Origin: Psammoneis japonica | Taxonomy: Eukaryota | Assembly (NCBI GenBank): GCA_008632985.1 | Contig: QPGO01000130.1 | Coordinates: 1-64,000, forward strand | Reading direction: 5' to 3' | DNA length: 64,000 nt | Shown here: in pieces, positions 1-64,000 of the stretch | How positions within the stretch are numbered: the first letter of the stretch is position 1 | Layout of the letters: each line of letters begins with the position of its first letter | Translations under genes and position numbers: made by a program | Notes under the pieces: generated by a model | The model's input: the letters and a program-made list of their open reading frames with translations, nothing else | Told to the model about the DNA's origin: nothing | Databases searched by the model: none

Positions 1-435
1 TCTGCCCGCCCTCCGCAGCACTGTCCAGAAGAGTGCAATTGGCTCCTCCTCTTTTAGGTGGAACTCTCTAGATCGAAGTCTGAAACCGAAAGATTTTGGA
101 TTGCCGCCCTCGCACATCAGAAAATGGAGCCATGACGATTGCCTGCACCAGTCATTTTGCTGCATTTGCGCCGGGGTTCGAATAATCACAAACACATGAC
201 GGTTGTTTCGTGCGCACTTTTGCGGACCCACGTGACATGACTGACATGCGTCAGTGCATGGTGCTGGTTGTTTTGCTTCTGACCGTTCTGTCTTCTGTGA
301 GGTTTCATGAGGCTGTCTGTGCATGTTGATGTTGCCAGTTGTGCACGTTGATGTTGTCCAAGGCAAGCTGCGTTGGATAAGTGAATGTGGAAATGTACGA
401 AATTTACGCATTGTCACAGTTTCTTTGCCAAACAG

Positions 436-1014
436 TCAGTCCTTGTTGTGGCCACACTCAATCCGCGGCGGCTCAAGTGAAAGTCCATGTGCATGCATTT
501 TGCCATTGATGCGGTTGTCTTTGCCAACAGTCATTTGCAACTTGCTCAATTCCATTTTTCTGGCCACACTTCTTCTGAAGGGACTTTGCTTGCTCCTTCT
601 CCTGCTCCCCANNNNNNNNNNNNNNNNNNNNNNNNNNNNNNNNNNNNNNNNNNCCGCTGCATGTGCTGCCTTTAGCTCCTCCATGGTTGAATCATCCTTG
701 GGTGCGACCGTTGTTTCCACATGATGACTGTCCGCTGTCGTGTTGTCTTGCACAAGTGCAGAAGTGACATCAAAATTTCCCGAGGTGAGGTCAAACGCCG
801 CTCTTGCTTCTTCCAAGGTAGTCTCCTCTTCGTCTTCCTTGTTCATCAATGACTGAAGAAGTTCCGCACATGTCTGCACCTTTTTCTTGTCCTCACCAGT
901 TTTCTTTGGCTCGTCTGCCTTCTTTGTTTGTTGTTGCAAATCCATGTTTTCTCTGTTGCTGCATTTTCTGTGATGGTTGCGTTCGCGTTTCTTGGTTTGT
1001 TGGTTAAAATCCAT
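436..1014 (-). CDS. Hypothetical protein with possible UBA-like helical motif; interrupted by an assembly gap
   Basis: 192-aa ORF with ATG; LEEARAAFDLTSGNFDVTSAL resembles UBA-like motifs; GTAAATTT motif about 30 nt downstream. Confidence 0.3.
   Translation of the reverse strand: MDFNQQTKKRERNHHRKCSNRENMDLQQQTKKADEPKKTGEDKKKVQTCAELLQSLMNKEDEEETTLEEARAAFDLTSGNFDVTSALVQDNTTADSHHVETTVAPKDDSTMEELKAAHAAXXXXXXXXXXXXXXXGSRRRSKQSPFRRSVARKMELSKLQMTVGKDNRINGKMHAHGLSLEPPRIECGHNKD
612..653. other. Assembly gap (N run)
   Basis: 42 N bases. Confidence 0.99.
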
Positions 1015-1160
1015 TCGACGTTGTGTGACGCATGTGCAGATTTCTGCGCAATGTGCTGATCTAATCGAAATGTTTTATTTTACGAAATTTCCGCATTTTT
1101 ACGGTTGGGGTCGCTGAACAGTTGTGCAGTCGTTGAGCATCCTAATCTGGTGTTTGCGCA

Positions 1161-4100
1161 CTACATTGACATTTCTGCATGCTGTTGCTGAGAAAAATGC
1201 GCGGCGCTTCTCTCCTTCATGAGTCTCATCAAGGCTTCGTAGCCTTCTGGGACCTTGCATTTTCGCAGGTCCTTGCTTGGTGGCTTTCGCATGAACAGCC
1301 CTTCTCTGGTCTTTACTCTGGAGAGCACAACATGCACCCAATTCTGAGTGTAGCTCCAAGAGTGTGCAAACAACTGCGGGACTCCACTCCCTTGCCATTC
1401 ACATGCCCTGCAGTGGCATTGTTGATGACAAACGGCAGCTGGGTTGCCTTCAGTTGGAAAGTGTGCCTTTGTTTGTCGCCTTCTTCTAAAGTTGGGCTGG
1501 GCTTGGCGATGCAAGCCCTGAAAGCATTTGTTTTTGGCTCAACTAAAAACTTCGCGGGGTTGATGCTTTTGTTGCAGTGTTCCAATGCAATGTGGTCTAC
1601 CTGACCAGCAAGTGCAGCAGGAATGCCAATGTTGTTGTCTAAAGTCACCAGTCTTGGTTCCTGTCCTGGTTTGAGAACGACCTCATCAACAGTGGCTTGC
1701 GCTCCGTTTGCTTGACCGTTTGCTGCATTTTCGTTGAAAGGTGTCATGACTCTGCATCTTCTGTAAATTCGTAAGACTGGATCCATTCTTCCTGATTGCA
1801 TGATGACGTCTCCTTCACCACAGTTGTTCCAGAAGCTGTTGCAAACTGGAAATGGTTGGCAGAGTCTCGTGCCATTCTGCACCTGCAAGTCGTCACTGAA
1901 AATCAACATTGAGTCAAGGACGTCTCCATCTCTTCCATGCAGTGTTTCCACTCTTTTTTCGAACAGGCCAGTGTCAATTGCATCTCTGTCCTTATTTGCG
2001 TGCGCAGCACAGCGGAGGTCACTGGGCAGATCATCTTCGTTCTGAACCACTCGTTCGTTGATGTGCTCTGTGTCATCAACTGTGATCTTGCCAGCGCGGA
2101 ATCTCTCAAGCAGTTTTCCCCATGATGGATCGTCTTTAAACCTGTGCACACCATGAAGTTCTATGCAGCAGTTGATCCACTCGTGAAACTCGGGACGTGC
2201 ATCTTTGTGTGGTGGTTTCACTCCTTTTCCGACTGGTTCTAGTTGCCTGAGGTCACCTGCGAAAACAATGTTGATGCCACCGTGCGGCTTGCTTAATTCG
2301 CTCTTCAATGCTGTTAAATTCTCATGGAGTTTTTCTAGTTCTCTCTTGCTTGCAAAAGAAATCTCGTCCACCACCAAAAGTCTCGTGTCTGACCATGCTT
2401 CAATTTGCTCTTCGGTTGTTTGCTTTCTTCTCATGAGGCATGCAACTCGGTGGATTGTGTCCCCTTTGAGAACAGTCGCAGCCACTCCGGTCAGTGCAGT
2501 CACTCTGATTGTGCTTGTTGTGAACGGCTGCTCAATGAGCGAGCAATGCTCTCTTCCGCATTCCACGACGAGGTCTGTTGTGGTTGATTTGCCACTTCCA
2601 CCTGCACCATGTAAAAAACACACAAGTTGCAACGTTCTGCGTCTTTGCACTTCCACGAGTTTCTTCAATCGGCGAAGGTTTGTTGCGAATTCGTGTCTGC
2701 CATTTCTCCTGTTGAGTCCATTGCGTGACGTCTCGTCTTGAAGAGCGTCTTGGCAGTGAGTGAGCACAAAGGTTCCTGCTAGAATTTCAAAGGCACGCTG
2801 CTGTTGCCCATCCAGTCTTGCTTTCCAGCCCAGTCTACGACACTTGCTGCAGATCCGTTTGCTTGACATACATCGACGTGTTCTTCCAAACCTGTCATGT
2901 CCTCAAACGACCTTCTTGTTCTTTGCGTTCTAGTCAGAATCACTCGAACAATGTCGTCTCTTGACAGTGGTCTGCTGTGGATGTGTTGTTGCACTCCTTC
3001 ATTCTGGTCTTCCTCGTCGGTGTCATCGCCGCCCTCTAGATTCTCAAAAAGTTGTCGTTCATCAACCTGGCTTTCCTCGTTTGGTGGGTCAGTGTGCACA
3101 TCTGCCAAGCATTTGCAGCCACCCATGTGTGGACCTTTCTGTCTTGCACGTTTGCCGCTCAAATGCGCAGGAACAACTGCTTGGTCGCTCAACCCAATGT
3201 CATCGTCTTCTGGCTGCTCTGCCATTTCTTCCAAGAGTGCATCCAGCAGTTGACCCTGAACGGCGCCTGAAAGACCTTCTTCCTCGTCACTTTTGCAACA
3301 GTCAAACGCAACGTCAGCAGGTCTAAATTGCTCCGTCTTTCTTTGCAGATCGTCAGATGCACTTTTGAGACGAAGGCAGTTGGACTCAGCATCCTGCAGG
3401 TTCTGCAAGAAGTTCAAGTTTTCCTCTGCAATGACACCGGCTGCTGCGGAGAGTTGGAATTCACACAGGTGTGTGTGGGTCATTGGTTTGAGTTCCGTCA
3501 TTGTTCTGCAAGGCGCAAACAAGGCTGATGCCAACTTGCAGCACAATTCTTTGTCTGGTGTTGTTGGTTGCTGCAGATCTACAAGGCAACTGCCAAACTT
3601 GGCTGCATCAGGAAAATCACGCTGAAGCACTTTTGACAATTGCGGTTGCTGTCGCTGTCTGACACCTTGAAGAAACTTGTTCTTTGTTGAATCACAAGAC
3701 GGGTGCCTGTGCGCTCTGTCATCGAACATCATCATGCCGTGTTCGTTTTTCCTTGTGTTGCGAAGAACTTCGTGTTCACTAAAAAACGCAAACGGACCAA
3801 GATTCTCCAGTGCTGTTGGACGACACAGGCAGTGCAAGGCCTGGCATTGGAAGAACGGTGTGTCGCCAAAATGGGCTACAGTCGCAGACACTTCGTCTCT
3901 TTCTAGTGTGCTGATGATGTCTTTCAAGGGGCACCATGCGGTCAAATGAGATCAGATGAAACGGCTTCCGTTCCTTGTCATGTAAGACGCAAGTGGTGGT
4001 CCAATGACGTTCGTCTTGTCATGCGAGCAAGCACCCCACATGAGACGTCTGATTGCTTCCGATGCATCAGATGCGTGTTTCCGTAATTCCGTCGCCATCC

Positions 4101-6813
4101 TGTTCGTAGTTCGAAGCACTTCGTCGCACGATGCAGTGTCATCTTTCTGGGCATCTTTTAGGATGCACTCAATCGTGCATTGAGCAGACGGTCCAGGCAT
4201 CAACAAAGCAATGTTTGTGTTGCATGTCAGTTTTGATCTGCTTGTTGCAGGGCACGACACGTTTTGAAAAGCATCGCACTTTCTCCTCTTCGGAACAACT
4301 TCCTTCACGTGCCGATGCGCAAAAGTTCCATCCCAGCTGAACCACTTTATCTGAGTGTCATCTGCGTTCCTTGCCAAATTATTTGGACACGAAGCAGCTG
4401 GTTGCCTGTGATGGCAGTCACCCAGTTTGAGCTCCTCTCGTTTCCTTTTCCTTGACTGCGTGTCCAGTTCCTCGTGTGGGGTTTTTTTACGCATTTTACG
4501 TGACTCTGCGCATTTGGGAAAACACGACTTCGTAATGTGCATGTGATGGTTGTAAGCTGCGTCCGGCGTGCATGCCTCCATTGTCCCTTGCAGACCACTT
4601 CGCTGGCATTGTGCACACATTGCTTTTAGTCGCTTTGCATGGTTGTCTGGACAGCAAGTCAGGCCAGGCACACGGTGCCGTGACTGTAAAAAGCTTTCTA
4701 CAAACTCGACGTTTGTCCAGCACTTGGTGCAGTGACGACAACAAGCAAACATTCCGTTCTTCGACTGCTGGCCGTCTTTGTGCCTCAGGTTTCTTAGCTG
4801 TTGGTCGTCTGCTGCTTTTGAAGAGGTGCGACACATTTTTGGCACTGTGCAGTCGTGATCGAATGCTTCACACAACGCGTTAGTGCTGAAGTCCTTGCCA
4901 CAGATTAATTCCGTGCTGCAGATCTTCTGAACTGTGTTGGTGAGGTGCTCAGCACCTTCGCGTCGGATCTGTCTCATTGGCGAATGCAGTTTCTCTCTTG
5001 CATTGTTGATCGATGCGAACCAGATCTGCATGTGTCCGTGTGCTGTCAGACGTCCCTGCTCCTCAACTGTGGCTAAAAATGCGGCTGGCCTGCCAATGTA
5101 GAAGTTAAAGTTTTCTCTTGGTTGGTTGGTGCTCAGATCCCAACCCACTGCCTCTTCTGTTGCAATGTCAAACAAGCACTCGAATACAAAGGCTGTTAGA
5201 CCGGGAAACTTTAGACGCAGTTCATTACGTTGCTTGGCCCTGCCAGCAAGAATTTCGTCCGTCAGTTGTGTCACGTCTTCGTTTGGGTCCAGGATGACAC
5301 CCGAGTGCAGTTGCACAAGAAACAAATTTGCATCGTCCGGACTGACGGTTAAGAAAATGCCACCCTGACCAAAATGATGCTGATGAGTTTCGGCATTTCT
5401 CCTCATTTTCTTTGCTGCTTCGTTGCTGTGTGGCAGAGACGCAGATGCAATGTCGAGTGCGCGCAAAAAGTGGTGCCCGAGTCCATGGTCTCTTCTCTCG
5501 CCCAAGTTGCGATCACAAACAGCTCTGTCCACATCGTCCACTGTCAGCTCGTTTGCAAACTGTGCAGCCTGATTCTTGTCCCTGACTTTCCACCCTGCGC
5601 TCTGCAGCATCCTTTGCTTCATTGTCAAGTTGCAGCATGTTAACATGAAGAGCTGCTCATGGAAGTGAGGCTGGGAAATCCGTGCCAAGTGGTCGGCACA
5701 GTGTGCAAGGTTGGTGCTGTCTGCAAGACTTCCGTCTTTCTTCATTCTCATCTCATTGATTCCTCCTCTGCCAAAAGGAAACTGCAGCAGACACGCGTCA
5801 ATGAAGTTGTTTCCTTTGAAATCACTCGCAGATTCTTCAGACAACTGTGCTTGCACCTCTAAATCAAATCCGTTGGCAGCAGCTTCGTGTGCAAGATCTT
5901 TGAAGCAGCCCAGGTTGTGCTGACCACCAGTCGCAGGAGACATGGTTCCATCAGGAAAGCAAATGTGAAATGACTCTGAGGTCTCAACATTTGCATTTTC
6001 TCCTTCTTCTTTGCTGGTGCCATCGACAAGTGCGGGATTCCGCAGATTACACCCAACTTCATCTAGATTTGTCTGTTGGCACACCCACTCTTGGTTGTGG
6101 CACAACAGCCATTCCATCGCCCTTGGCATGCAGTGCGTCCTAATTCTGTTCTTTGAGCACGCAAGTTGTCTTTGCTCCAGAGTCATCTTTCCAGTCATCA
6201 GCACAATCACATTCTGATGTAAATTCGGCACGTCAAAGTGCACAACAGTTCTCACGATGCTTTGCATCTTGACTTTGTAGCGTGTCAGACTTCCCTGAAG
6301 CTTCTTCTGTTTGCCGCCAAGGCAACTGAAGCAGTGTCCGCATGTTTTCACTGGTGTGAGCATTGCCAATTCTACTTTGGTTGGAGACAACAGTTCGTGC
6401 GGCGGGGTGCCGAAACAGCAGTTGTTCACCATCGCGTACATTGGCATGACGGCTCTTCCCAGGCTTCTTCAGCATTCGCTGCAGCAAGTGAATCCGTTGA
6501 CGCGTCGTCTGTCTTCCTGTGCTGCGCATTGGGCGCGGGGAGAAAGCAGCAGGTCTTTGATCCAACCAGCATCTTCATGCTCTGCAGTGCAGCAGGACTT
6601 GAGACGATCAGATGCGCTGTTCCAGTCTGAAGGGGTGAGCAAGTTTCTTGCTGATTCCAATGTTTTGAGTGGCAAGTGGCAAACTTCTCTAGGTTTCAGC
6701 AGAACGTCACAGACTGAACATGCGTGTGGTCTAAATTCTCCATCTCTGTGTGGATGAAGCATCTCAAACTTTCTGTTGATTGCGTTGCAAACACGGGAGT
6801 TGGCCTCGTCCAT
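1161..6813 (-). pseudogene. Helitron RepHel (Zn-finger/DUF6570-like region, HUH Rep, PIF1-family SF1B helicase), frameshifted
   Basis: ORF pieces 6469-6813, 3952-6447, 2779-3945, 1313-2869 and 1161-1514. Rep motifs FLTVSPDD, VEEQGRLTAHGHMQIW and degenerate YxxxYxxK (CTIECILK). Helicase motifs GAGGSGKS, LLVVDEISF, FAGDLRQLEPV, HRFKDD, (H)VVLSRVK. Confidence 0.92.
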
Positions 6814-6899
6814 TTTAATTTAAGCTGACACTTCAACTCAACAAATTTCAAGAAGTTGCTCAGTGAAAACAGTTGTTTTTTCAGTGCGATCACCGTGAA

Positions 6900-7580
6900 G
6901 CTGTGATCGGTGCTGTCCAATCACCACAGCGATGTGTGTTTTCTCACCACCTGCAGCACTGCGACTGGTGTCGTCCAGCCACCGCAGTGGTTCTGTCCAG
7001 TTGATCAACGAACCGCATCGGTGCCATCCGTTCACTGCAGCGCTGTGTCGTCTTCTCACAACCTGTGCAATCAGGTCGCTGTGAGCACTGCGACTGGTGC
7101 TGTCCAGTCACCGCAGCCGGGTCAATCAGTTGCTTGACGAACTGAGTCGGTGCTGCCCGATCACCGCAGTGTTGTGTCGTGTTCTCACAACCTGTGCGAT
7201 CAGGTCTCTGTGAGAGCTGTGACTGGTGTCGTCCAGTCACCGCAGCTGAGCTTGTGCATTGTCTCACAACCTGCGTTACGAGGTGCAGCGCTGTGTTGTT
7301 CACTCACAACCTGTGCAATCAGGTTGCTGTGAGAGCTGCGACTGGTGTCGTCCAGTCACCGCAGCCAAGTGAATCAGTTGCTTGACGAACTGCGTCGGTG
7401 CCATCCGATCACCGCAGCGTTGTGTCGTGTTCTCACAACCTGTGCGATCAGGTCTCTGTGAGAGCTGCGACTGGTGTCGTCCAGTCACCGCAGCTGAGCT
7501 TGTGCATTGTCTCACAACCTGCATTGCCAGGTCACTGTGAGAACTGAGAACTGCGATCGGTGTGGCCCAATCACCGTGGT
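6900..7580. repeat. Array of short bulged hairpins with a 248-bp higher-order period
   Basis: CTCACA-ACCTG-N6-CAGGT-N3-TGTGAG and (G)CTGCG-ACTGG-N6-CCAGT-CAC-CGCAG(C) units; CTCACA at 7055/7184/7263 recurs at 7303/7432/7511. Confidence 0.9.
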
Positions 7581-7735
7581 TGGATGCTTTTCGTTTCCCT
7601 TTGCGCAAAGGTTCTGTCACAAAAAAGTGAGACAAAAGTGTGCCTCTTTCACCTCGATGGAAGAGTGACGTGTGCGTTCCTCCCACGTCCTTCTTCGTGC
7701 CAGATGTGCGACATCCCACTTGGTTTCGTCGATGT

Positions 7736-7836
7736 TGAACATCCCATGGGATGAGATTTGGATCTTGTTCAAGTTGTTTTGACCATCTGCTCTGAACATT
7801 CCATGGGGCAAGATTCGGGTCTTGTTCAAGTTGTTT
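7736..7836. repeat. Two-copy tandem repeat, 57-bp period
   Basis: TGAACATYCCATGGG...TCTTGTTCAAGTTGTTT at 7736 and 7793. Confidence 0.8.
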
Positions 7837-8381
7837 CGGCAATCTTGGTGGTGGGCGCAGCTTTACGTAAATTCCGCAGAATCATGCTTTAACGAGTGGC
7901 GGGGCAGTTGAGTTAGTCGTGTGGCAATGACAATGCGATTGACGTCATTCGTGTTTCCAAAGTGCGCGCGAATCCTCCAAATGGGTGATGGGCCCACCTT
8001 AGCCAACTGCCGGCACAGCAGTGACTGCGATGGCGTCGACCGTTTGGCGACTAGATTTCGTGCGCGATGGCCACGCGGCAGCAACGGCTGAAATGCACAC
8101 GAAGCACAGATGGAATTGCACGTGATTTTGCGCATTTTCAGCAAACTTAGTGCGACTTTGCGTGCTCCGATCCTTGCACCTGTTTTGTTCAAATTGAGTC
8201 CATGCACCACTTGCAAGTGCTGACACCTGGAAGGTCACCTTGTTGCAGTTCAACGTGTTTGGATCTAGTTGCTGACGTTGCCAGTTCTCCTTGGCATGAT
8301 GCACGCAGCTCTGCTGGGTCTTTCTTGGCACTTCTGAACGATCGCACTTTTTGTTCCCACAATTTCTCTCCGACTGATTCG

Positions 8382-9254
8382 ATGGCACGCAAAAGAAACA
8401 CAACGACCTCCCTGGCTGCGAAAGCCAAAGTCGCCGAAACCAAACAGAAGAAGGCAAAGATGAAGTTTTCTGATGCTCTGTTGAAGAAACTAAGTCCGCC
8501 CTGCAAGACCAACGGCTTGACCGACGACGACCTTAAACCGGAAGACTGCCTTGCCAAGCACGGGTTCAAGCTTTCCAAATCCGCCGGTTCTGACGATGGC
8601 AGCCATTCTGACAAGGACGCCCTCCTGCGCTGCGCCACCGTCACTGTCGGCCGCAAGAAAGGCGTCGTTTTTCGTCTCCAAGCCAAGAATCCCCTTTCAA
8701 CCAATGTTTGGTCGGAGAAGGTTCTGTTTGATGACCTTCGCAGCAGGACTCCATGGGCGGTTCAAGTCGGATTCCACCCTTGCGCTGGCAGGTGGGTTCA
8801 CGAAGGCGAGTTGCAGACGAACACCAAGAACTGCACCATGCATCTCTTCTTCATCTTCCTTGAAGAAGTCCCAACCAATGCCAAAGTGCGCGGCCTCGGG
8901 AAGCACATTGCGAAGCAGCTCAATGATGACCCTGAGAACAACACCGAGGTCTTCGTTGAAGACGACTTCTTCTGGATGAAGGATGCTGTTTGGTCCGAAG
9001 TGATCGGCAACGAGGCGGCGCTCACCGAGCTTCAGAAGGAAGGTGGTCAGTTTCACATCGGTTGGTGCGCCCAAAACAAGAACTCACTTCACAGTTGCTT
9101 CTACGAGGGGTCGTTGCCTGTGGAACTCTGTCGTCTCATTGGAGCTCCGGCAGAAGAAGCTGGAGAAGAGGCCGACGATGATGTCGAGCTCAACTGCGAA
9201 GTTGACCTGAACGTCGATGATGACTTGGTGCTTCAGGACAGCGACGAAGACTGA
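8382..9254 (+). CDS. Hypothetical protein of about 290 aa (basic N-terminus, acidic C-terminus), probable element cargo
   Basis: ATG at 8382 (MARKRNTT...), protein-like composition, nearly Tyr-free; followed by a T-run and GTAAATTT. Confidence 0.65.
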   Translation: MARKRNTTTSLAAKAKVAETKQKKAKMKFSDALLKKLSPPCKTNGLTDDDLKPEDCLAKHGFKLSKSAGSDDGSHSDKDALLRCATVTVGRKKGVVFRLQAKNPLSTNVWSEKVLFDDLRSRTPWAVQVGFHPCAGRWVHEGELQTNTKNCTMHLFFIFLEEVPTNAKVRGLGKHIAKQLNDDPENNTEVFVEDDFFWMKDAVWSEVIGNEAALTELQKEGGQFHIGWCAQNKNSLHSCFYEGSLPVELCRLIGAPAEEAGEEADDDVELNCEVDLNVDDDLVLQDSDED

Positions 9255-9344
9255 GTTGTTTTTTTTTTTTTGCCGGTGCAGTGTAAATTTGTAAATGTTT
9301 GGCAAACTGAGTGTCGATTACAACTCAGCTTTTCCTCTGTCTCT

Positions 9345-10310
9345 TCAAGCATGTGCCATCTCCGATGACAACTCATCGTCACCGCGAAGCAATGGCGAAT
9401 TGAGCAGAGTAACTGGCGTGTGACGTCCAGTGCAGCGACAGTAAAAAAACAGTTCAGTTGAGTTCTTAAGCAAAATTGGCTGTTTCGCGACGGGTGAATG
9501 CTTCCGTTCCAAGTGTGTCGGAGTGGGACGTCGCATGTGCTGGCTGGTTGACTGAGAAGTCTCCTCTTTCTTGGTGTGCTTGTGGAAGACGAGATGTTTC
9601 ACGTCTCCGCTGTGCCACAAAAAGTCGCCATCATGGCAATCCGCCGTGAAGGACTCGCACATCCACTCTCCCGCGCACGACGCGAACAGCGGATCTAGCG
9701 CCACCACCACGGTCCCAGCACGACACAGTTTCGAAAGCATCGCCTCTGCCTTCTGCTGTGTGTTCTTGTCGTCGACCATGCGGGAGTTGCAGTTGTTGAA
9801 GAACACCTTGAGTCCTTTCTTTTTCCACAAAGGAGCCAGCCTCTCGTCCAAGAATGACTTGTTGATCAACTCTAACCCGCCGTTCGAGCGAAGGCCAACA
9901 CGATGAGCCCAACGTGCAGCCTCTTGGTGACGATCGTGGTTGGCCTCGATGCTCACCATGGTGCAACGGCGACGAAGTAACTTGAGCCCGATGCTGGGTC
10001 CGGCAACTCCCCCGCCCATGTCGACAGATGCATCGCAGGTGTGATTCATGCCAAGAAGGCGTTCGTTCAAAAACACTTCGCTGCTCAAAGCGAAGCCAAC
10101 TTCGCCGCCGTGCGAAGATCCGCTTCCGTCTCCGGAGACACGCCTGCTCTGGAACGCGGAGTTCGGAGCCGTTTGAAGATGAAACTCCCTGACACTTCTG
10201 CAACGATGGTTCATCGCATCCAACCTTGTGGCAACATCAACCTTGCTTGCAGCGGGTTCGACCAGATGTCGCGTTTCCAAACCAAACTGTGACGTGCGCA
10301 GAATGCACAA
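9345..10310 (-). CDS. DOT1-like class I SAM-dependent methyltransferase (mutated)
   Basis: (H)GGEV, VDMGGGVAG (motif I), VSIE, KSFLD, VFFNN and GTVVVALDPL occur in the order typical of DOT1 family proteins; start uncertain. Confidence 0.62.
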   Translation of the reverse strand: MCILRTSQFGLETRHLVEPAASKVDVATRLDAMNHRCRSVREFHLQTAPNSAFQSRRVSGDGSGSSHGGEVGFALSSEVFLNERLLGMNHTCDASVDMGGGVAGPSIGLKLLRRRCTMVSIEANHDRHQEAARWAHRVGLRSNGGLELINKSFLDERLAPLWKKKGLKVFFNNCNSRMVDDKNTQQKAEAMLSKLCRAGTVVVALDPLFASCAGEWMCESFTADCHDGDFLWHSGDVKHLVFHKHTKKEETSQSTSQHMRRPTPTHLERKHSPVAKQPILLKNSTELFFYCRCTGRHTPVTLLNSPLLRGDDELSSEMAHA

Positions 10311-10789
10311 AATTACCGTCGCGCCCTCTGTGTGCGCGAAATTTTCAAACGCAGCGTGCCACCTCTACCTGCGCATGGAGCGACGTGTGAAGTCATTTTA
10401 AACAGATGTGTGGACGCGTTGAAACAATGAGACGCCTTTGGGCGATAAAATTTGTTTTGAATCTCGGCCTGCTTCTCATCGTTGCCGTGCTTGTACATCC
10501 GTGTAATTCAAACGCACGAGCTGGCACGGCACGCAACGCACTTCTACGCAAGAACTCGCACTGAGATTGCCGTGGGATGATCCTCCCTCCGCAGAGACAA
10601 AAACAACGCGACAACACTTCCGTCATCACACTTTGAAACACATTTCAAATTGAGACACACCATGTCGCAACTGCCTTGTGCCTCGCTGCGTCGTCCTGCC
10701 AACGACAAGCACTTGTCGCGATCGAGTTACAGCCGGTCTCGACAGTGTGGGGGGTTGGGACGTGCAGCTCGCAGCCCGACAACAAGCAA

Positions 10790-10980
10790 ACACTTCTCGC
10801 GATTGGGTTTCGACCCCACTCCCCTGGAGTCCACCGGTCCCTGTCAACAGAGTTTTGCTTTGGGTGCTCTTGAGGCAACGGAAAGCAGACACATCTCTTG
10901 ATTGGGTTTTGACCCCACTCCCCTGGAGTCCGCCGGTCCCTGTCGACAGAGTTCTGCTTTGGGCACTGTTGAGACAACAG
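10790..10980. repeat. Two-copy tandem repeat (about 99-bp period) in the divergent intergenic region
   Basis: GATTGGGTTTYGACCCCACTCCCCTGGAGTCC...ACAGAGTT at about 10801 and 10900. Confidence 0.85.
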
Positions 10981-11207
10981 TGACAGTGTCAAGCAGTGGA
11001 ACATTTGCCGGCAAGTTTGCACACACATTCTCTGCGAACACCGCATCGTCAATGCGCACCAGGACACACGAGAACGTGTTGAGGGCTCAACCGCCACTTC
11101 GCAAGGCCCACCGCAGCCGCAGGCGAATCCGCAGCCGCGCCAGCAGGAAAACATCCAAGATCACTTGCCTCGTTCCACTCGCACCGTGCGCCACTAAGAG
11201 TCTCTCC

Positions 11208-12095
11208 ATGCACTGCGCAGCTGACCGCACTCTAGTTTACAACGGCGACCACACTCAGCCTGCACCACCTTGTCTTGCTGACATTGACTTTGCCGAACTG
11301 GCTCCTCTGGTCGTCTGTGACCCTGTGCTCGATCTGAAGCCTTTCTTTGGCTTGGACAGTTGCCGCTGCGACAACACCTGCACCCTGCTGCCGCGTTCTG
11401 CTGTGGTGTTCAGCTCCCCCAACCCAGCAGAACTGGTTGCTCAGTGCCGAGCGCTCGAAGCACTAGAATGCTGCACCGCCCAGTCCACCGTGCGCGGCAA
11501 ACAACGCGTTGCCTTCATGGAGACAGACAGGAGCAAGTGTTCCACGATTGGCCTGGCTGCCACGAGAGACGCTCGAATTTCTTGCAAGCAGCCTGGCACA
11601 GCCGACCAACACACTCACCACCTCACCAGACTTCTTTCACACATGGAGCACCTTGTCAATGAGTGCGTGGACTGTGCCATCCTCAAGGGTGTTGCTCGTG
11701 TCAAAAAGTTTCACAACTGGAAATCCCTGGTGCGGTCAGATGGCATTTTCTCCTCTCTGGCGGCTGGGCACAATGTCTTCCTCAACGCCCATCGGGACCA
11801 GGACTTCTTCCTGTCAGCAGTCACCGTGGTGGGAGTCCCTCCGTCTGGCAGCCACACCATGAATGACGGGATTGTGGCACACTTCTGCTTCCCTGCCGAA
11901 GGCATCTCCGTTGCACTCCGGCTTGGTGATGTCATCATTTTTGACCCCACCAAGTGCCACTGCATCTCCAGCAGGACAAACTCAAACGACGAGTTCTTCT
12001 GCATGTCTCTCTACCTGAAGAGTGCTGTGGTGGGCAAGAATGACAATTCAGTCCCCCTTTCTCTAGAGGAAGAGACCATTCTCAGGCGACTGTGA
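11208..12095 (+). CDS. TET/JBP-like 2OG-Fe(II) dioxygenase
   Basis: NVFLNAHRDQD (HxD), HFCFPAEGISVALRLGDVIIFDPTKCHCISS (distal His) and terminal strand CMSLYLK; frame open from 10902, ATG at 11208. Confidence 0.7.
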   Translation: MHCAADRTLVYNGDHTQPAPPCLADIDFAELAPLVVCDPVLDLKPFFGLDSCRCDNTCTLLPRSAVVFSSPNPAELVAQCRALEALECCTAQSTVRGKQRVAFMETDRSKCSTIGLAATRDARISCKQPGTADQHTHHLTRLLSHMEHLVNECVDCAILKGVARVKKFHNWKSLVRSDGIFSSLAAGHNVFLNAHRDQDFFLSAVTVVGVPPSGSHTMNDGIVAHFCFPAEGISVALRLGDVIIFDPTKCHCISSRTNSNDEFFCMSLYLKSAVVGKNDNSVPLSLEEETILRRL

Positions 12096-12317
12096 CAGTG
12101 CAAAATAACTTGCTAAATTTGCGTAAATTTGCTGACTTTCTGTACTCAGGCGACTGTGCAGGCACCTGCCAATTTGCCAGATTTGCGCAAATTTACCGAC
12201 TTTCTGTTCTTCCTCGTTCCCATTTTTCGAACCACAACTGGGGCCACGCCTTTCCAACTAATGCTGCAGTTTTGCTGAAAAACACCAACACACTGTGCCA
12301 CTAATTTACAGAGCACA

Positions 12318-13780
12318 CTACACGGCAAACGTTTTGCCAGACGCAGAGCTTCTCCCCCCTGACTTGGGGAGTAGACGCGATTTCTTCTTCCGATTCATGG
12401 CACCCGACGTCGCCTTCCTCTTCTTCTTCTTCTTCTCCGATTTGTCCAAGTTGCATCTGCAGAGAAATTCCTCCCCGGGCATGATTCGCTTCGTGACTGC
12501 CAAGCACCCGTCGTTGTAGAACTCGCAGTTGTTGTCTGCGTGTTGGCTTGCCTTGATCTTCTTCTTGTCCTTGAATGACTCGGTGGCATCGTTCACGCAG
12601 TGCATTCCGAGGTAGAGTGGATGGGAATTCTTGTTCCCTGGACCGCTAAAATCAAGCGGTTTTGGCTCCACTGTGACGTGGCAGCCCTCGCTGTCACGGA
12701 TGGTGGAGCAGCACACGCTGTGGTCTTCTCCAAACTTGCTGTCGTGGTCATGCCACGAGCAGCTCCTCGTCGTGCCGGGCACCCTGGGGCCCACGTAGAT
12801 TCCAACCATGCTGCCTTTCTGGAACTGGCACAAAGCAAAAAAACCAATGCCTGCGCCCCTCCGTTGCGACACGCGCAGCTCGCCCACCTCCACCTCCTTG
12901 GGGCCTGCGGAGTGAACGGACTTTTCGAGGCAAAACAATGCAGGTTGAAGTGACACGGCGCCTCATCCAAATGTGCACACTTCTGTGCTTGCTCTCTTCA
13001 CGAGGTGGACCAGTGCGAGCGACCACCCCGCTTTGAAAGCCTCGACGGCGGTCTTGAACACTTTGTTGCTCTTCGGCGTTGAGTCTGGGATGCCCCTCTC
13101 GCCGACTTCCGTGCGGTGCCTCCACACCCACTTGCAGTGTTCGCCGTGAGCATTTGCGACGGCTTCAGGGTCGCTCCTGATGCACCCCAGTTCTCCCAGC
13201 ACGGGGAACCACAGGTCGGGATTGTTCGGCGCATCCTTCATCAGGCACATGGACTCCTGGAAATTGTCGGATTTTTCATGCAGCAACACCCAGTCCCACA
13301 AGTCGAATGACGGATCGTTGGGGTCCGGAAATTGCTTTCCTTCTTCTTCCTCTTCCACCGTTGCTTTCGCGACCACTTTGGCCGCGGGCTTGGCTGCCTC
13401 CTCGCTTTTGCCGCTGCAAAAAGGTGGGACCTCCGATTTCACAAAGGTGGCCTGATCACCCACCAACTCGATCTTGTGACCGGCCTCAAGGAGCTGCTCG
13501 GTGGTGCAACCCAGCTGCTGTGCTTCGTTCCAACCACAAATTTGAAAGGTTGGCTCCGGCGGCACGGCTTTCTCCCTCTTTTCAGTTTGGGACTGCGCCG
13601 GCTTCTCCAACATCCTTGCATGTTCAGACTCGACGGACACACACCCTCGGCACTTCCCTCGGCGCCAAGTGCAGTCATGGCAGCTGCCGCCGCGCCTTCG
13701 GCACCCGTGAGTTCTGCCATGACTTCCGGAGCTGCTGCATCCTCTGCTTTGCCAGATGCAACGATGTTGTCCTCCGCCAT
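12318..13780 (-). pseudogene. SET-domain protein (one in-frame TGA at 12963-12965 and an upstream frameshift)
   Basis: GIGFFALCQFQKGSMVGIYVG, MHCVND, NNCEF and TKRIMPGEEFLCRC match SET motifs. ORFs 12963-13640 and 12318-12956 share a frame; probable ATG at 13780. Confidence 0.75.
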
Positions 13781-14369
13781 TCTAGCGCCGTGATGACAGA
13801 GCTGCACTGACTGCTGTGTGGTGTGCTGCTTTGTTCCAGCCATTGGCGATCCACATCCTTCTGTGCACGTGAACGCACGACACTTCGCACCAAATTCCAC
13901 GTGGCGCATCTGCACCTGTCCACGTCCGTCTTCACCACTGTGTGCACTCCGGTGCTGCAGCGCACCCTTTCAAACCTTCACTGATGTTTGTTTTTTCCTT
14001 CCTTTTCCTTTTCTCTTCTTCTTCTGTCTGGCTGGGAGGAACTGCTGGACAGCCGGTGTGTGACAGATGTGACCATGAGGACGAAACGCGACAATCACGA
14101 GGAAGTCACAGACTGCAAGAATGGTGCCGAGGAACTCACTCAATGGAAGAACATGGAGCGCGCAACTTCTTGCAGCATGTGCATGTCTGATGTTGATCTT
14201 TGTAATCTCGTTGCAAGAAGAGCCGACACAGATTAAAATGCAAAAATCCGTTCACGACATGCCATGTCTGCTGGAACTAGTTGAGTTGCCATCTGCCGCA
14301 GCATGCATTTTACATTGGCTCACAGCACAAATTCACCTCATCTTTTGCTCATCGAATCAGCAAGGTCTT

Positions 14370-15248
14370 TCAGTTGTTGGCACCATTCAATGCCAGTGAC
14401 CACCTCCCAACCAACAGTGGCTGGAAGTGTGCTTGGTCTTCTTCGTCCATGGATTGATGCTCATCTGTAGATTCATCTTCGCCCATGAGAAAGTCACCTT
14501 CTTCGTTGAACCAATCATTGCAGCATTCATCCGCAATGATGCGCATTTCCACCGAGGGATCACCGCCACATTCCATGCACCAGTTCCAGCAGCTACGCAC
14601 CAAGCTCAGTCTTTCTAGCTCGGGCGAAATGCCGCTCTCTGTTTTCACTCCCTGACTCTCCATGATTGCAAGCGTCCCCTTGATCTCACGTTTCACAAAA
14701 CTTGTGCCAGTGATGATCAAATCAGATGCAACGCCATCATTGGACAGAACAGAAAGAGCATCAAACAGCTCAGTTCCTCTCAAATGCCCCACCTCAGTGT
14801 AATCGTCGAACTCAACGGGTCCAAACCTGCCACAAACAATGTGAACGCCACCACGATCTCCTTCAAAGAAAAACACAATGCCCCCCATCTGCGCTTCCGT
14901 GAGGTTGTCATGGTCAAAATCTTCCACTAAAACGTCCGTGTCCGAGTGTACATTCCCTGAATGAAACGTGGCCCGGACATCGCCTCCCACGCGAACTTCA
15001 AGGTTCTGCAACTCCTTCAGGGGTGTCGTTTGAGGCTCTGGAAATTCTACATTCCATGTCGTTCCCGATCCCGTTGGCCTTCCTTCATCCATGCCGATTG
15101 AATAGAACACTTTTGTTCCATCACGGCCTGTTATCTCAACCCTAAGGCATTGAGCAAGTCGTTCGCGGAGCTCGTCGTTTTCTTGTTTCAGCTCATTGAC
15201 AGTCTTGTCGCGCAAGACGGAGGCGACAAACGGAGCTAAATCTGACAT
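14370..15248 (-). CDS. Hypothetical protein of the diatom-type 'MSDLAPFVA...' coiled-coil family; 3' end degraded
   Basis: 292-aa ORF beginning MSDLAPFVASVLRDKTVNELKQENDELRERL. Confidence 0.7.
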   Translation of the reverse strand: MSDLAPFVASVLRDKTVNELKQENDELRERLAQCLRVEITGRDGTKVFYSIGMDEGRPTGSGTTWNVEFPEPQTTPLKELQNLEVRVGGDVRATFHSGNVHSDTDVLVEDFDHDNLTEAQMGGIVFFFEGDRGGVHIVCGRFGPVEFDDYTEVGHLRGTELFDALSVLSNDGVASDLIITGTSFVKREIKGTLAIMESQGVKTESGISPELERLSLVRSCWNWCMECGGDPSVEMRIIADECCNDWFNEEGDFLMGEDESTDEHQSMDEEDQAHFQPLLVGRWSLALNGANN

Positions 15249-16077
15249 GGAGAGTGGCGTTGCTTTACGAAATCGGCCTTCAATCTATCTTTTGCCTTTG
15301 TTGATGAACGATGTGTTCAGTGCAGTCGGTGCGTGTGATGGATGTTTACTTTTTTGGTCGTTGCAGCAATGATTTGTTGCGGTCGTCGGCGTTTTGGTCC
15401 AAGTCGTCGTTTTTGATTTGGCCAGCGCGCGCGCGGTCGAGCCAGTGCAAAGTTCGAAGTATTGATGCTTATTTTATATAAAAATATATTGAACAAATTT
15501 TGTCAATTCCAAATTCAAATTCCTCATCAACTCATCGTCATCTTCAATCTTCTGTCAACGGCACTACTGTAAGTGAGTCACTGTACGATATCTCTATCAT
15601 ATTGCTTCAACGTCCTCTGCCACCATGTCTCGAGCGTTCAGGAACCTCATCATCTCCGAGACACTGTCTCTTTGTTGGAGTCTCCAACGCGAGCGCCCTC
15701 CTTATGAAAGTGGTTTAGCTTTTTGTGGGCGGTGCTAACGGTGGAATCTATTGACTAGAGATCAATCCCGTGCCTATTCTCTGGAGGTGAACAGTTCGCG
15801 CAGGTATGTGACCACCCTCGAGCGTGCTGTTGGGACTAATGAGAAAGGGATAGCATTTCGATAGGTCTACAAATCCCAAATCCTATTCATGTAAAATAGA
15901 AACTGTAAATAGGACAATTTCGCCCTGCCACTCAGAAGTGTTTCAGTTGTACTTGTCTTGCATTGACATTCGCGTTTTATTCTTCGTTGTTTTCGTTGAC
16001 GCCCCCAGTGCGAATGAACATGGTTTTCTTTCGTAGATGATGATTCCATCCATATTACACTTCGCCCCCTTTCTTGT

Positions 16078-17175
16078 TTAGACCAACTTGAATTTTCCCT
16101 TTTGCTCACAGCAGCAAGTGTGAAAGACATCTTGGCAATCAGAACAAATTTTCTTATTACAAGCCAAACATGCGTAGACTTTGGAACAACCATTGCACGC
16201 TAACGTCTCGCACTCGCTGCACTTGAAGCTGCAAGCTGCACAAAGACCATAATTGCACTCCTCGCACCTGCCAGCTCTTTCTTGACAGGAGTGACAATAG
16301 CTCTCATCACAAGAGTCACAAAAGAAACTCTCTTTGCACTTGCGGCAGAAAAAGTTATCGCACTCCGCACAGTGGTAAAAGGCCTCGCAGTCGAAGCAAA
16401 AGGATTCGTTGCATGCATGACAGAAATATGCATCTTGTTCCATAGTACAGTCCAAACAACCGAACACATAATCGCATCTCGCACAACTTGAGAAAGGGTC
16501 GCACTTGTGACAAACACATCGATCGCAGCCCTCGCAAAACTGGACATCAGGGCAACCGCCTTTCCCGCAAAAATACTTGTTGCAATCCTCGCAGCTGCCA
16601 CCGGAGTCGTCATACTCATAGTCGCGACATTCCTCGCAACACTTTTTTCCGCAATTATCACACGACATAAAGTCCTCTTGAAAGGAAAACTCGTCGCAGC
16701 CAGGACACCGTTCCCGACCATGCTCGGCCTCAACGCAGTCTTCGCATTCGAGGTTGAGCAGTGTGTCTCCCCCGTCTGTCTTCACGGCACACTGCTCTTC
16801 ACCCTCCTCGGTCTCATCAGTCGCCATATCCTTCGTATCCTTGTTGGACTCTTCAATGTCATCATTTGCGTTGACCTCTGCCTCCTCTGAAGCTTCTTCT
16901 TCGTCGTCTTCAAAGTACAAGTCGGGATCCAACTTGCCCAGTTTTGTTCCATGAATGACACAATAATACTCTGAGCCGTGCATATCATCACGCAACTCCT
17001 TGACTTGAAGGACGGTCGAAATATCAGTCTTGTTCAAAAAGGAGAGAATCTGTTGACCAAAGATTGACCCTGCAAGCTGAGAAGCAACAAGTGGGCAATC
17101 AAGCTGACGGCCGCCGCCGTCTGCCGGTGGCAGCGCTGCGGCGTTGCCATCAAAAGTTTTAGCGGTGAGAGACAT
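16078..17175 (-). CDS. Cys-rich CxxC-repeat (putative Zn-binding) protein, copy 1; possible F-box-like N-terminus
   Basis: More than 20 CxxC motifs after an acidic linker; N-terminal QQILSFLNKTDISTVLQV; normal Tyr and CpG content. Confidence 0.8.
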   Translation of the reverse strand: MSLTAKTFDGNAAALPPADGGGRQLDCPLVASQLAGSIFGQQILSFLNKTDISTVLQVKELRDDMHGSEYYCVIHGTKLGKLDPDLYFEDDEEEASEEAEVNANDDIEESNKDTKDMATDETEEGEEQCAVKTDGGDTLLNLECEDCVEAEHGRERCPGCDEFSFQEDFMSCDNCGKKCCEECRDYEYDDSGGSCEDCNKYFCGKGGCPDVQFCEGCDRCVCHKCDPFSSCARCDYVFGCLDCTMEQDAYFCHACNESFCFDCEAFYHCAECDNFFCRKCKESFFCDSCDESYCHSCQERAGRCEECNYGLCAACSFKCSECETLACNGCSKVYACLACNKKICSDCQDVFHTCCCEQKGKFKLV

Positions 17176-17399
17176 GACCACTACTGTCAAAATACAGGAT
17201 GTACAAGCGTAGTAGGATAGAAAGTGGTCTCGCTAGTAGCAGTGCTTGCCTACGATTAGTCCTTTGTTCCTGCTTCAGTGCTTGTTGAGTTTTTTGAGCT
17301 GTTGGAGCTGTTGTGTTGCCGCGGCTTCAGCGGCGGCGCGAGCGCGGGAAGACGAGCTGCGCGTCGGATTGCACAAGACCACCGCGGCCGCGGCACCCC

Positions 17400-20300
17400 G
17401 CCGCGTCGAACAGCACAGCTGACTCCAAACAGAACCAACTGGTTGGTGGGGGAGAGGTCCATTTACAGAGCTCGAGCTCTAGACCAATTCACCATGGAGC
17501 CAGCCAGTGGATGCTGGCTCACAGGTGGGCAGGAGGGTCCTTTTAGCTGCCCAGCTCATTGTTGTTGCAACAACAACGAAAAGAGGGGCGGTGTGGTCGT
17601 GTGTGTCAGTCACGAAGGTGCAAGCGACAGCTGCCCAGCAACTTCAAGCTGATCAACAGTTCCATCTTGCATCATCTTCCCCATTGCACAGCTGCCACAG
17701 CTGCTTTGAACAGCAGAGTTGACTCCAGAGCCAAGGCAGCTGTGGCACGTCAGAGCCCCCTGCTTGTGTGGAGCTTGAGCAGCTCCAGACCCACTCATCA
17801 CCACAGATCTGGTCAGTGGGTTCTCCAGCTCCCGCTTTAGGTGGGCCATCAACATGAGGTTGGAGTGCCACATGGGATGAGTGTTTGATTGATGGGGGCT
17901 CCATGGCTGGAGCTCCAGGAGCGGGCTCCACTCTGGAGAGCATTCGAGAGGAAAAATTGTGCATGACAGGCTCAGCTTGGACACAGAGGTGGCAGAGCAC
18001 ATCATTGGAGTGCCAGTGTCCAACGAGGTGAACAATGCATGGGCAGTGTCAGAGGGCTTGATGCCAGGTCCAAAGGCATTGCCTTTCTGGCATGAAGCAA
18101 GTGGCGCAGTTGTAGTTGGGGTGCAAGCAGATCACGCACCATGCCAAGGTGAGGACCAGGCAGAATTGTGGGTCCCCATGGAGGGAGAGACCAATGGCTT
18201 TGCTGCAGGCACCATTTTTCTGAGTGGTGAATTTGAGGGTGGCAAAGGTGGAGGCCCACAAGCCAGCTTTTTTGCAGAGAGTGCCAAAGTGATCACATTT
18301 GCAATGCAAAATCCTTTGACACAATGCTGGCACGGCCTGTGGTGGCCATTGCACATCACAAAATGGGCACACGGGTGGGTTTCACCCAATTTGTTGGGGG
18401 ATGATGTTGTTTCTTGCAGCAAGTCCATCGGTTGTGGACACAGAAATCTGTGTCACCTTGGATGGTCTTGCATGGGTCCAGGGACCCCACTGTGGCAAAT
18501 GCTTGGCCAACACTGTGCAAGGCATTTTCCACTGCGCAAGATCAGACCTGGCCACTGCTGGGGGCAAGGAGTCCAAGGATGGGAACAGGATCTTTAAACT
18601 TTTGAAAGGTGGGATCCAAGGAGTGGTTGTCACAGAACTGGGCCCACATCTGCCAGCGGCCCTCAGCAGTGCTGGATCTAGAAGATGTGACACCAGCATT
18701 GACACCCTGCTGTTGAGAAGCAGGAAAGAGGTCACAGTGGAAAGCACACTGGCCCTGATGGGGTCCATGGGTGCCATGGCTTGTTCTGAGGGCAAGTTGT
18801 GTTAAAACAGGACAAAATGGTGTCATGAGTGCATGAGGCATCATCAGACATGGTGTCAGTGGGGCCAAACAGACAGTTCTTCCAGGCCAGACAGTGGTGG
18901 CAACATGGGTGGATGGCAGTCATTTGGAGCACAGTGGCCATTGCACTCTCTTGGTTGTTGTGGATCCCTTGTGGCACAAAAAAATTGATTTGTGGCCTGT
19001 TCCTGGATGTCAAAGGAGTGCATGCTGGCATCCTGTTGAAGGAGGCCATCCACAAGCTCCAGGTCAGAGTTGGTGACAAAAGAGCTGTTGGTGGATGGAC
19101 TTGAGGAATTGGTGCTGCCAGCTGCCAGACCACTGGCACTGGGTCAGTTGGTGCTGCAGAGTTCACTTGGCCCTGATGCAGGCTGAGAAGGAGTGGGACT
19201 TGGCCTGGCACTGCTGAGTTGTCAGGAAGCCAAATGCTCCCTGCCCCAACCCTGAAGCATTGTGTGAGCCCAGCACAAGAGCTGGCTGCAGGGAGGAAAG
19301 TTTTCACAAATGTGCCGGGGGTGCTCCACCAAGTTCTGGTGGAGCCAATGGAAGTCATTTGGGGAACTGGCAGGATTCTTTGTGGGGAGAAGGAGGTGGT
19401 TGTGTTGTCCTGTTGCCAGGCAGCTGTTTTTGCAAATGGCTGAAGAGGCCCTTGGCTCCTGGAATGGTCATGTCAGGGGCAGGGATCACAGCTTGCCAAG
19501 AAGGCTGCGCCATTTGCCAATGGCAAGCTGCTTTTGAGTTGGCGGGGTGCTGGCAAGCAATTTGTCAAGACATTGAAGGCAGCGGGGCTGGAGAATGAGT
19601 GTCATGGTCACTGTCTATGATCTGGCCCAGGACCATCTTGCAAGTGTCCCATGAGGCATCTTCTTTGAGGAGCTTCTTGATGAATGTGGGGTCAAGACAA
19701 TTCTCAGGGCCCCTGGAGTCAAGGGGGCACAGTGGATCACAGATGGCCTGGAGCAAGACACACGCTCTACTTTGCACATCCACAATGATGTTGTCAACAA
19801 GTGCATTCGCTGTTGCCAGAATGTGGTCACACACAATGGTTGTGGAGCACAGGGTCATGTGTTGCACAGAAGAGCAGGTTTGCACACTTGCTCTTGTGGG
19901 CGTTGACAGCAGCAGGTGAACTGGCAGTGTGGAGTGTGGATTTGTGCTGGCAACAGCTGGTCAATGACTGGCCAGGTGTGGAAGCTTGAGCATTGAGGGG
20001 GTGCCATGGTGCATGGTGTCATTTGAGGAGATGATGGATGGTGAGATCAGTGTTTGTCTCAGTGACAGCACAAAGATGCTGTGGCAACTTGGCCCATCCC
20101 ATTGGCAGTGCCAGCAGGAATGCAGTCAGAAGCTCCTCACCTTTGAGGGCAGGAAATTCAACTGCAAGTTTTGGTGTGTCTCAGGGGCTCACACCCAGAC
20201 TTGGCAGAACTTGTCATTGACATGGATCTTGATGAACTGTGCTGGTCCACACTGCAGATCCACATGGATGACTTGAGTCACAAGGTGATCCAGAGCCCTG

Positions 20301-21230
20301 CCAAATTGCATGGCTTTGAGCACATTGTCTGAGGGGTGACATCTTCTGGTTGAGTTGACAGTGCACGCAGTCAATTGTGGTTTGGGGTCATCTGCCATCA
20401 TGTTGGGGCATGATGCCTGCTGGGCTTGTGTGCAGGTTTGGGAGGTGGCACACTCAATGGCAGGGGAGAACCACACAAAAGGCCTTCTGCACCATGTCAG
20501 CAGCACACAGCTGGCGGAGAACTTTTTGATCATTTTGAAAGTTGTTTGCATGATGCTGCTGAAGGAAAATGGTTGAATGTTGCACCAAGCATTCCACAAG
20601 AGGAGCGTGCTGCAGGGAGTCCATTTGTCAAGCTGCTCTCTTGTTGTGCTTGTGTTGATTGAAACCTTTGCAGCACAGATCATTGTGAAGGCTCATTTGC
20701 TGACAGACCTGCAAAAAGTGCCACTCTGTTGAAACTGCTGCTCACATTGATTGGGTGGAAATGTTGTTTTGTCATGCTGACCACTTGCCTGGAGCTGTTC
20801 CTGAACTCACAGAGCAAGAGATAAAAAGTCTTCTTTGACACCTTTCCATTTGGGCTCCCACCTGGGTGCAGGCAAGAGTTTGCTTGTGGGTGCAGTTGGA
20901 TTTGCAGGAGACCTTCATGGGCAATGAGAAGAGTTTTGCTGATGAAAGAAGAATGACAGAAAAAGAGCCACAATGGTGGCAACAGCAACAGTGAAATGGA
21001 AATGGTGGCAATCAGAGCAAGAAACACAGACACAGACAAGAGGCAAAGGTGGCAAAGACAAGCCAAATGACCCTTTTCCCATTCCTTGGCACCAAAGACA
21101 TCAATTTTGGGCACAGAGCTGCAACAGTCTCGAGTGTTCAAGAACAACGATGAGACCATATTTTCTGAGACACTGCCTGTTATATTTTCCTCCAAGGTGA
21201 GTGCCTTCCTTGTGAATGTGTCGGTTTAAT
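17400..21230 (-). mobile_element. Decayed tyrosine-recombinase retrotransposon (DIRS/Ngaro-like), copy 1
   Basis: RT relics AMQFGRAL...GPAQFIKIHVNDKF, ALPMGWAKLP and LVDNII...KKLLKEDASWDTCKMVLGQIID; YR relic ATLKFTTQKNG; strongly CpG- and TpA-depleted. Confidence 0.75.
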
Positions 21231-21627
21231 TAAGCACACGCTGGCAGGACCAAGCCAAACAGCATTTTGTGGGCATTGCCAGCAGTGGAATCCACTTTCT
21301 AGTAGAGATCACAATTCCACACCCACTCTCTACTAGAGGTGAACAGTTCACGCAGGTGTGTGACCAGCCTCGAGCGTGCTGTTGGGACTAATGAGAAAGG
21401 GATAGCTAGCATTTCGCATAGGTCTACAAATCCTATTCATGTAAAATAGAAACTGTGAATAGGACAATTTCGCCCTGCCACTCAGAACTGTTTCAGTTGT
21501 ACTTGTCTTGCATTGACATTCGCGTTTTATTCTTCGTTGTTTTCGTTGACGCCCCCAGTGCGAATGAACATGGTTTTCTTTCGTAGATGATGATTCCATC
21601 CATATTACACTTCGCCCCCTTTCTTGT

Positions 21628-22720
21628 TTAGACCAACTTGAATTTTCCCTTTTGCTCACAGCAGCAAGTAAGTGTGAAAGACGTCTTGGCAATCAGAACA
21701 TATTTTCTTATTACAAGCCAAACATGCGTAGACTTTGGAACAACCCTTGCACGCCAACGTCTCGCACTCGCTGCACTTGAAGCTGCACGCGGTACAAAGG
21801 CGATCGTCGCACTCCTCACACCTGCCAACTTTTTCTCGACAGGAGCAACAATAGCTGTCATCACAAGAGTCACAAAAGAAACTGTCTTTGCACTTGCGGC
21901 AGAAAAAGTTTTCGCACTCTGCACAGTGGTAAAAGTCCTCGCAGTCGAAGCAAAAGAACTCGTCGCATGCATGACAGAAATATGCATAGTGCCCCACAGT
22001 GCAGTTCAAACAACCGTACACATATTTGCATCTCGCACAACTCGAGAAAGGGTCGCACTTGTGACAAACACATCGATCGCAGCCCTCGCAATACTGGACA
22101 TCAGGGCAACCGCCATTCCCACAAAAATACTCGTCGCAATCCTCACAATAGCCACCGGACTCGTCATCGTCACAGCACTCCTCGCAGTACTTTTTTTTGC
22201 AATTATCACACGACATAAAGTCCTCTTGAAAGGAAAACTCGTCGCAGCCAGGACAACGTTCCCGACCATGCTCGGCCTCAACGCAGTCTTCGCATTCGAG
22301 GTTGAGCAGTGTGTCTCCCCCCTCTGTCTTCACGGCACACTGCTCTTCACCCTCCTCGGTCTCATCAGTCGCCATGTCCTTCGTATCCTTGTTGGACTCT
22401 TCAATGTCATCATTAGCGTTGACCTCTGCCTCCTCTAAAGCTTCTTCTTCTTCGTCTTCAGAGTACCAGTCGGGATCCAACTTGCCCAGTTTTGTTCCAT
22501 GAGTCATACAATAATACTCTGAGCCGTGCATATCATCACGCAACTCCTTGATTTGAAGGACGGTCAAAACATCAGTCTTATTCAAAAAGGAAAGAATCTG
22601 TTGACCAAAGATTGACCCTGCAAGCTGAGAAGCAACAAGTTGGCAATGCTGACGGTCGCCGCCGTTTGCCGGTGGCAGCGCTGCGGCGTTGCCATCAAAA
22701 GTTTTAGCGGTGAGAGACAT
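21628..22720 (-). CDS. Cys-rich CxxC protein, copy 2; a 4-nt insertion near the 3' end changes the C-terminus (stop at 21656)
   Basis: Near-identical to copies 1 and 3; GCAGCAAGTAAGTGTG here versus GCAGCAAGTGTG in the others. Confidence 0.78.
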
Positions 22721-22999
22721 GAAAGCTACTGTGGAGATACAGGATGGACCAGCGTAGTAGGATAGAAAGTGGTCTGGCTAGTAGCAATGCTTGCCTACTA
22801 CTAGAGAGAGACTACGTGTAGTCCTTTGTTCCTGCTTCTCGCTTGCTGAGTTTTTGAGTTGTTGTTTGTTGTAGACTCTATGGTGTTGCCGTGCCGGTTT
22901 GGAGGTTGGCGGCGCGCGGGAAGACGAGGTGCGCGCCAGATTGGTTGCACAAGACCACCGCGCCGCCGCCACCGCGCCGCCGCCACCGCACCGCCGCCG

Positions 23000-25830
23000 C
23001 GTCGAACAGCACAGAGCTGACTCCAAACAGAACCAACTGGTTGGTGGGGGAGAGGTCCATTTACAGAGCTCGAGCTCCAGACCCATTCATCATGGAGCCG
23101 ACCAGCAGATGCTAGCTCCCAGGGTGGGCGGGAAGGTCCTTTTAGCCACCCAACTCATCATTGTCATGTTGCGACAAAACAACAAAAAAAGAGAGTGGCT
23201 CTGTGGTGTGCCTGGTGTGGGAACAAGACACAGGGTGTGCGCCGGATTGCACAAGATTGCCAAGGCACTGCAGCATGCTTCAAACAGCACAGCTAACTCC
23301 AGAACCAATTGGTTGGTGGGAGAGGTCCATTTGTGGAGCTCAAGCTCCAGACCCATTCACCGCAGAGCCAGCCAGCAGAGACGCTGGCTCCCAACGGTGT
23401 GGTGGTGTGGTGGTGGTGGGGTCCTTTTGGCTGTCCAGCTCATCATTGTTGTGTCACAACAACAGAAAGAGTGGCCATGTGTTGGTCACAAAGGTGCAAG
23501 TGACAGCTGTCCAGCAACTGACAAGCACAGGATGTCTGTCACCGGCTGGGCACCAGCAAACTCAAGCACCGCCAACAAACAGCCCTTCTTGCATCATCTT
23601 CCAAATTGCACAGTGGCCACTGCTGCTTCAAGCAGTGAGGCCAACTCCACAACATGGGTTGAGTGTGCTTGACAAAGGGGGGCTTCATGATTGGGGCCCA
23701 AGAAGCAGGCTCCATTGGAGGGCATTTGGGGAAAAGATTGTGTGTGACAGGCTTTGCTTGAACATGGAGGCAGTGGATCATTTCATTGGAGCACCAGCAC
23801 CCAACAAGGTGGACAGCATCAGAGTTGACTTGAGTGCACAGGAGAGCCATGGTGCTGCTGCTGGCTTGAGGGAAGCAAGCAAAGACATCCTTTGGCAAAA
23901 ATCCACAATGATGGGCTGGGCACAAGGGCAGCAAGCATTGACAGAGGGCTTGATGGGTTAAAAAGCACTGGCTTTCTGGCAGGAAGGAAGTGGCATGGCC
24001 AGGAGGGCAGCACCACATTGGTGCAAGCAGATCATGCACCACCAGCCATGTGCCAAGGTCAGGACAAGGCAGAGTTGTGGGTTCCCACAGAGGAAGAGAC
24101 CAGTGACTTTGCCATGCACACCATTTTTCTGAGTGGTGAATTTTAGGGTGGCAACAGATGGAGGCCCACAAGTCAGGTTTGGCAGCTGTTCAAAGGTCAT
24201 GTCACACAAAGACAAAATGGAGCAGTGTCAGAGGCAGTTGTGCAGCACATCCTCCAGGACAAAGCAAACAGAAGAGAGCCAAAGCAATCATGTTGGCCAT
24301 GCACAATCTTTTGACAATGCTGGCAAGAACTGTGGTGGTTGTTGCATGTTGCAAAATTGGCACAGGGGTGGGTTTTGCTTGATTTGGGGGGGGGGGGGTG
24401 TTGTGGTGGACACAAAAATCCATGTCACGGTTGTGCACGGGTCTGGGGACCCCACTGCAGGAAACATTTGACCAAAACTGTGCAAGGCACAAGGCATCCT
24501 CCACTGCTCAAAAGATCAGACATGGCCACTGCCTGGGGGGCAAAGAGTCTTGCTTGGTGGTGCTGGACAAAGATTTGGATGAGGGTGGGAACAGGACATT
24601 TGAGCTTTTGAAGGGTGGGATCCAAGGAGTGGTTGCTGCAGAGCTGGGCCCAGATCTGCCAATGACCAAGAGGAGGTTGTGTTGGAAAGCACTGGCCCTG
24701 GTGTGGGGTTCATGAGTGCCTTGGCTTGTTCTGTAAACAAGTTGTGTCAAGATGGGACAAAAAGTCATGAGTGCAGAGGCATTGTCAGACATGGTGTCAG
24801 TGGACCCAAGCAGACACCAGTCTTTTGAGACCAGCCAGTGGTGGAGACATTGGCAGACATGGCAATCATTTGGAGCATGATGGCAGCTGTCACACTCTCT
24901 TGGCTGTTGTGGACCTCCCATGGCACCAAGAACAAATTGCAGCAATTTGTTGGTGGTGTCCTTTGTGGTCCATCCTTGGATGTCAAAATGGTGCGTGCTG
25001 GTGTCCTGGTGAAAACAGTCACCCATGAGTTCCAGGTCAGAGTTGGAAACAGCACCATGGCAATTCAACTGCATGACAAGAATTGTTGGGTGGACTGGGG
25101 ACAAAATTGGTGCTGTGCCAGACCACAGGCACTGGGTCAGTTTCATCGTGGGACCCCACAAACATGGAGGGACCCACAACCCGGAAATGTGTGTGGTTCT
25201 ACGTGAATGCACGGGGTTTGTTCATGCAGGTTTTGTGCCAGAGCTGTCTCGCGAACCAGGCGTTTTTTTGGATTTTTGTCATAGAAACTGCACCAGTTTT
25301 GCACATGCAGGCTACATGTTTCAGTGCCACATACAAAAATTTGCACAGAGCTCGCAGGAGGGTCCCTCTGCATTTGTGGGGTCCCACAATGAAGTTGGTG
25401 CTGCAATGTGCACTTGGCCCTTGCACAGGGGTGAGGACTGGGAATGGGCCTGACACTGCTGAGTTGTGAGAAAGCCAAATGCTCCCTGCCCCTCATCTTG
25501 AAGTGTCATGCAAGCCCACAAGAGCTGGCAGCAGGGCAGCCAGTTTGCACAAATGCACAAGGTCAGAGCCAATGGAAGTCATTTGGAGCCTGGCGAGATC
25601 CTTCATGGGGGGAAAAAGGCCACTGTTGTTGTGCTGTTGCCAGATGGCCAGTTGCAAATCTGAAAAGGCCCCTGGCTCCTGGAATGGCACCAGGGACATG
25701 TGTCACAGCTTGCCAAGACAGCTGTGCCATTGTTGATTGCAAGCTGCTTTTGAGTTGGCGGGGTGCTGGCAAGCAGTTTGGCAAGACGTTTAAGGCGATG
25801 GGGTGGCAGCATGTCAGCATCACAGCGACA
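23000..25830 (-). mobile_element. Decayed tyrosine-recombinase retrotransposon, copy 2 (5'-truncated)
   Basis: Colinear with about 17400-19600; YR C-terminus SSTMALLCTQVNSDAVHLVGCWCSNEMIHCLHVQA resembles GAMALL...GRWxSxxMxxYLHVQA. Confidence 0.75.
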
Positions 25831-26115
25831 CTGGTATAGGACCAAGCCAACCAGCATTTTGTGGGCATTGCCAGCGGTGGAATCCACTTTCTGGTAGAGA
25901 TCAATCCCGTGCCTATTCTCTGGAGGTGAACAGTTCGCGCAGGTATGTGACCACCCTCAGCGTGCTGTTGGGACTAATGAGAAAGGGATAGCTAGCATTT
26001 CGCATGGGTCTACAAATCCTATTCATGTAAAATAGAAACTGTAAATAGGATAATTTCGCCCTGCCACTCAGAACTGTTTCAGTTGTACTTGTCTTGCATT
26101 GACATTCGCGTTTTA

Positions 26116-27209
26116 TTCTTTGTTGTTTCGTTGACGCCCTCAATGCGAATGAACATAGTTTTCTTTCGTAGATGATGATTCCATCCATATTACACTTCGC
26201 CCCCTTACTTATTTACACCAACTTGAATTTTCCTTTTTGCTCACAGCAGCAAGTGTGAAAGACGTCTTGGCAATCAGAACAAATTTTCTTGTTACAAGCC
26301 AAACATGCGTAGACTTTGGAACAACCCTTGCACGCTAACGTCTCGCTCTCGCTGCACTTGAAGCTGCACGCGGCACAAAGGCGATCGTCGCACTCTTCAC
26401 ACCTGCCAGCTCTTTCTTGACAGGAGCGACAATAGCTGTCATCACAAGAGTCACAAAAGAAACTGTCTTTGCACTTGCGGCAGAAAAAGTTTTCGCACAA
26501 CGCACAGTGGTAAAAGGCCTCGCAGTCGAAGCAATAAACTTCGTTGCATGCATCACAGTAATATGTGTTTTGTTCCATAGTACAGTCCAAACAACCATAC
26601 ACATACTCGCATTTCGCACAATTTGTGAAAGTGTCGCACTTTCGACAAAAACCTCGATCGCATTCTTTGTTGTTTCGTTGACGCCCTCAATGCGAATGAA
26701 CATGGTTTTCTTTCGTAGATGATGATTCCATCCATATTACACTTCGCCCCCTTACTTATTTACACCAACTTGAATTTTCCTTTTTGCTCACAGCAGCAAG
26801 TGTGAAAGACGTCTTGGCAATCAGAACAAATTTTCTTGTTACAAGCCAAACATGCGTAGACTTTGGAACAACCCTTGCACGCTAACGTCTCGCACTCGCT
26901 GCACTTGAAGCTGCACGCGGCACAAAGGCGATCGTCGCACTCTTCACACCTGCCAGCTCTTTCTTGACAGGAGCGACAATAGCTGTCATCACAAGAGTCA
27001 CAAAAGAAACTGTCTTTGCACTTGCGGCAGAAAAAGTTTTCGCACAACGCACAGTGGTAAAAGGCCTCGCAGTCGAAGCAATAAACTTCGTTGCATGCAT
27101 CACAGTAATATGTGTTTTGTTCCATAGTGCAGTCCAAACAACCATACACATACTCGCGTTTCGCACAATTTGTGAAAGTGTCGCACTTTCGACAAAAACC
27201 TCGATCGCA
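26116..27209. repeat. 547-bp near-perfect tandem duplication creating a 3' fragment (26213-26660) of the Cys-rich gene
   Basis: 26116-26662 is repeated at 26663-27209. Confidence 0.9.
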
Positions 27210-27863
27210 GCCGTCGCAATAGAGGACATTAGGGCAACCGGCTTCCCCACAAAAATACTCGTCGCATTCATCACAATAGCCGCCGGACTCGTCATCGTCA
27301 CAACAGTCCTCGCAATACTTTTTTTCGCAATTCGCACACGACATAAAGTCCTCTTGAAAAGAAAACTCGTCGCAGCCAGGACATCGTTCCCGACCATGCT
27401 CGGCCTCAACGCAGTCTTCGCATTCGAGATTGAGCAGTCTGTCTCCTCCCTCTGTCTTCACGGCACACTGCTCTTCACCCTCCTCGGTCTCATCAGTCGC
27501 CATGTCCTTCGTATCCTTGTTGGACTCTTCAATGTCATCATTAGCGTTGACCTCTGCCTCCTCTAAAGCTTCTTCTTCTTCGTCTTCAGAGTACCAGTCG
27601 GGATCCAACTTGCCCAGTTTTGTTCCATGAGTCATACAATAATACTCTGAGCCGTGCATATCATCACGCAACTCCTTGATTTGAAGGACGGTCAAAACAT
27701 CAGTCTTATTCAAAAAGGAAAGAATCTGTTGACCAAAGATTGACCCTGCAAGCTGAGAAGCAACAAGTTGGCAATCATGCTGACGGCCGCCGGTGGTGGT
27801 GGAGGTGCCGTCGGGTAGCAGCGCTGCGGCGTTTCCATCAAAAGTTTTAGCGGTGAGAGACAT
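26760..27863 (-). CDS. Cys-rich CxxC protein, copy 3
   Basis: Intact 367-aa ORF, paralogue of copies 1 and 2. Confidence 0.82.
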   Translation of the reverse strand: MSLTAKTFDGNAAALLPDGTSTTTGGRQHDCQLVASQLAGSIFGQQILSFLNKTDVLTVLQIKELRDDMHGSEYYCMTHGTKLGKLDPDWYSEDEEEEALEEAEVNANDDIEESNKDTKDMATDETEEGEEQCAVKTEGGDRLLNLECEDCVEAEHGRERCPGCDEFSFQEDFMSCANCEKKYCEDCCDDDESGGYCDECDEYFCGEAGCPNVLYCDGCDRGFCRKCDTFTNCAKREYVYGCLDCTMEQNTYYCDACNEVYCFDCEAFYHCALCENFFCRKCKDSFFCDSCDDSYCRSCQERAGRCEECDDRLCAACSFKCSECETLACKGCSKVYACLACNKKICSDCQDVFHTCCCEQKGKFKLV

Positions 27864-28251
27864 GACGCTTCTATTAATAATAGGTTGAGCGAGCGTAGTA
27901 GGAAAAAAGTCGTCTCGCTATAGTAGTAGTAGTGCTTGCCGAGGCCTTTGTTCCTGCTTTGTTGTTTTGTGAGTTGAGAGTTCCTTGTTGTGTAGTATGG
28001 TATGTTGCCCGGGCTTGCGGAGGCGCGCGCGGGAAAACGAGGTTCGCGCCTCATTGCACAATCCCATCGCGTGTGGAAACGGGGGAGAGACAGACTGTCT
28101 TTCTTTAGCACCCCCCCGCGCGCGCCACAGAAAGATCGCGCGGAAGAATGAATCATCCATCCCAAAGCAAATCCGGCACGTCGCGGCACAGTGCGAGAGT
28201 TGACGATGACGAATGAGTTGCCGTCATCTTGCTTCCGCATCCTTTACCACC

Positions 28252-28767
28252 ATGTCTCGTGTCTTCAAAAACAGTGATGAGACTATACGAAAAGTATTGA
28301 CAAAGTCAAAGACAATAGCTCTGGTTGGAGCCTCCAACGTGAGTGAGTTTTGAATTCATGTGCTATTTCTGGCAGCGCAGTTTCTCACGTGTGTGCTCTG
28401 TTTCAAAAGATAGAAACCTGAAAGGGCATCCCATGAAGTCATGGGAGTTCTTGTGGATCGTGGATACAATGTGATTCCCGTCAATCCTCGTTTAGCGGGT
28501 GAGACGATTCACAAGCAAAAGGTCTATGCAAATTTGGCCGACATTCAAGTGGCAATCGACATGGTTGACATTTTTCGAAAATCTCAAGACGCGGGAGGAG
28601 TCGTAGATGAAGCAATTGCAATCGGTGCAAAAAGTGTATGGCTACAAATTGGAGTAGTGGATGAAGCTGCGGCAGAAAGAGCCGAGAAAGCAGGGCTCAA
28701 TGTTGTAATGAATACCTGTCCGGCAATCCAGCTTCAACGATTAGGTATTGATGGACCTGACGCTTGA
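28252..28767 (+). CDS. CoA-binding domain protein (YccU-like); intron 28339-28413
   Basis: [20 protein letters not shown]...YNVIPVNP...IDMVDIFR...VWLQIGV; a GT..AG intron keeps the frame. Confidence 0.92.
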
Positions 28768-28937
28768 ATTCAGAGAGAACCTTTCTCTAGACGTATGAAT
28801 ATGCCTGTTCTGTTACAGTTTGTTAATGTCATTATTGTGTCATTAAAAAGAAAGCTGCTTCCAGAATGCATCCCGAAATAGGGCCTTTGGTTGTCGACCC
28901 ATCTTTCTCAATAATTATGCACAAGAAATAGTGCCCA

Positions 28938-31284
28938 CTAGGCCGAATCACGACCAATTGTCTGTTTCAGTTTTGCCTTATCAAGTTTCCAGCAGCATGT
29001 TCCTTCCAATGCAACAACAGTAGCAGCATACTTCTCATTTTCCTCGCCTAGAACTTCTTCACCAAAAAAGTCGTTTGCTTTCAGATGCACGGTTTTGACT
29101 TTTGACTTGTCCTTTGCAACATATTCTGCGAGAACGAGAAGCCCAAAGAATATGAATCACTTAAAAAGTCAACGAGATAGCATCCTACGAAAAAACCCAA
29201 ACTTACCACAACTCCCATTCATAATAACATACAGGGCATCCCCTTTGTCGCCTTGCTCGACAATTGTGTCTCCTCGTCCGAACGTCACTTCGCTCATACA
29301 AAAGGCCAAATCATCAATTTTCTCGGACGACAGACTCTTCATAATGTTGATGCGAGACAGCGTGCCCGACAGTTCCTTTCTGTCCGTCTTGTGTGCCAGC
29401 ACCTTTCGAAAGGCATACCGATGCAAAGCCCACAAGGTTCCGTCCGTTTCGGCAATCACCGAAGCCGCACGCGGTGCGGAATACATGAGTGCTAATTCTC
29501 CAAAACTTGGGTGAGCATTCTTCTCTATGGATCCCTCGTAAACGTGAACTACATCCCCGCCTGTCTTGTCCTCGTCCTCCTTGCCTTCTGGGACGATTCT
29601 GACTTCAAAACGGCCCGTGTCGACAATATAAAATCGATCTCCCACGGAGCCTTGCTTGATGATCCACGTTCCCTTTTTGGCTGTGATTTTTTCCATGACG
29701 CCATAAATCATTTCACGCTGCTCGTCCGTCACGTCTTTAAACATGACGGATGCTTGAATGGCTTCGGCAATGGCTGCCTTTTCTTCGTCCGTCTTTTCCG
29801 AATACAAGTCGGCCAAATCCACTTCTTCCTCCTCGGCGGCATTGTCCAACGCGCCCCTGGCTGAAAAGTTGCTGCGCATCTTTTTCAAGTGATCATACTT
29901 TTCCTTGGATATCTTTGTCCGGACCGGACGAGCTGAGGCCATGGAAACGATTTCATCCACCATGTCTTCTTCGGTCGAGGCAAGGGAGAGTGCCGAACCT
30001 AGTCCATCCTCGGACGACATTCGACGCGCCGACCCCACCGCCGCCACGGGTTTGACCTCGTCCACAAACATGCAGATAATGGTAATATCATCCGTTCTCA
30101 ATTCGTATTGCAGCCACAACTCATAACTCTCTGCCACAACCGCCCTACATGCTTCGAGCGGGTCACTGAATTTCGCACACATGTCAATCACACTCTGATT
30201 CGTAAGAAACTCGTACACACCATCGCTCGCCAAGACAATAATGGAATCATCCGAAGTCAGCTCGCGCGTAAGCATCTCGGGTTCAGCGAAGACGCCCAAT
30301 TCTTCGGCAATGGCATCCCCGAGCGATCGGGTAAAGGCCGTACCGGGATACTCTCCATGTGGACTCCACACACGCGGTGGATCACCACCTTCATCAATTT
30401 CTTCTCCCAGTTCCAAATCACCGTCTTCATCGTCGTCATCTTCATCATCTTTGATTGGCTCGAGTCCCTCGATTTGATCCAGACTCAAAATACGCGCCCC
30501 CGTCTTCTTGACACGAATCCGTTCATCCTTGCGATAGGGCGTTTGATCTCGCGACAGGGGAATGGCACGGAGCGTACCGTCGTGCTTTTTTTGTCCCAAA
30601 ATGCACCGCGAATCACCCACGTTGCACACGGTGATGCGATTGCGACGACCGTGCACAAAGGCGGAAATAGCCGTCGTGCCCGACAGAGAATCGTCCAAAT
30701 CCGGTGCGCGGTGCATATCGCGGTTGCAATCGACGTGTGCCTTGAGACAGGCCGATTGAATTTGGTCTTTTGTCAATTCCAAGTGCTCAACATTAGAGAC
30801 GCGTTTGGATTCCTTGACTTTGGCTTTTGCCACTTGCTTGGCGACTAGTTTAGGTAGCGATGCGCTTGCAAACTGGGCGCACTTGTCGCCGTCCCGGCCG
30901 TGACCATCATAGACACCAAAGTAGGCATCTGTCGTTTCGCCACCAAAGTCGAGATCTACCGAAAAGGCGTCTTGATTCGCCTTGTTGGCGTCTGATGAAA
31001 TTTGAAAAAAATGAGGGTGAGAATAATCGAGAAACAATGTTTGAATACAACAATTCACACATTGAATACGAAAATGCACCTTCTGGATAATATCCGCGCT
31101 GGCTCAAGTATGCGTAGCGCACGGTCAATCCACCAAAGGTTGCAGTCTTTGTTTCTGTAATGGATTCTATTCTCTTGGTACTACCACGCTTAGTTTTGGT
31201 AGTTTCCTTTTTAGCGCTGTTGGCAACGGCGGGTGGTGCCTTGCTTTTGGCTGCCGCCGCCGACTTGCTTTCCGAACATCCCAT
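28938..31284 (-). CDS. PP2C phosphatase with two cyclic-nucleotide-binding domains; introns 30992-31079 and 29126-29206
   Basis: MGCSES N-terminus; NQD, GVYDGHG, NVGDSR, TRSLGD, LASDGV and DDIT PP2C motifs; FGELALMYSAPRAAS and FFGEEVL cNMP motifs. Confidence 0.93.
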
Positions 31285-31900
31285 GGTGGAGCTGTTGGAA
31301 ACCAGAATGCACGCCAGAAGCGCGACTGTTGTTTTCCGGTTTCATATCATATATTCCAATCTGCATGTTATAATATTTATATAATATTTAAACTTGTATG
31401 TTTTAGCGTGGATTCGTGTAGAATTTTACGAAATTTGTAGGGTGGAGAGAAAAAGAGGTGCGTCGAAATTTGTCGGTGCGCGAATGAAGTGCGCGGAAAA
31501 CGCAAAATCCAAAATACCCCGTGCGCTCCAACACAACCACAAAAACAAAACAGCAACAACACAAACAGCAAACAAGAGCTACAGCAACATCGTCTCGCTG
31601 TTTGTCGGCTTGTCGTTCTTCTATACGACATCTTGGTACAGAAAGACAAGCTCGTAGTTAGGAATCGGCGACGTAGACAAGCGGGAGAAACGTTACGTGA
31701 ACATTTCTCTCTGGACTGACCGTAACCGCTCGTACGTGGTACGTCTGGCGTAGAGACGCAAGAAAACACGCTCTGTTATTCACTGAAAGAGTCGATTCAT
31801 AAAAGTCGGTATTGAAGTCCCTTTTACTGCTAAGCATTTCAAGGTTCCTGAAGCACAGATAATTCTATACGCCTGCTCTATAAAGCAAGAAACATCATCA

Positions 31901-34335
31901 ATGTCTTCTTCGATTTTATACAAGTTCCGTTCAGGCACTTCCTTTGAAGCGCTCCCACTTCCGGGAAGTGCCGCTCGTCTCTTTGATGTCAAACGTGCCA
32001 TTGTCAAGGCGAAAAAGCTCGATGCCACCTCATCCAATCTGGAATTTGATTTGAGTGTTCGAGATGCCACGACGCAACAAGAATATGCCGATGAAAGCAT
32101 GCTTTTGCCTCGTGGTACACGTCTCGTGGTGCAACGCTTACCCGCAGCACGGGGACACGGGTTTCTGGCGAGAATGGCCCGGGCTGAATCGGGCTTGAGC
32201 CATGCAACTGCTGCTACGACTGGTACAGCAGCGCCGAGTGGTTTTTATACAATTGAGAGCCGTCCAGACCACGAAGATGAATTTGTGCAGCAGCCGCCCA
32301 AGGACGAAGTTGCGGCGCTCTTGGCAGTAACCGAGACAAACAATACACAGGGCACCAGTGTCGGTGGATTCCGGCCCGCCACGACTCGAATTGCCGGTCA
32401 GGGCGCCCCTCCACCACCACCACCTCGTGCTGCTGCCGGTGCTCCGAATTATTATCAGAAACAACGCCCTAACGCGGATCCGGAGCTTCGCGATCAAGAG
32501 CAAAAACAATTGCCCAAAAAGCGTGCCACGGGCATTCCCCGCACCTTTTTAAATCTCTCGGCACCACCCACTACCACCACGGACAATCCCGAAGAAGCTG
32601 CCGAAGCCGCCGTCGCTCGTCTCCAACCCAACGCGTTGGGCTTTGCCGAGCTTGTGAGTCGCGGCGGTGGGCAGTCGGAAGCCGCCCAACAACAACGGAG
32701 TTTGGATTATGCGCTCAAACTCACCGCCACCACCATTCCCGAACATTTGCAGTGTGGAATTTGTCATTCCGTCGTCAAGAATGCCATGCTCTTGCCATGG
32801 GATCCCGAGGGACGGACCGCGTGTGAATCGTGCATTCGAGATGCGTTGACGCAAAATGGCTTTCATTGTCCTTTGTCGGGTATGGAAGGTGTGTCGCCCG
32901 ATGATTTGTTACCCAATACAGGTTTGCGCAAGGCGGCGGAATTATTCATCAAGGGCGTCATGGAGAAGATGGAAGAGATTGAAAAGCAACAAGTGGAAGA
33001 GATGGAGGATGAAACAACCAACGCAACCTCCGGAACAAAGGGTGGTTTTGAGGGCGACAGCACCGAGAGGGGTGTGATTTTGTCCAAGAAAACAAGAAGA
33101 GATGTGCGCAATGGTGTGGATGACGATCCATTTGGTGGTGGTGGGGATGATCCCTTTGGCGGGGACGTGTTTGATGTTGGTGGCGATGATGATGAAGAAA
33201 AGGAGGAAGAAGCAAACGACGAGGAGAAGGAAGAGGCTACGACACCAAAAGAAGCCGAGCTTACCGCAAAGCCTGAAAGCTCAAAGGATAATGAAGTGAA
33301 CGAAAAGGAATCGAAGGAGAGTAATATCTCTAATGAACCAGAAACCACACCAAAATCCGGTGATGCTGCTGCTGCTCCTGTTTCTGCTGCTGATACTGCT
33401 AGTGCTGCGCCTGTGGAACCAACCGACAGTTCTACTCCTGTGCCAAAAAAGTCTTCTCCACCCGAGTTGTCTCCTGCAGAAAAACGTCGGCGTCGTGGAC
33501 CGCCTGCAGGCTATGCCATGGGACCCGCCGGTGGAGCAGCCACAAGTGCTCGAAGCAGCAACAGGCCGTCTCATGACGATCGTCACAAAACCGCGTCGCC
33601 GGCACCGTTTTCGTCGTCCTCACCAAGAGGCAATTATCATCAAGATCGACAGCCATATCGTGGCCGAGGAGGAAGGTTTGGTGGTGGTGGACGTGGACGT
33701 TATCAAGGTGGAGACTATGAAAGCCGAGGTGGTGGGCACTATTCTTCTTCCAGCGGCGGCGGTCACAATGACGATGATGGATATCAACCACGGGAGGTAA
33801 GTTCGTTATTGTTGTTGCGACTGTATTCAATGAAAATGTTCGCTGCGGTTGCCAAGCAGCTGCTGGTTGGACTAGTGAGTTTGAATCTACATTGTTTCTC
33901 GCGGTACGGAGATAGCATCCCGCTGCTGGAGAAATCATATTGTAATTCTGAATGCTTGGTCGTATGCAAAGAAAGTAGGCTATGACCTCAATGAGATAAT
34001 CTCTAAATTGAGTTCCTACCTATCGTAGTCAATGATTCTTTTGTGTTTCTTTGCGCGTCCTTACACTCGTCTCTTGCACGCTTGTTTTGCAGGCTTACCC
34101 AGAAGATGACAGTCGTGGCACAAAGCGACCACGCAATGGGAGCGAAGATGGATCGGATGATCGTTATCGTGGAGAACGCAGGGATTGGTCGCAAGGGGGT
34201 CAACAGTATGATCGATCACGTGGCGGTGGATATGACTCGAGGCGTGGTGGAGGACGATTTTTCCGAGGTGGCGATTATGGTGGGCGTCGAGGTGGACGGG
34301 GTAGGGGCCGATGCTATGGTAGGGGTCGCTATTGA
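31901..34335 (+). CDS. RBBP6/Mpe1-like protein (DWNN ubiquitin-like domain, RING/U-box-like domain, RGG tail), copy 1; intron 33797-34092
   Basis: ILYKFRS...LPRGTRLVVQRLP (DWNN), KRATGIPRTFL, CGIC...CESCIRDAL...CP...PDDLLPN; GTAAGT..GCAG intron. Confidence 0.9.
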
Positions 34336-35408
34336 ATCTTTTCCAATCCATTTATCTTGAGTAGTGCGCTGGCGAAGCGTTGATGTCGGTTTGCATTTTA
34401 CGGAACACCAAAGCGGAAGCTACAGTATGAAGAAATACAAATAATATTTTGCATAGCATCAATTTGTTACAACAGATGTGTTCAGCCCGACAACCGAACC
34501 TTAAACTCTTAATTCGCGTGGACTATATCAGAACGAGTTCACTACTTTGCGGTGTGCAAAGTAGTCCACGCGCTGCTTTCATCTGATCAACCGACACCTT
34601 CGTAGAAATGCGAACATGGAACCACCAACTTGCTTTTTCTGTGTGCTCTGGTCGAAATCAAAATTGTGCCAAATGACCAAAGCAATTGAACACAAAAACT
34701 TTTACATTACATTGAAAAATACACGATGGAATTTTGGGAGAAAAATAGGGTTTCTTATCGATTGTAACGAAGGTGCACCTAATTGTCCATTCGCGACCAA
34801 ACCACGACTCACGCAGGAATGGATAGAAAATGCAATCTGGTTGCGATTAGAATACCGGTAGTGACAAAAGACCAAAGCAATGGACCACAAACACTTTCGC
34901 AGAAAATGGCAAATTGAATGGTAGAACGTTTGGAGAGAAAATTGGCTTGAAATTGATGTTGTGCTAAACTTAATCGAATGGAACACAAAGTACGACTGAA
35001 AAGTAGGTGCAGTACACTTACGCACGACTGAAAACCGCACGTACTGCAGGACGACTCAACGGCACACAAAGGCGTGAAAGGACACACTCTTGAGATACCC
35101 TAGTACACTACATAGAGTCCGGCGCAGGTCACTATGACAGACTTATTGATGTTCTACTCAATAGAAGCAGAGGCCAAATGAGTAATCGAGTCATGTTCTT
35201 GCGAAAAACACCGCTCTACTTTTAGCTACTAGCTGCGGTGAAGAAGAAATCACTGGTTTTGACGCAGTGCGAAATTTAACGGTTTTGCCAAGAATCATCT
35301 GTACAGTACGTCTGGCGCTGAGTCGCAAGAAAACACGCTGTTATCAAGGTTGCCGAAGCTCAAAACATTGCTACAGTTAGTATACACCTGCTCTATACCA
35401 GGAACACC

Positions 35409-37822
35409 ATGTACTCTTCGATTCTATACAAGTTCCGTTCGGGCACTTCGTTTGAAACGCTCCCACTTCCGGGAAGTGCCGCTCGTCTCTTTGATGTCAA
35501 ACGTGCCATTGTCAAGGCGAAAAAGCTCGATGCCACCTCCTCTAATTTGGAATTTGATTTGAGCGTTCGAGATGCCACGACGCAACAAGAATATGCCGAT
35601 GAAAGCATGCTTTTGCCTCGCGGTACACGTCTCGTGGTGCAGCGCTTGCCCGCGGCACTAGGACACGGTTTTCTGGCGAGAATGGCCCGGGCCGAGTCGG
35701 GCTTGAGCCATGTGGTTGCTGCTGTTACTACGACTGCTACAGCTGTGCCGAGAGGCTTTTATACAATTGAGAGCCGACCAGACCACGAAGATGAATTTGT
35801 GCAGCAACCGCCCAAGGACGAAGTTGCGGCGCTCTTGGCTGTGACCGAGACAAAAAGCACACAGAACACCAGTGTCGGTGGATTCCTGCACGCCACGACT
35901 CGAATTGCTCGTCAGGGTGCCCCTTCACCACCCCCACCTCGTGCCGCCGCAGCCTCTCCAAATTATTATCAGAAACACAACGCGGACCCCGAGCTTCGCG
36001 ATCAAGAGCAAAAACATCTGCCCAAAAAGCGCCCCACGGGCATTCCCCGCCCCTTTCGCACCATCACGAACAATCCCGAAGAAGCCGCCGAAACGGCTGT
36101 CGCTCGTCTCCAACCCAATGCGTTGGGCTTTGCCGAGCTTGTGAGTCGCGGCGGCGGCCAGTCGGAAGCCGCCCAACAACAACGGAGTTTGGATTATGCG
36201 CTCAAACTCACCGCCATCACCATTCCCGAGCATTTGCAGTGTGGCATTTGTCATTCCGTCGTCAAGAATGCCATGCTGTTGCCGTGGGATCCCGAGGGAC
36301 GCACCGCGTGTGAATCGTGCATTCGAGATGCGCTGACGCAAAATGGATTTCATTGTCCTTTGTCGGGTATGGAAGGTGTGTCGCCCGATGATTTGTTACC
36401 CAATACAGGTTTGCGCAAGGCGGCGGAATTATTCATCAAGGGCGTCATAGAGAAGATGGAAGAGATTGAAAAGCAACAAGTGGAAGAAATGGAGGATGAA
36501 ACAACCAACGCAACATCCGGAACAAAGGGTGGTTTTGAGGGTGACAGCACCGAGAGGGGTGTGATTTTGTCCAAGAAAACGAGGAAAGATGTGCGCAATG
36601 GTGTGGATGACGATCCATTTGGTGGTGGAGGGGATGATCCCTTTGGCGGGGACGTGTTTGATGTTGGTGGGGATGATGATGAAGAAAAGGAGGAAGAAGC
36701 AAACGACGAGGGCAAGGAAGAGGCTACGACACCAAAAGAAGCCGAGCTTACCGCAAAGCCTGAAAGCTCAAAGGACAATGAAGTGAATGAAAAGGAATCG
36801 AAGGAGAGTAATATCTCTAATGAACCAGAAACCACACCAAAATCCGGTGCTGCTGCTGCTGCTCCTGTTTCTGCTGCTGATACTGCTGGTGCTGCGCCTG
36901 TGAAACCAACCGACAGTTCTACTCCTGTACCAAAAAAGTCTTCTCCACCCGAGTTGTCTCCTGCAGAAAAACGTCGGCGTCGTGGACCGCCTGCAGGCTA
37001 TGCCATGGGACCCGCCGGTGGAGCAGCCACAAGTGCTCGAAGCAGCAACAGGCCGACTCACGACGATCGTCACAAAACCGCGTCGCCGGCACCGTTTTCG
37101 TCGTCCTCACCAAGAGGCAATTATCATCAAGATCGACAGCCATATCGTGGCCGAGGAGGAAGGTTTGGTGGTGGTGGACGTGGACGTTATCAAGGTGGAG
37201 ACTATGAAAGCCGAGGTGGTGGGCACTATTCTTCTTCCAGCGGCGGCGGTCACAATGACGATGATGGATATCAACCACGGGAGGTAAGTTCGTTATTGTT
37301 GTTGCGACTGTATTCAATGAAAATGTTCGCTGCGGTTGCAAAGCAGCTGCTGGTTGGACTAGTGAGTTTGAATCTACATTGTTTCTCGCGGTACGGAGAT
37401 AGCATCCCGCTGCTGGAGAAATCATATTGTAATTCTGAATGCTTGGTCGTATGCAAAGAAAGTAGGCTATGACCTCAATGAGATAATCTCTAAATTGAGT
37501 TCCTACCTATCGTAGTCATTGATTCTTTTGTGTTTCTTTGCGCGTCCTTACACTCGTCTCTTGCACGCTTTTTTGGCAGGCTTACCCAGAAGATGACAGT
37601 CGTGGCACAAAGCGACCCCGCAATGGGAGCGAAGATGGATCGGATGATCGTTGTCGAGGAGAACGCAGGGATTGGTCGCAAGGGGGTCAACAGTATGATC
37701 GATCACGTGGCGGTGGATATGACTCGAGGCGTGGTGGAGGACGATTTTTCCGAGGTGGCGATTATGGTGGGCGTCGAGGTGAACGGGGTAGGGGCCGAGG
37801 CTATGGTAGGGGTCGCTATTGA
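35409..37822 (+). CDS. RBBP6/Mpe1-like protein, tandem copy 2; intron 37284-37579
   Basis: Near-identical to copy 1 including intron and 3' flank; more diverged in the N-terminal third. Confidence 0.88.
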
Positions 37823-39419
37823 ATCTTTTACAATTCAATTTTAACTTGAGTAGAGTGCTGGCGAAGCGTTGATGTCGGTTTGCATTTTACGAAACACCAA
37901 AGCGGAAGCTATGAAGAAATACAAATATTAGTTTTACTTAGCACCAATTTGTTACAACAGATATTGTTCAGCCTGTCAACCGAAGCGTTACATCAAAATC
38001 CAGCTTCATTTATGCGTATTGTTTAGGTTGTAAAGTACGCAATCCTTGGTGGGTGCAGAGTTCCAACTGTCTGAGCTGCCGCTCTAAAGTAGCTCTTTCG
38101 TACGGACTACATTAGAACGAGTTCACTAGTCGACATAGCTGCTTCCTGCTGTATGTAGCAACTGTGACAATGATGGAATCGTCAAAATGCAAATCAAGTT
38201 CACGTTGTCGAAACCGATTCTAGGCAGTGGACACACCAATAACCGTGCACCTTGTGGAACAAACTTGTGAGTCCTCTTTGGATTCATCTTGGGGTTCCTC
38301 ACTGTTACTGTAGTCTTCGTCATGGTTGTCTGCAATAGCCTCTACTCTAGGACCCTCTATTAACTTTTAGAAGATTGTGGGATGAAGTTTACAGCACGAC
38401 TGAAAAATTTATCAGTTTGAACGATTCGCGACCAATGATCTGGGATCTGTTTCAAAATGTCCCTAAATGGCTAAATCGAGTCGTGCTTTCATCTTTTTTA
38501 AAAAAAAAGTATTTCAATAAATGTCAGATCTCCAGCCACGAGATCCCAGTTTTGTCAAATTGGGATCCAAAAACGTTAATCTGCAGTCGAGGTGTTCGAA
38601 GGGAAGAGAACATGATGTTGAAAGCGGTGGATGCTGATGCTGGATGGCAGGTCTGCGGCAACTTGACGACAACATCAATTTGACTGCTTGTGTAGGTGGG
38701 TGGAGGGGAGGCCTGATGGACATTTGCAGCACGCAGAAACGATTTTGGGGTGTGGGAAACGAAGCGCATATCGATTTTCACTTGGACAGGCACATAATGA
38801 ATGACGAGACAACGAAGCGGTGTGACAGCAACTCCAAGATGATCAGGTGTCGATTTATTAATTCAGTCACGCACACGCCTTCTGGGTTTTCGACACAGAT
38901 CAACGGGCAAAAGGTGGTTCGGACGCACTAATTTCCCTGGATGATGGTTGTGCAGCCGTTGCTGTTGAGATTGGGAAGAAGATACGTCCATACCGGTAGG
39001 ATGTTTTGGTGTTTGCATATGACCGCACAATGTCAGCATGGTTACAACGAGGTCAAAATCTATATCTGGCAAAATCTGTCATCAGGCAAGCAGCAAACTG
39101 ATCAAAGTGAGGATAGCGCGTCCCTCGTGAGCCGTCCCCCCCCGTACGTTCCCGTGCTGCCGAGACTTTCAAGTGAAGGCATCACGTTCCAGACGTGCAG
39201 AGACAAGATCGTCCACGATTTTGTTCGGTGTTTACCGCCTACAACCTGAGCTGTGTACCATCGATACAAAATCCCTTGCGTCTTGCGTGAAAGGTTCACA
39301 TAGCAAGGAAGGAAAACGCTCGAATTCAATAGGTGACTGTCTAGCGTCGCGTCGGTGGGACGACATTGCGGGTTCATTCATACTCTTTAAACTTTTCATT
39401 CACACGAAAACTTTGAGTA

Positions 39420-40529
39420 ATGCAGATGATGAGGATTTTGAGTCTTCACGATGTCAAGACCGTTGCAGCGAACAACGCTTCGACACTGATTACCTTATGG
39501 TCGTGTCTTTTTCTTCTTGAGGTGTTATACATGAGGGCATGCAGTAAGCTGGTGGATAAAGCTTTCGCCTGGGTACCGTCGATACCAACAAATAATGAAA
39601 TAGGTAACGACACGGATGGATTCAGGTTCGAGTCGAATGTATCGGACTCCAGTGATGCATACGAGCAATTCATGGAGGGACTCAGGTGGTTTCTCAGCAT
39701 GCTGGCTGTTTTGGGGTTGATTTTTACTGCGCATCCCTTGATACATGTGCTGTGCGTTAGCTCTTTTCATGTTGCTTTCTTTGTCAAGGCCAACCGTGAA
39801 GCGAACACCATCGGAGAGGTTATTAATCTTGTCCAATCCCGTGTCCTCTTGTATGCAAAAGCTGTCTGTGTGCAATGGATTGCAATCTATCTATTTCTTT
39901 GGTTCGGATTCTCAAACATTGTAACCAGTGGCTTTGTGGGACAGTCGTGGTACTGGACCCTCTCTCGCGGTCTTGGGCGGAGGGAAACTTTGGTAGTGGA
40001 AGCCTACACGTTGTTTTTAGTCGAGCCAAGCATCTCAGTGATGGACAAAGTGGCCTTGTCCTCAACACGAAGCTTGTCCAGATTGCATCGGAGAGGTTAT
40101 TAATCTTGTCCAATCCCGTGTCCTCTTGTATGCAAAAGCTGTCTGTGTGCAATGGATTGCAATCTATCTATTTCTTTGGTTCGGATTCTCAAACATTGTA
40201 ACCAGTGGCTTTGTGGGACAGTCGTGGTACTGGACCCTCTCTCGCGGTCTTGGGCGGAGGGAAACTTTGGTAGTGGAAGCCTACACGTTGTTTTTAGTCG
40301 AGCCAAGCATCTCAGTGATGGACAAAGTGGCCTTGTCCTCAACACGAAGCTTGTCCAGATTGCATCACACTTTGCTCTGTTTTATGTCCTCGAGGAGGTG
40401 GCGGACAAGGAAGTGCCGTTTCTTGGTACCACCCTTTTCTCGGGCGGCATCATCGAAAGCGCCACGTGGGGTACTCTTGAAGTTCTTGTAAACTTTCTTC
40501 TTTATCAAAAGCTCAAATCAAGCCAGTGA
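39420..40529 (+). pseudogene. Putative multi-pass membrane protein disrupted by an internal duplication; gene model uncertain
   Basis: Hydrophobic segments in ORF 39420-40103; mutated paralogous sequence at about 59.4-60.4 kb. Confidence 0.4.
39811..40364. repeat. 277-bp apparently exact tandem duplication
   Basis: 39811-40087 matches 40088-40364. Confidence 0.92.
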
Positions 40530-41099
40530 AGCAACTATTTCGGTCGGGACAAGTTCTTTTCTCTGTTCTTTTACTTTTGGTATCTCGCGGTGCTTCTGAA
40601 CAACGTGCAACTCTGTGCAACAAGTGGGAAATAGGTAGCCTGAAGTATTGCATTATAGTCAGAAGTAGGCGCATCAAGATTATTATACAATCGTAGCACC
40701 CCAAAACGAGCGGTCTGCACTTCGCGGCAGACTTGCGGGTCTATTCTCTCGGAGAGCGTCCTCGTCATGATTCTACCTGCAGTTCCAAGCCCCGCGACTC
40801 TTCCAGAAGAGGGCTCCCGAATCTCTCCAAGTGAACGTTCTTATTGTATGTCATTTCTGACTTCCGTGCCATCGAGGCGCAGATTATCAGACGCTGAAAC
40901 ACAACATTGAACATCGTCAAAGAAGGATCACTGAGTCGAACGCTACGGTTTGTACAATGTCAGACCAATCTAGCGTACACTTCTTTGCGTTGGCTCTACT
41001 ATTTAGATTGATACGTTCTTTGCCCCCCCCCCNCCCCCCCCCCCCGGCATTCGAATGAAGGGACAAGTACTTTCAGCCCTCAACCATGGATACACATCT

Positions 41100-43208
41100 T
41101 CACCAGCCCCATCGATCCACTTCCATTCCACCTCCACGCCAGTTTCTAGCCCTCTGATGCCTAATCATGTTTTTGCTCGGTCCAGAAGGTCCTCGAGATG
41201 CATTACATCGCCATTCGAAAGGTATTTCTCCTGTCAATTGCTCGGCGACGACAGGTGGACCCAGCGCTCGAAAGGTACCAATCAATCTCTCGTCTAGCAT
41301 CCCTCGCTGAGTGCAGTCCTCGAAGAGCTCCATCAAGTAATCGTCGTGGCCCTGACAAAGCTCCACCATCACAGTGTATGTCACAGTTGATGGTTTCGTC
41401 TCCATATCTTCCTGAAACAATCTCATTGCCTTTTCCGCCTTTCCTTGTCGATCAGCTAACAATTTATAGGATTCTAGGACTACGTTGAAACAGATAGTGT
41501 CCGGCTTAAGTCCAATCTGATTCATCCATTCCAGGATACTGTGCGTTCGATCAACGGCATCCTCTACTTCAGAATGAGCATATCCGGAAAGGATTGTAGA
41601 ACAAAGTCGAACATCGGGAAGAAAGAGGCCGTCCGACACGGCCTGCTTCATAAACTCTTCAGCCTCACACATCTGGTCATAGCTGCCGGTCCGGTAAATT
41701 GCCTGCAGGTACGCAACGAAAGAGAACTTATCGTGATGAGGCATGCGGGCCCAGACTTTTTGGACTCGAATCGCTGCCTCGGCGTCACCACTACGTCCCC
41801 ATGCATTCAGCACTCCATTGTATACAGTCGTATTGGGAGTCACGTTGTTCGCTTCCATCCAATCCAAAATGGCTTGGGCCTTGTGTCCTGAACCTTCCAC
41901 ATTCGTGCGAGCCCAGCAATTAATTACAGTGCTGTAACTGTAACAATCCGGCATGTCGTGCACAAGACCATCCATGTAGAGTCGTCTCCAGCGCTGCACA
42001 AGTCTCTCCGCTTCCAAGCCCATATTCAAGCTTCCATATGCTTTGAGAAGAGCATTGAAAGAGTACGAATCTGGGATCAGATCAGGACTGTCCACGAGGA
42101 ACCCAAGTAGCTCTTCTGCCTCTTCCAGGTCCTTTTTCTGTTTTGTTGACGCAAGAACATTCAAGACGGAATTGTATGTCTGCAAATCAATCTCCACGTT
42201 GCGAGCTCGCATGTCCTTTAGGATGGCAAGCGCCCGGGTGGAACGCTCTGGTTGGCTCGACTTGGACCATGCATTAATGACGGCAGAGAAGAGAATAGCA
42301 TCTGGTCGGAGTTCAATGGTCCCATATCTGTCAAAAACTTTCAACAGCGACTGCAACACGCTTTCCGCCTGTTCAGGAGCATCGCGTCTTCCACTCTTGG
42401 CAAATCCGTCGATAATGGACGTGTACATGTGAACCGTGAGTTCGATGTCATTGTTGCCATCATAAAATTGCTTTTCCAGACGTTTGAGAATGCCAATTGC
42501 GCGATGAAATTCATTTGCCCTCGCGTAGGCATCAATGACCTTGCCATAAGATTTTGTATTTGGCCTCCGTGTCTTGTCACCCGAGGCGTAGTCCTTCTCT
42601 AGCTTTCGAAGCAACATCTCGGCTCGTTGAGCAGATCCTCGTTCTCCACTCTTGGCTAGAGCTCCAATGACGGTGTTAATTGTGACACGATCCGGACGAA
42701 TCTCGGGTCTTCCTGTCTCTTCCATATAGCTCAGAATGTTATCCGCAGCTTCACAACAGGCTGGTACTTTGGCGAAGGCGTTAATGACAGACGTGAAATC
42801 ATGTAGCTTCGGCTTGTCGTCACTTGTAAGCTCCTGTTTCCTGAGAACAGACACTGCCAAGTCAGCCTCCTCTCGTGTCCATGACTTGTGATTGATCCAT
42901 GAAGCCATTGCGGCGTGGATCTTTTCTTGTGTTTGAGGAGAAATGTCACAATCAGAAAACTCGGTACAAATTTCTCGCATTTTGATGCAGAGCGGTGATG
43001 CCACATTCGTGGGGATCGGCTGTCTCGCAGGACGGGCTTCATGGCGATGATGCCTGTTCCTATTATGATGGCTGTCGTGATGGCGTGCGTTGTTGTGTTG
43101 ACTTCGACGAGGATGATCAGCAGCGCAACGACGACGACTCGAAAAAGATGACGAAGAATCTCCACTGCTCGACCGAAGAGCTTCCGCTCGAGAATTAAAA
43201 GGCATCAC
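41100..43208 (-). CDS. Pentatricopeptide repeat (PPR) protein
   Basis: Many roughly 35-aa repeats, e.g. PDRVTINTVIGALAKSG, PNTKSYGKVIDAYAR, PDSYSFNALLKAY; start uncertain. Confidence 0.93.
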   Translation of the reverse strand: MMPFNSRAEALRSSSGDSSSSFSSRRRCAADHPRRSQHNNARHHDSHHNRNRHHRHEARPARQPIPTNVASPLCIKMREICTEFSDCDISPQTQEKIHAAMASWINHKSWTREEADLAVSVLRKQELTSDDKPKLHDFTSVINAFAKVPACCEAADNILSYMEETGRPEIRPDRVTINTVIGALAKSGERGSAQRAEMLLRKLEKDYASGDKTRRPNTKSYGKVIDAYARANEFHRAIGILKRLEKQFYDGNNDIELTVHMYTSIIDGFAKSGRRDAPEQAESVLQSLLKVFDRYGTIELRPDAILFSAVINAWSKSSQPERSTRALAILKDMRARNVEIDLQTYNSVLNVLASTKQKKDLEEAEELLGFLVDSPDLIPDSYSFNALLKAYGSLNMGLEAERLVQRWRRLYMDGLVHDMPDCYSYSTVINCWARTNVEGSGHKAQAILDWMEANNVTPNTTVYNGVLNAWGRSGDAEAAIRVQKVWARMPHHDKFSFVAYLQAIYRTGSYDQMCEAEEFMKQAVSDGLFLPDVRLCSTILSGYAHSEVEDAVDRTHSILEWMNQIGLKPDTICFNVVLESYKLLADRQGKAEKAMRLFQEDMETKPSTVTYTVMVELCQGHDDYLMELFEDCTQRGMLDERLIGTFRALGPPVVAEQLTGEIPFEWRCNASRGPSGPSKNMIRHQRARNWRGGGMEVDRWGW

Positions 43209-43689
43209 CTGACAACCTCCCTCCAGGCAGCAAATGAAGTGAAGTGGTGGCGCTGTCCCCTGCGGTTGAGGTATTGTGCATTGGTCATGGGGCGCTACCG
43301 GCTACAGTAGCTCTCTAGTAGAGCCCTGTCCAAATCCAAACACTATCATACAGCACAGTACGTACAGTATGATCATACCTGACGTCACAGCGCCTAAAAT
43401 GAGCCTCTTCGAAAAATTTTGATATAATATTAAAACGTAAATATAGAATTACGTCGCACATTAATTAATTGCGAACCCATCATTTAAGCGTGAGAATTTT
43501 TTAAAAAATGATTGGTGGCAAGTAAAGATCAAAGCTCTAAAATTTGATGCTCGCGCGCATGGCAATCCAAACCAGCCCGGGTTCCACACCTCCTCACTTC
43601 GTGTCCAGAGTTCCTACCATAAAGGAGGAACCAATTAGTGGTTATTTGCCCTCTATGCATGACGTAATTTTAGGCCATGCTGTACCAAC

Positions 43690-45099
43690 TTTCATGAGGA
43701 TGTTTGTTCTCGCGCACGAGGCTCACTTTGTTGACTTCATTGCACCAGCAGTCAACTGGGAGCACTTCTCTCTTTTTGCAGGCTCCAGGCTTGTGGCGTG
43801 CACACAGCACGCAGAGAGCAAGACCCCAAAGGCCAAGCCACATGTTGACAACAAGGCCAGCGAATGGGTGGGCATGCTCCTTGCTGTCAAGTTGGACTTC
43901 ACTTTCTGCACAGAGCCAAGAGCGACAGAGGGCAACTGACCCATTGATTGTTTGGCACAGATCAGAGACCACCAATGAGACAGTGGTCTGTGCCCCCCCC
44001 CCCCCCCCCCTGTGTGAGTGGGGGTTCTTGTCACAAGTGCCACACAAGCTGCGGCAAGCTCACTCCTTTTGCAAGTGAGTTTTTGCTTGCAGTCTGTGCC
44101 ACCAACCCTTTGCAGCTTTCCAGCTGGAGCTCCAAATCCAGGTTGCTGTGGACTTGGCCAGCTCCAGCTTGAGGTCTGGCGCTGGTGGCTGCACCACAAC
44201 CAACCATGAAGCTTGTCCAAGAGACAGAGTCTGTTGCCATCAGAGGAAAGCAGAGTTGAGAGTGAAAGAGGGCAACAGACCAGCAGCTGGTTGTGAGGTT
44301 TTGCAAGTTTCTTAAAATCTGTCCTGCATTCATCAGAAACCCTGTGTGCTGTGATTGACAGATGCTTCTGGCTGCCAGCTGCCAGCATGTCAGTCAAGCA
44401 ACGGCAGCCACACAAGACATTTTGGAGAGCCACGTTGCTTCCAAAAAAGACACATGCACACACACACACACAAAAGTGATCCCTGCCAGCACCAACACAT
44501 CATTGCCTGTTCCATGTTGTAGAAGCAGACAGGTGGCAACACATTTCCATGCAAAATGGGCTTTGTGTTGTTGGCGTTGTCACCTGTCTCACAGCATTGA
44601 GAGAGGGCTGCAGCAGCTGTCACCTGACCCAAGTCATGAGCCTTGCACCCCACATGGCCTGCTTGGCTGAACGTGTTTTGGAAGTGTTGGCTGGATTTTC
44701 ACCCCAGCTAACAGATGGAAACACCTGAGACACAAAAACAGTGCATCATGTTGGTGCCTCTTTCTTGTGCTTGAAGCAAATGTCTTGCAGGGGTGGAGCA
44801 GGCACATGTTGTGTTCATGTCATCAAGCATCTGTGGGAGAAGCTGGCTTTTTGTGGATCACTTTCATTGCACAGGAAAATGGTGCAAGACATGTGCTTCA
44901 GTGACAACTCTGTGATCAACATGACCCCCTGCTTGTGACCCCAAACTGTTGTGTGTCTCTGGAGCCCCATGCTTGCCCCCCATTTTGGAAGAACCCTGAG
45001 CACAGTCCTGTTTTGTTGCTTTGGGTCCACTGCCCAATTTTTTGGAAATTGTGGGATCCCCACTGGCACCTGCTTGACAGTGAGAAGATCACCCCCTGT
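43690..45099. other. Heavily decayed CpG/TpA-depleted DNA (left flank of the copia insertion)
   Basis: TG/CA-saturated; no recognisable protein motifs. Confidence 0.65.
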
Positions 45100-45333
45100 A
45101 GTCGAGACACAGTCCTGCAGCTGAGTAGGATGGATGAGACCTCGGAGGTTGGCAGCAACATGAACAGCGACAGAGGCAAACAGACGCTTGTTGAAAGTCG
45201 TTGTCTGGAAATTATGACGAATGTCGTTGCTTCTGTTTGAATTGATTTTGTGATGAGCTAATTATTTCGAAGAGAAAATCTGAGTCTGGGTTGCAGTCGT
45301 GAGATGCGACCAGAATGACGTTGAGTCGTGACT
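45100..45333 (-). repeat. 3' LTR
   Basis: Direct repeat of 52109-52343; polypurine tract GAGAGGGAG (45334-45342) immediately precedes it on the minus strand. Confidence 0.95.
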
Positions 45334-45354
45334 CTCCCTCTCAACCGAGAGAGC

Positions 45355-48300
45355 TCACCAGCCCATGAGAGCCTTTCCAGCCGCACGGAACGCATCGGTC
45401 CGTGGTCCCTTCGTGAACTGATCGGCCAGTTGCTCTAGAGTGCTGACAGGTTGGATGTCGATCTCCAATTGTTCGACTTTAGTCCTAAACCAGTGGTGCG
45501 GGATGCCGATGTGTTTGGTTCGCGGAGACAACTTGGGCACACGTGCGAACTTGAGGCACGCGGAGTTATCTTCGCACACAACGGACGCAGGCAGGACATT
45601 CTGCTCTACAGGCGAGTCATCGGTGCATTGGGTTGCGAGCTCAAAAGCCTTGGAGTGAGTCGTGACAGGGTTTTGGCGGTCAGACTTTCCGAGTGCGTGG
45701 TGGTTGAGCTCCTTGAGAACTTCACGAATGGGGATGAGATCGCGCACAGCTTGAGAAAGTGCGACACACTCCGCTTCCACAGTCGACAATGCTGCAAGAG
45801 TCTGCAGCTTGGACACCCAGATGAGCGGGCAGCCGGCGCAGTAGATGAGGTGTCCAGTCCTGGACTTGACAGAAACTGGGTCTTGACCATCTTCCACACC
45901 AAATGACCCCGCGAAGTCAGAATCGACGTAACAATCAACTCGATGATCTTGCGCAGGCTTGAGAATGAGACCTTCAGCAGCAGTTGCTTTGAGGTGTCGG
46001 AGCATCCGCTTCACTGCAGCAGCGTGGGACGCTCGGGGCGCAAACGAGAATCTAGCTGCTTGATGTGTGGCACATGCAATGTCTGGCCGGCTGTTCGCTG
46101 CCAAGCACATCAACATTCCAACAACTGAGCGACAATCGCAGGGTTCATCAAAAGGCAGGCCATCCGTGTCGGCACCAATGGCCACAGGTAGAGCTGGAGT
46201 AGATGCTCCATTGCAATCCTCCATCTGTGCGGTGCGCAGGACCTTGTCAATTAGACCGGGTTGAGTGAGTAGAAATCGACCCTCGGAGAGCTTTTCGATC
46301 TTGATGCCGAGAAAGTCACCGACTTCTCCTTCGTCTCTAAGTTCAAACACGTGGCGATGTTCGTCGTCGGAGACTCCTAACTTGCGAATTTCGGCTTCTA
46401 GAGCTTCAGCTGAAGCTCCAGCAAAAACGGTGTCGTCGACGTGCACCACACACATCATGCCCTCTTTGAAATACAAACAGGGATCCATGGCTGAAGGCAC
46501 CCATCCGCGCTCGGTTAAACCAGCTCGTAACTTCTCGTAGAAGCCCTTGGGAGACTGTTTTAGGCCGTGTGGTCCTTTCAAAAGTTTGAGAACCATGTTG
46601 AGTCCCGACCTTGGCGCAAATCCCTTCGGCGGTGTCATGTGAACTTCCTCGGCGATGTCAGCTTGGCAAAAGGCTGTGGCACAGTCCACCTGTCGTGTGG
46701 TCCATCCCTCCTTTAATGCCGCAGTGAGCATGAGTCGGATGCTGGACCATTGCACAACCGGCGCGCAGGTTTCGAAGTGGTTGACTCCTTCTTTCTGCAA
46801 ATCACCGCGGACGCAGTGTCGGGCCTTGTGCTTGAGAGGGGTTCCATCTGGGAGTCTCTTGAGCTTCAGTGCCCATGTGCCTGGAAGCACATTCACACGC
46901 GGCTGACGCTCGACTGCTTTCCAGGCTCGACGATGTGTGAGTGCGTTGACTTCAATTTTCATCGCCTTGATCCATTCGTCGGCGTCCGGACCTTTCAGAG
47001 CATTGTGTGACGAAGGCATGTCAGGGTCCTTGGTTTTCTCACTGGCTGCGCAGGCTCGTGGATCACCGACATTGATGGCACCACTGTCCAAATCCGTCTC
47101 GAGAGTCGCCAGATACGCTGGTTGAGCCTCGTGTCTGATTGGCAGCGGTGTTTCCTCGACGGAGCTGAAGCAGACCTCATCCACAAACTTGGCAGAGTTG
47201 AACTGTCCCTTGGTTGACCGTGAAGACCGTCGCAGCCCTGGTGCTCCCTCTGGATTCGTCACAGGAGGTGTCTCGACTGGGGGAGGAGCTGTTGGTTCCG
47301 TCGGCGCTTCGGGTGGCGGAAGTCCGTTACCATCTTGAGGTTCAGGTGGCTGAATTGGCGTAGAGTCCGTAGAGTCTGTAGGAGTTTGAGTTGCAGGTGG
47401 GACTGGTGGCGTTGGCTGCTGAGTCGCAGGTGCGACTCGATCGGTGACGTCGTCGCGAGAGATGGGTGAATCCGGCACAGTGATCGATGGAGCAGGCTCA
47501 AAATGCCCGCGAATGCGTGTTGCTCTGGCCAGTTCTCGTTCTTTACGTTGACGCTCTGGAGGGGTGAGCCACTCATCGTGTAAATGAACTGCCTGATCCT
47601 TCTCCAGAGGGATGCACATCGATTGGTTGAGGCACAAGTGTTCCCAGTGATCAGGTGGATCCGTCTCCCTCTCGATTGATGGTGCGGCAGTGAAGAGATC
47701 GTCAAAGACCACATGATGCTGAGGTGCAACACTTCCAGTTTGAAGATTGAGGACCAAAGGAACCTCACTGGAATGGATGGCACTGAGTCCCACGAACAAA
47801 GCGCGACGAGTGCGAGTCTCCCAACGCGGGAGCTTCTTCCCGGAAGCGAGGGGTCGGGTCAAGTGCGCACGCTGGACATCCCCATGTGTGAATGTCGCGC
47901 AACCGATGTCTTGGCACTGTCGAACCGGTGAAAATGTCCGCTGGGCAATGTCCTTTGGAATTTGGGGTGACATTGTAGACACACGTGGCATGAGAAACTG
48001 CCATGGGCCATGGGGAGCTGTCAATTCCCCCCTTCCAGTGGATTGATGCATGAAGCAACATCGCTCTCGCCATGTTGGAGATGCTGCGGATGCCCCGCTC
48101 TGCGATGCCGTTCTGATGATGGGTGTTGGTTCCACAAAAACGGAGACGTTGTTCATGATCTCGCGTGTGTTGTACAAAAGCGTTGGCCTTGAAAGCGCCA
48201 CTGTCGGCAAGAAATTCTTGGACGATGACCCCGTGGTCCAAAGCATGTTTCTCAAACGCTTGCTTTGCGCGTGTCGTCTCAACAGCGGAGAAACCTAGTT

Positions 48301-51300
48301 GGTGCTCGACCTGGACATAGCCAGAGGCGTGGTCGACAAAGATGCAACCGCCCTTGAATTGCTTGGACGTGGCTTTGCCACAAGAGTTGAAGGTGCGGCC
48401 TAAAAGGCACGACTCAAAATGATCAACGCTGACAGCCTGACCCGGTCGAAGATGGTCAGCTCGAAGGGCCCCGTCGCGTTCAGGGACTGTCGACTTGTGA
48501 GTAGATCCAAGAGAGCGTCCATGACCTTTAGCATGTTCGCATGCCTCACATCTTGGGTGGTCACACTTCGCTGCGGACTTGAAACGGTTCGAAAGGAACG
48601 GAACTGCGCGGAGAAGTGCTTGGACGCGACCAAAGTTCAAATGGCCAAAACGGGCGTGCATTTCGAGAAGAAGCTTTTGGCCTGCCGTGAGGTTTTGATT
48701 CTCCTTGTTAAGGATCTGAAGGTTCACTTGAGGAGCGGCAGATGCGCCCTTGGTCATCGACGCAACAGGCAAGTGGCTTGATGGATGATGTGGCACGACC
48801 AACTTGCCCATCCCGTCAACATGTAAACGGAAAGTGGTTTCATCGCCCTCATGCTTCCCACGTGCCCCCTTCTCTTCGTTGAAGAGGCGTTGAGGCGATG
48901 GCAGGCGCTGACGGGCTCCAGGGACGCAGTGTGCCATGGTGTTCAGTTGGATGGTAGCCCCACTCGGCGTTGTGAACACCCACGCAACCGGACCGGCACC
49001 CTGGATGGCAAGACCGTTGGCAATCCCATTGATCTGCAAGGGTTTCTTGGGAACAGTCATGGGCCCCGTAAAATCATCTTTGTCGGGGGCAACAGCTAAC
49101 GTGGCACCAGTGTCCATGACGACCGTGAGAGCCTCGTCCGACAGACCGATGAGTGCCTGCGGATCGGATGCAAGGAGGTCGGCTTGTGATTGTCCGGTGA
49201 GCAGTTGGATGGTGGAGGCATTGTAGACGACTGGTCTGACACTTGCTTCCTCCAACAGTTCCACAGGATCTTGAAAATGGGCAGTGTCCACGACATGATG
49301 CAGCAGACAGAGCTCGTCAAACCGGAAGAAATCCGGGCTGAAGTCCTCAAGAGCGTCAAAGAAACACTTCTGGTCGTCGAGAGGTTCCAGTTCCTCACAG
49401 GCATCAAAGAAGGCTGATTCGTCTATCGCATCAGACCGTTCAGCTACTTCTAGGCTCTCCCAGTGGGCCTTGAGACGAGTGCTCAGTGCGTGTGACGGAT
49501 GGCGCGCGACAAACTCGGTGAGCACTTGCGTGCCTTTGATCCTGTGATGTTCGAACAGTGACCCCGAATCTAACACTATCCGGTCATCTGGCTCTTCCAC
49601 AATGTGGTAGACTTGAGAGCCAGCGGTCGAAAAACGACTTGGTGCGTTCGAGAATGGATGCTCGGGCTGTTGACCGGCGTAAACTGCTGACCACACCATC
49701 ACTGCAACGGACAGGACCATCCAGGAGGCTGGAAACCCGTGCAAAGTTGGGAGTTTGCGCTGGCGGCGTAGAGCTCGAGGGATGCATGGGATCGGAGCAA
49801 AGCAAAGATGCAGTGCCGTTTCCCAAAACATGGCGGCGAGCCAGAATGTGAATGGCTTGACTCGACCCAAGAGTGAGCGACGCGAAGTGGGCTCGTCTTC
49901 GACGTCCTCGTGACAATCATCCGCATCCAGGACCTCTGGATCGTAGAAATCGAAGCCACGATACGTAACACACGGAGGCAAGTCGCAGCATGCGTCTTCA
50001 AAGTGTACGTCGTGTTCAAGGATGAGATCTAACTTGGTGTCGTCTGACAGCACATCCGTCAAATGTGCGGGAGCGTCAAAGAACTCATCTGGATGCTTGA
50101 CAGAGCACAGCTTCGAGGCCGGAAACAACTCAATAGCCGGTGGTTCGTTTTCAAAGGTAGAGAAAGCGTCGGAGTGTTCGTAGAAGTCATCGGCATCTTC
50201 GGGAGTGACAGTCTCAACCACGATGGGAGACACGACTGGATCCACGACTGAGGTGAGTGCAGGTGGGCTCGTTTCGATGCAAACCACCTCAGTGCTAACG
50301 ACTGCATCGCTCTCCCTCTCGGCCGAAGAAGCCGGAGTAACAACAATTGCAGCAGCAACAGGGGCGGAACAGAAATCCGGGTCGGCAACGGGATCCGTAG
50401 CCGCGCACCACATTCCCGTGAAAGCCAACTCGTCGGGGTCGGATTCGTCTCCCTCTGGTGCCTTGGCAGTCTGAGCGGGCGGACCCATGGGCACGCCACC
50501 ATCCGGATCAGCAACGGAAGACAAATTCCCGGCTGGGGTCTCCTTGGGAGGTTGCCTGCGGTCGTCGGTATGTTCTGCGGTAGAGTGCTTCTGGCAGATT
50601 CCAGGTTTGTCGGCACCCTTCGCCTTGCACGTGGCACACCACTTCCATTCCTTGCCATTCTTATCCTTCTTCGTTTCTCCGTCAAATTTAGTGCGCCAGG
50701 CAGCGATGGGTCGCCTCTTCTTCTTGGAAGGGTCGTCTGCAGGCGGCGGATTGGGAGGAGGATCGTCGCGCGGCGGTTTGGCGTTGCACTTCGGACACGT
50801 CTTCTTGGTGCACCCCTCGAGACCGCAACCATGACAGTGCTTCGTCTTCCCAGGGTCATCCGTAGTCGAAAGATTACTCTCGGGTAGCTTGGCGACTAAT
50901 GCAGGCCATTCCCCGTCCTTCACGAGTTCGTTGTGTTGCTCTTGAATCCACGCAATGACACTGACCGGTCCGAGCGTTTTGCAATCGCTGTCGGACACAA
51001 TGTCAGCAGGATTCTTGAGGCGGCACTTGCGTTCCACAGCCTTGACGTCGTCGAGCTTGTTGTAGACTCGGCGATTGAAGCATTCAGAGGACGTAGAGGA
51101 GATCTTGTGGAGCAGCTTGGAGCTTGTGTTCGCCGGAAGCGCGCAGTCGGTCTGCACAATTTTCACGATGCGAAGAGCTTCGGTGGCAAAGTCCGTGCAA
51201 TCCTCGCCGGGACAGTCAACCAAACTGAGGTCTTCTGGCTGCTTCTCAGCCGTCTCAACATCCGTTAGAGCGCCAGCATTGCAAGTGTCGAGAGCCATCA

Positions 51301-51946
51301 TGAACAGAACAGATCCAGGGCAGTCTTGGCAGTCCGAAAGATGGTTGAACTTGGTCTCGATTTTCTCGCGAAAGGTGTCAGTGATTCTTGAGTGAACGAG
51401 AAGTTGAGAGAGCCCGATGTCGTCGAGCTCGATCTCGTCGTACTTGGTGTCATCGGTGGCTGCTTTCCCAACCGTGTACTCGTTCACGAGATCGGTCACA
51501 GCAAACTCGTGAAGATGGTCGAAGACACACTGAACCTTGTCGTCGCTGTCCTTGACATGGTAGAACGTCTGCTGACCGTGGGCTTCTACTAGATCTCGAA
51601 TGGTCTTGACGAAATGGTCCTTGTCAAGCTCGTTGATGGGACCGTCCGAAATCTCAAGTCGACCGTTGAACTTGGAAGTCATTGCGGAAGCTTGTTGATC
51701 GCGGAGAGATCGTTCTATCGAGTCGAGAGCCTTGGGATGACGGCGCTGAGAGGCGAATCGGCAGGTTCCATCGTTGGATTGTTCGCAGTTGTTGTTGAGT
51801 TTGGAACCACCAATGTAAACCCCGTGGGTTGGGTGAATTCCACCACGTGACGGCTTGGTTGGAGCCGGAGGAGCGGTCGCCGCGGCGTTGGCGGCCATTG
51901 CATCGGCAAACGCCTTCGCCAGAACATCTGGATCGATGGCAGCCAT
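45355..51946 (-). pseudogene. Copia gag-pol polyprotein; one frameshift near 47.85 kb; RT active site mutated
   Basis: WKWCATC..H..EH (gag), MDTGAT (protease), HARFGH..CEAC, VSVDH and HQNGIAER (integrase), HVDD (for YVDD), YVDSDFAG, EDNSAC and RTKHI (RNase H). Confidence 0.95.
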
Positions 51947-52094
51947 GACAGAGAGTGCAGCATGAGAGGTTCTTGTTAGAGTGAAGACGAGAGAAGCGAG
52001 AGAGACTCAGCCATTTCCCGGGTTTGCTTCAAAATCAAAAACCGAAAGCGTCCGTGACGATGACTTGGTCAGGAGCTCTCGTCAACGCGCAAAT

Positions 52095-52109
52095 TGGTCT
52101 CTGTGACCA
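52095..52109 (-). promoter_or_regulatory. Putative primer-binding site
   Basis: TGGTCACAGAGACC abuts the 5' LTR on the minus strand, with the first T shared with the LTR end. Confidence 0.55.
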
Positions 52110-52343
52110 GTCGAGATGCAGTCCTGCAGCTGAGCAGGATGGATGAGACCTCGGAGGTTGGCAGCAATGTGAATGGCGACAGAGGTAAACAGACGCTTGT
52201 TGAAAGTCGTTGTCTAGAAATTATGACGAATGTCGTTGCTTCTGTTTGAATCGATTTTGTGATGAGCTGATCATTTCGAAGAGAAAATCTGAGTCTGGGT
52301 TGCAGTCGTGAGATGCGACCAGAATGAGCGTTGAGTCGTGACT
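52109..52343 (-). repeat. 5' LTR
   Basis: Direct repeat of 45100-45333. Confidence 0.95.
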
Positions 52344-53163
52344 CCTGTCCCACAGTTCGCTTTGTCAAACTGGCCATCAGCATTCTGCTTTCTGTGCTCT
52401 GCAATTTTTGTTTTTGCGGCAGTGCCAGTTTCTCCATTTTGCACACTTTGCCACCTTGTTGATTGCCCTGGCTGGCAACATTGCTGGCAGATGAGTGGAT
52501 CAGCAGGGAAACATCTCAAAGGATTCTGCTGCATGCTGCAGGCCAAAGTGAGAACCCCCGGGTGGGACTCCACTGCACTGTGCATCCAGGTGAGGGAGTG
52601 TGGTGGACAACAGGATCCAACCCCCCTCTGACAAAGCACTGTGCTGGCATTTCCCAGCTGTGGCACATGGCCGTTGTTGGGCTCTGCAGTGTGTGGGCAC
52701 TTGCCCAGCAAATGGGAGGCATGCAGGCAGGTGTGCAGAACACATGATGTTGTGGTTTGCACCTGCCAGGTGCAACATGGCCACACAACATTGCTGTGGT
52801 GGTGTGATGGCACAGCAGGAAGTCTTGCTGATGGCATGGTTTGCAGTTGCCAGGTGACACTGAACACACAACTGCACATTGGAGCTGGCTTGCGATTGCT
52901 TCTTGCTTGACATTGCAAACAACTGCATGCTGTGAGAGAGTGTGCTGCTGCCCTCCGCTTGCGTGAGAAGCAAAGGTGGCTGCACTTCAAAGCACTTGTT
53001 ATGACAGCCCTTTTGGCTGAGCAAAAGCCCTCCAAACTGTCCAAAAAATGGTGCTGCACAGGGGTGCTTTGCTTTGAGGTGTGATGCTCCTAAAGTGGCG
53101 CTCCAAGCATCCTCCTCAGCCCCCCCCCCCCCATGTCCTCTCCATTGTGCTCACTCCTTTTTT

Positions 53164-53292
53164 CAATTGTGCATTTTTTCATCATGTGAAAATGCTCTCT
53201 TGACAGCACAAAATCCTCTCTGTTTGTGCTCGCTTCTTTTTTCCATTGTGCACTTTTTGTCATGTGAAAATGCTCTCTTGACAGCACAAAAT
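53164..53292. repeat. Two-copy tandem repeat (about 79-bp period)
   Basis: ATTGTGCA..TTTT..CATGTGAAAATGCTCTCTTGACAGCACAAAAT occurs twice. Confidence 0.8.
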
Positions 53293-53964
53293 GTGTGTGT
53301 GTGTTCTTCTGCCCACCGGTGCACTCCACAGATTTGCTCCCCACATCTTTTGCAGCCTCATCATTGTTTCCCCACAAAAGATCTCCTTTCTTGCAGCACC
53401 CACACTTGCAGAAAAGAGCAGCAGCACTCCTCTGGTGGTCTGCAGAAAAATGCAGTTTTTTGGCATGCACTTGTGCAGCATTGTTGACAAAAAGTTGCAG
53501 TTGCCAAAACAAGAGCATGGGAGCCGCCAAGATTGCCTGGGAGATGTCACTGTGTGTTTTTGCTTCCTCTTTTTTTCATGGAAGCTGCGGTCAGACTCAA
53601 GGGTCTCAAGGGTCCAGAGGGGGAGCAATTTTGCCAGAAATTAGGGAATTTCTCAGAAAAAGAAAGCAGGAGCCCAGTTTTTGGTGAGTGCTGCTGGTGT
53701 GCTGCCACACGGACATTGTGCACGCTGTGCACTGCACGCTGAATGGTGCTCCTGTTGCACTGGTGGGAGCTCACAACCCATGTGCTCCAGACAAAATGAC
53801 CTGGTGGACATCATCAGCCCCATCTTTTTTGTCTTTTGCTTTGGTGCTGTTCCTGCCAGCACTGCTTGGAAGCAGTGCTCCATGCTTCATTTTGAAACAG
53901 TTTGTCATTGTCAGCACAAGTGTGGTTAAATCAACAGTTGCTGTGAAAGAAAGTGGCCTGGTCT

Positions 53965-54365
53965 CACATTGGCATGGCAGCTCTGGGACTTTGTTTCAAC
54001 TTGCTGTGCTCTGGAGGTTGCTTTGTCTGCTTTTTCACACACACTTCAAACCGTGCTGGTCCAGTCCCATGTCAAAATTTTTGCCAACCCCAACCCTGAC
54101 AACCCTGGCCCAAATCTTGTGTTGGCATGGTGGCTCTGGGCTTTTGTTTCAACTTGCTGTGCTCTGGAGGTTGATTTGTCTGCTTTTTCACAGACTTCAA
54201 ACCATGGTCCATGTCAAATTTTTGCCAACCCCAACCCTGACGACCCCAACCCAAATCTCATGTTGGCATGGTGGCTCTGGGCTTTCGTTTCAACTTGCTG
54301 TGCTCTGGAGGTTGATTTGTCTGCTTTTTTGCACACTTTGAACCATGGTCAATGTCAAATTTTTG
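53965..54365. repeat. Three-copy tandem repeat (about 140-150 bp)
   Basis: TTGGCATGG..GCTCTGGG...TTTCAACTTGCTGTGCTCTGGAGGTTG at about 53969, 54122 and 54263. Confidence 0.88.
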
Positions 54366-55994
54366 CTGAAATCAATGCCAACTGGCCAAACAAAAAAGTC
54401 ATTTTTTTGCAGCTGTGTGCTTGAGACATTTGTTTCTCTTGGGTGGGTCAGTTGGTGACAATTGAGTTTGTTTGAAAGGGACAAAGAAGCAGCCACAATG
54501 AAGGATGCAAGAAGGCAGCTTTGTGAGCACTTCCACTGAGCACAGATTGCTGTGGGTCTTTTGCATGCTGTGCAGCAGTGCAGCAAAAATGAGAGCTTGG
54601 CTCATGCAAAAGTAACTTTGGAGCTGCCACCAACCCACCTGTGCCCCCATTCAAGGTTTTTGGCCTTTTCTTTCCATCTTCAATGGCGACATCAAGCCAG
54701 AAAAGCAGCTTTGTGCATGCATCAAGCCAGAAACAAGGAACTCTCCCCACAACCTTCAACCTGTCCATTGTTCGAAAAAAAATCAATTTGCGAGGCAAGC
54801 TGTCAGATTTGCGAGGTGAGCTGCAAGATCTGGAGCTTGAGATCTTCTTTCTGGACCAGAATCCCAATGCTTCCGTGAGTCAGAAAGAAACTGTCCAAAG
54901 CAAGATTGAAGGCAAAAAACATGACATCAAAATCAAGCAAAAAGAATTGAAGGTGCTGGAGGCGCACGTTGGTGACTCCACACTCGGATCGGCTGGGGGC
55001 CACAACAGCCATGGTGACTTCGGATCAACTGGGGGTTGCACAAGTCCCAGTGTCTCATAAAGTGGAGTTGTGTTGGTGGCTTGAGCAGCGTGGTTTTTTG
55101 GATTGGAGGAATGGAACATCTGCAACTTTTGGAAGAATTTCCAGGTCAAGCATGCCATCATGTGACTGCATCAGCATTGGGTCGAGGGTGGGGTGGGGGG
55201 AGTTGGCAAGTGAGCTCGCTCATCATGAAGGGTAAAGGGGACTCTAAGGATGGCTCAATGTGTGCAGAAAAGCAGCAATGCCTGCTGCCACACAAGCAAA
55301 AATGTGGCAGCAGCCACACAGTCTCTACAGAGCTTGTGCATTTTGTCTTTAGTGCTTCATGTTGGACATGAACAAAACTTGGATCAGCAGACATCACAGT
55401 TTCTATTAACACCGCCTCTTTGTCATCCCGTGCGTGTCCTTTCAACACAAGAGAGATGCATGGATTCCAGGAAGCTGCCACAGTGTAGCGAGATGTTTGA
55501 CGAGGTTGTGGGTTCTGCTGGCACCACAGAGATGACTGGTCTAAAAGAAGACTGTGGGTGGCCATCAAGTGACAGACTTGGAAAAGGCTTTGAGTCTGCT
55601 TTCCACCATGCATGTTGGCTGATGATGCACAACGCCATGAGAACCCTGCACTGTGCAGTGCAGCACCCATGGCAAACATTAAAACACAAGAAATCCCAAC
55701 TTCCAATTGTCCCAGTTTATCTGACCACAGAGCAAAGATGAGCTTCACAACTGGGAAATGACATGTGTCGTTCTTGTTGCAATCTGGGTCACAGTGTGAC
55801 ACTTTGTCTGTGGCTTGATGCAGCTGCTTCAAGGAGTCTAAAATGAAAGATCCAAGTTGCAATTTGTGGGATTGAGGAAGTGCCATCATGCAGAGGCAAA
55901 TGATGTCCTGATGTGCATTCACATGTGGGGAGTGAAAAATCAACCATCAACAGTGCATCCCAAATGAGCCGTGTGCTTCTATGCTCTTGAGAAA

Positions 55995-56380
55995 TTCAAC
56001 AAGTGAGGGCATCTTGTTCCAGCACCAACAGGCATTTCAAGAGTGCTTCACAATTTTGTTCAAAGTTCTTGCCACCCAGAACCTGAGTTGTGCACCATTG
56101 GCTCAAAATCCTTTGCATCTTGCATGAAAGGTCCATGTGAAAAGGAAGGAATGCCCAAATTCAAAAGTGGCTGTCTGCCATTGAGTTGGCAAGACAACGT
56201 TGCACATGCTCGTTCATGCACTTTGAACTTTTCATTCACATGAAAGCTGTGAGCAGCAAAGACAACAAGGATTTTGACTCTCCACCTGACGAGCTGTGCA
56301 CCATTGGCTCAAAATTCCTAGAATCTTGTGTAAAAAGTCCTTGCGACAAGGAAGGAACATCAGAGCGTGCATTGCAGTGA
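55995..56380 (+). pseudogene. Hypermutated paralogue of about 39170-39440
   Basis: AACCTGAGTTGTGCACCATTGGCTCAAAATCCTTTGCATCTTGCATGAAAGG versus AACCTGAGCTGTGTACCATCGATACAAAATCCCTTGCGTCTTGCGTGAAAGG. Confidence 0.75.
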
Positions 56381-56974
56381 TCCAGACCACCTTTCTCACA
56401 GCAACTTTTTTAATCTGTTGCAGTGCAAAATTCTGATGTTTCAAAGCTTGACAGTTGTGCAGCTGGCAACCACATGTCAACTGTGACAGATGAACATTTT
56501 TATGCTGTGAGATCAGACCCCCCCCTCCCCATGAGGAAAACATGTTTGACTGTGAAAGAGGGACACATTTTCCCTGTGAGAGTGCCCACCCTCTGTCCCT
56601 GCAAAACCTGCAAATTAAAATCATTTGCGCTGCACCACGAACATTCTGTTTTGTTGTTTGCATTTAAATTGAATGATGCTGACGGAGACAACACTCTAGA
56701 GTTTGCAGCAGCAGCTGCAACAGCTCGCTTTCTTGAAGTGCCACTGCTGGCAGCCACCTTGTTCATTGCCAAAAAAAGTGCAGAATGCGTTGTGAGAGTG
56801 CAGTGTGGATGAACTGACACTGTCAACAGGAATGGCCACATGGGCTTGCCGGTGCATCCGGTGCCACTGATTCTGGAGCAGGCAAGTTTGCAGCACCGCA
56901 GAGAGACTTGAGAAGCCTTTTAAAATGAGCCTGACAACTCAGGCAACCTCCAATGGGTTGCCTCCCCACTCTCT

Positions 56975-57262
56975 GCCTCTGCAGTCTTTCTGGATCTGGA
57001 CATGGAAATTGGAGAAGACGGATGCAACGCAAGTGAACATGTCAAAAACCAATGAAGCTCTTTTGTGCATGCCCTTTTTGAAGAGTGTCACATGTGGTGA
57101 ACAACTTTTCATGTGTGCAATTCTGAGAGCTGCAGGAACAAGCACTGCCTGCAGTCTTTCTGCATCTGGGTGCAGAAATTGGAGAAGGCGGATTTGTTGT
57201 TGGCAAATGTGTCAAAAACCAATGAACCTCTTTTGCACATGCCTTGTTTAAAGAAGTGTCAT
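56975..57262. repeat. Two-copy tandem repeat (about 170-bp period)
   Basis: CTGCAGTCTTTCTG.ATCTGG...GAAATTGGAGAAG...TGTCAAAAACCAATGAA occurs twice. Confidence 0.8.
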
Positions 57263-59389
57263 TTGTGGAAACTTGTGATGATTCTGGGTGCAAAACTCTG
57301 GCATGCAAGATCACACCAACACTGCAAAAAAGCAAGTTTGTGATGTGCGTGCACACAAAAACATGCCAGCAGCTCAGCATTCTGGATGTGGTGGTGGATT
57401 CGTGGCAGACACTTGCAATCATGAAACTCAAGCTGTGCCTGAATCAAAACCCATCTTGACTGACCAGAAGGACAGCAGGTTTCACCATGCGTTGAGCTGC
57501 TGTCATCAGCCAATGGTTGTTGATTTGCAGATTTGCGACCACACGCAGGATCCACGGGCACCCACGTGAATCATGACAGCAGTCTGCACACTCTCGTTTT
57601 TCAAATTTTGGGGAGAGGGTGCACTGTCACAAAGTGTGCAGAAAATTGTGCATGTAAAAAACACACTGAAAATGCCACAGTCCAATGGGCTGCACAAATC
57701 TGGGAAACATGAAGAAAAACAAAGGTTGGTCACGTGCGTGTGTGAAGCACTGCATGTGCAGTGGACTGCACATGTGCAAAGACACACGCACGTGAGTGAG
57801 GAGGACAAAGTCAAAACCAAGTTCAAATTGATTGCAATCAAAAGGAAACCAAACCATGCATCACAAAAGACAGATTTCAGTCCCAATTGCAAATGCAGCA
57901 TTGCACGCATTTGATTGAAGCTTGTGCAAGAAAAGTTGATGAGACATCAGATGAAATGCACAAAACAGCTGCATTTTGTTGAGCACTTTTGTTGGCATTT
58001 TTTTTTAAAAATTCTGCTTGTCAACTCTCATGAACTCTTTGTTTGCCACAGCAAAACGAGTTTTTTTTTTGTGTGGCACAACTCAGAGCACCCAACACAA
58101 AGACAACCAACATGGCACATTGCCGTTTGGAGTCATTGCAGTTGACAGTGCCCCGAAGCCATGCGGGGCGATTGCTGTCACAGCAAGGTGCATTGTGATG
58201 GCTTGGCTTGGTGTGCTGTTGTGTTGCCATCTTGTTTTCACTTTGTGACTCACCAGCTGTTGCATCAGCATTTCTTGCATCATGACAGGTGTGACCGACC
58301 ATCATCAACAGAGTGGGTGTTGTCGTTTTTGTCATCCACAGGACAGAATCTGGTGGAATGTCAAACAAATGGGTGAGAGCATGCACCACAATGCTGTTGT
58401 TCTGTTGCATCAGATTGTCCTTTTTTGCATTTCATGTTCCCTCAGCTGACCCTTGCTTTTTGTGCCACTGTTTTCTGCTTTACAGTGCAAAATCACGGTT
58501 GTTCATGTCATGGGCATGATGGACACAGATGATGGCAAGCATGTCTCCATGCTTGCCTTCAGTTCCCTCAACACTGCTGTGGAGAATGCCAATTTGGAGT
58601 CCTGTGTGGCTCCCACAGCCACTGCTTGACCTCCAGCACTGCCGTCAGAAATTGCAACTGCTTCACCCATCATTTCTTGCACTGATGGACAAAAGAAAAA
58701 ACAAGGTGAGCCTCCACTGATCTTGGTTGCATCCATTTGCAGGAGACCAGCCCTTTGCCATTTGTCCACCAAATGCCTTTTTCTCTCTTGTTCATTTGCA
58801 CAAGCTCACGCGCACCACACAAAAAACACACCCTGCACTGCGATCCTCTGAGAGGCATCCTGACAAGGAAGTCGCAGCAAAGGAGACATCCAGGCACTGT
58901 GGATGAGGCTCTCTTGGCCAACAAGAACAAAAAAGCTGAGCAGAAGACTGCCAATGTAATTGTTTGAGGGTGTTGCTGTCAACACATCTAAAATGCAGGT
59001 TGAGCACAACGTGGTGCAACAACCACCAGTTTAAAATTGGAAATGTGCGTGTCTGTCGTCTGTTGCACATGCACTGCTCCATGCTGCAGCTTGATTGAAT
59101 GTGCACCTTGCAGCTGTAGAAAAATGCTCTTTCGGCAAACACATGGTCTCACACATGGAAAGACCTGTTGACCAAAGAAAGGGAGGAAGAGGCCTGTGCG
59201 GGAAGAAGAACTTGTGCACAACAAGAGAGCGATGAAAACATTCGTTCACATGTGTCAGTGTGCAGTGCCAAGATGTGTGTGCATCTGCACACCGTGCAAA
59301 AAAATCTGTGCCAATCCATCCTGGCAAACAAAGAGAAATTTACAAAGGAAAGTGGCAGAAACCACTGTGTTGCAGCCTCTGATGAATGA

Positions 59390-60362
59390 ACAAATTCAAA
59401 AGTGGCTGTCAACCATTGAGCAGGTGAGACAACATGTTGCATGCTCATTCGTGCACTTTGAACTTTCCATTCATGCAAAAACTGTGAGCAGTGCAGATGA
59501 CAAAGATTTTGAGTTTCCACAAAGTGAAGACCTTTGCAGCAAGCAATGCTTCAATGCTCAATGCTGACAATGCATTGTGAGCAGTCGTGTCTTTTTCTTC
59601 TGGAGGTGCTTTAGATGAGGGCTTGCAAAAAGGTGGTGAATTGGATGCAGTCAACACCAACAAATGAGCCAGGTTTTGATGCTGATGGAATCATGTTCAA
59701 GTTGAATGCGTCCTGGTCTGTTGATGAGCACATTGTCAAGCTCTTTCTTGGCATGATGGCTGCTTTGGGGTTGGTTGTCATTGTGCATCCCTTGATGCAT
59801 GTTCTGTGCATCAGCTCTCTTCACATGTTGCTTGTTTTCTTTGTCAAGGCCAAACGTGAAGCAAACAGCATCAGAGAGGCTGCAAAGCTTTTGTGCAGCC
59901 CTGTGTCCTGCTGCACGCACTCCATTTTCTGTCCTCAAGTTGGAGGCCAAGAAAGTGGAAGTGCTGTTTCTTTAAACCACCATTTTCTCTGACAACATTG
60001 TTGAAACTGCCACACTGGGTGCACTTGAAGTGCTTGTGAACTTTCTTCTCTGTCAGAAGCTCAAATCAAGCCAGTGAAGCATGCGCAGTTGTTGGGGTTG
60101 TGTTTTTCTCTTTTTTTTTTTTTTAAATTCTGCATCTCTGTGAACAGGCAACTTTGAGATCTCCCGGTGTTTATGAACAACTGGCAAGCTGTGCAGCAAC
60201 CGGGAGTCCAAAAGAGGAACTTCAAGATCATTGCACATCGCAGCACCCCAAAACGAGCTGTCCACAGCTCTTTTCGGAAGGATTGTGGGTCTGCTCTCAC
60301 GAGAACGTCCTTGTCATGATTCTACCTGCAGTTCCAAATCCCGCAACTCTCCCAGAAGAGAG
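59390..60362 (+). pseudogene. Hypermutated paralogue of about 39320-40811
   Basis: Shared anchors TTTCTTTGTCAAGGCCAA, GCTCAAATCAAGCCAGTGAAGCA and GTCATGATTCTACCTGCAGTTCCAA. Confidence 0.8.
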
Positions 60363-60465
60363 ATGACAACAAAACCTCATGAGGATGATGCCCAATGGGG
60401 CGACAGGCTTTCCGCGCACAGGATGGTCGGTGATGTGTTTTTCGCACGAGGCTGTGTCCAGCAAG

Positions 60466-60469
<4 letters not shown>

Positions 60470-60509
<40 letters not shown>
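60470..60509. repeat. (GA)n microsatellite
   Basis: About 20 GA units. Confidence 0.97.
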
Positions 60510-60512
<3 letters not shown>

Positions 60513-60944
60513 CGCTCGTTCGACGACGTCGTCACGAAAGCGCAGCCAATGGACCCGGCAAGAGAGTCCTCAGTCCTCAGGTTGATGTAGACGTCTAGTT
60601 AGAGCATGTGGGTTCAATGCAAAGCTAGAGGCATTAATGTGGCAACAAGCAAACTCAACCCGAAGCACCGAACGATGCTGACAAAAGAGAACATTTGGCG
60701 CATGCAGGATGCGGAAGGTGCACGATTAGATTGTGCTCCTGCGCGACAAAATCGTCCCCACAGCCAACAAAGACAATGCCACACATTGACTGCCAGCGCG
60801 ACCAAACCGTAGCAGGCCCTTTTCCTCTCTGGCACTAGAGAAAGGCAAACGTTTGCTAGATGGCGAGGTTCTCTGCTGTGCCATAGCCTCGGCTACGGAG
60901 CTGGTCGTCATAATGACGTAACGAGTGCCTTGCTGCTTTTTAAG

Positions 60945-63900
60945 CTAAGCTGATGCGCATGCATCTGCGTCCTCCACTTCTTGCTGGATGCCAGAGGGGT
61001 CGACAACGATGCATTCATCGACACGTTGTGCCGACGGAAGCGATGAGTCATGAGTAGATGCGGACGATTCCTGCCGAGGGGCAAGATGGACAGAATCAAA
61101 AGGAGTCTGATGCTCAAGCACAATCGGGTTGTAGCGGTTCTGTACATGTCCTTCGCAAGTAGACATCTCCTGTTTTGTTAGCGCGGCTGACGCTTCATCT
61201 GCAGAACCTGGAGCTATGGCCTGGTTCGCAGCCGCCAATTCATTGTCACTAGAAGCTGATAAATCCGTGTGCTCTGCTGACTCTGAAGCAATGGAATCGT
61301 TCGAAGCAGCCAATTTCTTCTCACTAGAAGCTGTAGAGTCTGTGTCCTCCGACGTCTCTGCAGCATTTGACGACTCGCTCGCAGCTGCCAATTCGTTCTC
61401 GTTAGCAGACGGCGAGTCCGTGTCGCCTACAAAATCTGAAGCGATGGACTCGTTGGCACCTGCCGATTCCGCGCTAGAAGAAGAGGCCCTGGCCCTATCT
61501 TCGTCTCTCGATCCTGGAGGGTCAACGACCCCCCTCCCATTCCACGATCCGATCCATCCAAGTCTGGCCGTGGTTTCATGAGCAGGGAAATCGCCAACTT
61601 TAGCTTCCACCTTCTCAAGCAACTTCTTCTCTTCCTCAATGGTTGTGAATCTGTAGTTCAACGTAAACCACTTGTGACAACGGCATGAGCAACCCGCGCA
61701 GTAGCCACAATTCTTGCAGCAAGGGCCATTCTTGCAGGGGCAGCGCGACTGACGATTCAAGCGAAAATTTCCAGTGTGATTGGTGGTGCTGTGCCTTCTA
61801 CCGTTCAACGGATGCATCTGATCAAACCTCTTGTACCTTTCTTCCGTATGGCAGTCAACGCAAATATTATAATCCTTGTGCAAGATCTTCTCGCAACCGT
61901 CGCAGTGCATATACACATTCGACAACTCCTTTTGGCACAGACGGCAAAAGAAATCACCGTTTCCGTATGGATCAAGGGCAAACGCGTCAGGATTCTCCCA
62001 CGAGTTAGGCTTCTTCGCAACGGAGACACGGTCCGAACTAGACCTTGGGTTAGTTTGAGCCGTGGCGGTGCTCTCAGCCTCGGCGTGTTTCCCCACGACA
62101 TAACGAAGCGACGGGAGGATCCCCTTCAGTATGGTACCAGGGGGAGGAAACGCATGGGTGTCTGATCGACTTGCGCTCTTGGAGAACTGCGTCCAACTGC
62201 TCTCCGAGACTTCCATGGCGGCGGACCATTGCTGTGCCATCTGTAGAATGGAATGCTCCGGAATTGCGAGAGTTTCCTTCGACAAGTTGTTGCGGTTCAA
62301 AGCTGCACATTCCAGCATCGATACGATTTCGCGGTTGATCCCTTCGCTGGACATCCCTCGATACATCCAGTCCCAGGCTACCGAGACGCAAATTTCTTCC
62401 TTGTAAGACCCCCCAAGATCATGCAGAATCGCACCACGGAGCATCGCGTGGCAGTCCTTCTCTGGGAGCGGCGACGGCGCCATCTTACGAAAGGCGTGTA
62501 GCCTTCCCTTGTTGATATGGACAAGCTGTCCTGGTTTCAGAATAAAGACCGAGGGACAGTACCTTTGCCATACGTGTAGCGGCAATGCGGGCGCTGAAGG
62601 TGAGAGAAGCAAGCAGGAGGGCTACAATTGAAAGCAAGTACGTACCCCATTTCTCTGCACCTCTCTATCGAGTCACATTCTGGCCAAATTGGTTTTGCTC
62701 CCTGGTCGGAGAAAGTTCATGCGAGTGAGAATCGGCATTAGCAAACATACATTTTCGTGGCAATAATCCAATTCCGAACGTACCACGCCATCCCCGTGGG
62801 GGAGACCGTACAAAGCATCATACTGTCCCATGCCGTTCTTTAACGATCCACTGAGAAGGTACAGTGCATACTTTTTGTGACTCTCTGGCAGACGTCGCAA
62901 CATCACGACTTCGTTGTACCCTGAAAGACATTGATGTCCCGAATCTACCGTTCCATGTCCGTCCTGGTGAAAATGAGTAAAGGATGCTGGAGGAGTTACA
63001 TAAAGATTTGGACCCATGAATGGACGACCATTGTCATTGACCTATGCAACAGCAAAAAGCAAGTAGCGCACACGTGAGAAGCCATCGGACACTTTCGGGA
63101 TCAACTTTGTACCTGATGAACTTACAGCGTTCATCATGCAGTCCTTTCCTCCAGGAAGAATGCCAGGAAGCTTAAACTTGGACGCAAAGTTTTTGTACGC
63201 AGTTGGCAACAACTTGATAATATCGAAGTCGATCATGTACAAGACGGTGTCAATCACGTCAATAGAATTCTCCCTCCTGTCACCGTCATAAAAAGTAAAG
63301 TCCGTGTCAGCCCAAGTGCTTTCGTCACGTTTGTAAGTCCGTATATCATGCTTGCTTAGAGCATCCTGGCGCGCATCCAAATACCTAACATAATCCTCAA
63401 CTTTCATCGAAACGCACTTGTCCACTTCGTCGTACTCAACGGAACTGCAGTCTTCCTTTCGCTCGAACTTGCGAAACTTGTGGTAAACTTGCCGCCCCGC
63501 AATATTTCCAAGATGTTGGGGGTTCCACAAATCGGGATCGAGATCATCTGCAAGGCCCTCGCTAATGACAGATATGTCGTCGCGCTCCATCATTGACAAG
63601 AGAAACGCCTCATCGACCGTGCTCACAAATACAGCGCCGCTGTCTTTGTTTCGAAAATTGCCATGGAGAACTCGAGAGTCTTCATGCCATGTCCATTCAC
63701 AATGGCCAGTGCTTGGAAACTTCGGGAGGTCTGGAGGTGGAGGCAGCGGTGTCAACGTTAACTGGTCGAATTCGGACTGATCAGGAGGCAATGGTGGATT
63801 ATGCAAACGCCATGCGGTTTCTTCAACGTAGGTTTCGGAGCTTTCCGGAGAGGGAAGGCCAGCGGCGAAGTGACTAATGTCGAGAGTATGTCGCTTCGCT

Positions 63901-64000
63901 GGAAGGCACTGGTCTACGGCACTTGGATGTGATCCATCTGGCACAGTTTGAGCATCAACGGACGAAGCTCTGCGGCTCCTCGATGGAGTAGCGCGATTTT
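60945..64000 (-). CDS. JmjC-domain protein with C-terminal Cys-rich Zn-binding region (5' end outside window; at least 3 introns, e.g. 63042-63125)
   Basis: NLYVTPPASFTHFHQDGHG (HxD), LKPGQLVHINKGRLHAFR (distal His), SVAWD, then CRLCQKELSNVYMHCDGC...CVDC, reminiscent of the KDM6-type Zn domain. Confidence 0.88.

Follow-up and report, generated by a model that had tools for sequence, protein, structure and literature searches.

The 64,000-nt window of Psammoneis japonica analyzed here comprises six TA-depleted blocks, in which the observed/expected ratio (o/e) of TpA is 0.04-0.23, and intervening genes, in which it is 0.43-0.54 (0.43, 0.52, 0.54, and 0.51 for the individual gene stretches, with 905 TA in 26.5 kb). 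The blocks span positions 1-14500 (TpA o/e 0.16, 134 TA in 14.5 kb), 17401-21100 (0.05, 11 TA), 23101-25800 (0.07, 11 TA), 43741-45099 (0.04, 3 TA), 45100-52343 (0.23, 86 TA), and 52344-60330 (0.07, 40 TA), and their edges are abrupt (e.g., the final TA is at 43683, with none as far as 44000). Four of the blocks are CpG-poor as well (o/e 0.13, 0.13, 0.11, and 0.23 for 17401-21100, 23101-25800, 43741-45099, and 52344-60330, respectively), the exceptions being 1-14500 (0.81) and the copia block at 45100-52343 (0.95). TG and CA are together over-represented in the blocks (o/e 1.58 vs 1.18 in genes), AA is undepleted (1.22 in blocks, 1.18 in genes), and GC content is 51.4% in blocks vs 48.8% in genes. 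Tyrosine makes up 0-0.9% of nine ORFs in the blocks and 2.0-4.6% of ten host ORFs; the near-absence of TA from transposable element (TE) blocks beside genes of normal TA and Tyr content, as asserted in a preliminary description of this DNA, is thus borne out.

Two mobile elements are recognizable. Block 1-14500 holds a decayed Helitron with a Rep-region ORF (3952..6468, minus strand; Helitron_like_N and DUF6570; Tyr 0.6%) and a PIF1-type helicase ORF (1313..2902, minus strand; Tyr 0.2%), together with approximately 7.5 kb of unidentified sequence, no Pfam matches being obtained between 6.5 and 14.5 kb. The block at 45100..52343 is a copia LTR retrotransposon (minus strand) with LTRs at 45100-45333 and 52109-52343, an intact 5-bp target-site duplication (TSD), CCTGT, at 45095-45099 and 52344-52348, and a Pol ORF (45355..48294, minus strand; RVT_2; Tyr 0.6%); read depth puts the copia family at about 70-100 copies. 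Blocks 17401..21100 and 23101..25800 are two copies of a doubly depleted block, paralogous within a tandem unit of approximately 5.5 kb whose gene part is undepleted. The doubly depleted relic at 43741..45099 forms the left flank of the copia insertion and ends in the CCTGT of the TSD, while the doubly depleted block at 52344..60330 is repeated at 56-58 kb and single-copy in other parts. A Pfam scan of the 86 block ORFs, pooled with 8 gene-region ORFs (38.5-41 kb), gave no family match beyond the Helitron and copia and one sub-threshold match, and read depth indicates that parts of the non-Helitron, non-copia blocks are single-copy. The earlier designation of all blocks as TE domains consequently holds for the Helitron and copia; the remaining blocks, which match no Pfam family and are partly single-copy, are at most presumptive TE domains.

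The direction of the change is apparent from the encoded proteins. In copia Pol, 19 conserved-Tyr columns contain Tyr at 2 positions, Cys (TGY) at 7, His (CAY) at 6, and other residues at 4 (Phe at one of them), compared with 363 of 485 other conserved residues kept (p=1.5e-8); the 34 such columns of the Helitron contain Tyr at 3, Cys at 15, His at 7, Phe at 4, and other residues at 5, compared with 539 of 701 kept (p=4e-16). With both elements pooled, 35 columns are Cys or His vs 5 Phe, and none is Ser, Asn, or Asp. Losses of this kind include catalytic residues: the YVDD of copia reads HVDD (VVHVDD at 46432-46443, minus strand), and conserved Tyr residues of the Helitron Rep region are replaced by Cys or His, the Tyr columns at aa 764 and 768, spaced by four residues, both being TGC. 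The Tyr-to-Cys/His motifs cited previously are all present, including KHKAR, ETCAP, CRSVVG, and DIACA in copia and HVVLSR in the Helitron (1317-1331, minus strand, in a frame that differs from that of the helicase ORF; YVMLSR in homologues), and Tyr is the homologue consensus, except that the column in the KAR motif is variable. A T stands immediately before 12 of the 16 first-position A→G changes in copia, compared with 7 of the 79 codons whose A was retained (p=1.2e-7), and before 15 of the 19 in the Helitron, compared with 4 of 133 (p=7e-14). The conserved-Tyr columns, the T before A→G, the LTR differences, and a pair of normal and depleted paralogues (both described below) all confirm the proposed polarity: the mutation direction is TA→TG/CA, i.e., A:T→G:C.

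The change occurs after integration, as the two LTRs of a single TSD-intact copia differ at TA sites. Eight of the 9 differing substitution sites are TA-type (five TA vs TG/CA and three TG vs CA doubles) and one is CpG-type; all 12 substitutions are transitions, with no transversions, and 12 of 13 CpGs are identical. Each LTR contains both A→G and T→C, and identical sequence contexts in the two LTRs end in different outcomes. A large share of copia copies have many TA-type states in common, so some changes were inherited via transposition or duplication rather than made in place.

Comparisons between paralogues extend these observations to DNA outside the copia element. The depleted pair 17401-21100 and 23101-25800 displays 61 TG<>CA doubles in 1927 aligned nt, compared with 1 in 2594 aligned nt of the DWNN/RING gene duplicates described below (p=5e-22). 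A low-copy paralogue in the gene region (39170..40811), normal in both TA and CpG, serves as comparator for 56000-56285 and 59393-60360, the final kilobase (59393-60360) being the paralogue of TA-normal 39323-40811; in the depleted copy, 21 of 35 TA sites have become TG/CA and 2 are kept, and 28 of 50 CG sites have become TG/CA. TpA loss greatly outpaces both CpG decay and substitution of the ordinary kind. Repeated genes are spared. Tandem DWNN/RING gene duplicates (31866..37984, plus strand; 95% identity over aligned bases) retain TA at 68 of 76 sites, and a Cys-rich gene segment present in three copies (15717-17357, 21261-22981, and 25853-28071, minus strand; 87-91% identity) is normal in TA though repeated, with 40 of 54 TA sites retained; these repeated genes have 1-3 TG<>CA doubles vs the 61 of the depleted pair. 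The low-copy paralogue, for its part, is mutated solely where it lies inside the island, and the relic at 43741-45099, an exact match to a read-derived contig, has single-copy depth. Since repeats are spared and single-copy DNA is mutated, targeting looks regional (by island or chromatin) rather than homology-triggered, and the description of the process as repeat-restricted proves overly narrow: gene duplicates at 87-95% identity are spared, and depleted blocks include single-copy DNA.

The preferred sequence context of the change is T-A-Y (equivalently R-T-A). With gene regions as a proxy for ancestral TE composition, the TE/gene ratio is 0.02 for ATAT, 0.04 for ATAC, 0.08 for GTAC, 0.50 for CTAG, and 0.68 for TTAA, and a model with strand-specific +1-base survival accounts for most mixed tetranucleotides; A→G fractions in the paralogue pair are 0.55 for TAT, 0.38 for TAC, 0.26 for TAA, and 0.09 for TAG. 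Both strands are affected, Cys and His outcomes each being common, and whether a site becomes TG or CA is random by site and by copy, without processive or strand-coordinated runs (13 runs among 21 sites, p=0.82). The change erases Tyr codons, TAA, and TAG; because TA→TG/CA cannot create a new in-frame stop, dead elements retain very long ORFs.

The main known cases of hypermutation aimed at TEs are repeat-induced point mutation (RIP) of fungi and the vertebrate APOBECs, both of which act C→T, and a literature search found no description of a TpA-directed form. The diatom process resembles RIP of ascomycetes and the RIP-like TCG hypermutation of some basidiomycetes in its both-strand transitions in a fixed dinucleotide context in mobile DNA and, as in RIP, the rate is far over background, domain borders are sharp, and the elements are dead. 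RIP, however, converts C:G→T:A, mostly at CpA, thereby creating and enriching TpA and lowering GC, whereas the diatom process converts A:T→G:C, destroys TpA, makes no stops, and leaves GC slightly up; fungal RIP is accordingly rejected on polarity (TpA o/e 0.04-0.23 and GC 51.4% in blocks vs 48.8% in genes). A trigger of the RIP type, for which a repeat need only be longer than a few hundred bp and above about 80% identity, is likewise rejected, in that gene duplicates of 1.3-2.6 kb (87-95% identity) are untouched and single-copy island DNA is mutated. Fungal RIP is premeiotic and depends on RID/DIM-2. RID-related DNMT4 enzymes of unknown function have been described in diatoms (PMC9998398).

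Decay of 5-methylcytosine (5mC) at CpG offers a different parallel, as it too converts a self-complementary YpR to TG/CA on either strand independently and is restricted to silenced DNA, and TpA loss and CpG loss coincide in four blocks. Nevertheless, 5mC decay acts on C, is unable to remove TA, and is much slower here than TpA loss; it fails as the cause of the latter in copia and 1-14500, where CpG o/e is 0.95 and 0.81 vs 0.23 and 0.16 for TpA. The conversion of CpG to TG/CA in the four blocks is probably of this 5mC type, which would account for CpG only. The earlier claim of a process distinct from RIP and 5mC decay is thus upheld, by the opposite polarity and by the loss of TA where CpG persists. 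Editing of retroelement intermediates by deaminases is also transition-only and has a neighbor-base preference: APOBEC3 edits minus-strand cDNA, and ADAR, which prefers G at +1, edits dsRNA that is then reverse transcribed. Such editing is pre-integration, confined to one strand, and limited to retroelements, whereas the diatom process prefers Y at +1, strikes both strands and both LTRs of one insertion, and extends to a DNA transposon of the rolling-circle type as well as to non-coding relics. APOBEC/ADAR editing is therefore rejected, given the A→G and T→C in each LTR, the affected Helitron and relics, and the lack of strand-coordinated runs.

The context can also be compared with that of tRNA adenosine deaminases. 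The TadA/ADAT family prefers T at -1, and A→I conversion by TadA/ADAT2-ADAT3 needs U/T at -1 (U33-A34 of tRNA; TAC-type preference), so the T-A-Y context matches these enzymes as well as the TadA-derived adenine base editors; natural TadA/ADAT enzymes, however, act on RNA loops, DNA activity having come from laboratory evolution, and a literature search brought up no case in nature of a DNA adenine deaminase directed at TEs. An even chance is given to the proposal that TE-island DNA is hypermutated at TpA by a base-altering enzyme, probably by adenine deamination, that is targeted through chromatin, with CpG loss separate. The comparisons above show that transposon-island DNA is mutated after integration, site by site and by transitions only, from TA to TG/CA. 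Under the proposal, the agent would be an enzyme with access to silenced chromatin that modifies bases of the chromosomal DNA, either as duplex or while it is transiently open, such that adenine would probably be deaminated to hypoxanthine, which would pair with C, and chromatin or island state, rather than sequence duplication, would determine the target; CpG loss in the older blocks would proceed separately and more slowly, through 5mC deamination of the ordinary kind. The favored candidate agent, a leading guess made from sequence context, is a DNA adenine deaminase: the T at -1 of A→G agrees with a TadA/ADAT-like signature, although T→C in R-T-A fits equally.

Indeed, A→G in T-A-Y is T→C in R-T-A on the opposite strand, and models based on adenine and on thymine hence predict identical sequence data. 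A TET/JBP-type dioxygenase or other enzyme could produce 5-hydroxymethyluracil (5hmU) or 5-formyluracil at R-T-A in silenced islands, with mispairing to G giving T→C; TpA loss would then be a mutational side effect of epigenetic marking, comparable to the loss of CpG under 5mC. This explanation, a possible one though given only about half the weight of the enzymatic proposal above, likewise leads one to expect only transitions, symmetric and arising site by site, at a dinucleotide that is palindromic. Guanine is a mispairing partner of 5-formyluracil, and T-A is where base J/5hmU is located in the telomeres of kinetoplastids and in the DNA of dinoflagellates. In dinoflagellates, which are likewise SAR protists, 5hmU is a TE-repressing modification enriched on repeats, and the available part of the same report mentions no mutational TpA loss and describes high-5hmU repeats as typically less diverged, CR1 elements excepted (PMC11572971). 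In addition, base-resolution mapping in Breviolum, as far as the available part of that study goes, gave 5hmU without a sequence motif (PMC11071213), and a search of the literature on diatoms and hydroxymethyluracil gave no title on 5hmU in diatoms among the matches listed. The remaining mechanism suggested at the outset, error-prone patch repair, is improbable and fits worst of the three; in the form considered here, a polymerase resembling Pol eta would refill patches in heterochromatin (e.g., after 5mC deamination mismatches) and mis-insert opposite T in WA. Pol eta does favor A→G at TA within its WA hotspot, and T:G mismatches would be frequent in the 4 of 6 blocks that are CpG-depleted, but Pol eta and somatic hypermutation also target AA and yield a large share of transversions, whereas all 12 LTR substitutions are transitions, Cys and His together outnumber Phe (13 vs 1 in copia, 22 vs 4 in the Helitron) with no Ser, Asn, or Asp, and AA is undepleted (1.22 vs 1.18). 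Furthermore, copia and block 1-14500 lost TA and kept CpG, and depletion is near-total (ATAT at 0.02 of the gene level). WA mutagenesis was rejected on the transition-only LTRs and undepleted AA.

Explanations that dispense with mutation in place fare worse still. Selection or intrinsic composition, whereby UpA-poor transcripts evade a host nuclease or the elements have their own codon usage, draws on the under-representation of both UpA and CpG in many RNA viruses and on the TA-type states common to copia copies; it is nonetheless most unlikely, as catalytic or invariant Tyr residues are lost (YVDD→HVDD; the Rep Tyr pair→Cys), non-coding relics and the low-copy paralogue are mutated too, and LTRs of a single insertion differ at TA sites. 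Relatives elsewhere, moreover, have normal Tyr and TpA (Tyr 2.0-5.4% in 37 of 37 copia homologues; TpA o/e 0.41-0.91 in 80 of 80 related copia loci from metagenomes), such that the depletion is not intrinsic to the TE families, and its taxonomic range may be narrow, the signature being seen in 0 of 80 of these loci. An equally slight chance attaches to a sequencing or assembly artefact in which modified bases in TE chromatin are miscalled, TA and CG being read as TG/CA. Both affected dinucleotides could bear symmetric modifications. Contigs derived from reads at approximately 60x show 0-1 differences from single-copy depleted stretches and are exact over 0.4-2.1 kb, although the sequencing platform is unrecorded and the runs are possibly those behind the assembly, hence not independent. 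Against an artefact also stand the different resolution of identical LTR contexts, the randomness of TG or CA by site and copy, and the recurrence of the Tyr-to-Cys/His pattern in proteins encoded by other assemblies (ENA and JGI). Among Helitron homologues from those assemblies, 9 of 150 have Tyr below 1.5%; one of these, the environmental Helitron P0312 (1875 aa, 0 Tyr), has Cys at 11, His at 9, Arg at 1, and Phe at 1 of the 22 columns in which Tyr is conserved, and it retains 408 of the 462 remaining conserved residues. Judged from proteins alone, such Tyr-free environmental Helitrons are probably TpA-depleted.

Returning to an enzyme that acts on TE chromatin, a defence role for TpA hypermutation is plausible. 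A broader view, put forward tentatively and at somewhat below even probability, is that some diatoms possess the chemical mirror image of RIP, driven by a natural adenine deaminase of chromosomal DNA or a highly mutagenic TpA mark, and that other eukaryotes possess it as well. Transposases and reverse transcriptases would then be killed by loss of Tyr codons, stop codons never being made, and the same system would operate in those uncultured eukaryotes from which the Tyr-free Helitrons of metagenomes come.

Several practical consequences follow. The near-freedom of TE islands from TAA and TAG explains an oddity of annotation, namely long spurious ORFs in several frames, and Tyr-free "proteins" from such islands are already in public protein collections. 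LTR-based dating is skewed, in that the copia element seems 5% diverged and only 1 of 9 differing LTR sites is non-TA-type. Tyr content of TE ORFs, TpA o/e, and TG<>CA doubles can be used to screen for the responsible lineages and, subsequently, the gene. If the interpretation is true, it would entail either chromosomal adenine deamination, an activity for which no natural enzyme is known, or an unrecognized TpA DNA mark, either of which would be relevant to epigenetics and base-editor engineering, and mutational genome defence would extend to a major group of marine algae.

Per-block and sliding-window observed/expected (o/e) ratios bear out the claim of the preliminary description that the transposable-element (TE) domains of the window are poor in TA and its host genes normal. 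Against four gene stretches with TpA o/e of 0.43–0.54 and CpG o/e of 0.87–1.03 stand six depleted blocks, or islands, of two classes, four being depleted of both TA and CpG and two of TA only. The doubly depleted class comprises 17401–21100 (TpA o/e 0.05, CpG o/e 0.13), 23101–25800 (0.07 and 0.13), 43741–45099 (0.04 and 0.11), and 52345–60330 (0.07 and 0.23); the other consists of 1–14500 (0.16 and 0.81) and the copia block at 45100–52344 (0.23 and 0.95). Block borders are sharp, to ~250 bp, and TG and CA are in surplus (o/e 1.58 in blocks vs 1.18 in genes). TAA and TAG are 2–8 times rarer in the blocks, a scarcity that accounts for the many long, overlapping ORFs found there, while TGA is not rarer. 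The reported loss of Tyr holds as well, at 0–0.9% in nine block ORFs vs 2.0–4.6% in ten host ORFs.

The window is diatom nuclear DNA, with host genes that are long and mostly uninterrupted. The minus-strand gene for a PP2C/cNMP-binding protein (29169–31103) gave 2144 matches in a homology search; the named matches among the best 120 are all from diatoms (Ditylum, Nitzschia, Seminavis, Skeletonema, and Pseudo-nitzschia; 56–61% identity), and the remaining top matches reach 71%. On the gene stretches, Pfam recognizes PP2C, two DWNN/RING genes, and a PPR gene, closely upstream of which a single N lies at 41033. The DWNN + RING-finger (RBBP6-like) genes form a tandem pair (31787–33985 and 35322–37472; 95% identity over 2.6 kb) whose substitutions, taken as ordinary, provided the control spectrum. 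Three tandem copies of a Cys-rich protein gene (minus strand, 15717–28071; ORFs at 16078–17232, 21656–22777, and 26760–27917; 13–14% Cys, no Pfam match) are 87–91% identical and normal in TA, with a copy of the doubly depleted block after each of two of them; gene part and block make up a tandem unit of ~5.5 kb. The third copy of the Cys-rich gene region contains a direct duplication of a 548-bp segment (26115–27209, 99.3% identity).

Among the elements within the blocks are a decayed Helitron at 1313–6468 (minus strand; Pfam Helitron_like_N, DUF6570, and PIF1), in whose region a run of 42 N lies at 612–653, and a copia element at 45100–52343 (minus strand; RVT_2 and gag_pre-integrase), whose LTRs (45100–45333 and 52109–52343) are flanked on both sides by the 5-bp target-site duplication CCTGT. 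Other parts of the blocks matched no Pfam family; a scan of unannotated sequence covering 94 stop-to-stop ORFs of at least 110 aa (86 from blocks and 8 from the gene region at 38.5–41 kb) returned only EAD2, at E=0.0075 and under the family cut-off. The Helitron Rep ORF had no match among solved structures, and the structure alignment of the Helitron PIF1 spans few Tyr. The depth of contigs built from reads puts the copia family at ~70–100 copies (4000–6000 vs ~60 for single-copy DNA); by the same measure, 56–58 kb is repeated, and 52.7–56.0 kb and 44.0–44.7 kb are at single-copy depth.

The direction of change was read from conserved columns. For the copia Pol, 14 homologues at ~50% identity, none of them abnormal in Tyr (2.7–3.5%), served as the reference; at the 19 columns with Tyr in at least 70% of them, its residues were 2 Tyr, 7 Cys (TGY), 6 His (CAY), and 4 others, vs 363 of 485 other conserved residues kept (p=1.5e-8); the YVDD to HVDD replacement and the other motif changes first described for these elements are all present in the sequence. 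Three Helitron ORF pieces, aligned with 20 normal homologues, gave 3 Tyr, 15 Cys, 7 His, 4 Phe, and 5 others at 34 columns of conserved Tyr, with the remaining conserved residues retained at 539 of 701 positions (p=4e-16). In the Rep region, two Tyr columns 4 residues apart, which we take to be the catalytic pair of HUH-Y2 transposases, both read TGC. A test independent of Tyr used first codon positions at which the window has G and the consensus implies A (I/M to V, T to A, N to D, K to E, S/R to G): a T precedes 12 of 16 such positions in copia vs 7 of 79 retained A codons (p=1.2e-7), and 15 of 19 vs 4 of 133 in the Helitron (p=7e-14). The two tests together therefore establish TA to TG/CA at the DNA level, whatever the codon phase, and the proposed A:T to G:C polarity is upheld in a retroelement and a DNA transposon alike. 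By the genetic code, this change removes Tyr and alters codons with TA inside or at their border, and it cannot make a new in-frame stop (TAA becomes TGA or CAA, and TAG becomes TGG or CAG).

The LTR pair of the copia element provides the timing. The two LTRs differ at 9 substitution sites and by one 1-base indel; five of these sites are TA vs TG/CA, three TG vs CA, and one TG vs CG. Every one of the 12 substituted bases is a transition, and the LTRs agree at 12 of 13 CpGs. TA-type changes of both kinds are present in each LTR, and of the 18 LTR copies of no fewer than 9 ancestral TA sites, 11 have mutated, with only one other difference in ~235 aligned bases. As nearly all differences lie at TA, the process is post-integration and very much faster than background, by a rough estimate perhaps two orders of magnitude.

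Almost all changes at TA are transitions, both in the LTR pair and at the Tyr columns (Cys and His vs Phe, Ser, Asn, and Asp). Block/gene tetranucleotide ratios are lowest for ATAT (0.02), ATAC/GTAT (0.04), ATAG/CTAT (0.06), GTAC (0.08), and ATAA/TTAT (0.11) and highest for CTAC/GTAG (0.29), GTAA/TTAC (0.36), CTAG (0.50), CTAA/TTAG (0.52), and TTAA (0.68). A context model hand-fitted from the four palindromes, wherein survival of A on each strand is set by the +1 base (T 0.14, C 0.28, G 0.71, A 0.82), reproduces most mixed contexts; the preferred motif is T-A-Y, equivalently R-T-A. Of the His-type changes, which were predicted to have a purine before them, 5 of 7 do (n=7 only).

A low-copy segment normal in TA and CpG in the gene region (39323–40811) has a paralogue at an island edge (59393–60360), where 21 of its 35 TA read TG/CA and 2 are kept, 28 of its 50 CG read TG/CA and 8 are kept, and 50 of 67 TG and 44 of 60 CA remain unchanged. 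The normal segment also holds a perfect (100%) 277-bp tandem duplication (39809–40362), which overlaps a 228-aa ORF without a Pfam match. From normal to depleted copy, the A to G fractions are 0.55 for TAT, 0.38 for TAC, 0.26 for TAA, and 0.09 for TAG, and 0.35 after T vs 0.09–0.13 after other bases. Strand-coordinated (processive) editing was not observed in this pair: TG and CA outcomes form 13 runs in 21 sites (p=0.82), and events are site-by-site, on either strand.

The two doubly depleted copies of the tandem unit are only 67–76% identical, and 61 positions in 1927 aligned nt read TG in one and CA in the other, as expected if an ancestral TA was hit separately in each copy. Such doubles number 3 and 1 in two gene pairs, and the 1 in 2594 of the DWNN duplicates differs from the depleted pair at p=5e-22. 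These comparisons imply that repeated genes are spared and that mutation strikes a sequence only inside an island; they argue for targeting that is regional and not triggered by homology. The signature, initially termed repeat-restricted, is thus confined to islands, but repetition does not look to be its trigger.

Reads containing the window sequence were found in the runs of one sample (word share 0.78; 8 of 30 bins for run X2, none for run X3), and no RNA data set turned up as containing it. Derived contigs at ~60x show 0–1 differences from the depleted single-copy stretches 43993–45138, 52329–53122, 53263–54019, 54300–56386, 58790–59170, and 59169–60000, which excludes mis-assembly, though not an effect of the platform, since the assembly may have been built from these very runs. 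The only two differences listed within depleted single-copy DNA are both CpG-type, at 44235 (window TG, contig CG) and 59451 (window CG, contig CA). Copia copies in the contigs differ from the window at 112 transition vs 29 transversion places; of the 19 copia sites listed, 11 count as TA-type, 4 of these being TG/CA doubles, and some TA-type states are inherited, given that many are common to a large fraction of copies. The spacer at 43251–43700, adjoining a TA-free block, is very TA-dense (24 TA in 250 bp); contigs omit 43416–43655/6 and have short variant inserts of 17–20 bases instead, whose mutual differences, mainly TG/CA swaps, are the same signature in copies of another repeat.

Relatives of both elements are mostly normal. 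Tyr is 2.0–5.4% in 37 of 37 copia homologues and 2.5–4.7% in 39 further long Helitron homologues; TpA o/e is 0.41–0.91 in all 80 copia-related metagenome loci, among which no second example of TA-depleted DNA was found (1 of 665 1-kb windows fell under 0.25, printed as 0.25, in locus L034). The signature is accordingly not a property of the element families. In a library of 1.8 billion proteins, 9 of 150 Helitron homologues have less than 1.5% Tyr, all from ENA or JGI metagenome assemblies; eight such Helitron "proteins" (P0160, P0171, P0172, P0248, P0279, P0307, P0309, and P0312) have 0–1% Tyr with raised His and Cys and probably stem from the translation of dead, hypermutated elements. In an alignment with 22 normal homologues, one cluster member, P0312 (1875 aa, zero Tyr), had 11 Cys, 9 His, 1 Arg, and 1 Phe at the 22 columns of conserved Tyr and retained 408 of the 462 other conserved residues; P0172 had 8 Cys and 6 His, P0171 3 Cys and 2 His, and P0160 5 His, 4 Tyr, and 2 Cys, vs 15–21 Tyr kept in six normal controls. 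Judged from these proteins, the same signature is present in independent assemblies of uncultured organisms.

The process is thus post-integration, island-restricted, TpA-directed, transition-only, active on both strands, T-A-Y-preferring, and faster than CpG decay; the CpG loss of the older blocks is put down to ordinary decay of 5mC, and TEs of the diatom Phaeodactylum are CpG-methylated via DNMT5a (PMC9998398). Selection on transcripts fits poorly, as the process destroys catalytic residues and also affects DNA that is non-coding or low-copy. An enzyme-driven base change in island DNA would account for the pattern. Of the three candidate mechanisms originally put forward, adenine deamination to hypoxanthine, which would give A to G at TpA, is rated most likely, as it fits both the restriction to transitions and the T at -1, a requirement characteristic of TadA/ADAT enzymes. 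Oxidation of thymine in R-T-A to 5hmU or 5fU would leave the very same sequence data, and there is a dinoflagellate precedent for such a mark on TEs (PMC11572971), although mapping in Breviolum revealed no motif (PMC11071213). Pol eta-type repair fits poorly, since transversions are few, AA is not depleted, and TA is lost where CpG is not.

The closest known kind of process to the TpA loss is RIP, likewise a TE-directed point hypermutation, yet two of its defining features fail here, namely direction and context, and the duplication trigger; APOBEC/ADAR editing of retroelements is at odds with the observed strand symmetry, timing, and range of elements. A full-text literature search, with most subscription journals outside its coverage, yielded no description of TpA-directed TE hypermutation and no natural DNA adenine deaminase acting on TEs in this way. 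There is a substantial chance that the enzymology of the TpA-directed process, for which adenine deamination is the favored chemistry, is categorically new.

Follow-up and report, generated by a model that had tools for sequence, protein, structure and literature searches.

Probable strand-symmetric loss of TpA dinucleotides from transposons and silent blocks of a diatom-type genome

Why should the two long terminal repeats (LTRs) of a single retrotransposon insertion differ from one another exclusively at pyrimidine-purine (YpR) dinucleotides? The question is raised by an element on the minus strand of the 64-kb window, by which we mean the whole stretch of DNA that was analysed. The direct repeat formed by its ends was confirmed (Table 1) and shows approximately 94.5% identity over 235–236 aligned columns. 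Apart from one single-nucleotide indel there are 12 mismatched columns, making up nine dinucleotide sites, and all 12 mismatches are transitions within YpR dinucleotides: TA faces CA or TG at five sites, CA faces TG at three, and CG faces TG at one. An earlier note on this DNA had quoted these same differences, and realignment recovered every motif listed there. It had further remarked that about a dozen CpGs and a single TA survive in both LTRs; the dinucleotides common to both do number 12 CpG and one TpA. Positions within YpR dinucleotides differ in 12 of 110 cases and those elsewhere in 0 of 122 (Fisher p = 9e-5).

Other duplications in the window provide a baseline for these nine events, all of the YpR type. 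Among the longer and older duplicate pairs, five in number (families A and B), YpR events make up 0.23–0.32, which gives P = 2e-6 to 4e-5 for the LTR result; if the share of 0.45 seen in the 7036/7284 tandem repeat is used instead, P is still 8e-4. Two younger duplicate pairs, with 6 of 9 and 3 of 4 events at YpR steps, are themselves YpR-rich and hence cannot serve as a neutral background.

The element is a Ty1/copia (CoDi-like) LTR retrotransposon in a diatom-type genome. Open frame 2 possesses an RVT_2 domain [PF07727, E = 2e-34] at residues 453–698, while the match of open frame 1 to gag_pre-integrs is weak [E = 3e-4, 20.9 bits, under the Pfam cut-off of 28.4]. In full-length relatives PF13976 and PF22936 lie ahead of PF07727, and PF25597 is also carried. 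The best relatives of the reverse transcriptase frame are about 60% identical and include one from the diatom Fragilaria crotonensis; the protein gave no match to a phage collection. The two frames are separated by a frame break within their overlap (47765–48282), and at 47850 one letter present in the window is lacking from 545.7 of the 711.5 units of family depth. The LTR termini read AGTC...GACT and not the canonical TG...CA, and the LTR boundary is marked by six contigs each at 52108 and 52109 (12 in total) which part from the window upstream of there. Because a perfect 5-bp target duplication lies on both sides, both LTRs can be attributed to a single insertion. A second copy of the family was not found within the 64-kb window.

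Table 1. Features of the copia element, its surroundings and the Helitron-like element in the window
Feature	Position	Strand	Basis or remark
Helitron-like element, PIF1 helicase and Helitron_like_N frames	1313..6468	-	Pfam matches
TpA- and CpG-depleted block left of insertion	44001..45094	.	1-kb window 44001: TA 0.05, CG 0.09, CA+TG 1.91
Target-site duplication, left copy CCTGT	45095..45099	.	matches 5 bases after right LTR
3' LTR, 234 nt, TpA 4, CpG 12	45100..45333	-	direct repeat of 52109-52343; dinucleotide counts
LTR sites CA (left) vs TG (right)	45108-9, 45159-60, 45165-6		
LTR sites TA (left) vs CA (right)	45126, 45263		
LTR site CA (left) vs TA (right)	45177		
LTR site TG (left) vs TA (right)	45207		
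LTR site TG (left) vs CG (right)	45243		
LTR site TA (left) vs TG (right)	45260		
Putative polypurine tract adjoining 3' LTR, sense ...GAGAGGGAG	45334..45345	-	position and composition only
Open frame 2, pol reverse transcriptase / RNase H part, 975 aa	45355..48282	-	Pfam RVT_2
Open frame 1, gag / protease / integrase part, 1393 aa	47765..51946	-	weak gag_pre-integrs match
Frame break between the two open frames, one extra base in window copy	47848..47850	-	family depth
Putative primer-binding-site region adjoining 5' LTR, sense GGTCACAGAGACC...	52090..52108	-	position only
5' LTR, 235 nt, TpA 3, CpG 13, extra G at 52328	52109..52343	-	direct repeat
Target-site duplication, right copy CCTGT	52344..52348	.	
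TpA- and CpG-depleted block right of insertion	52349..60000	.	TA 0.01-0.19, CG 0.14-0.42, CA+TG 1.66-2.00

The LTR pair alone gives no direction, since a stationary reversible process makes a loss as probable as a gain at each differing site. The direction of change was taken from outgroups and not from the nine LTR sites themselves. A Tyr column was considered conserved if this residue occurs in at least 80% of the 20 relatives. At 12 such columns the copia element possesses Tyr once, His six times and Cys five times; all 11 altered codons are CAC, TGC or TGT, each one transition removed from TAY, and the YVDD motif of the reverse transcriptase now reads HVDD. Since the products split six to five, both strands are affected. 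Conserved Arg is retained at 17 of 18 columns (12 of them as CGN) and the other conserved columns at 222 of 249. When 34 long relatives were pooled in a second alignment, His or Cys occupied 8 of 482 cells (Fisher p = 9e-17 in comparison with the element). In the Helitron-like element none of six conserved Tyr residues is kept (Cys 4, His 1, Arg 1), five of the codons now being CAY or TGY and the sixth CGC, and Tyr accounts for 0.6% of its residues, the median of relatives being 3.4%. A host PP2C/cNMP gene, which served as negative control, keeps Tyr at 9 of 11 conserved positions and has no His or Cys replacements. This control is confounded by purifying selection and is by itself no proof of escape from mutation.

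The earlier note had read the CA-versus-TG sites as reciprocal hits on one ancestral dinucleotide, and this reading holds with TA as the ancestor. At 46105–46107 the codon specifies Tyr in 30 of 34 relatives, is TGC in the window copy and CAC in the family majority. An ancestral TA can account for each of the seven such doubles in the coding part, and for this one the outgroup confirms it. A 2-bp inversion or tandem double mutation had also been considered for CA/TG sites and was dropped once the outgroup had shown the ancestral TA.

Composition extends the pattern beyond the element. Its TpA observed/expected ratio is 0.23 (ApT 0.87, CpG 0.95), compared with a median of 0.64 in 79 related loci from metagenomes. 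In 4-kb bins the TpA ratio is 0.07–0.34 in transposons and silent blocks against 0.52–0.56 in the host-gene block; in 1-kb windows the respective ranges are 0.01–0.34 and 0.27–0.71. Across 1-kb windows TA correlates negatively with CA+TG (r = -0.80), and TpA depletion parallels CpG erosion (r = 0.70). One old repeat, present in a normal block and again in a depleted one, gives a direction: where the normal copy has TA, the depleted copies have TA 2, TG 16, CA 12 and CG 2 times. TA has become TG or CA at 28 sites, while the reverse direction is represented at 0 of 133. The repeat copy of the normal block, which is non-coding, retains TA. The process is not genome-wide, since in an ordinary three-copy family (A), once polarised, gains of TA are not fewer than losses (12 versus 7). 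The mutational spectrum, its direction within the coding sequences of two transposon families and its confinement to certain blocks of the window are all direct observations.

The block to the right of the insertion contains numerous overlapping open frames on both strands. We attribute these to TpA-free DNA being devoid of TAA and TAG stops; no real Pfam domains were found in 17 open frames at 52–61 kb or in three at 8–12 kb. Selection against TpA (or UpA in RNA), and not mutation, might strip TA from transposons and silent DNA. TpA is indeed under-represented in most genomes, and in the host genes here it is also low (0.5–0.6 at codon positions 3–1). Depletion is, however, equal or stronger in DNA without recognised genes, conserved Tyr residues including the catalytic YVDD have been destroyed in two unrelated transposons, and the separation of two LTRs of one insertion leaves little for selection to act on. 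We regard selection as very improbable.

The copia family is large and variable, with 3040 contigs of run X1 aligned to the element and 679 variable places, 565 of them varying by transitions. Our family-wide comparison covers 40 of these places, all internal to the element and none in the LTRs, limited to those at which at least about 83% of family depth agrees. With the family majority as polarity, 33 events were counted: 13 are CpG decay, three plain TA loss and seven CA/TG doubles, and there are two apparent TA gains plus one transversion creating TA. Polarising by the family consensus, as the earlier note had proposed, consequently puts CpG decay ahead of plain TA loss at these internal places. 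We judge this CpG-dominated picture to be biased, since recurrently edited sites would fall under the agreement threshold. The two apparent gains involve the synonymous Leu codons CTA and TTA and could equally be losses in the majority. At the doubles 86–97% of family depth carries one shared product. Such a single product is not predicted by independent editing of each copy. One contig of run X2 and none of run X3 aligned to the element, from which we draw no conclusion. Among the 79 metagenome loci 17 end-repeat pairs were found, one of which (L045, 86% identical and probably no LTR pair) was left out; among such pairs of related elements CpG decay predominates (13 of 25 events), a weak control in that many of the remaining 16 pairs are contig-end overlaps which may represent one collapsed LTR.

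Given a family of this size, one might suspect an assembly or consensus artefact in a multi-copy repeat. Only 0.65 of the sampled 31-letter words of 44500–53000 occur in run X1, and at 11 of the 40 listed places the letter of the window occurs in no aligned contig. Rare variants are dropped in contigs, however, and at all seven doubles some family depth differs from the majority letters, which we take to be the state of the window. Furthermore, unique flanks adjoin both LTRs together with the matching target duplication, and the signature is not confined to the copia element, being found again in the Helitron, old repeats and the composition of tens of kilobases. An artefact is in our opinion scarcely credible. 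Another possibility is that the LTR differences were imported by gene conversion from diverged family members, or that an edited LTR served as template. In keeping with this, the family is variable, all mismatches fall within the first 164 of 235 LTR positions, and recombination between diatom CoDi elements is documented in the available part of PMC2806351. Neither a tract nor a donor is seen, though, and the intact target duplication speaks against ectopic exchange between two elements. An imported spectrum would in any case be equally TpA-centred, altering the logic of the LTR pair as an internal control and not the conclusion on the process. We consider conversion quite unlikely.

How fast is the change? 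A stationary reversible model applied to the LTR pair gives an exit rate of 1.22 for TA versus 0.021 for CG (equal rates, p = 1.8e-5). According to a loss-only model 0.71 of TpA was lost per LTR from approximately 12 ancestral TpA, and the TpA observed/expected ratio at insertion was 0.71, near the value of relatives. The contention of the earlier note that TpA loss far outpaces CpG decay accordingly stands for the young copia element and not for the old blocks, where little remains of either dinucleotide (TA at 2 of 32 sites, CG at 8 of 51; p = 0.30, no significant difference). Its inference of TpA loss agrees with the outgroup Tyr codons, which also show both strands to be affected, and with the Helitron, the old repeat and the TpA content of relatives, the LTR sites themselves being unpolarised.

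The same reversible model, with uniform site rates, also fits the 55 YpR sites of the LTR pair on the assumption of fast two-way toggling, in which CA and TG are likewise hypermutable to TA (C-to-T at CpA, possibly methylation-tied or RIP-like). On this view gains would account for about half of the TA-versus-CA/TG sites, and each CA/TG site would represent two steps by way of a short-lived TA. The fitted rates are 1.22 from TA to CA/TG and 0.23 in return, with 2.4 doubles expected and three seen; the two apparent TA gains in the family agree with this, and diatoms possess DNMT4 enzymes, relatives of the RIP enzyme RID of fungi (available part of PMC9998398). Toggling requires, however, that CpA-to-TpA change be about ten times CpG decay (0.23 versus 0.021), with no changes at the 122 non-YpR positions. 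The repeat common to both blocks shows no TA gain at its 133 CA/TG sites, the element is far off a TpA equilibrium (0.23, against about 0.05 in the flanks and 0.64 in relatives), and all seven coding doubles fit ancestral TA, with outgroup confirmation in one case. Toggling therefore appears unlikely to us.

Alternatively, the differences might stem from C-to-T deamination at CpA and CpG, either RIP-like or driven by methylation, with TA derived and CG ancestral to the CA/TG sites. Each of the 12 LTR mismatches can formally be written as C-to-T or G-to-A, and CpG decay in the copia family is real (the 13 events above). Deamination predicts an excess of TpA, and in the old blocks the ratio is 0.01–0.2; in the repeats no RIP-type excess was found (TpA 0.23 and ApT 0.87 in the element, with TA ancestral). 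By outgroup TA is ancestral at 11 of 12 Tyr codons, and at the doubles the family majority has TG or CA and never CG. Three double CpG hits would also be unlikely with 12 CpG intact, approximately 0.4 being expected on a rough estimate (about 17 ancestral CpG, per-LTR decay about 0.22). Deamination is thus extremely improbable as the source of these differences.

We consider it probable that a strand-symmetric process converting TpA to TpG or CpA, faster than ordinary mutation, operates in transposons and silent blocks. The copia element would have inserted into a silent block already poor in TpA and CpG, and the changes in its LTRs would have arisen in place after insertion. There, T:A pairs in TpA steps would be converted at the DNA level to C:G on either strand, a hit on one strand yielding TpG and a hit on the other CpA. 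Transposons and silent blocks would be affected, and neighbouring host genes and ordinary non-coding DNA far less; targeting presumably follows chromatin state or methylation. The rate in the young element would be at least an order of magnitude above CpG decay, and the excess over ordinary substitution greater still. On this scheme the five sites with TA in one LTR would be single losses, the three CA-versus-TG sites two independent losses each from one ancestral TA, and the CG/TG site ordinary methyl-CpG decay or its reverse. Candidate chemistries are adenine deamination with a preference for 5'-T, or a thymine modification which mispairs with G; we favour neither.

Fungal RIP changes CpA to TpA and enriches TpA. 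The process considered here resembles it in being defence-like, in attacking a single dinucleotide by transitions on either strand and in inactivating transposon genes; polarity and base pair are opposite, however, TpA being destroyed and CpA/TpG enriched. Animal retroelements are hypermutated by APOBEC3 (G-to-A) and ADAR (A-to-G, with a preference for 5' U), which act on cDNA or RNA before integration and leave the LTRs identical. The transitions that these enzymes leave in integrated retroelement copies are likewise context-specific. In the present case, by contrast, the two LTRs of the insertion differ from each other, and the mark is also found in a DNA transposon and in silent DNA outside transposons, which points to chromosomal DNA as the substrate of editing. 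RNA editing before reverse transcription was rejected as an explanation, for it predicts LTRs without differences and cannot act on a Helitron. CpG methylation of diatom transposons is described in the available parts of PMC2806351 and PMC9998398, and methyl-CpG decay would fit the CG-to-TG/CA changes in the copia family and the CpG erosion of the old blocks. It cannot, however, yield the TA-related LTR differences, the loss of Tyr or the depletion of TpA, and in the element CpG stands at 0.95 against 0.23 for TpA.

The closest precedent comes from Bigelowiella natans, in which giant-virus and virophage DNA integrated into the genome undergoes TpA hypermutation, as described in a 2026 preprint (bioRxiv 10.64898/2026.01.13.699255). 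According to the available part of that text, 230 of 231 mutations in two integrated viral regions of mutation-accumulation lines were A-to-G or T-to-C, these all on TpA. Features of the B. natans type further include new mutations at a rate about 1000-fold above background and a host-encoded candidate nucleic-acid adenine deaminase (ADAT2-like). In both systems TpA gives TpG or CpA on either strand and foreign DNA is hit while ordinary host genes are spared. The TpA-poor genes of B. natans are, in the same part of the preprint, enriched in reverse-transcriptase and transposase Pfam families. Both cluster thresholds of that study are passed by 23 of our 64 1-kb windows, with runs at 3001–8000, 18001–21000, 23001–26000 and 52001–60000. 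The differences, again as far as the available text goes, are several. New mutations were seen directly in B. natans, whereas all those considered here are deduced from sequence comparisons. B. natans is a chlorarachniophyte and belongs to a different supergroup from the diatom-type (stramenopile) host. Its targets are integrated viruses, ours two kinds of transposon (an LTR retrotransposon and a Helitron) together with entire silent blocks; its viral region has a TpA ratio of 0.45, and depletion here is far deeper (0.01–0.3). The words 'diatom', 'stramenopile' and 'CpG' do not occur in the available preprint text, while in our window TpA depletion accompanies CpG erosion.

Several consequences would follow. 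The earlier note had warned that LTR dating would be biased, and the data support this: the pair is 5.1% divergent, yet no position outside YpR dinucleotides differs, and an age calculated from all sites at an ordinary rate would be a gross overestimate. Were editing episodic as in B. natans, LTR divergence would not be clock-like at all. TpA-directed hypermutation, so far reported only from the one chlorarachniophyte preprint, would on the sequence comparisons given here also shape a diatom-type genome, with retrotransposons and DNA transposons as targets in addition to integrated viruses, and the question of the enzyme would become testable in a group with genetic tools. Conversion of TpA would kill transposons. 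Gene finders and transposon classifiers would be misled by the numerous long overlapping frames of TpA-free DNA, edited transposon proteins would have systematic Tyr-to-His/Cys replacements, and extreme dinucleotide bias of the kind seen here would be a mark of silencing history and not of foreign origin as such.

We further propose, tentatively and at slightly less than even chances, that diatoms, and perhaps SAR algae generally, possess a dedicated, chromatin-aimed genome-defence editor, a 'reverse RIP' through which transposons and silent DNA lose TpA from both strands. The replacement of Tyr codons by His or Cys codons would inactivate transposons, and the removal of TAA and TAG stops would leave long meaningless open frames. 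Combined in the course of time with CpG methylation decay in the same blocks, such an editor would produce DNA nearly free of both palindromic YpR dinucleotides. The signature recurs in unrelated environmental sequences, namely a Helitron-type protein whose 866 residues include no Tyr and a copia-type contig in which the TpA observed/expected ratio is 0.04; this suggests that the process is widespread in marine protists.

A complete LTR retrotransposon on the minus strand spans the interval 45100–52343. Its reverse transcriptase (RT)/RNase H part shares some 60% identity with many marine-metagenome proteins, the sole named source being the diatom Fragilaria crotonensis, and the named relatives of a neighbouring host gene (PP2C and cyclic-nucleotide-binding domain) are nearly all diatom. 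From these homologies we identify the element as a CoDi-like Ty1/copia of a diatom-type genome. Its two frames overlap, and at about 47850, in the overlap, one window base is absent from 545.7 of 711.5 of the family depth in X1 (a public sequencing run whose contigs were used for family comparison); the window copy is therefore broken by a private 1-nt insertion. The LTR termini (45100–45103 and 52340–52343) read AGTC...GACT, not the usual TG...CA, and the presumed primer-binding region (52090–52108, sense strand GGTCACAGAGACC) lies directly after the last T of the LTR.

Features of the retrotransposon and of the surrounding sequence (TpA, CpG and CA+TG as observed/expected)
Feature	Position	Strand	Remarks
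Left LTR	45100–45333	minus	234 nt; direct repeat, ~94.5% identical to right LTR
Right LTR	52109–52343	minus	235 nt; direct repeat of left LTR
Target duplication CCTGT	45095–45099 and 52344–52348		perfect 5-bp match on both sides
Frame 1	47765–51946	minus	1393 aa; gag_pre-integrs match weak
Frame 2	45355–48282	minus	975 aa; matches copia-type reverse transcriptase (RVT_2) strongly, E = 2e-34
Helitron-like element	1313–6468	minus	PIF1 helicase frame 1313–2902, Helitron_like_N frame 3952–6468
Host-gene block	28–44 kb		TpA 0.27–0.71, CpG ~1 (1-kb windows)
Young transposons (copia, Helitron)	45100–52343; 1313–6468	minus	TpA 0.1–0.34, CpG 0.6–1.1
Depleted blocks	18001–21000, 23001–26000, 44001–45099, 52349–60000		TpA 0.01–0.23, CpG 0.05–0.42, CA+TG 1.66–2.0

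Alignment of the two LTRs reproduces exactly the differences described in the earlier note: besides one indel, 12 columns are mismatched, and they represent nine dinucleotide sites, of which three are CA versus TG, one is TG versus CG (left versus right) and five are TA versus CA or TG, either way. All 12 mismatches are transitions within pyrimidine–purine (YpR) dinucleotides, so that 12 of 110 YpR positions differ as against 0 of 122 other positions (p = 9e-5); the LTRs have 12 CpG sites and a single TpA site in common. With every mismatch of this kind, the 5.1% divergence of the LTRs is no measure of the element's age, and the warning that LTR-based dating would be biased here holds. In two older and longer sets of duplicates in the window, tandem family A and duplicated host gene B, YpR-type events make up 23–32% and transversions 40–52%; against these backgrounds the nine of nine YpR events of the LTR pair have a probability of 2e-6 to 4e-5. 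Two young window duplicates are likewise YpR-rich (54075/54216, 6/9; 26115/26662, 3/4).

A four-state model fitted to the 55 LTR YpR sites gave a TA exit rate about 58 times that of CG (equal-rates test, p = 1.8e-5), and 2.4 doubles (sites with CA in one copy and TG in the other) were expected where 3 were seen. The polarity of single LTR sites is not given by the pair, because a stationary reversible process makes gain and loss equally likely at a TA-versus-CA site. If the LTR counts (one TA kept, five single losses, three visible double losses) are fitted with a model that allows losses only, 0.71 of TpA would have been lost per LTR (support range about 0.47–0.87) from some 12 ancestral TpA. 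These correspond to an observed/expected value of 0.71 at insertion, which is near the median of 0.64 for 79 related metagenome loci. End-repeat pairs of related metagenome elements (16 pairs after L045, one such locus, was left out; many possibly contig-end overlaps) show 13 CpG-related differences, 1 TA-related difference, 0 CA/TG doubles and 11 others, versus 1, 5, 3 and 0 in the window pair (p = 4e-6).

The direction of change could be read from protein outgroups. When the RT/RNase H part was aligned with 20 relatives, 12 columns were conserved for Tyr (Tyr in at least 80% of relatives), and in these the window element reads Tyr at one, His at six and Cys at five. At the 11 columns without Tyr the codon is CAC, TGC or TGT, in each case a single transition away from TAY, and among them is that of the catalytic YVDD motif, which reads HVDD; the 20 relatives, scored identically, show two changes to His or Cys in total. 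A second alignment with 34 long relatives gave, in frame 2 (11 columns), Tyr 1, His 5 and Cys 5 and, in frame 1 (three columns), His 1 and Phe 2, versus His or Cys in 8 of 482 cells of the relatives (Fisher p = 9e-17 for the excess). Other conserved columns were kept at 222 of 249, and conserved Arg at 17 of 18 (12 as CGN codons), with no change to Cys, His, Gln or Trp at those 18. Tyr makes up 0.6–0.9% of the two frames (120 relatives: median 3.2%, minimum 2.1%); His and Cys both lie above the highest of the 120 relatives in frame 1, and Cys alone does so in frame 2. The Tyr and Arg counts therefore show that TpA was lost both ways, six times to CA and five times to TG, in the element's lineage and that CpG hardly decayed. 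Loss on both strands, as the earlier note interpreted the LTR pair, is supported by independent polarity tests, which concern places other than the LTR sites themselves.

The Helitron-like element has kept 0 of 6 Tyr conserved in 23 relatives, the codons in their place being TGC or TGT (four), CAC (one) and CGC (one). Tyr makes up 0.6% of its residues versus a median of 3.4% for the relatives (0.2–0.6% across its frames), and its TpA is 0.1–0.26 of expectation. Since this element, without an RNA intermediate, carries the same Tyr loss, editing of RNA before reverse transcription is excluded as the cause. The host PP2C gene has kept 9 of 11 conserved Tyr (the remaining two are Ile and Phe) and equals 50 relatives in Tyr content, a control which is confounded by purifying selection.

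An old repeat occurs both in a block of normal composition (39170–40811) and in a depleted block (56000–60360). Opposite a TA of the normal copy, the depleted copies show TA 2, TG 16, CA 12 and CG 2 times, and at the 133 sites where the normal copy has CA or TG, TA was never seen in them. CG was kept at 8 sites and became CA/TG at 43, with 4 changes in the reverse direction. TA survival in the old blocks (2/32) is not significantly lower than CG survival (8/51, p = 0.30); it is thus the young element that bears out a loss of TpA far ahead of CpG decay. Two tandem 277-nt units, 100% identical, lie inside the repeat (39809–40362). In family A (three copies) polarised TA gains amount to 12 of 209 CA/TG sites and losses to 7 of 36 TA sites; transversions account for 79 of the 168 changes. 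This ordinary pattern, with TA gains not fewer than losses, shows that the process is confined to certain blocks and not genome-wide. A DWNN/RING (RBBP6-like) host gene, duplicated in tandem (31787–33985 and 35322–37472, plus strand; identity 93.5% across 2.6 kb), shows an ordinary spectrum (48 transversions in 119 events) with normal TpA and CpG.

At the scale of 1 kb the window is a compositional mosaic, the copia element being located within one depleted block. Such blocks are nearly without both palindromic YpR dinucleotides; TAA and TAG stops are scarce and overlapping open frames of 130–270 aa are many on both strands, in none of which a Pfam domain was found. Over the 64 1-kb windows TpA is correlated with CA+TG (r = -0.80) and with CpG (r = +0.70). 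At codon positions 3–1 TpA is about 0.5–0.6 in host genes and 0.15–0.24 in transposons. A tandem family at 15717–28071 (three copies of ~5.5-kb units, 86–91% identical) is itself a mosaic, with a normal long-frame part and depleted spacers (18–21 kb, 23–26 kb) that are only 67–76% identical; its third copy has an internal 548-bp duplication (26115–26662/26662–27209, 99.3% identical). Positions 612–653 are a run of 42 N and 41033 is a single N (assembly gaps or masked bases).

The best explanation, which we consider fairly likely, is that a hypermutation directed at TpA turns T:A into C:G in chromosomal DNA, and does so only in transposons and silent blocks; beside it, CpG decay would be a slower companion process. 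Judging by the available part of a 2026 preprint (10.64898/2026.01.13.699255), the closest match is TpA hypermutation in Bigelowiella natans. Its mutation-accumulation lines show a mutation rate in two integrated viral regions that is ~1000-fold higher than elsewhere in the genome; of the 231 mutations in these regions, 230 are A-to-G or T-to-C changes, each of them at a TpA. B. natans has 124 TpA-poor, CpA+TpG-rich clusters enriched in viral and transposon domains, and by the thresholds for these clusters 23 of our 64 1-kb windows would be classed as hypermutated. Its authors propose an adenine deaminase and name transposons as possible targets; diatoms, stramenopiles and CpG are unmentioned in that part of the text. 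A literature search for the same phenomenon in diatoms or LTR elements, judged in part by title and abstract opening, returned nothing else relevant. Fungal RIP, which changes CpA to TpA, has the opposite polarity and does not fit, TpA being both depleted and ancestral here. Diatom transposons are known to carry CpG methylation (PMC2806351, PMC9998398), which explains no more than the CpG part of the pattern.

A second copy of the family is absent from the 64-kb window. X1 contains 0.65 of sampled words from 44500–53000, and 3040 of its contigs matched the element at a likeness of at least 80%; summed depth, which is not copy number, is 3000–7600 within the element versus 67 in the right flank. 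Of 679 variable places (565 transitions, 114 transversions), 40, all internal and with ~83–100% of depth disagreeing with the window, were polarised by the family majority, that is, the commonest letters in X1. They make up 33 events: 13 CG to TG/CA, 3 TA to TG/CA, 2 CA to TA, 1 TG to CG, 7 CA/TG doubles, 4 other transitions and 3 transversions. At face value this tally, with CpG decay (13) exceeding plain TA loss (3), counts against TpA loss outpacing CpG decay. However, agreement of 83% is out of reach for a place where many copies have been edited, so that such places would hide among the other 639. Polarising by the family, the check proposed in the earlier note, therefore speaks to 40 internal places and not to the LTR sites.

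At codon 46105–46107 the relatives have Tyr (30/34), the window copy TGC and the family majority CAC. The double there therefore arose by two single losses, independent of each other, at one TA of the ancestor, which bears out the idea of reciprocal hits on one ancestral dinucleotide, the ancestor being TA rather than CG. Each of the other six internal doubles could likewise go back to TA, in an ATA-type codon, in TAT or as a T|A that straddles two codons. Two apparent TA gains are Leu codons, CTA and TTA in the window copy where the majority has CTG and TTG, and it may be the majority that lost TA here. At doubles a single product is common to 86–97% of family depth; this may mean that the progenitor of most copies had itself been edited, or that each TpA has a site-dependent bias towards one product.

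Among environmental Helitron-type proteins related to the Helitron frame of the window, Tyr is 0/866 residues in P0131, 1.0% in P0126 and 1.1% in P0148, other relatives having 2.3–5.3%; His and Cys are not raised in P0148 and are raised in P0131 and P0126. The metagenome contig L039 (1789 bases, a copia-type RT locus), with TpA 0.04, CpG 0.20 and CA/TG ~1.7 of expectation, is the only one of the 79 related loci more depleted than the window element, so that environmental DNA from elsewhere carries this signature too.
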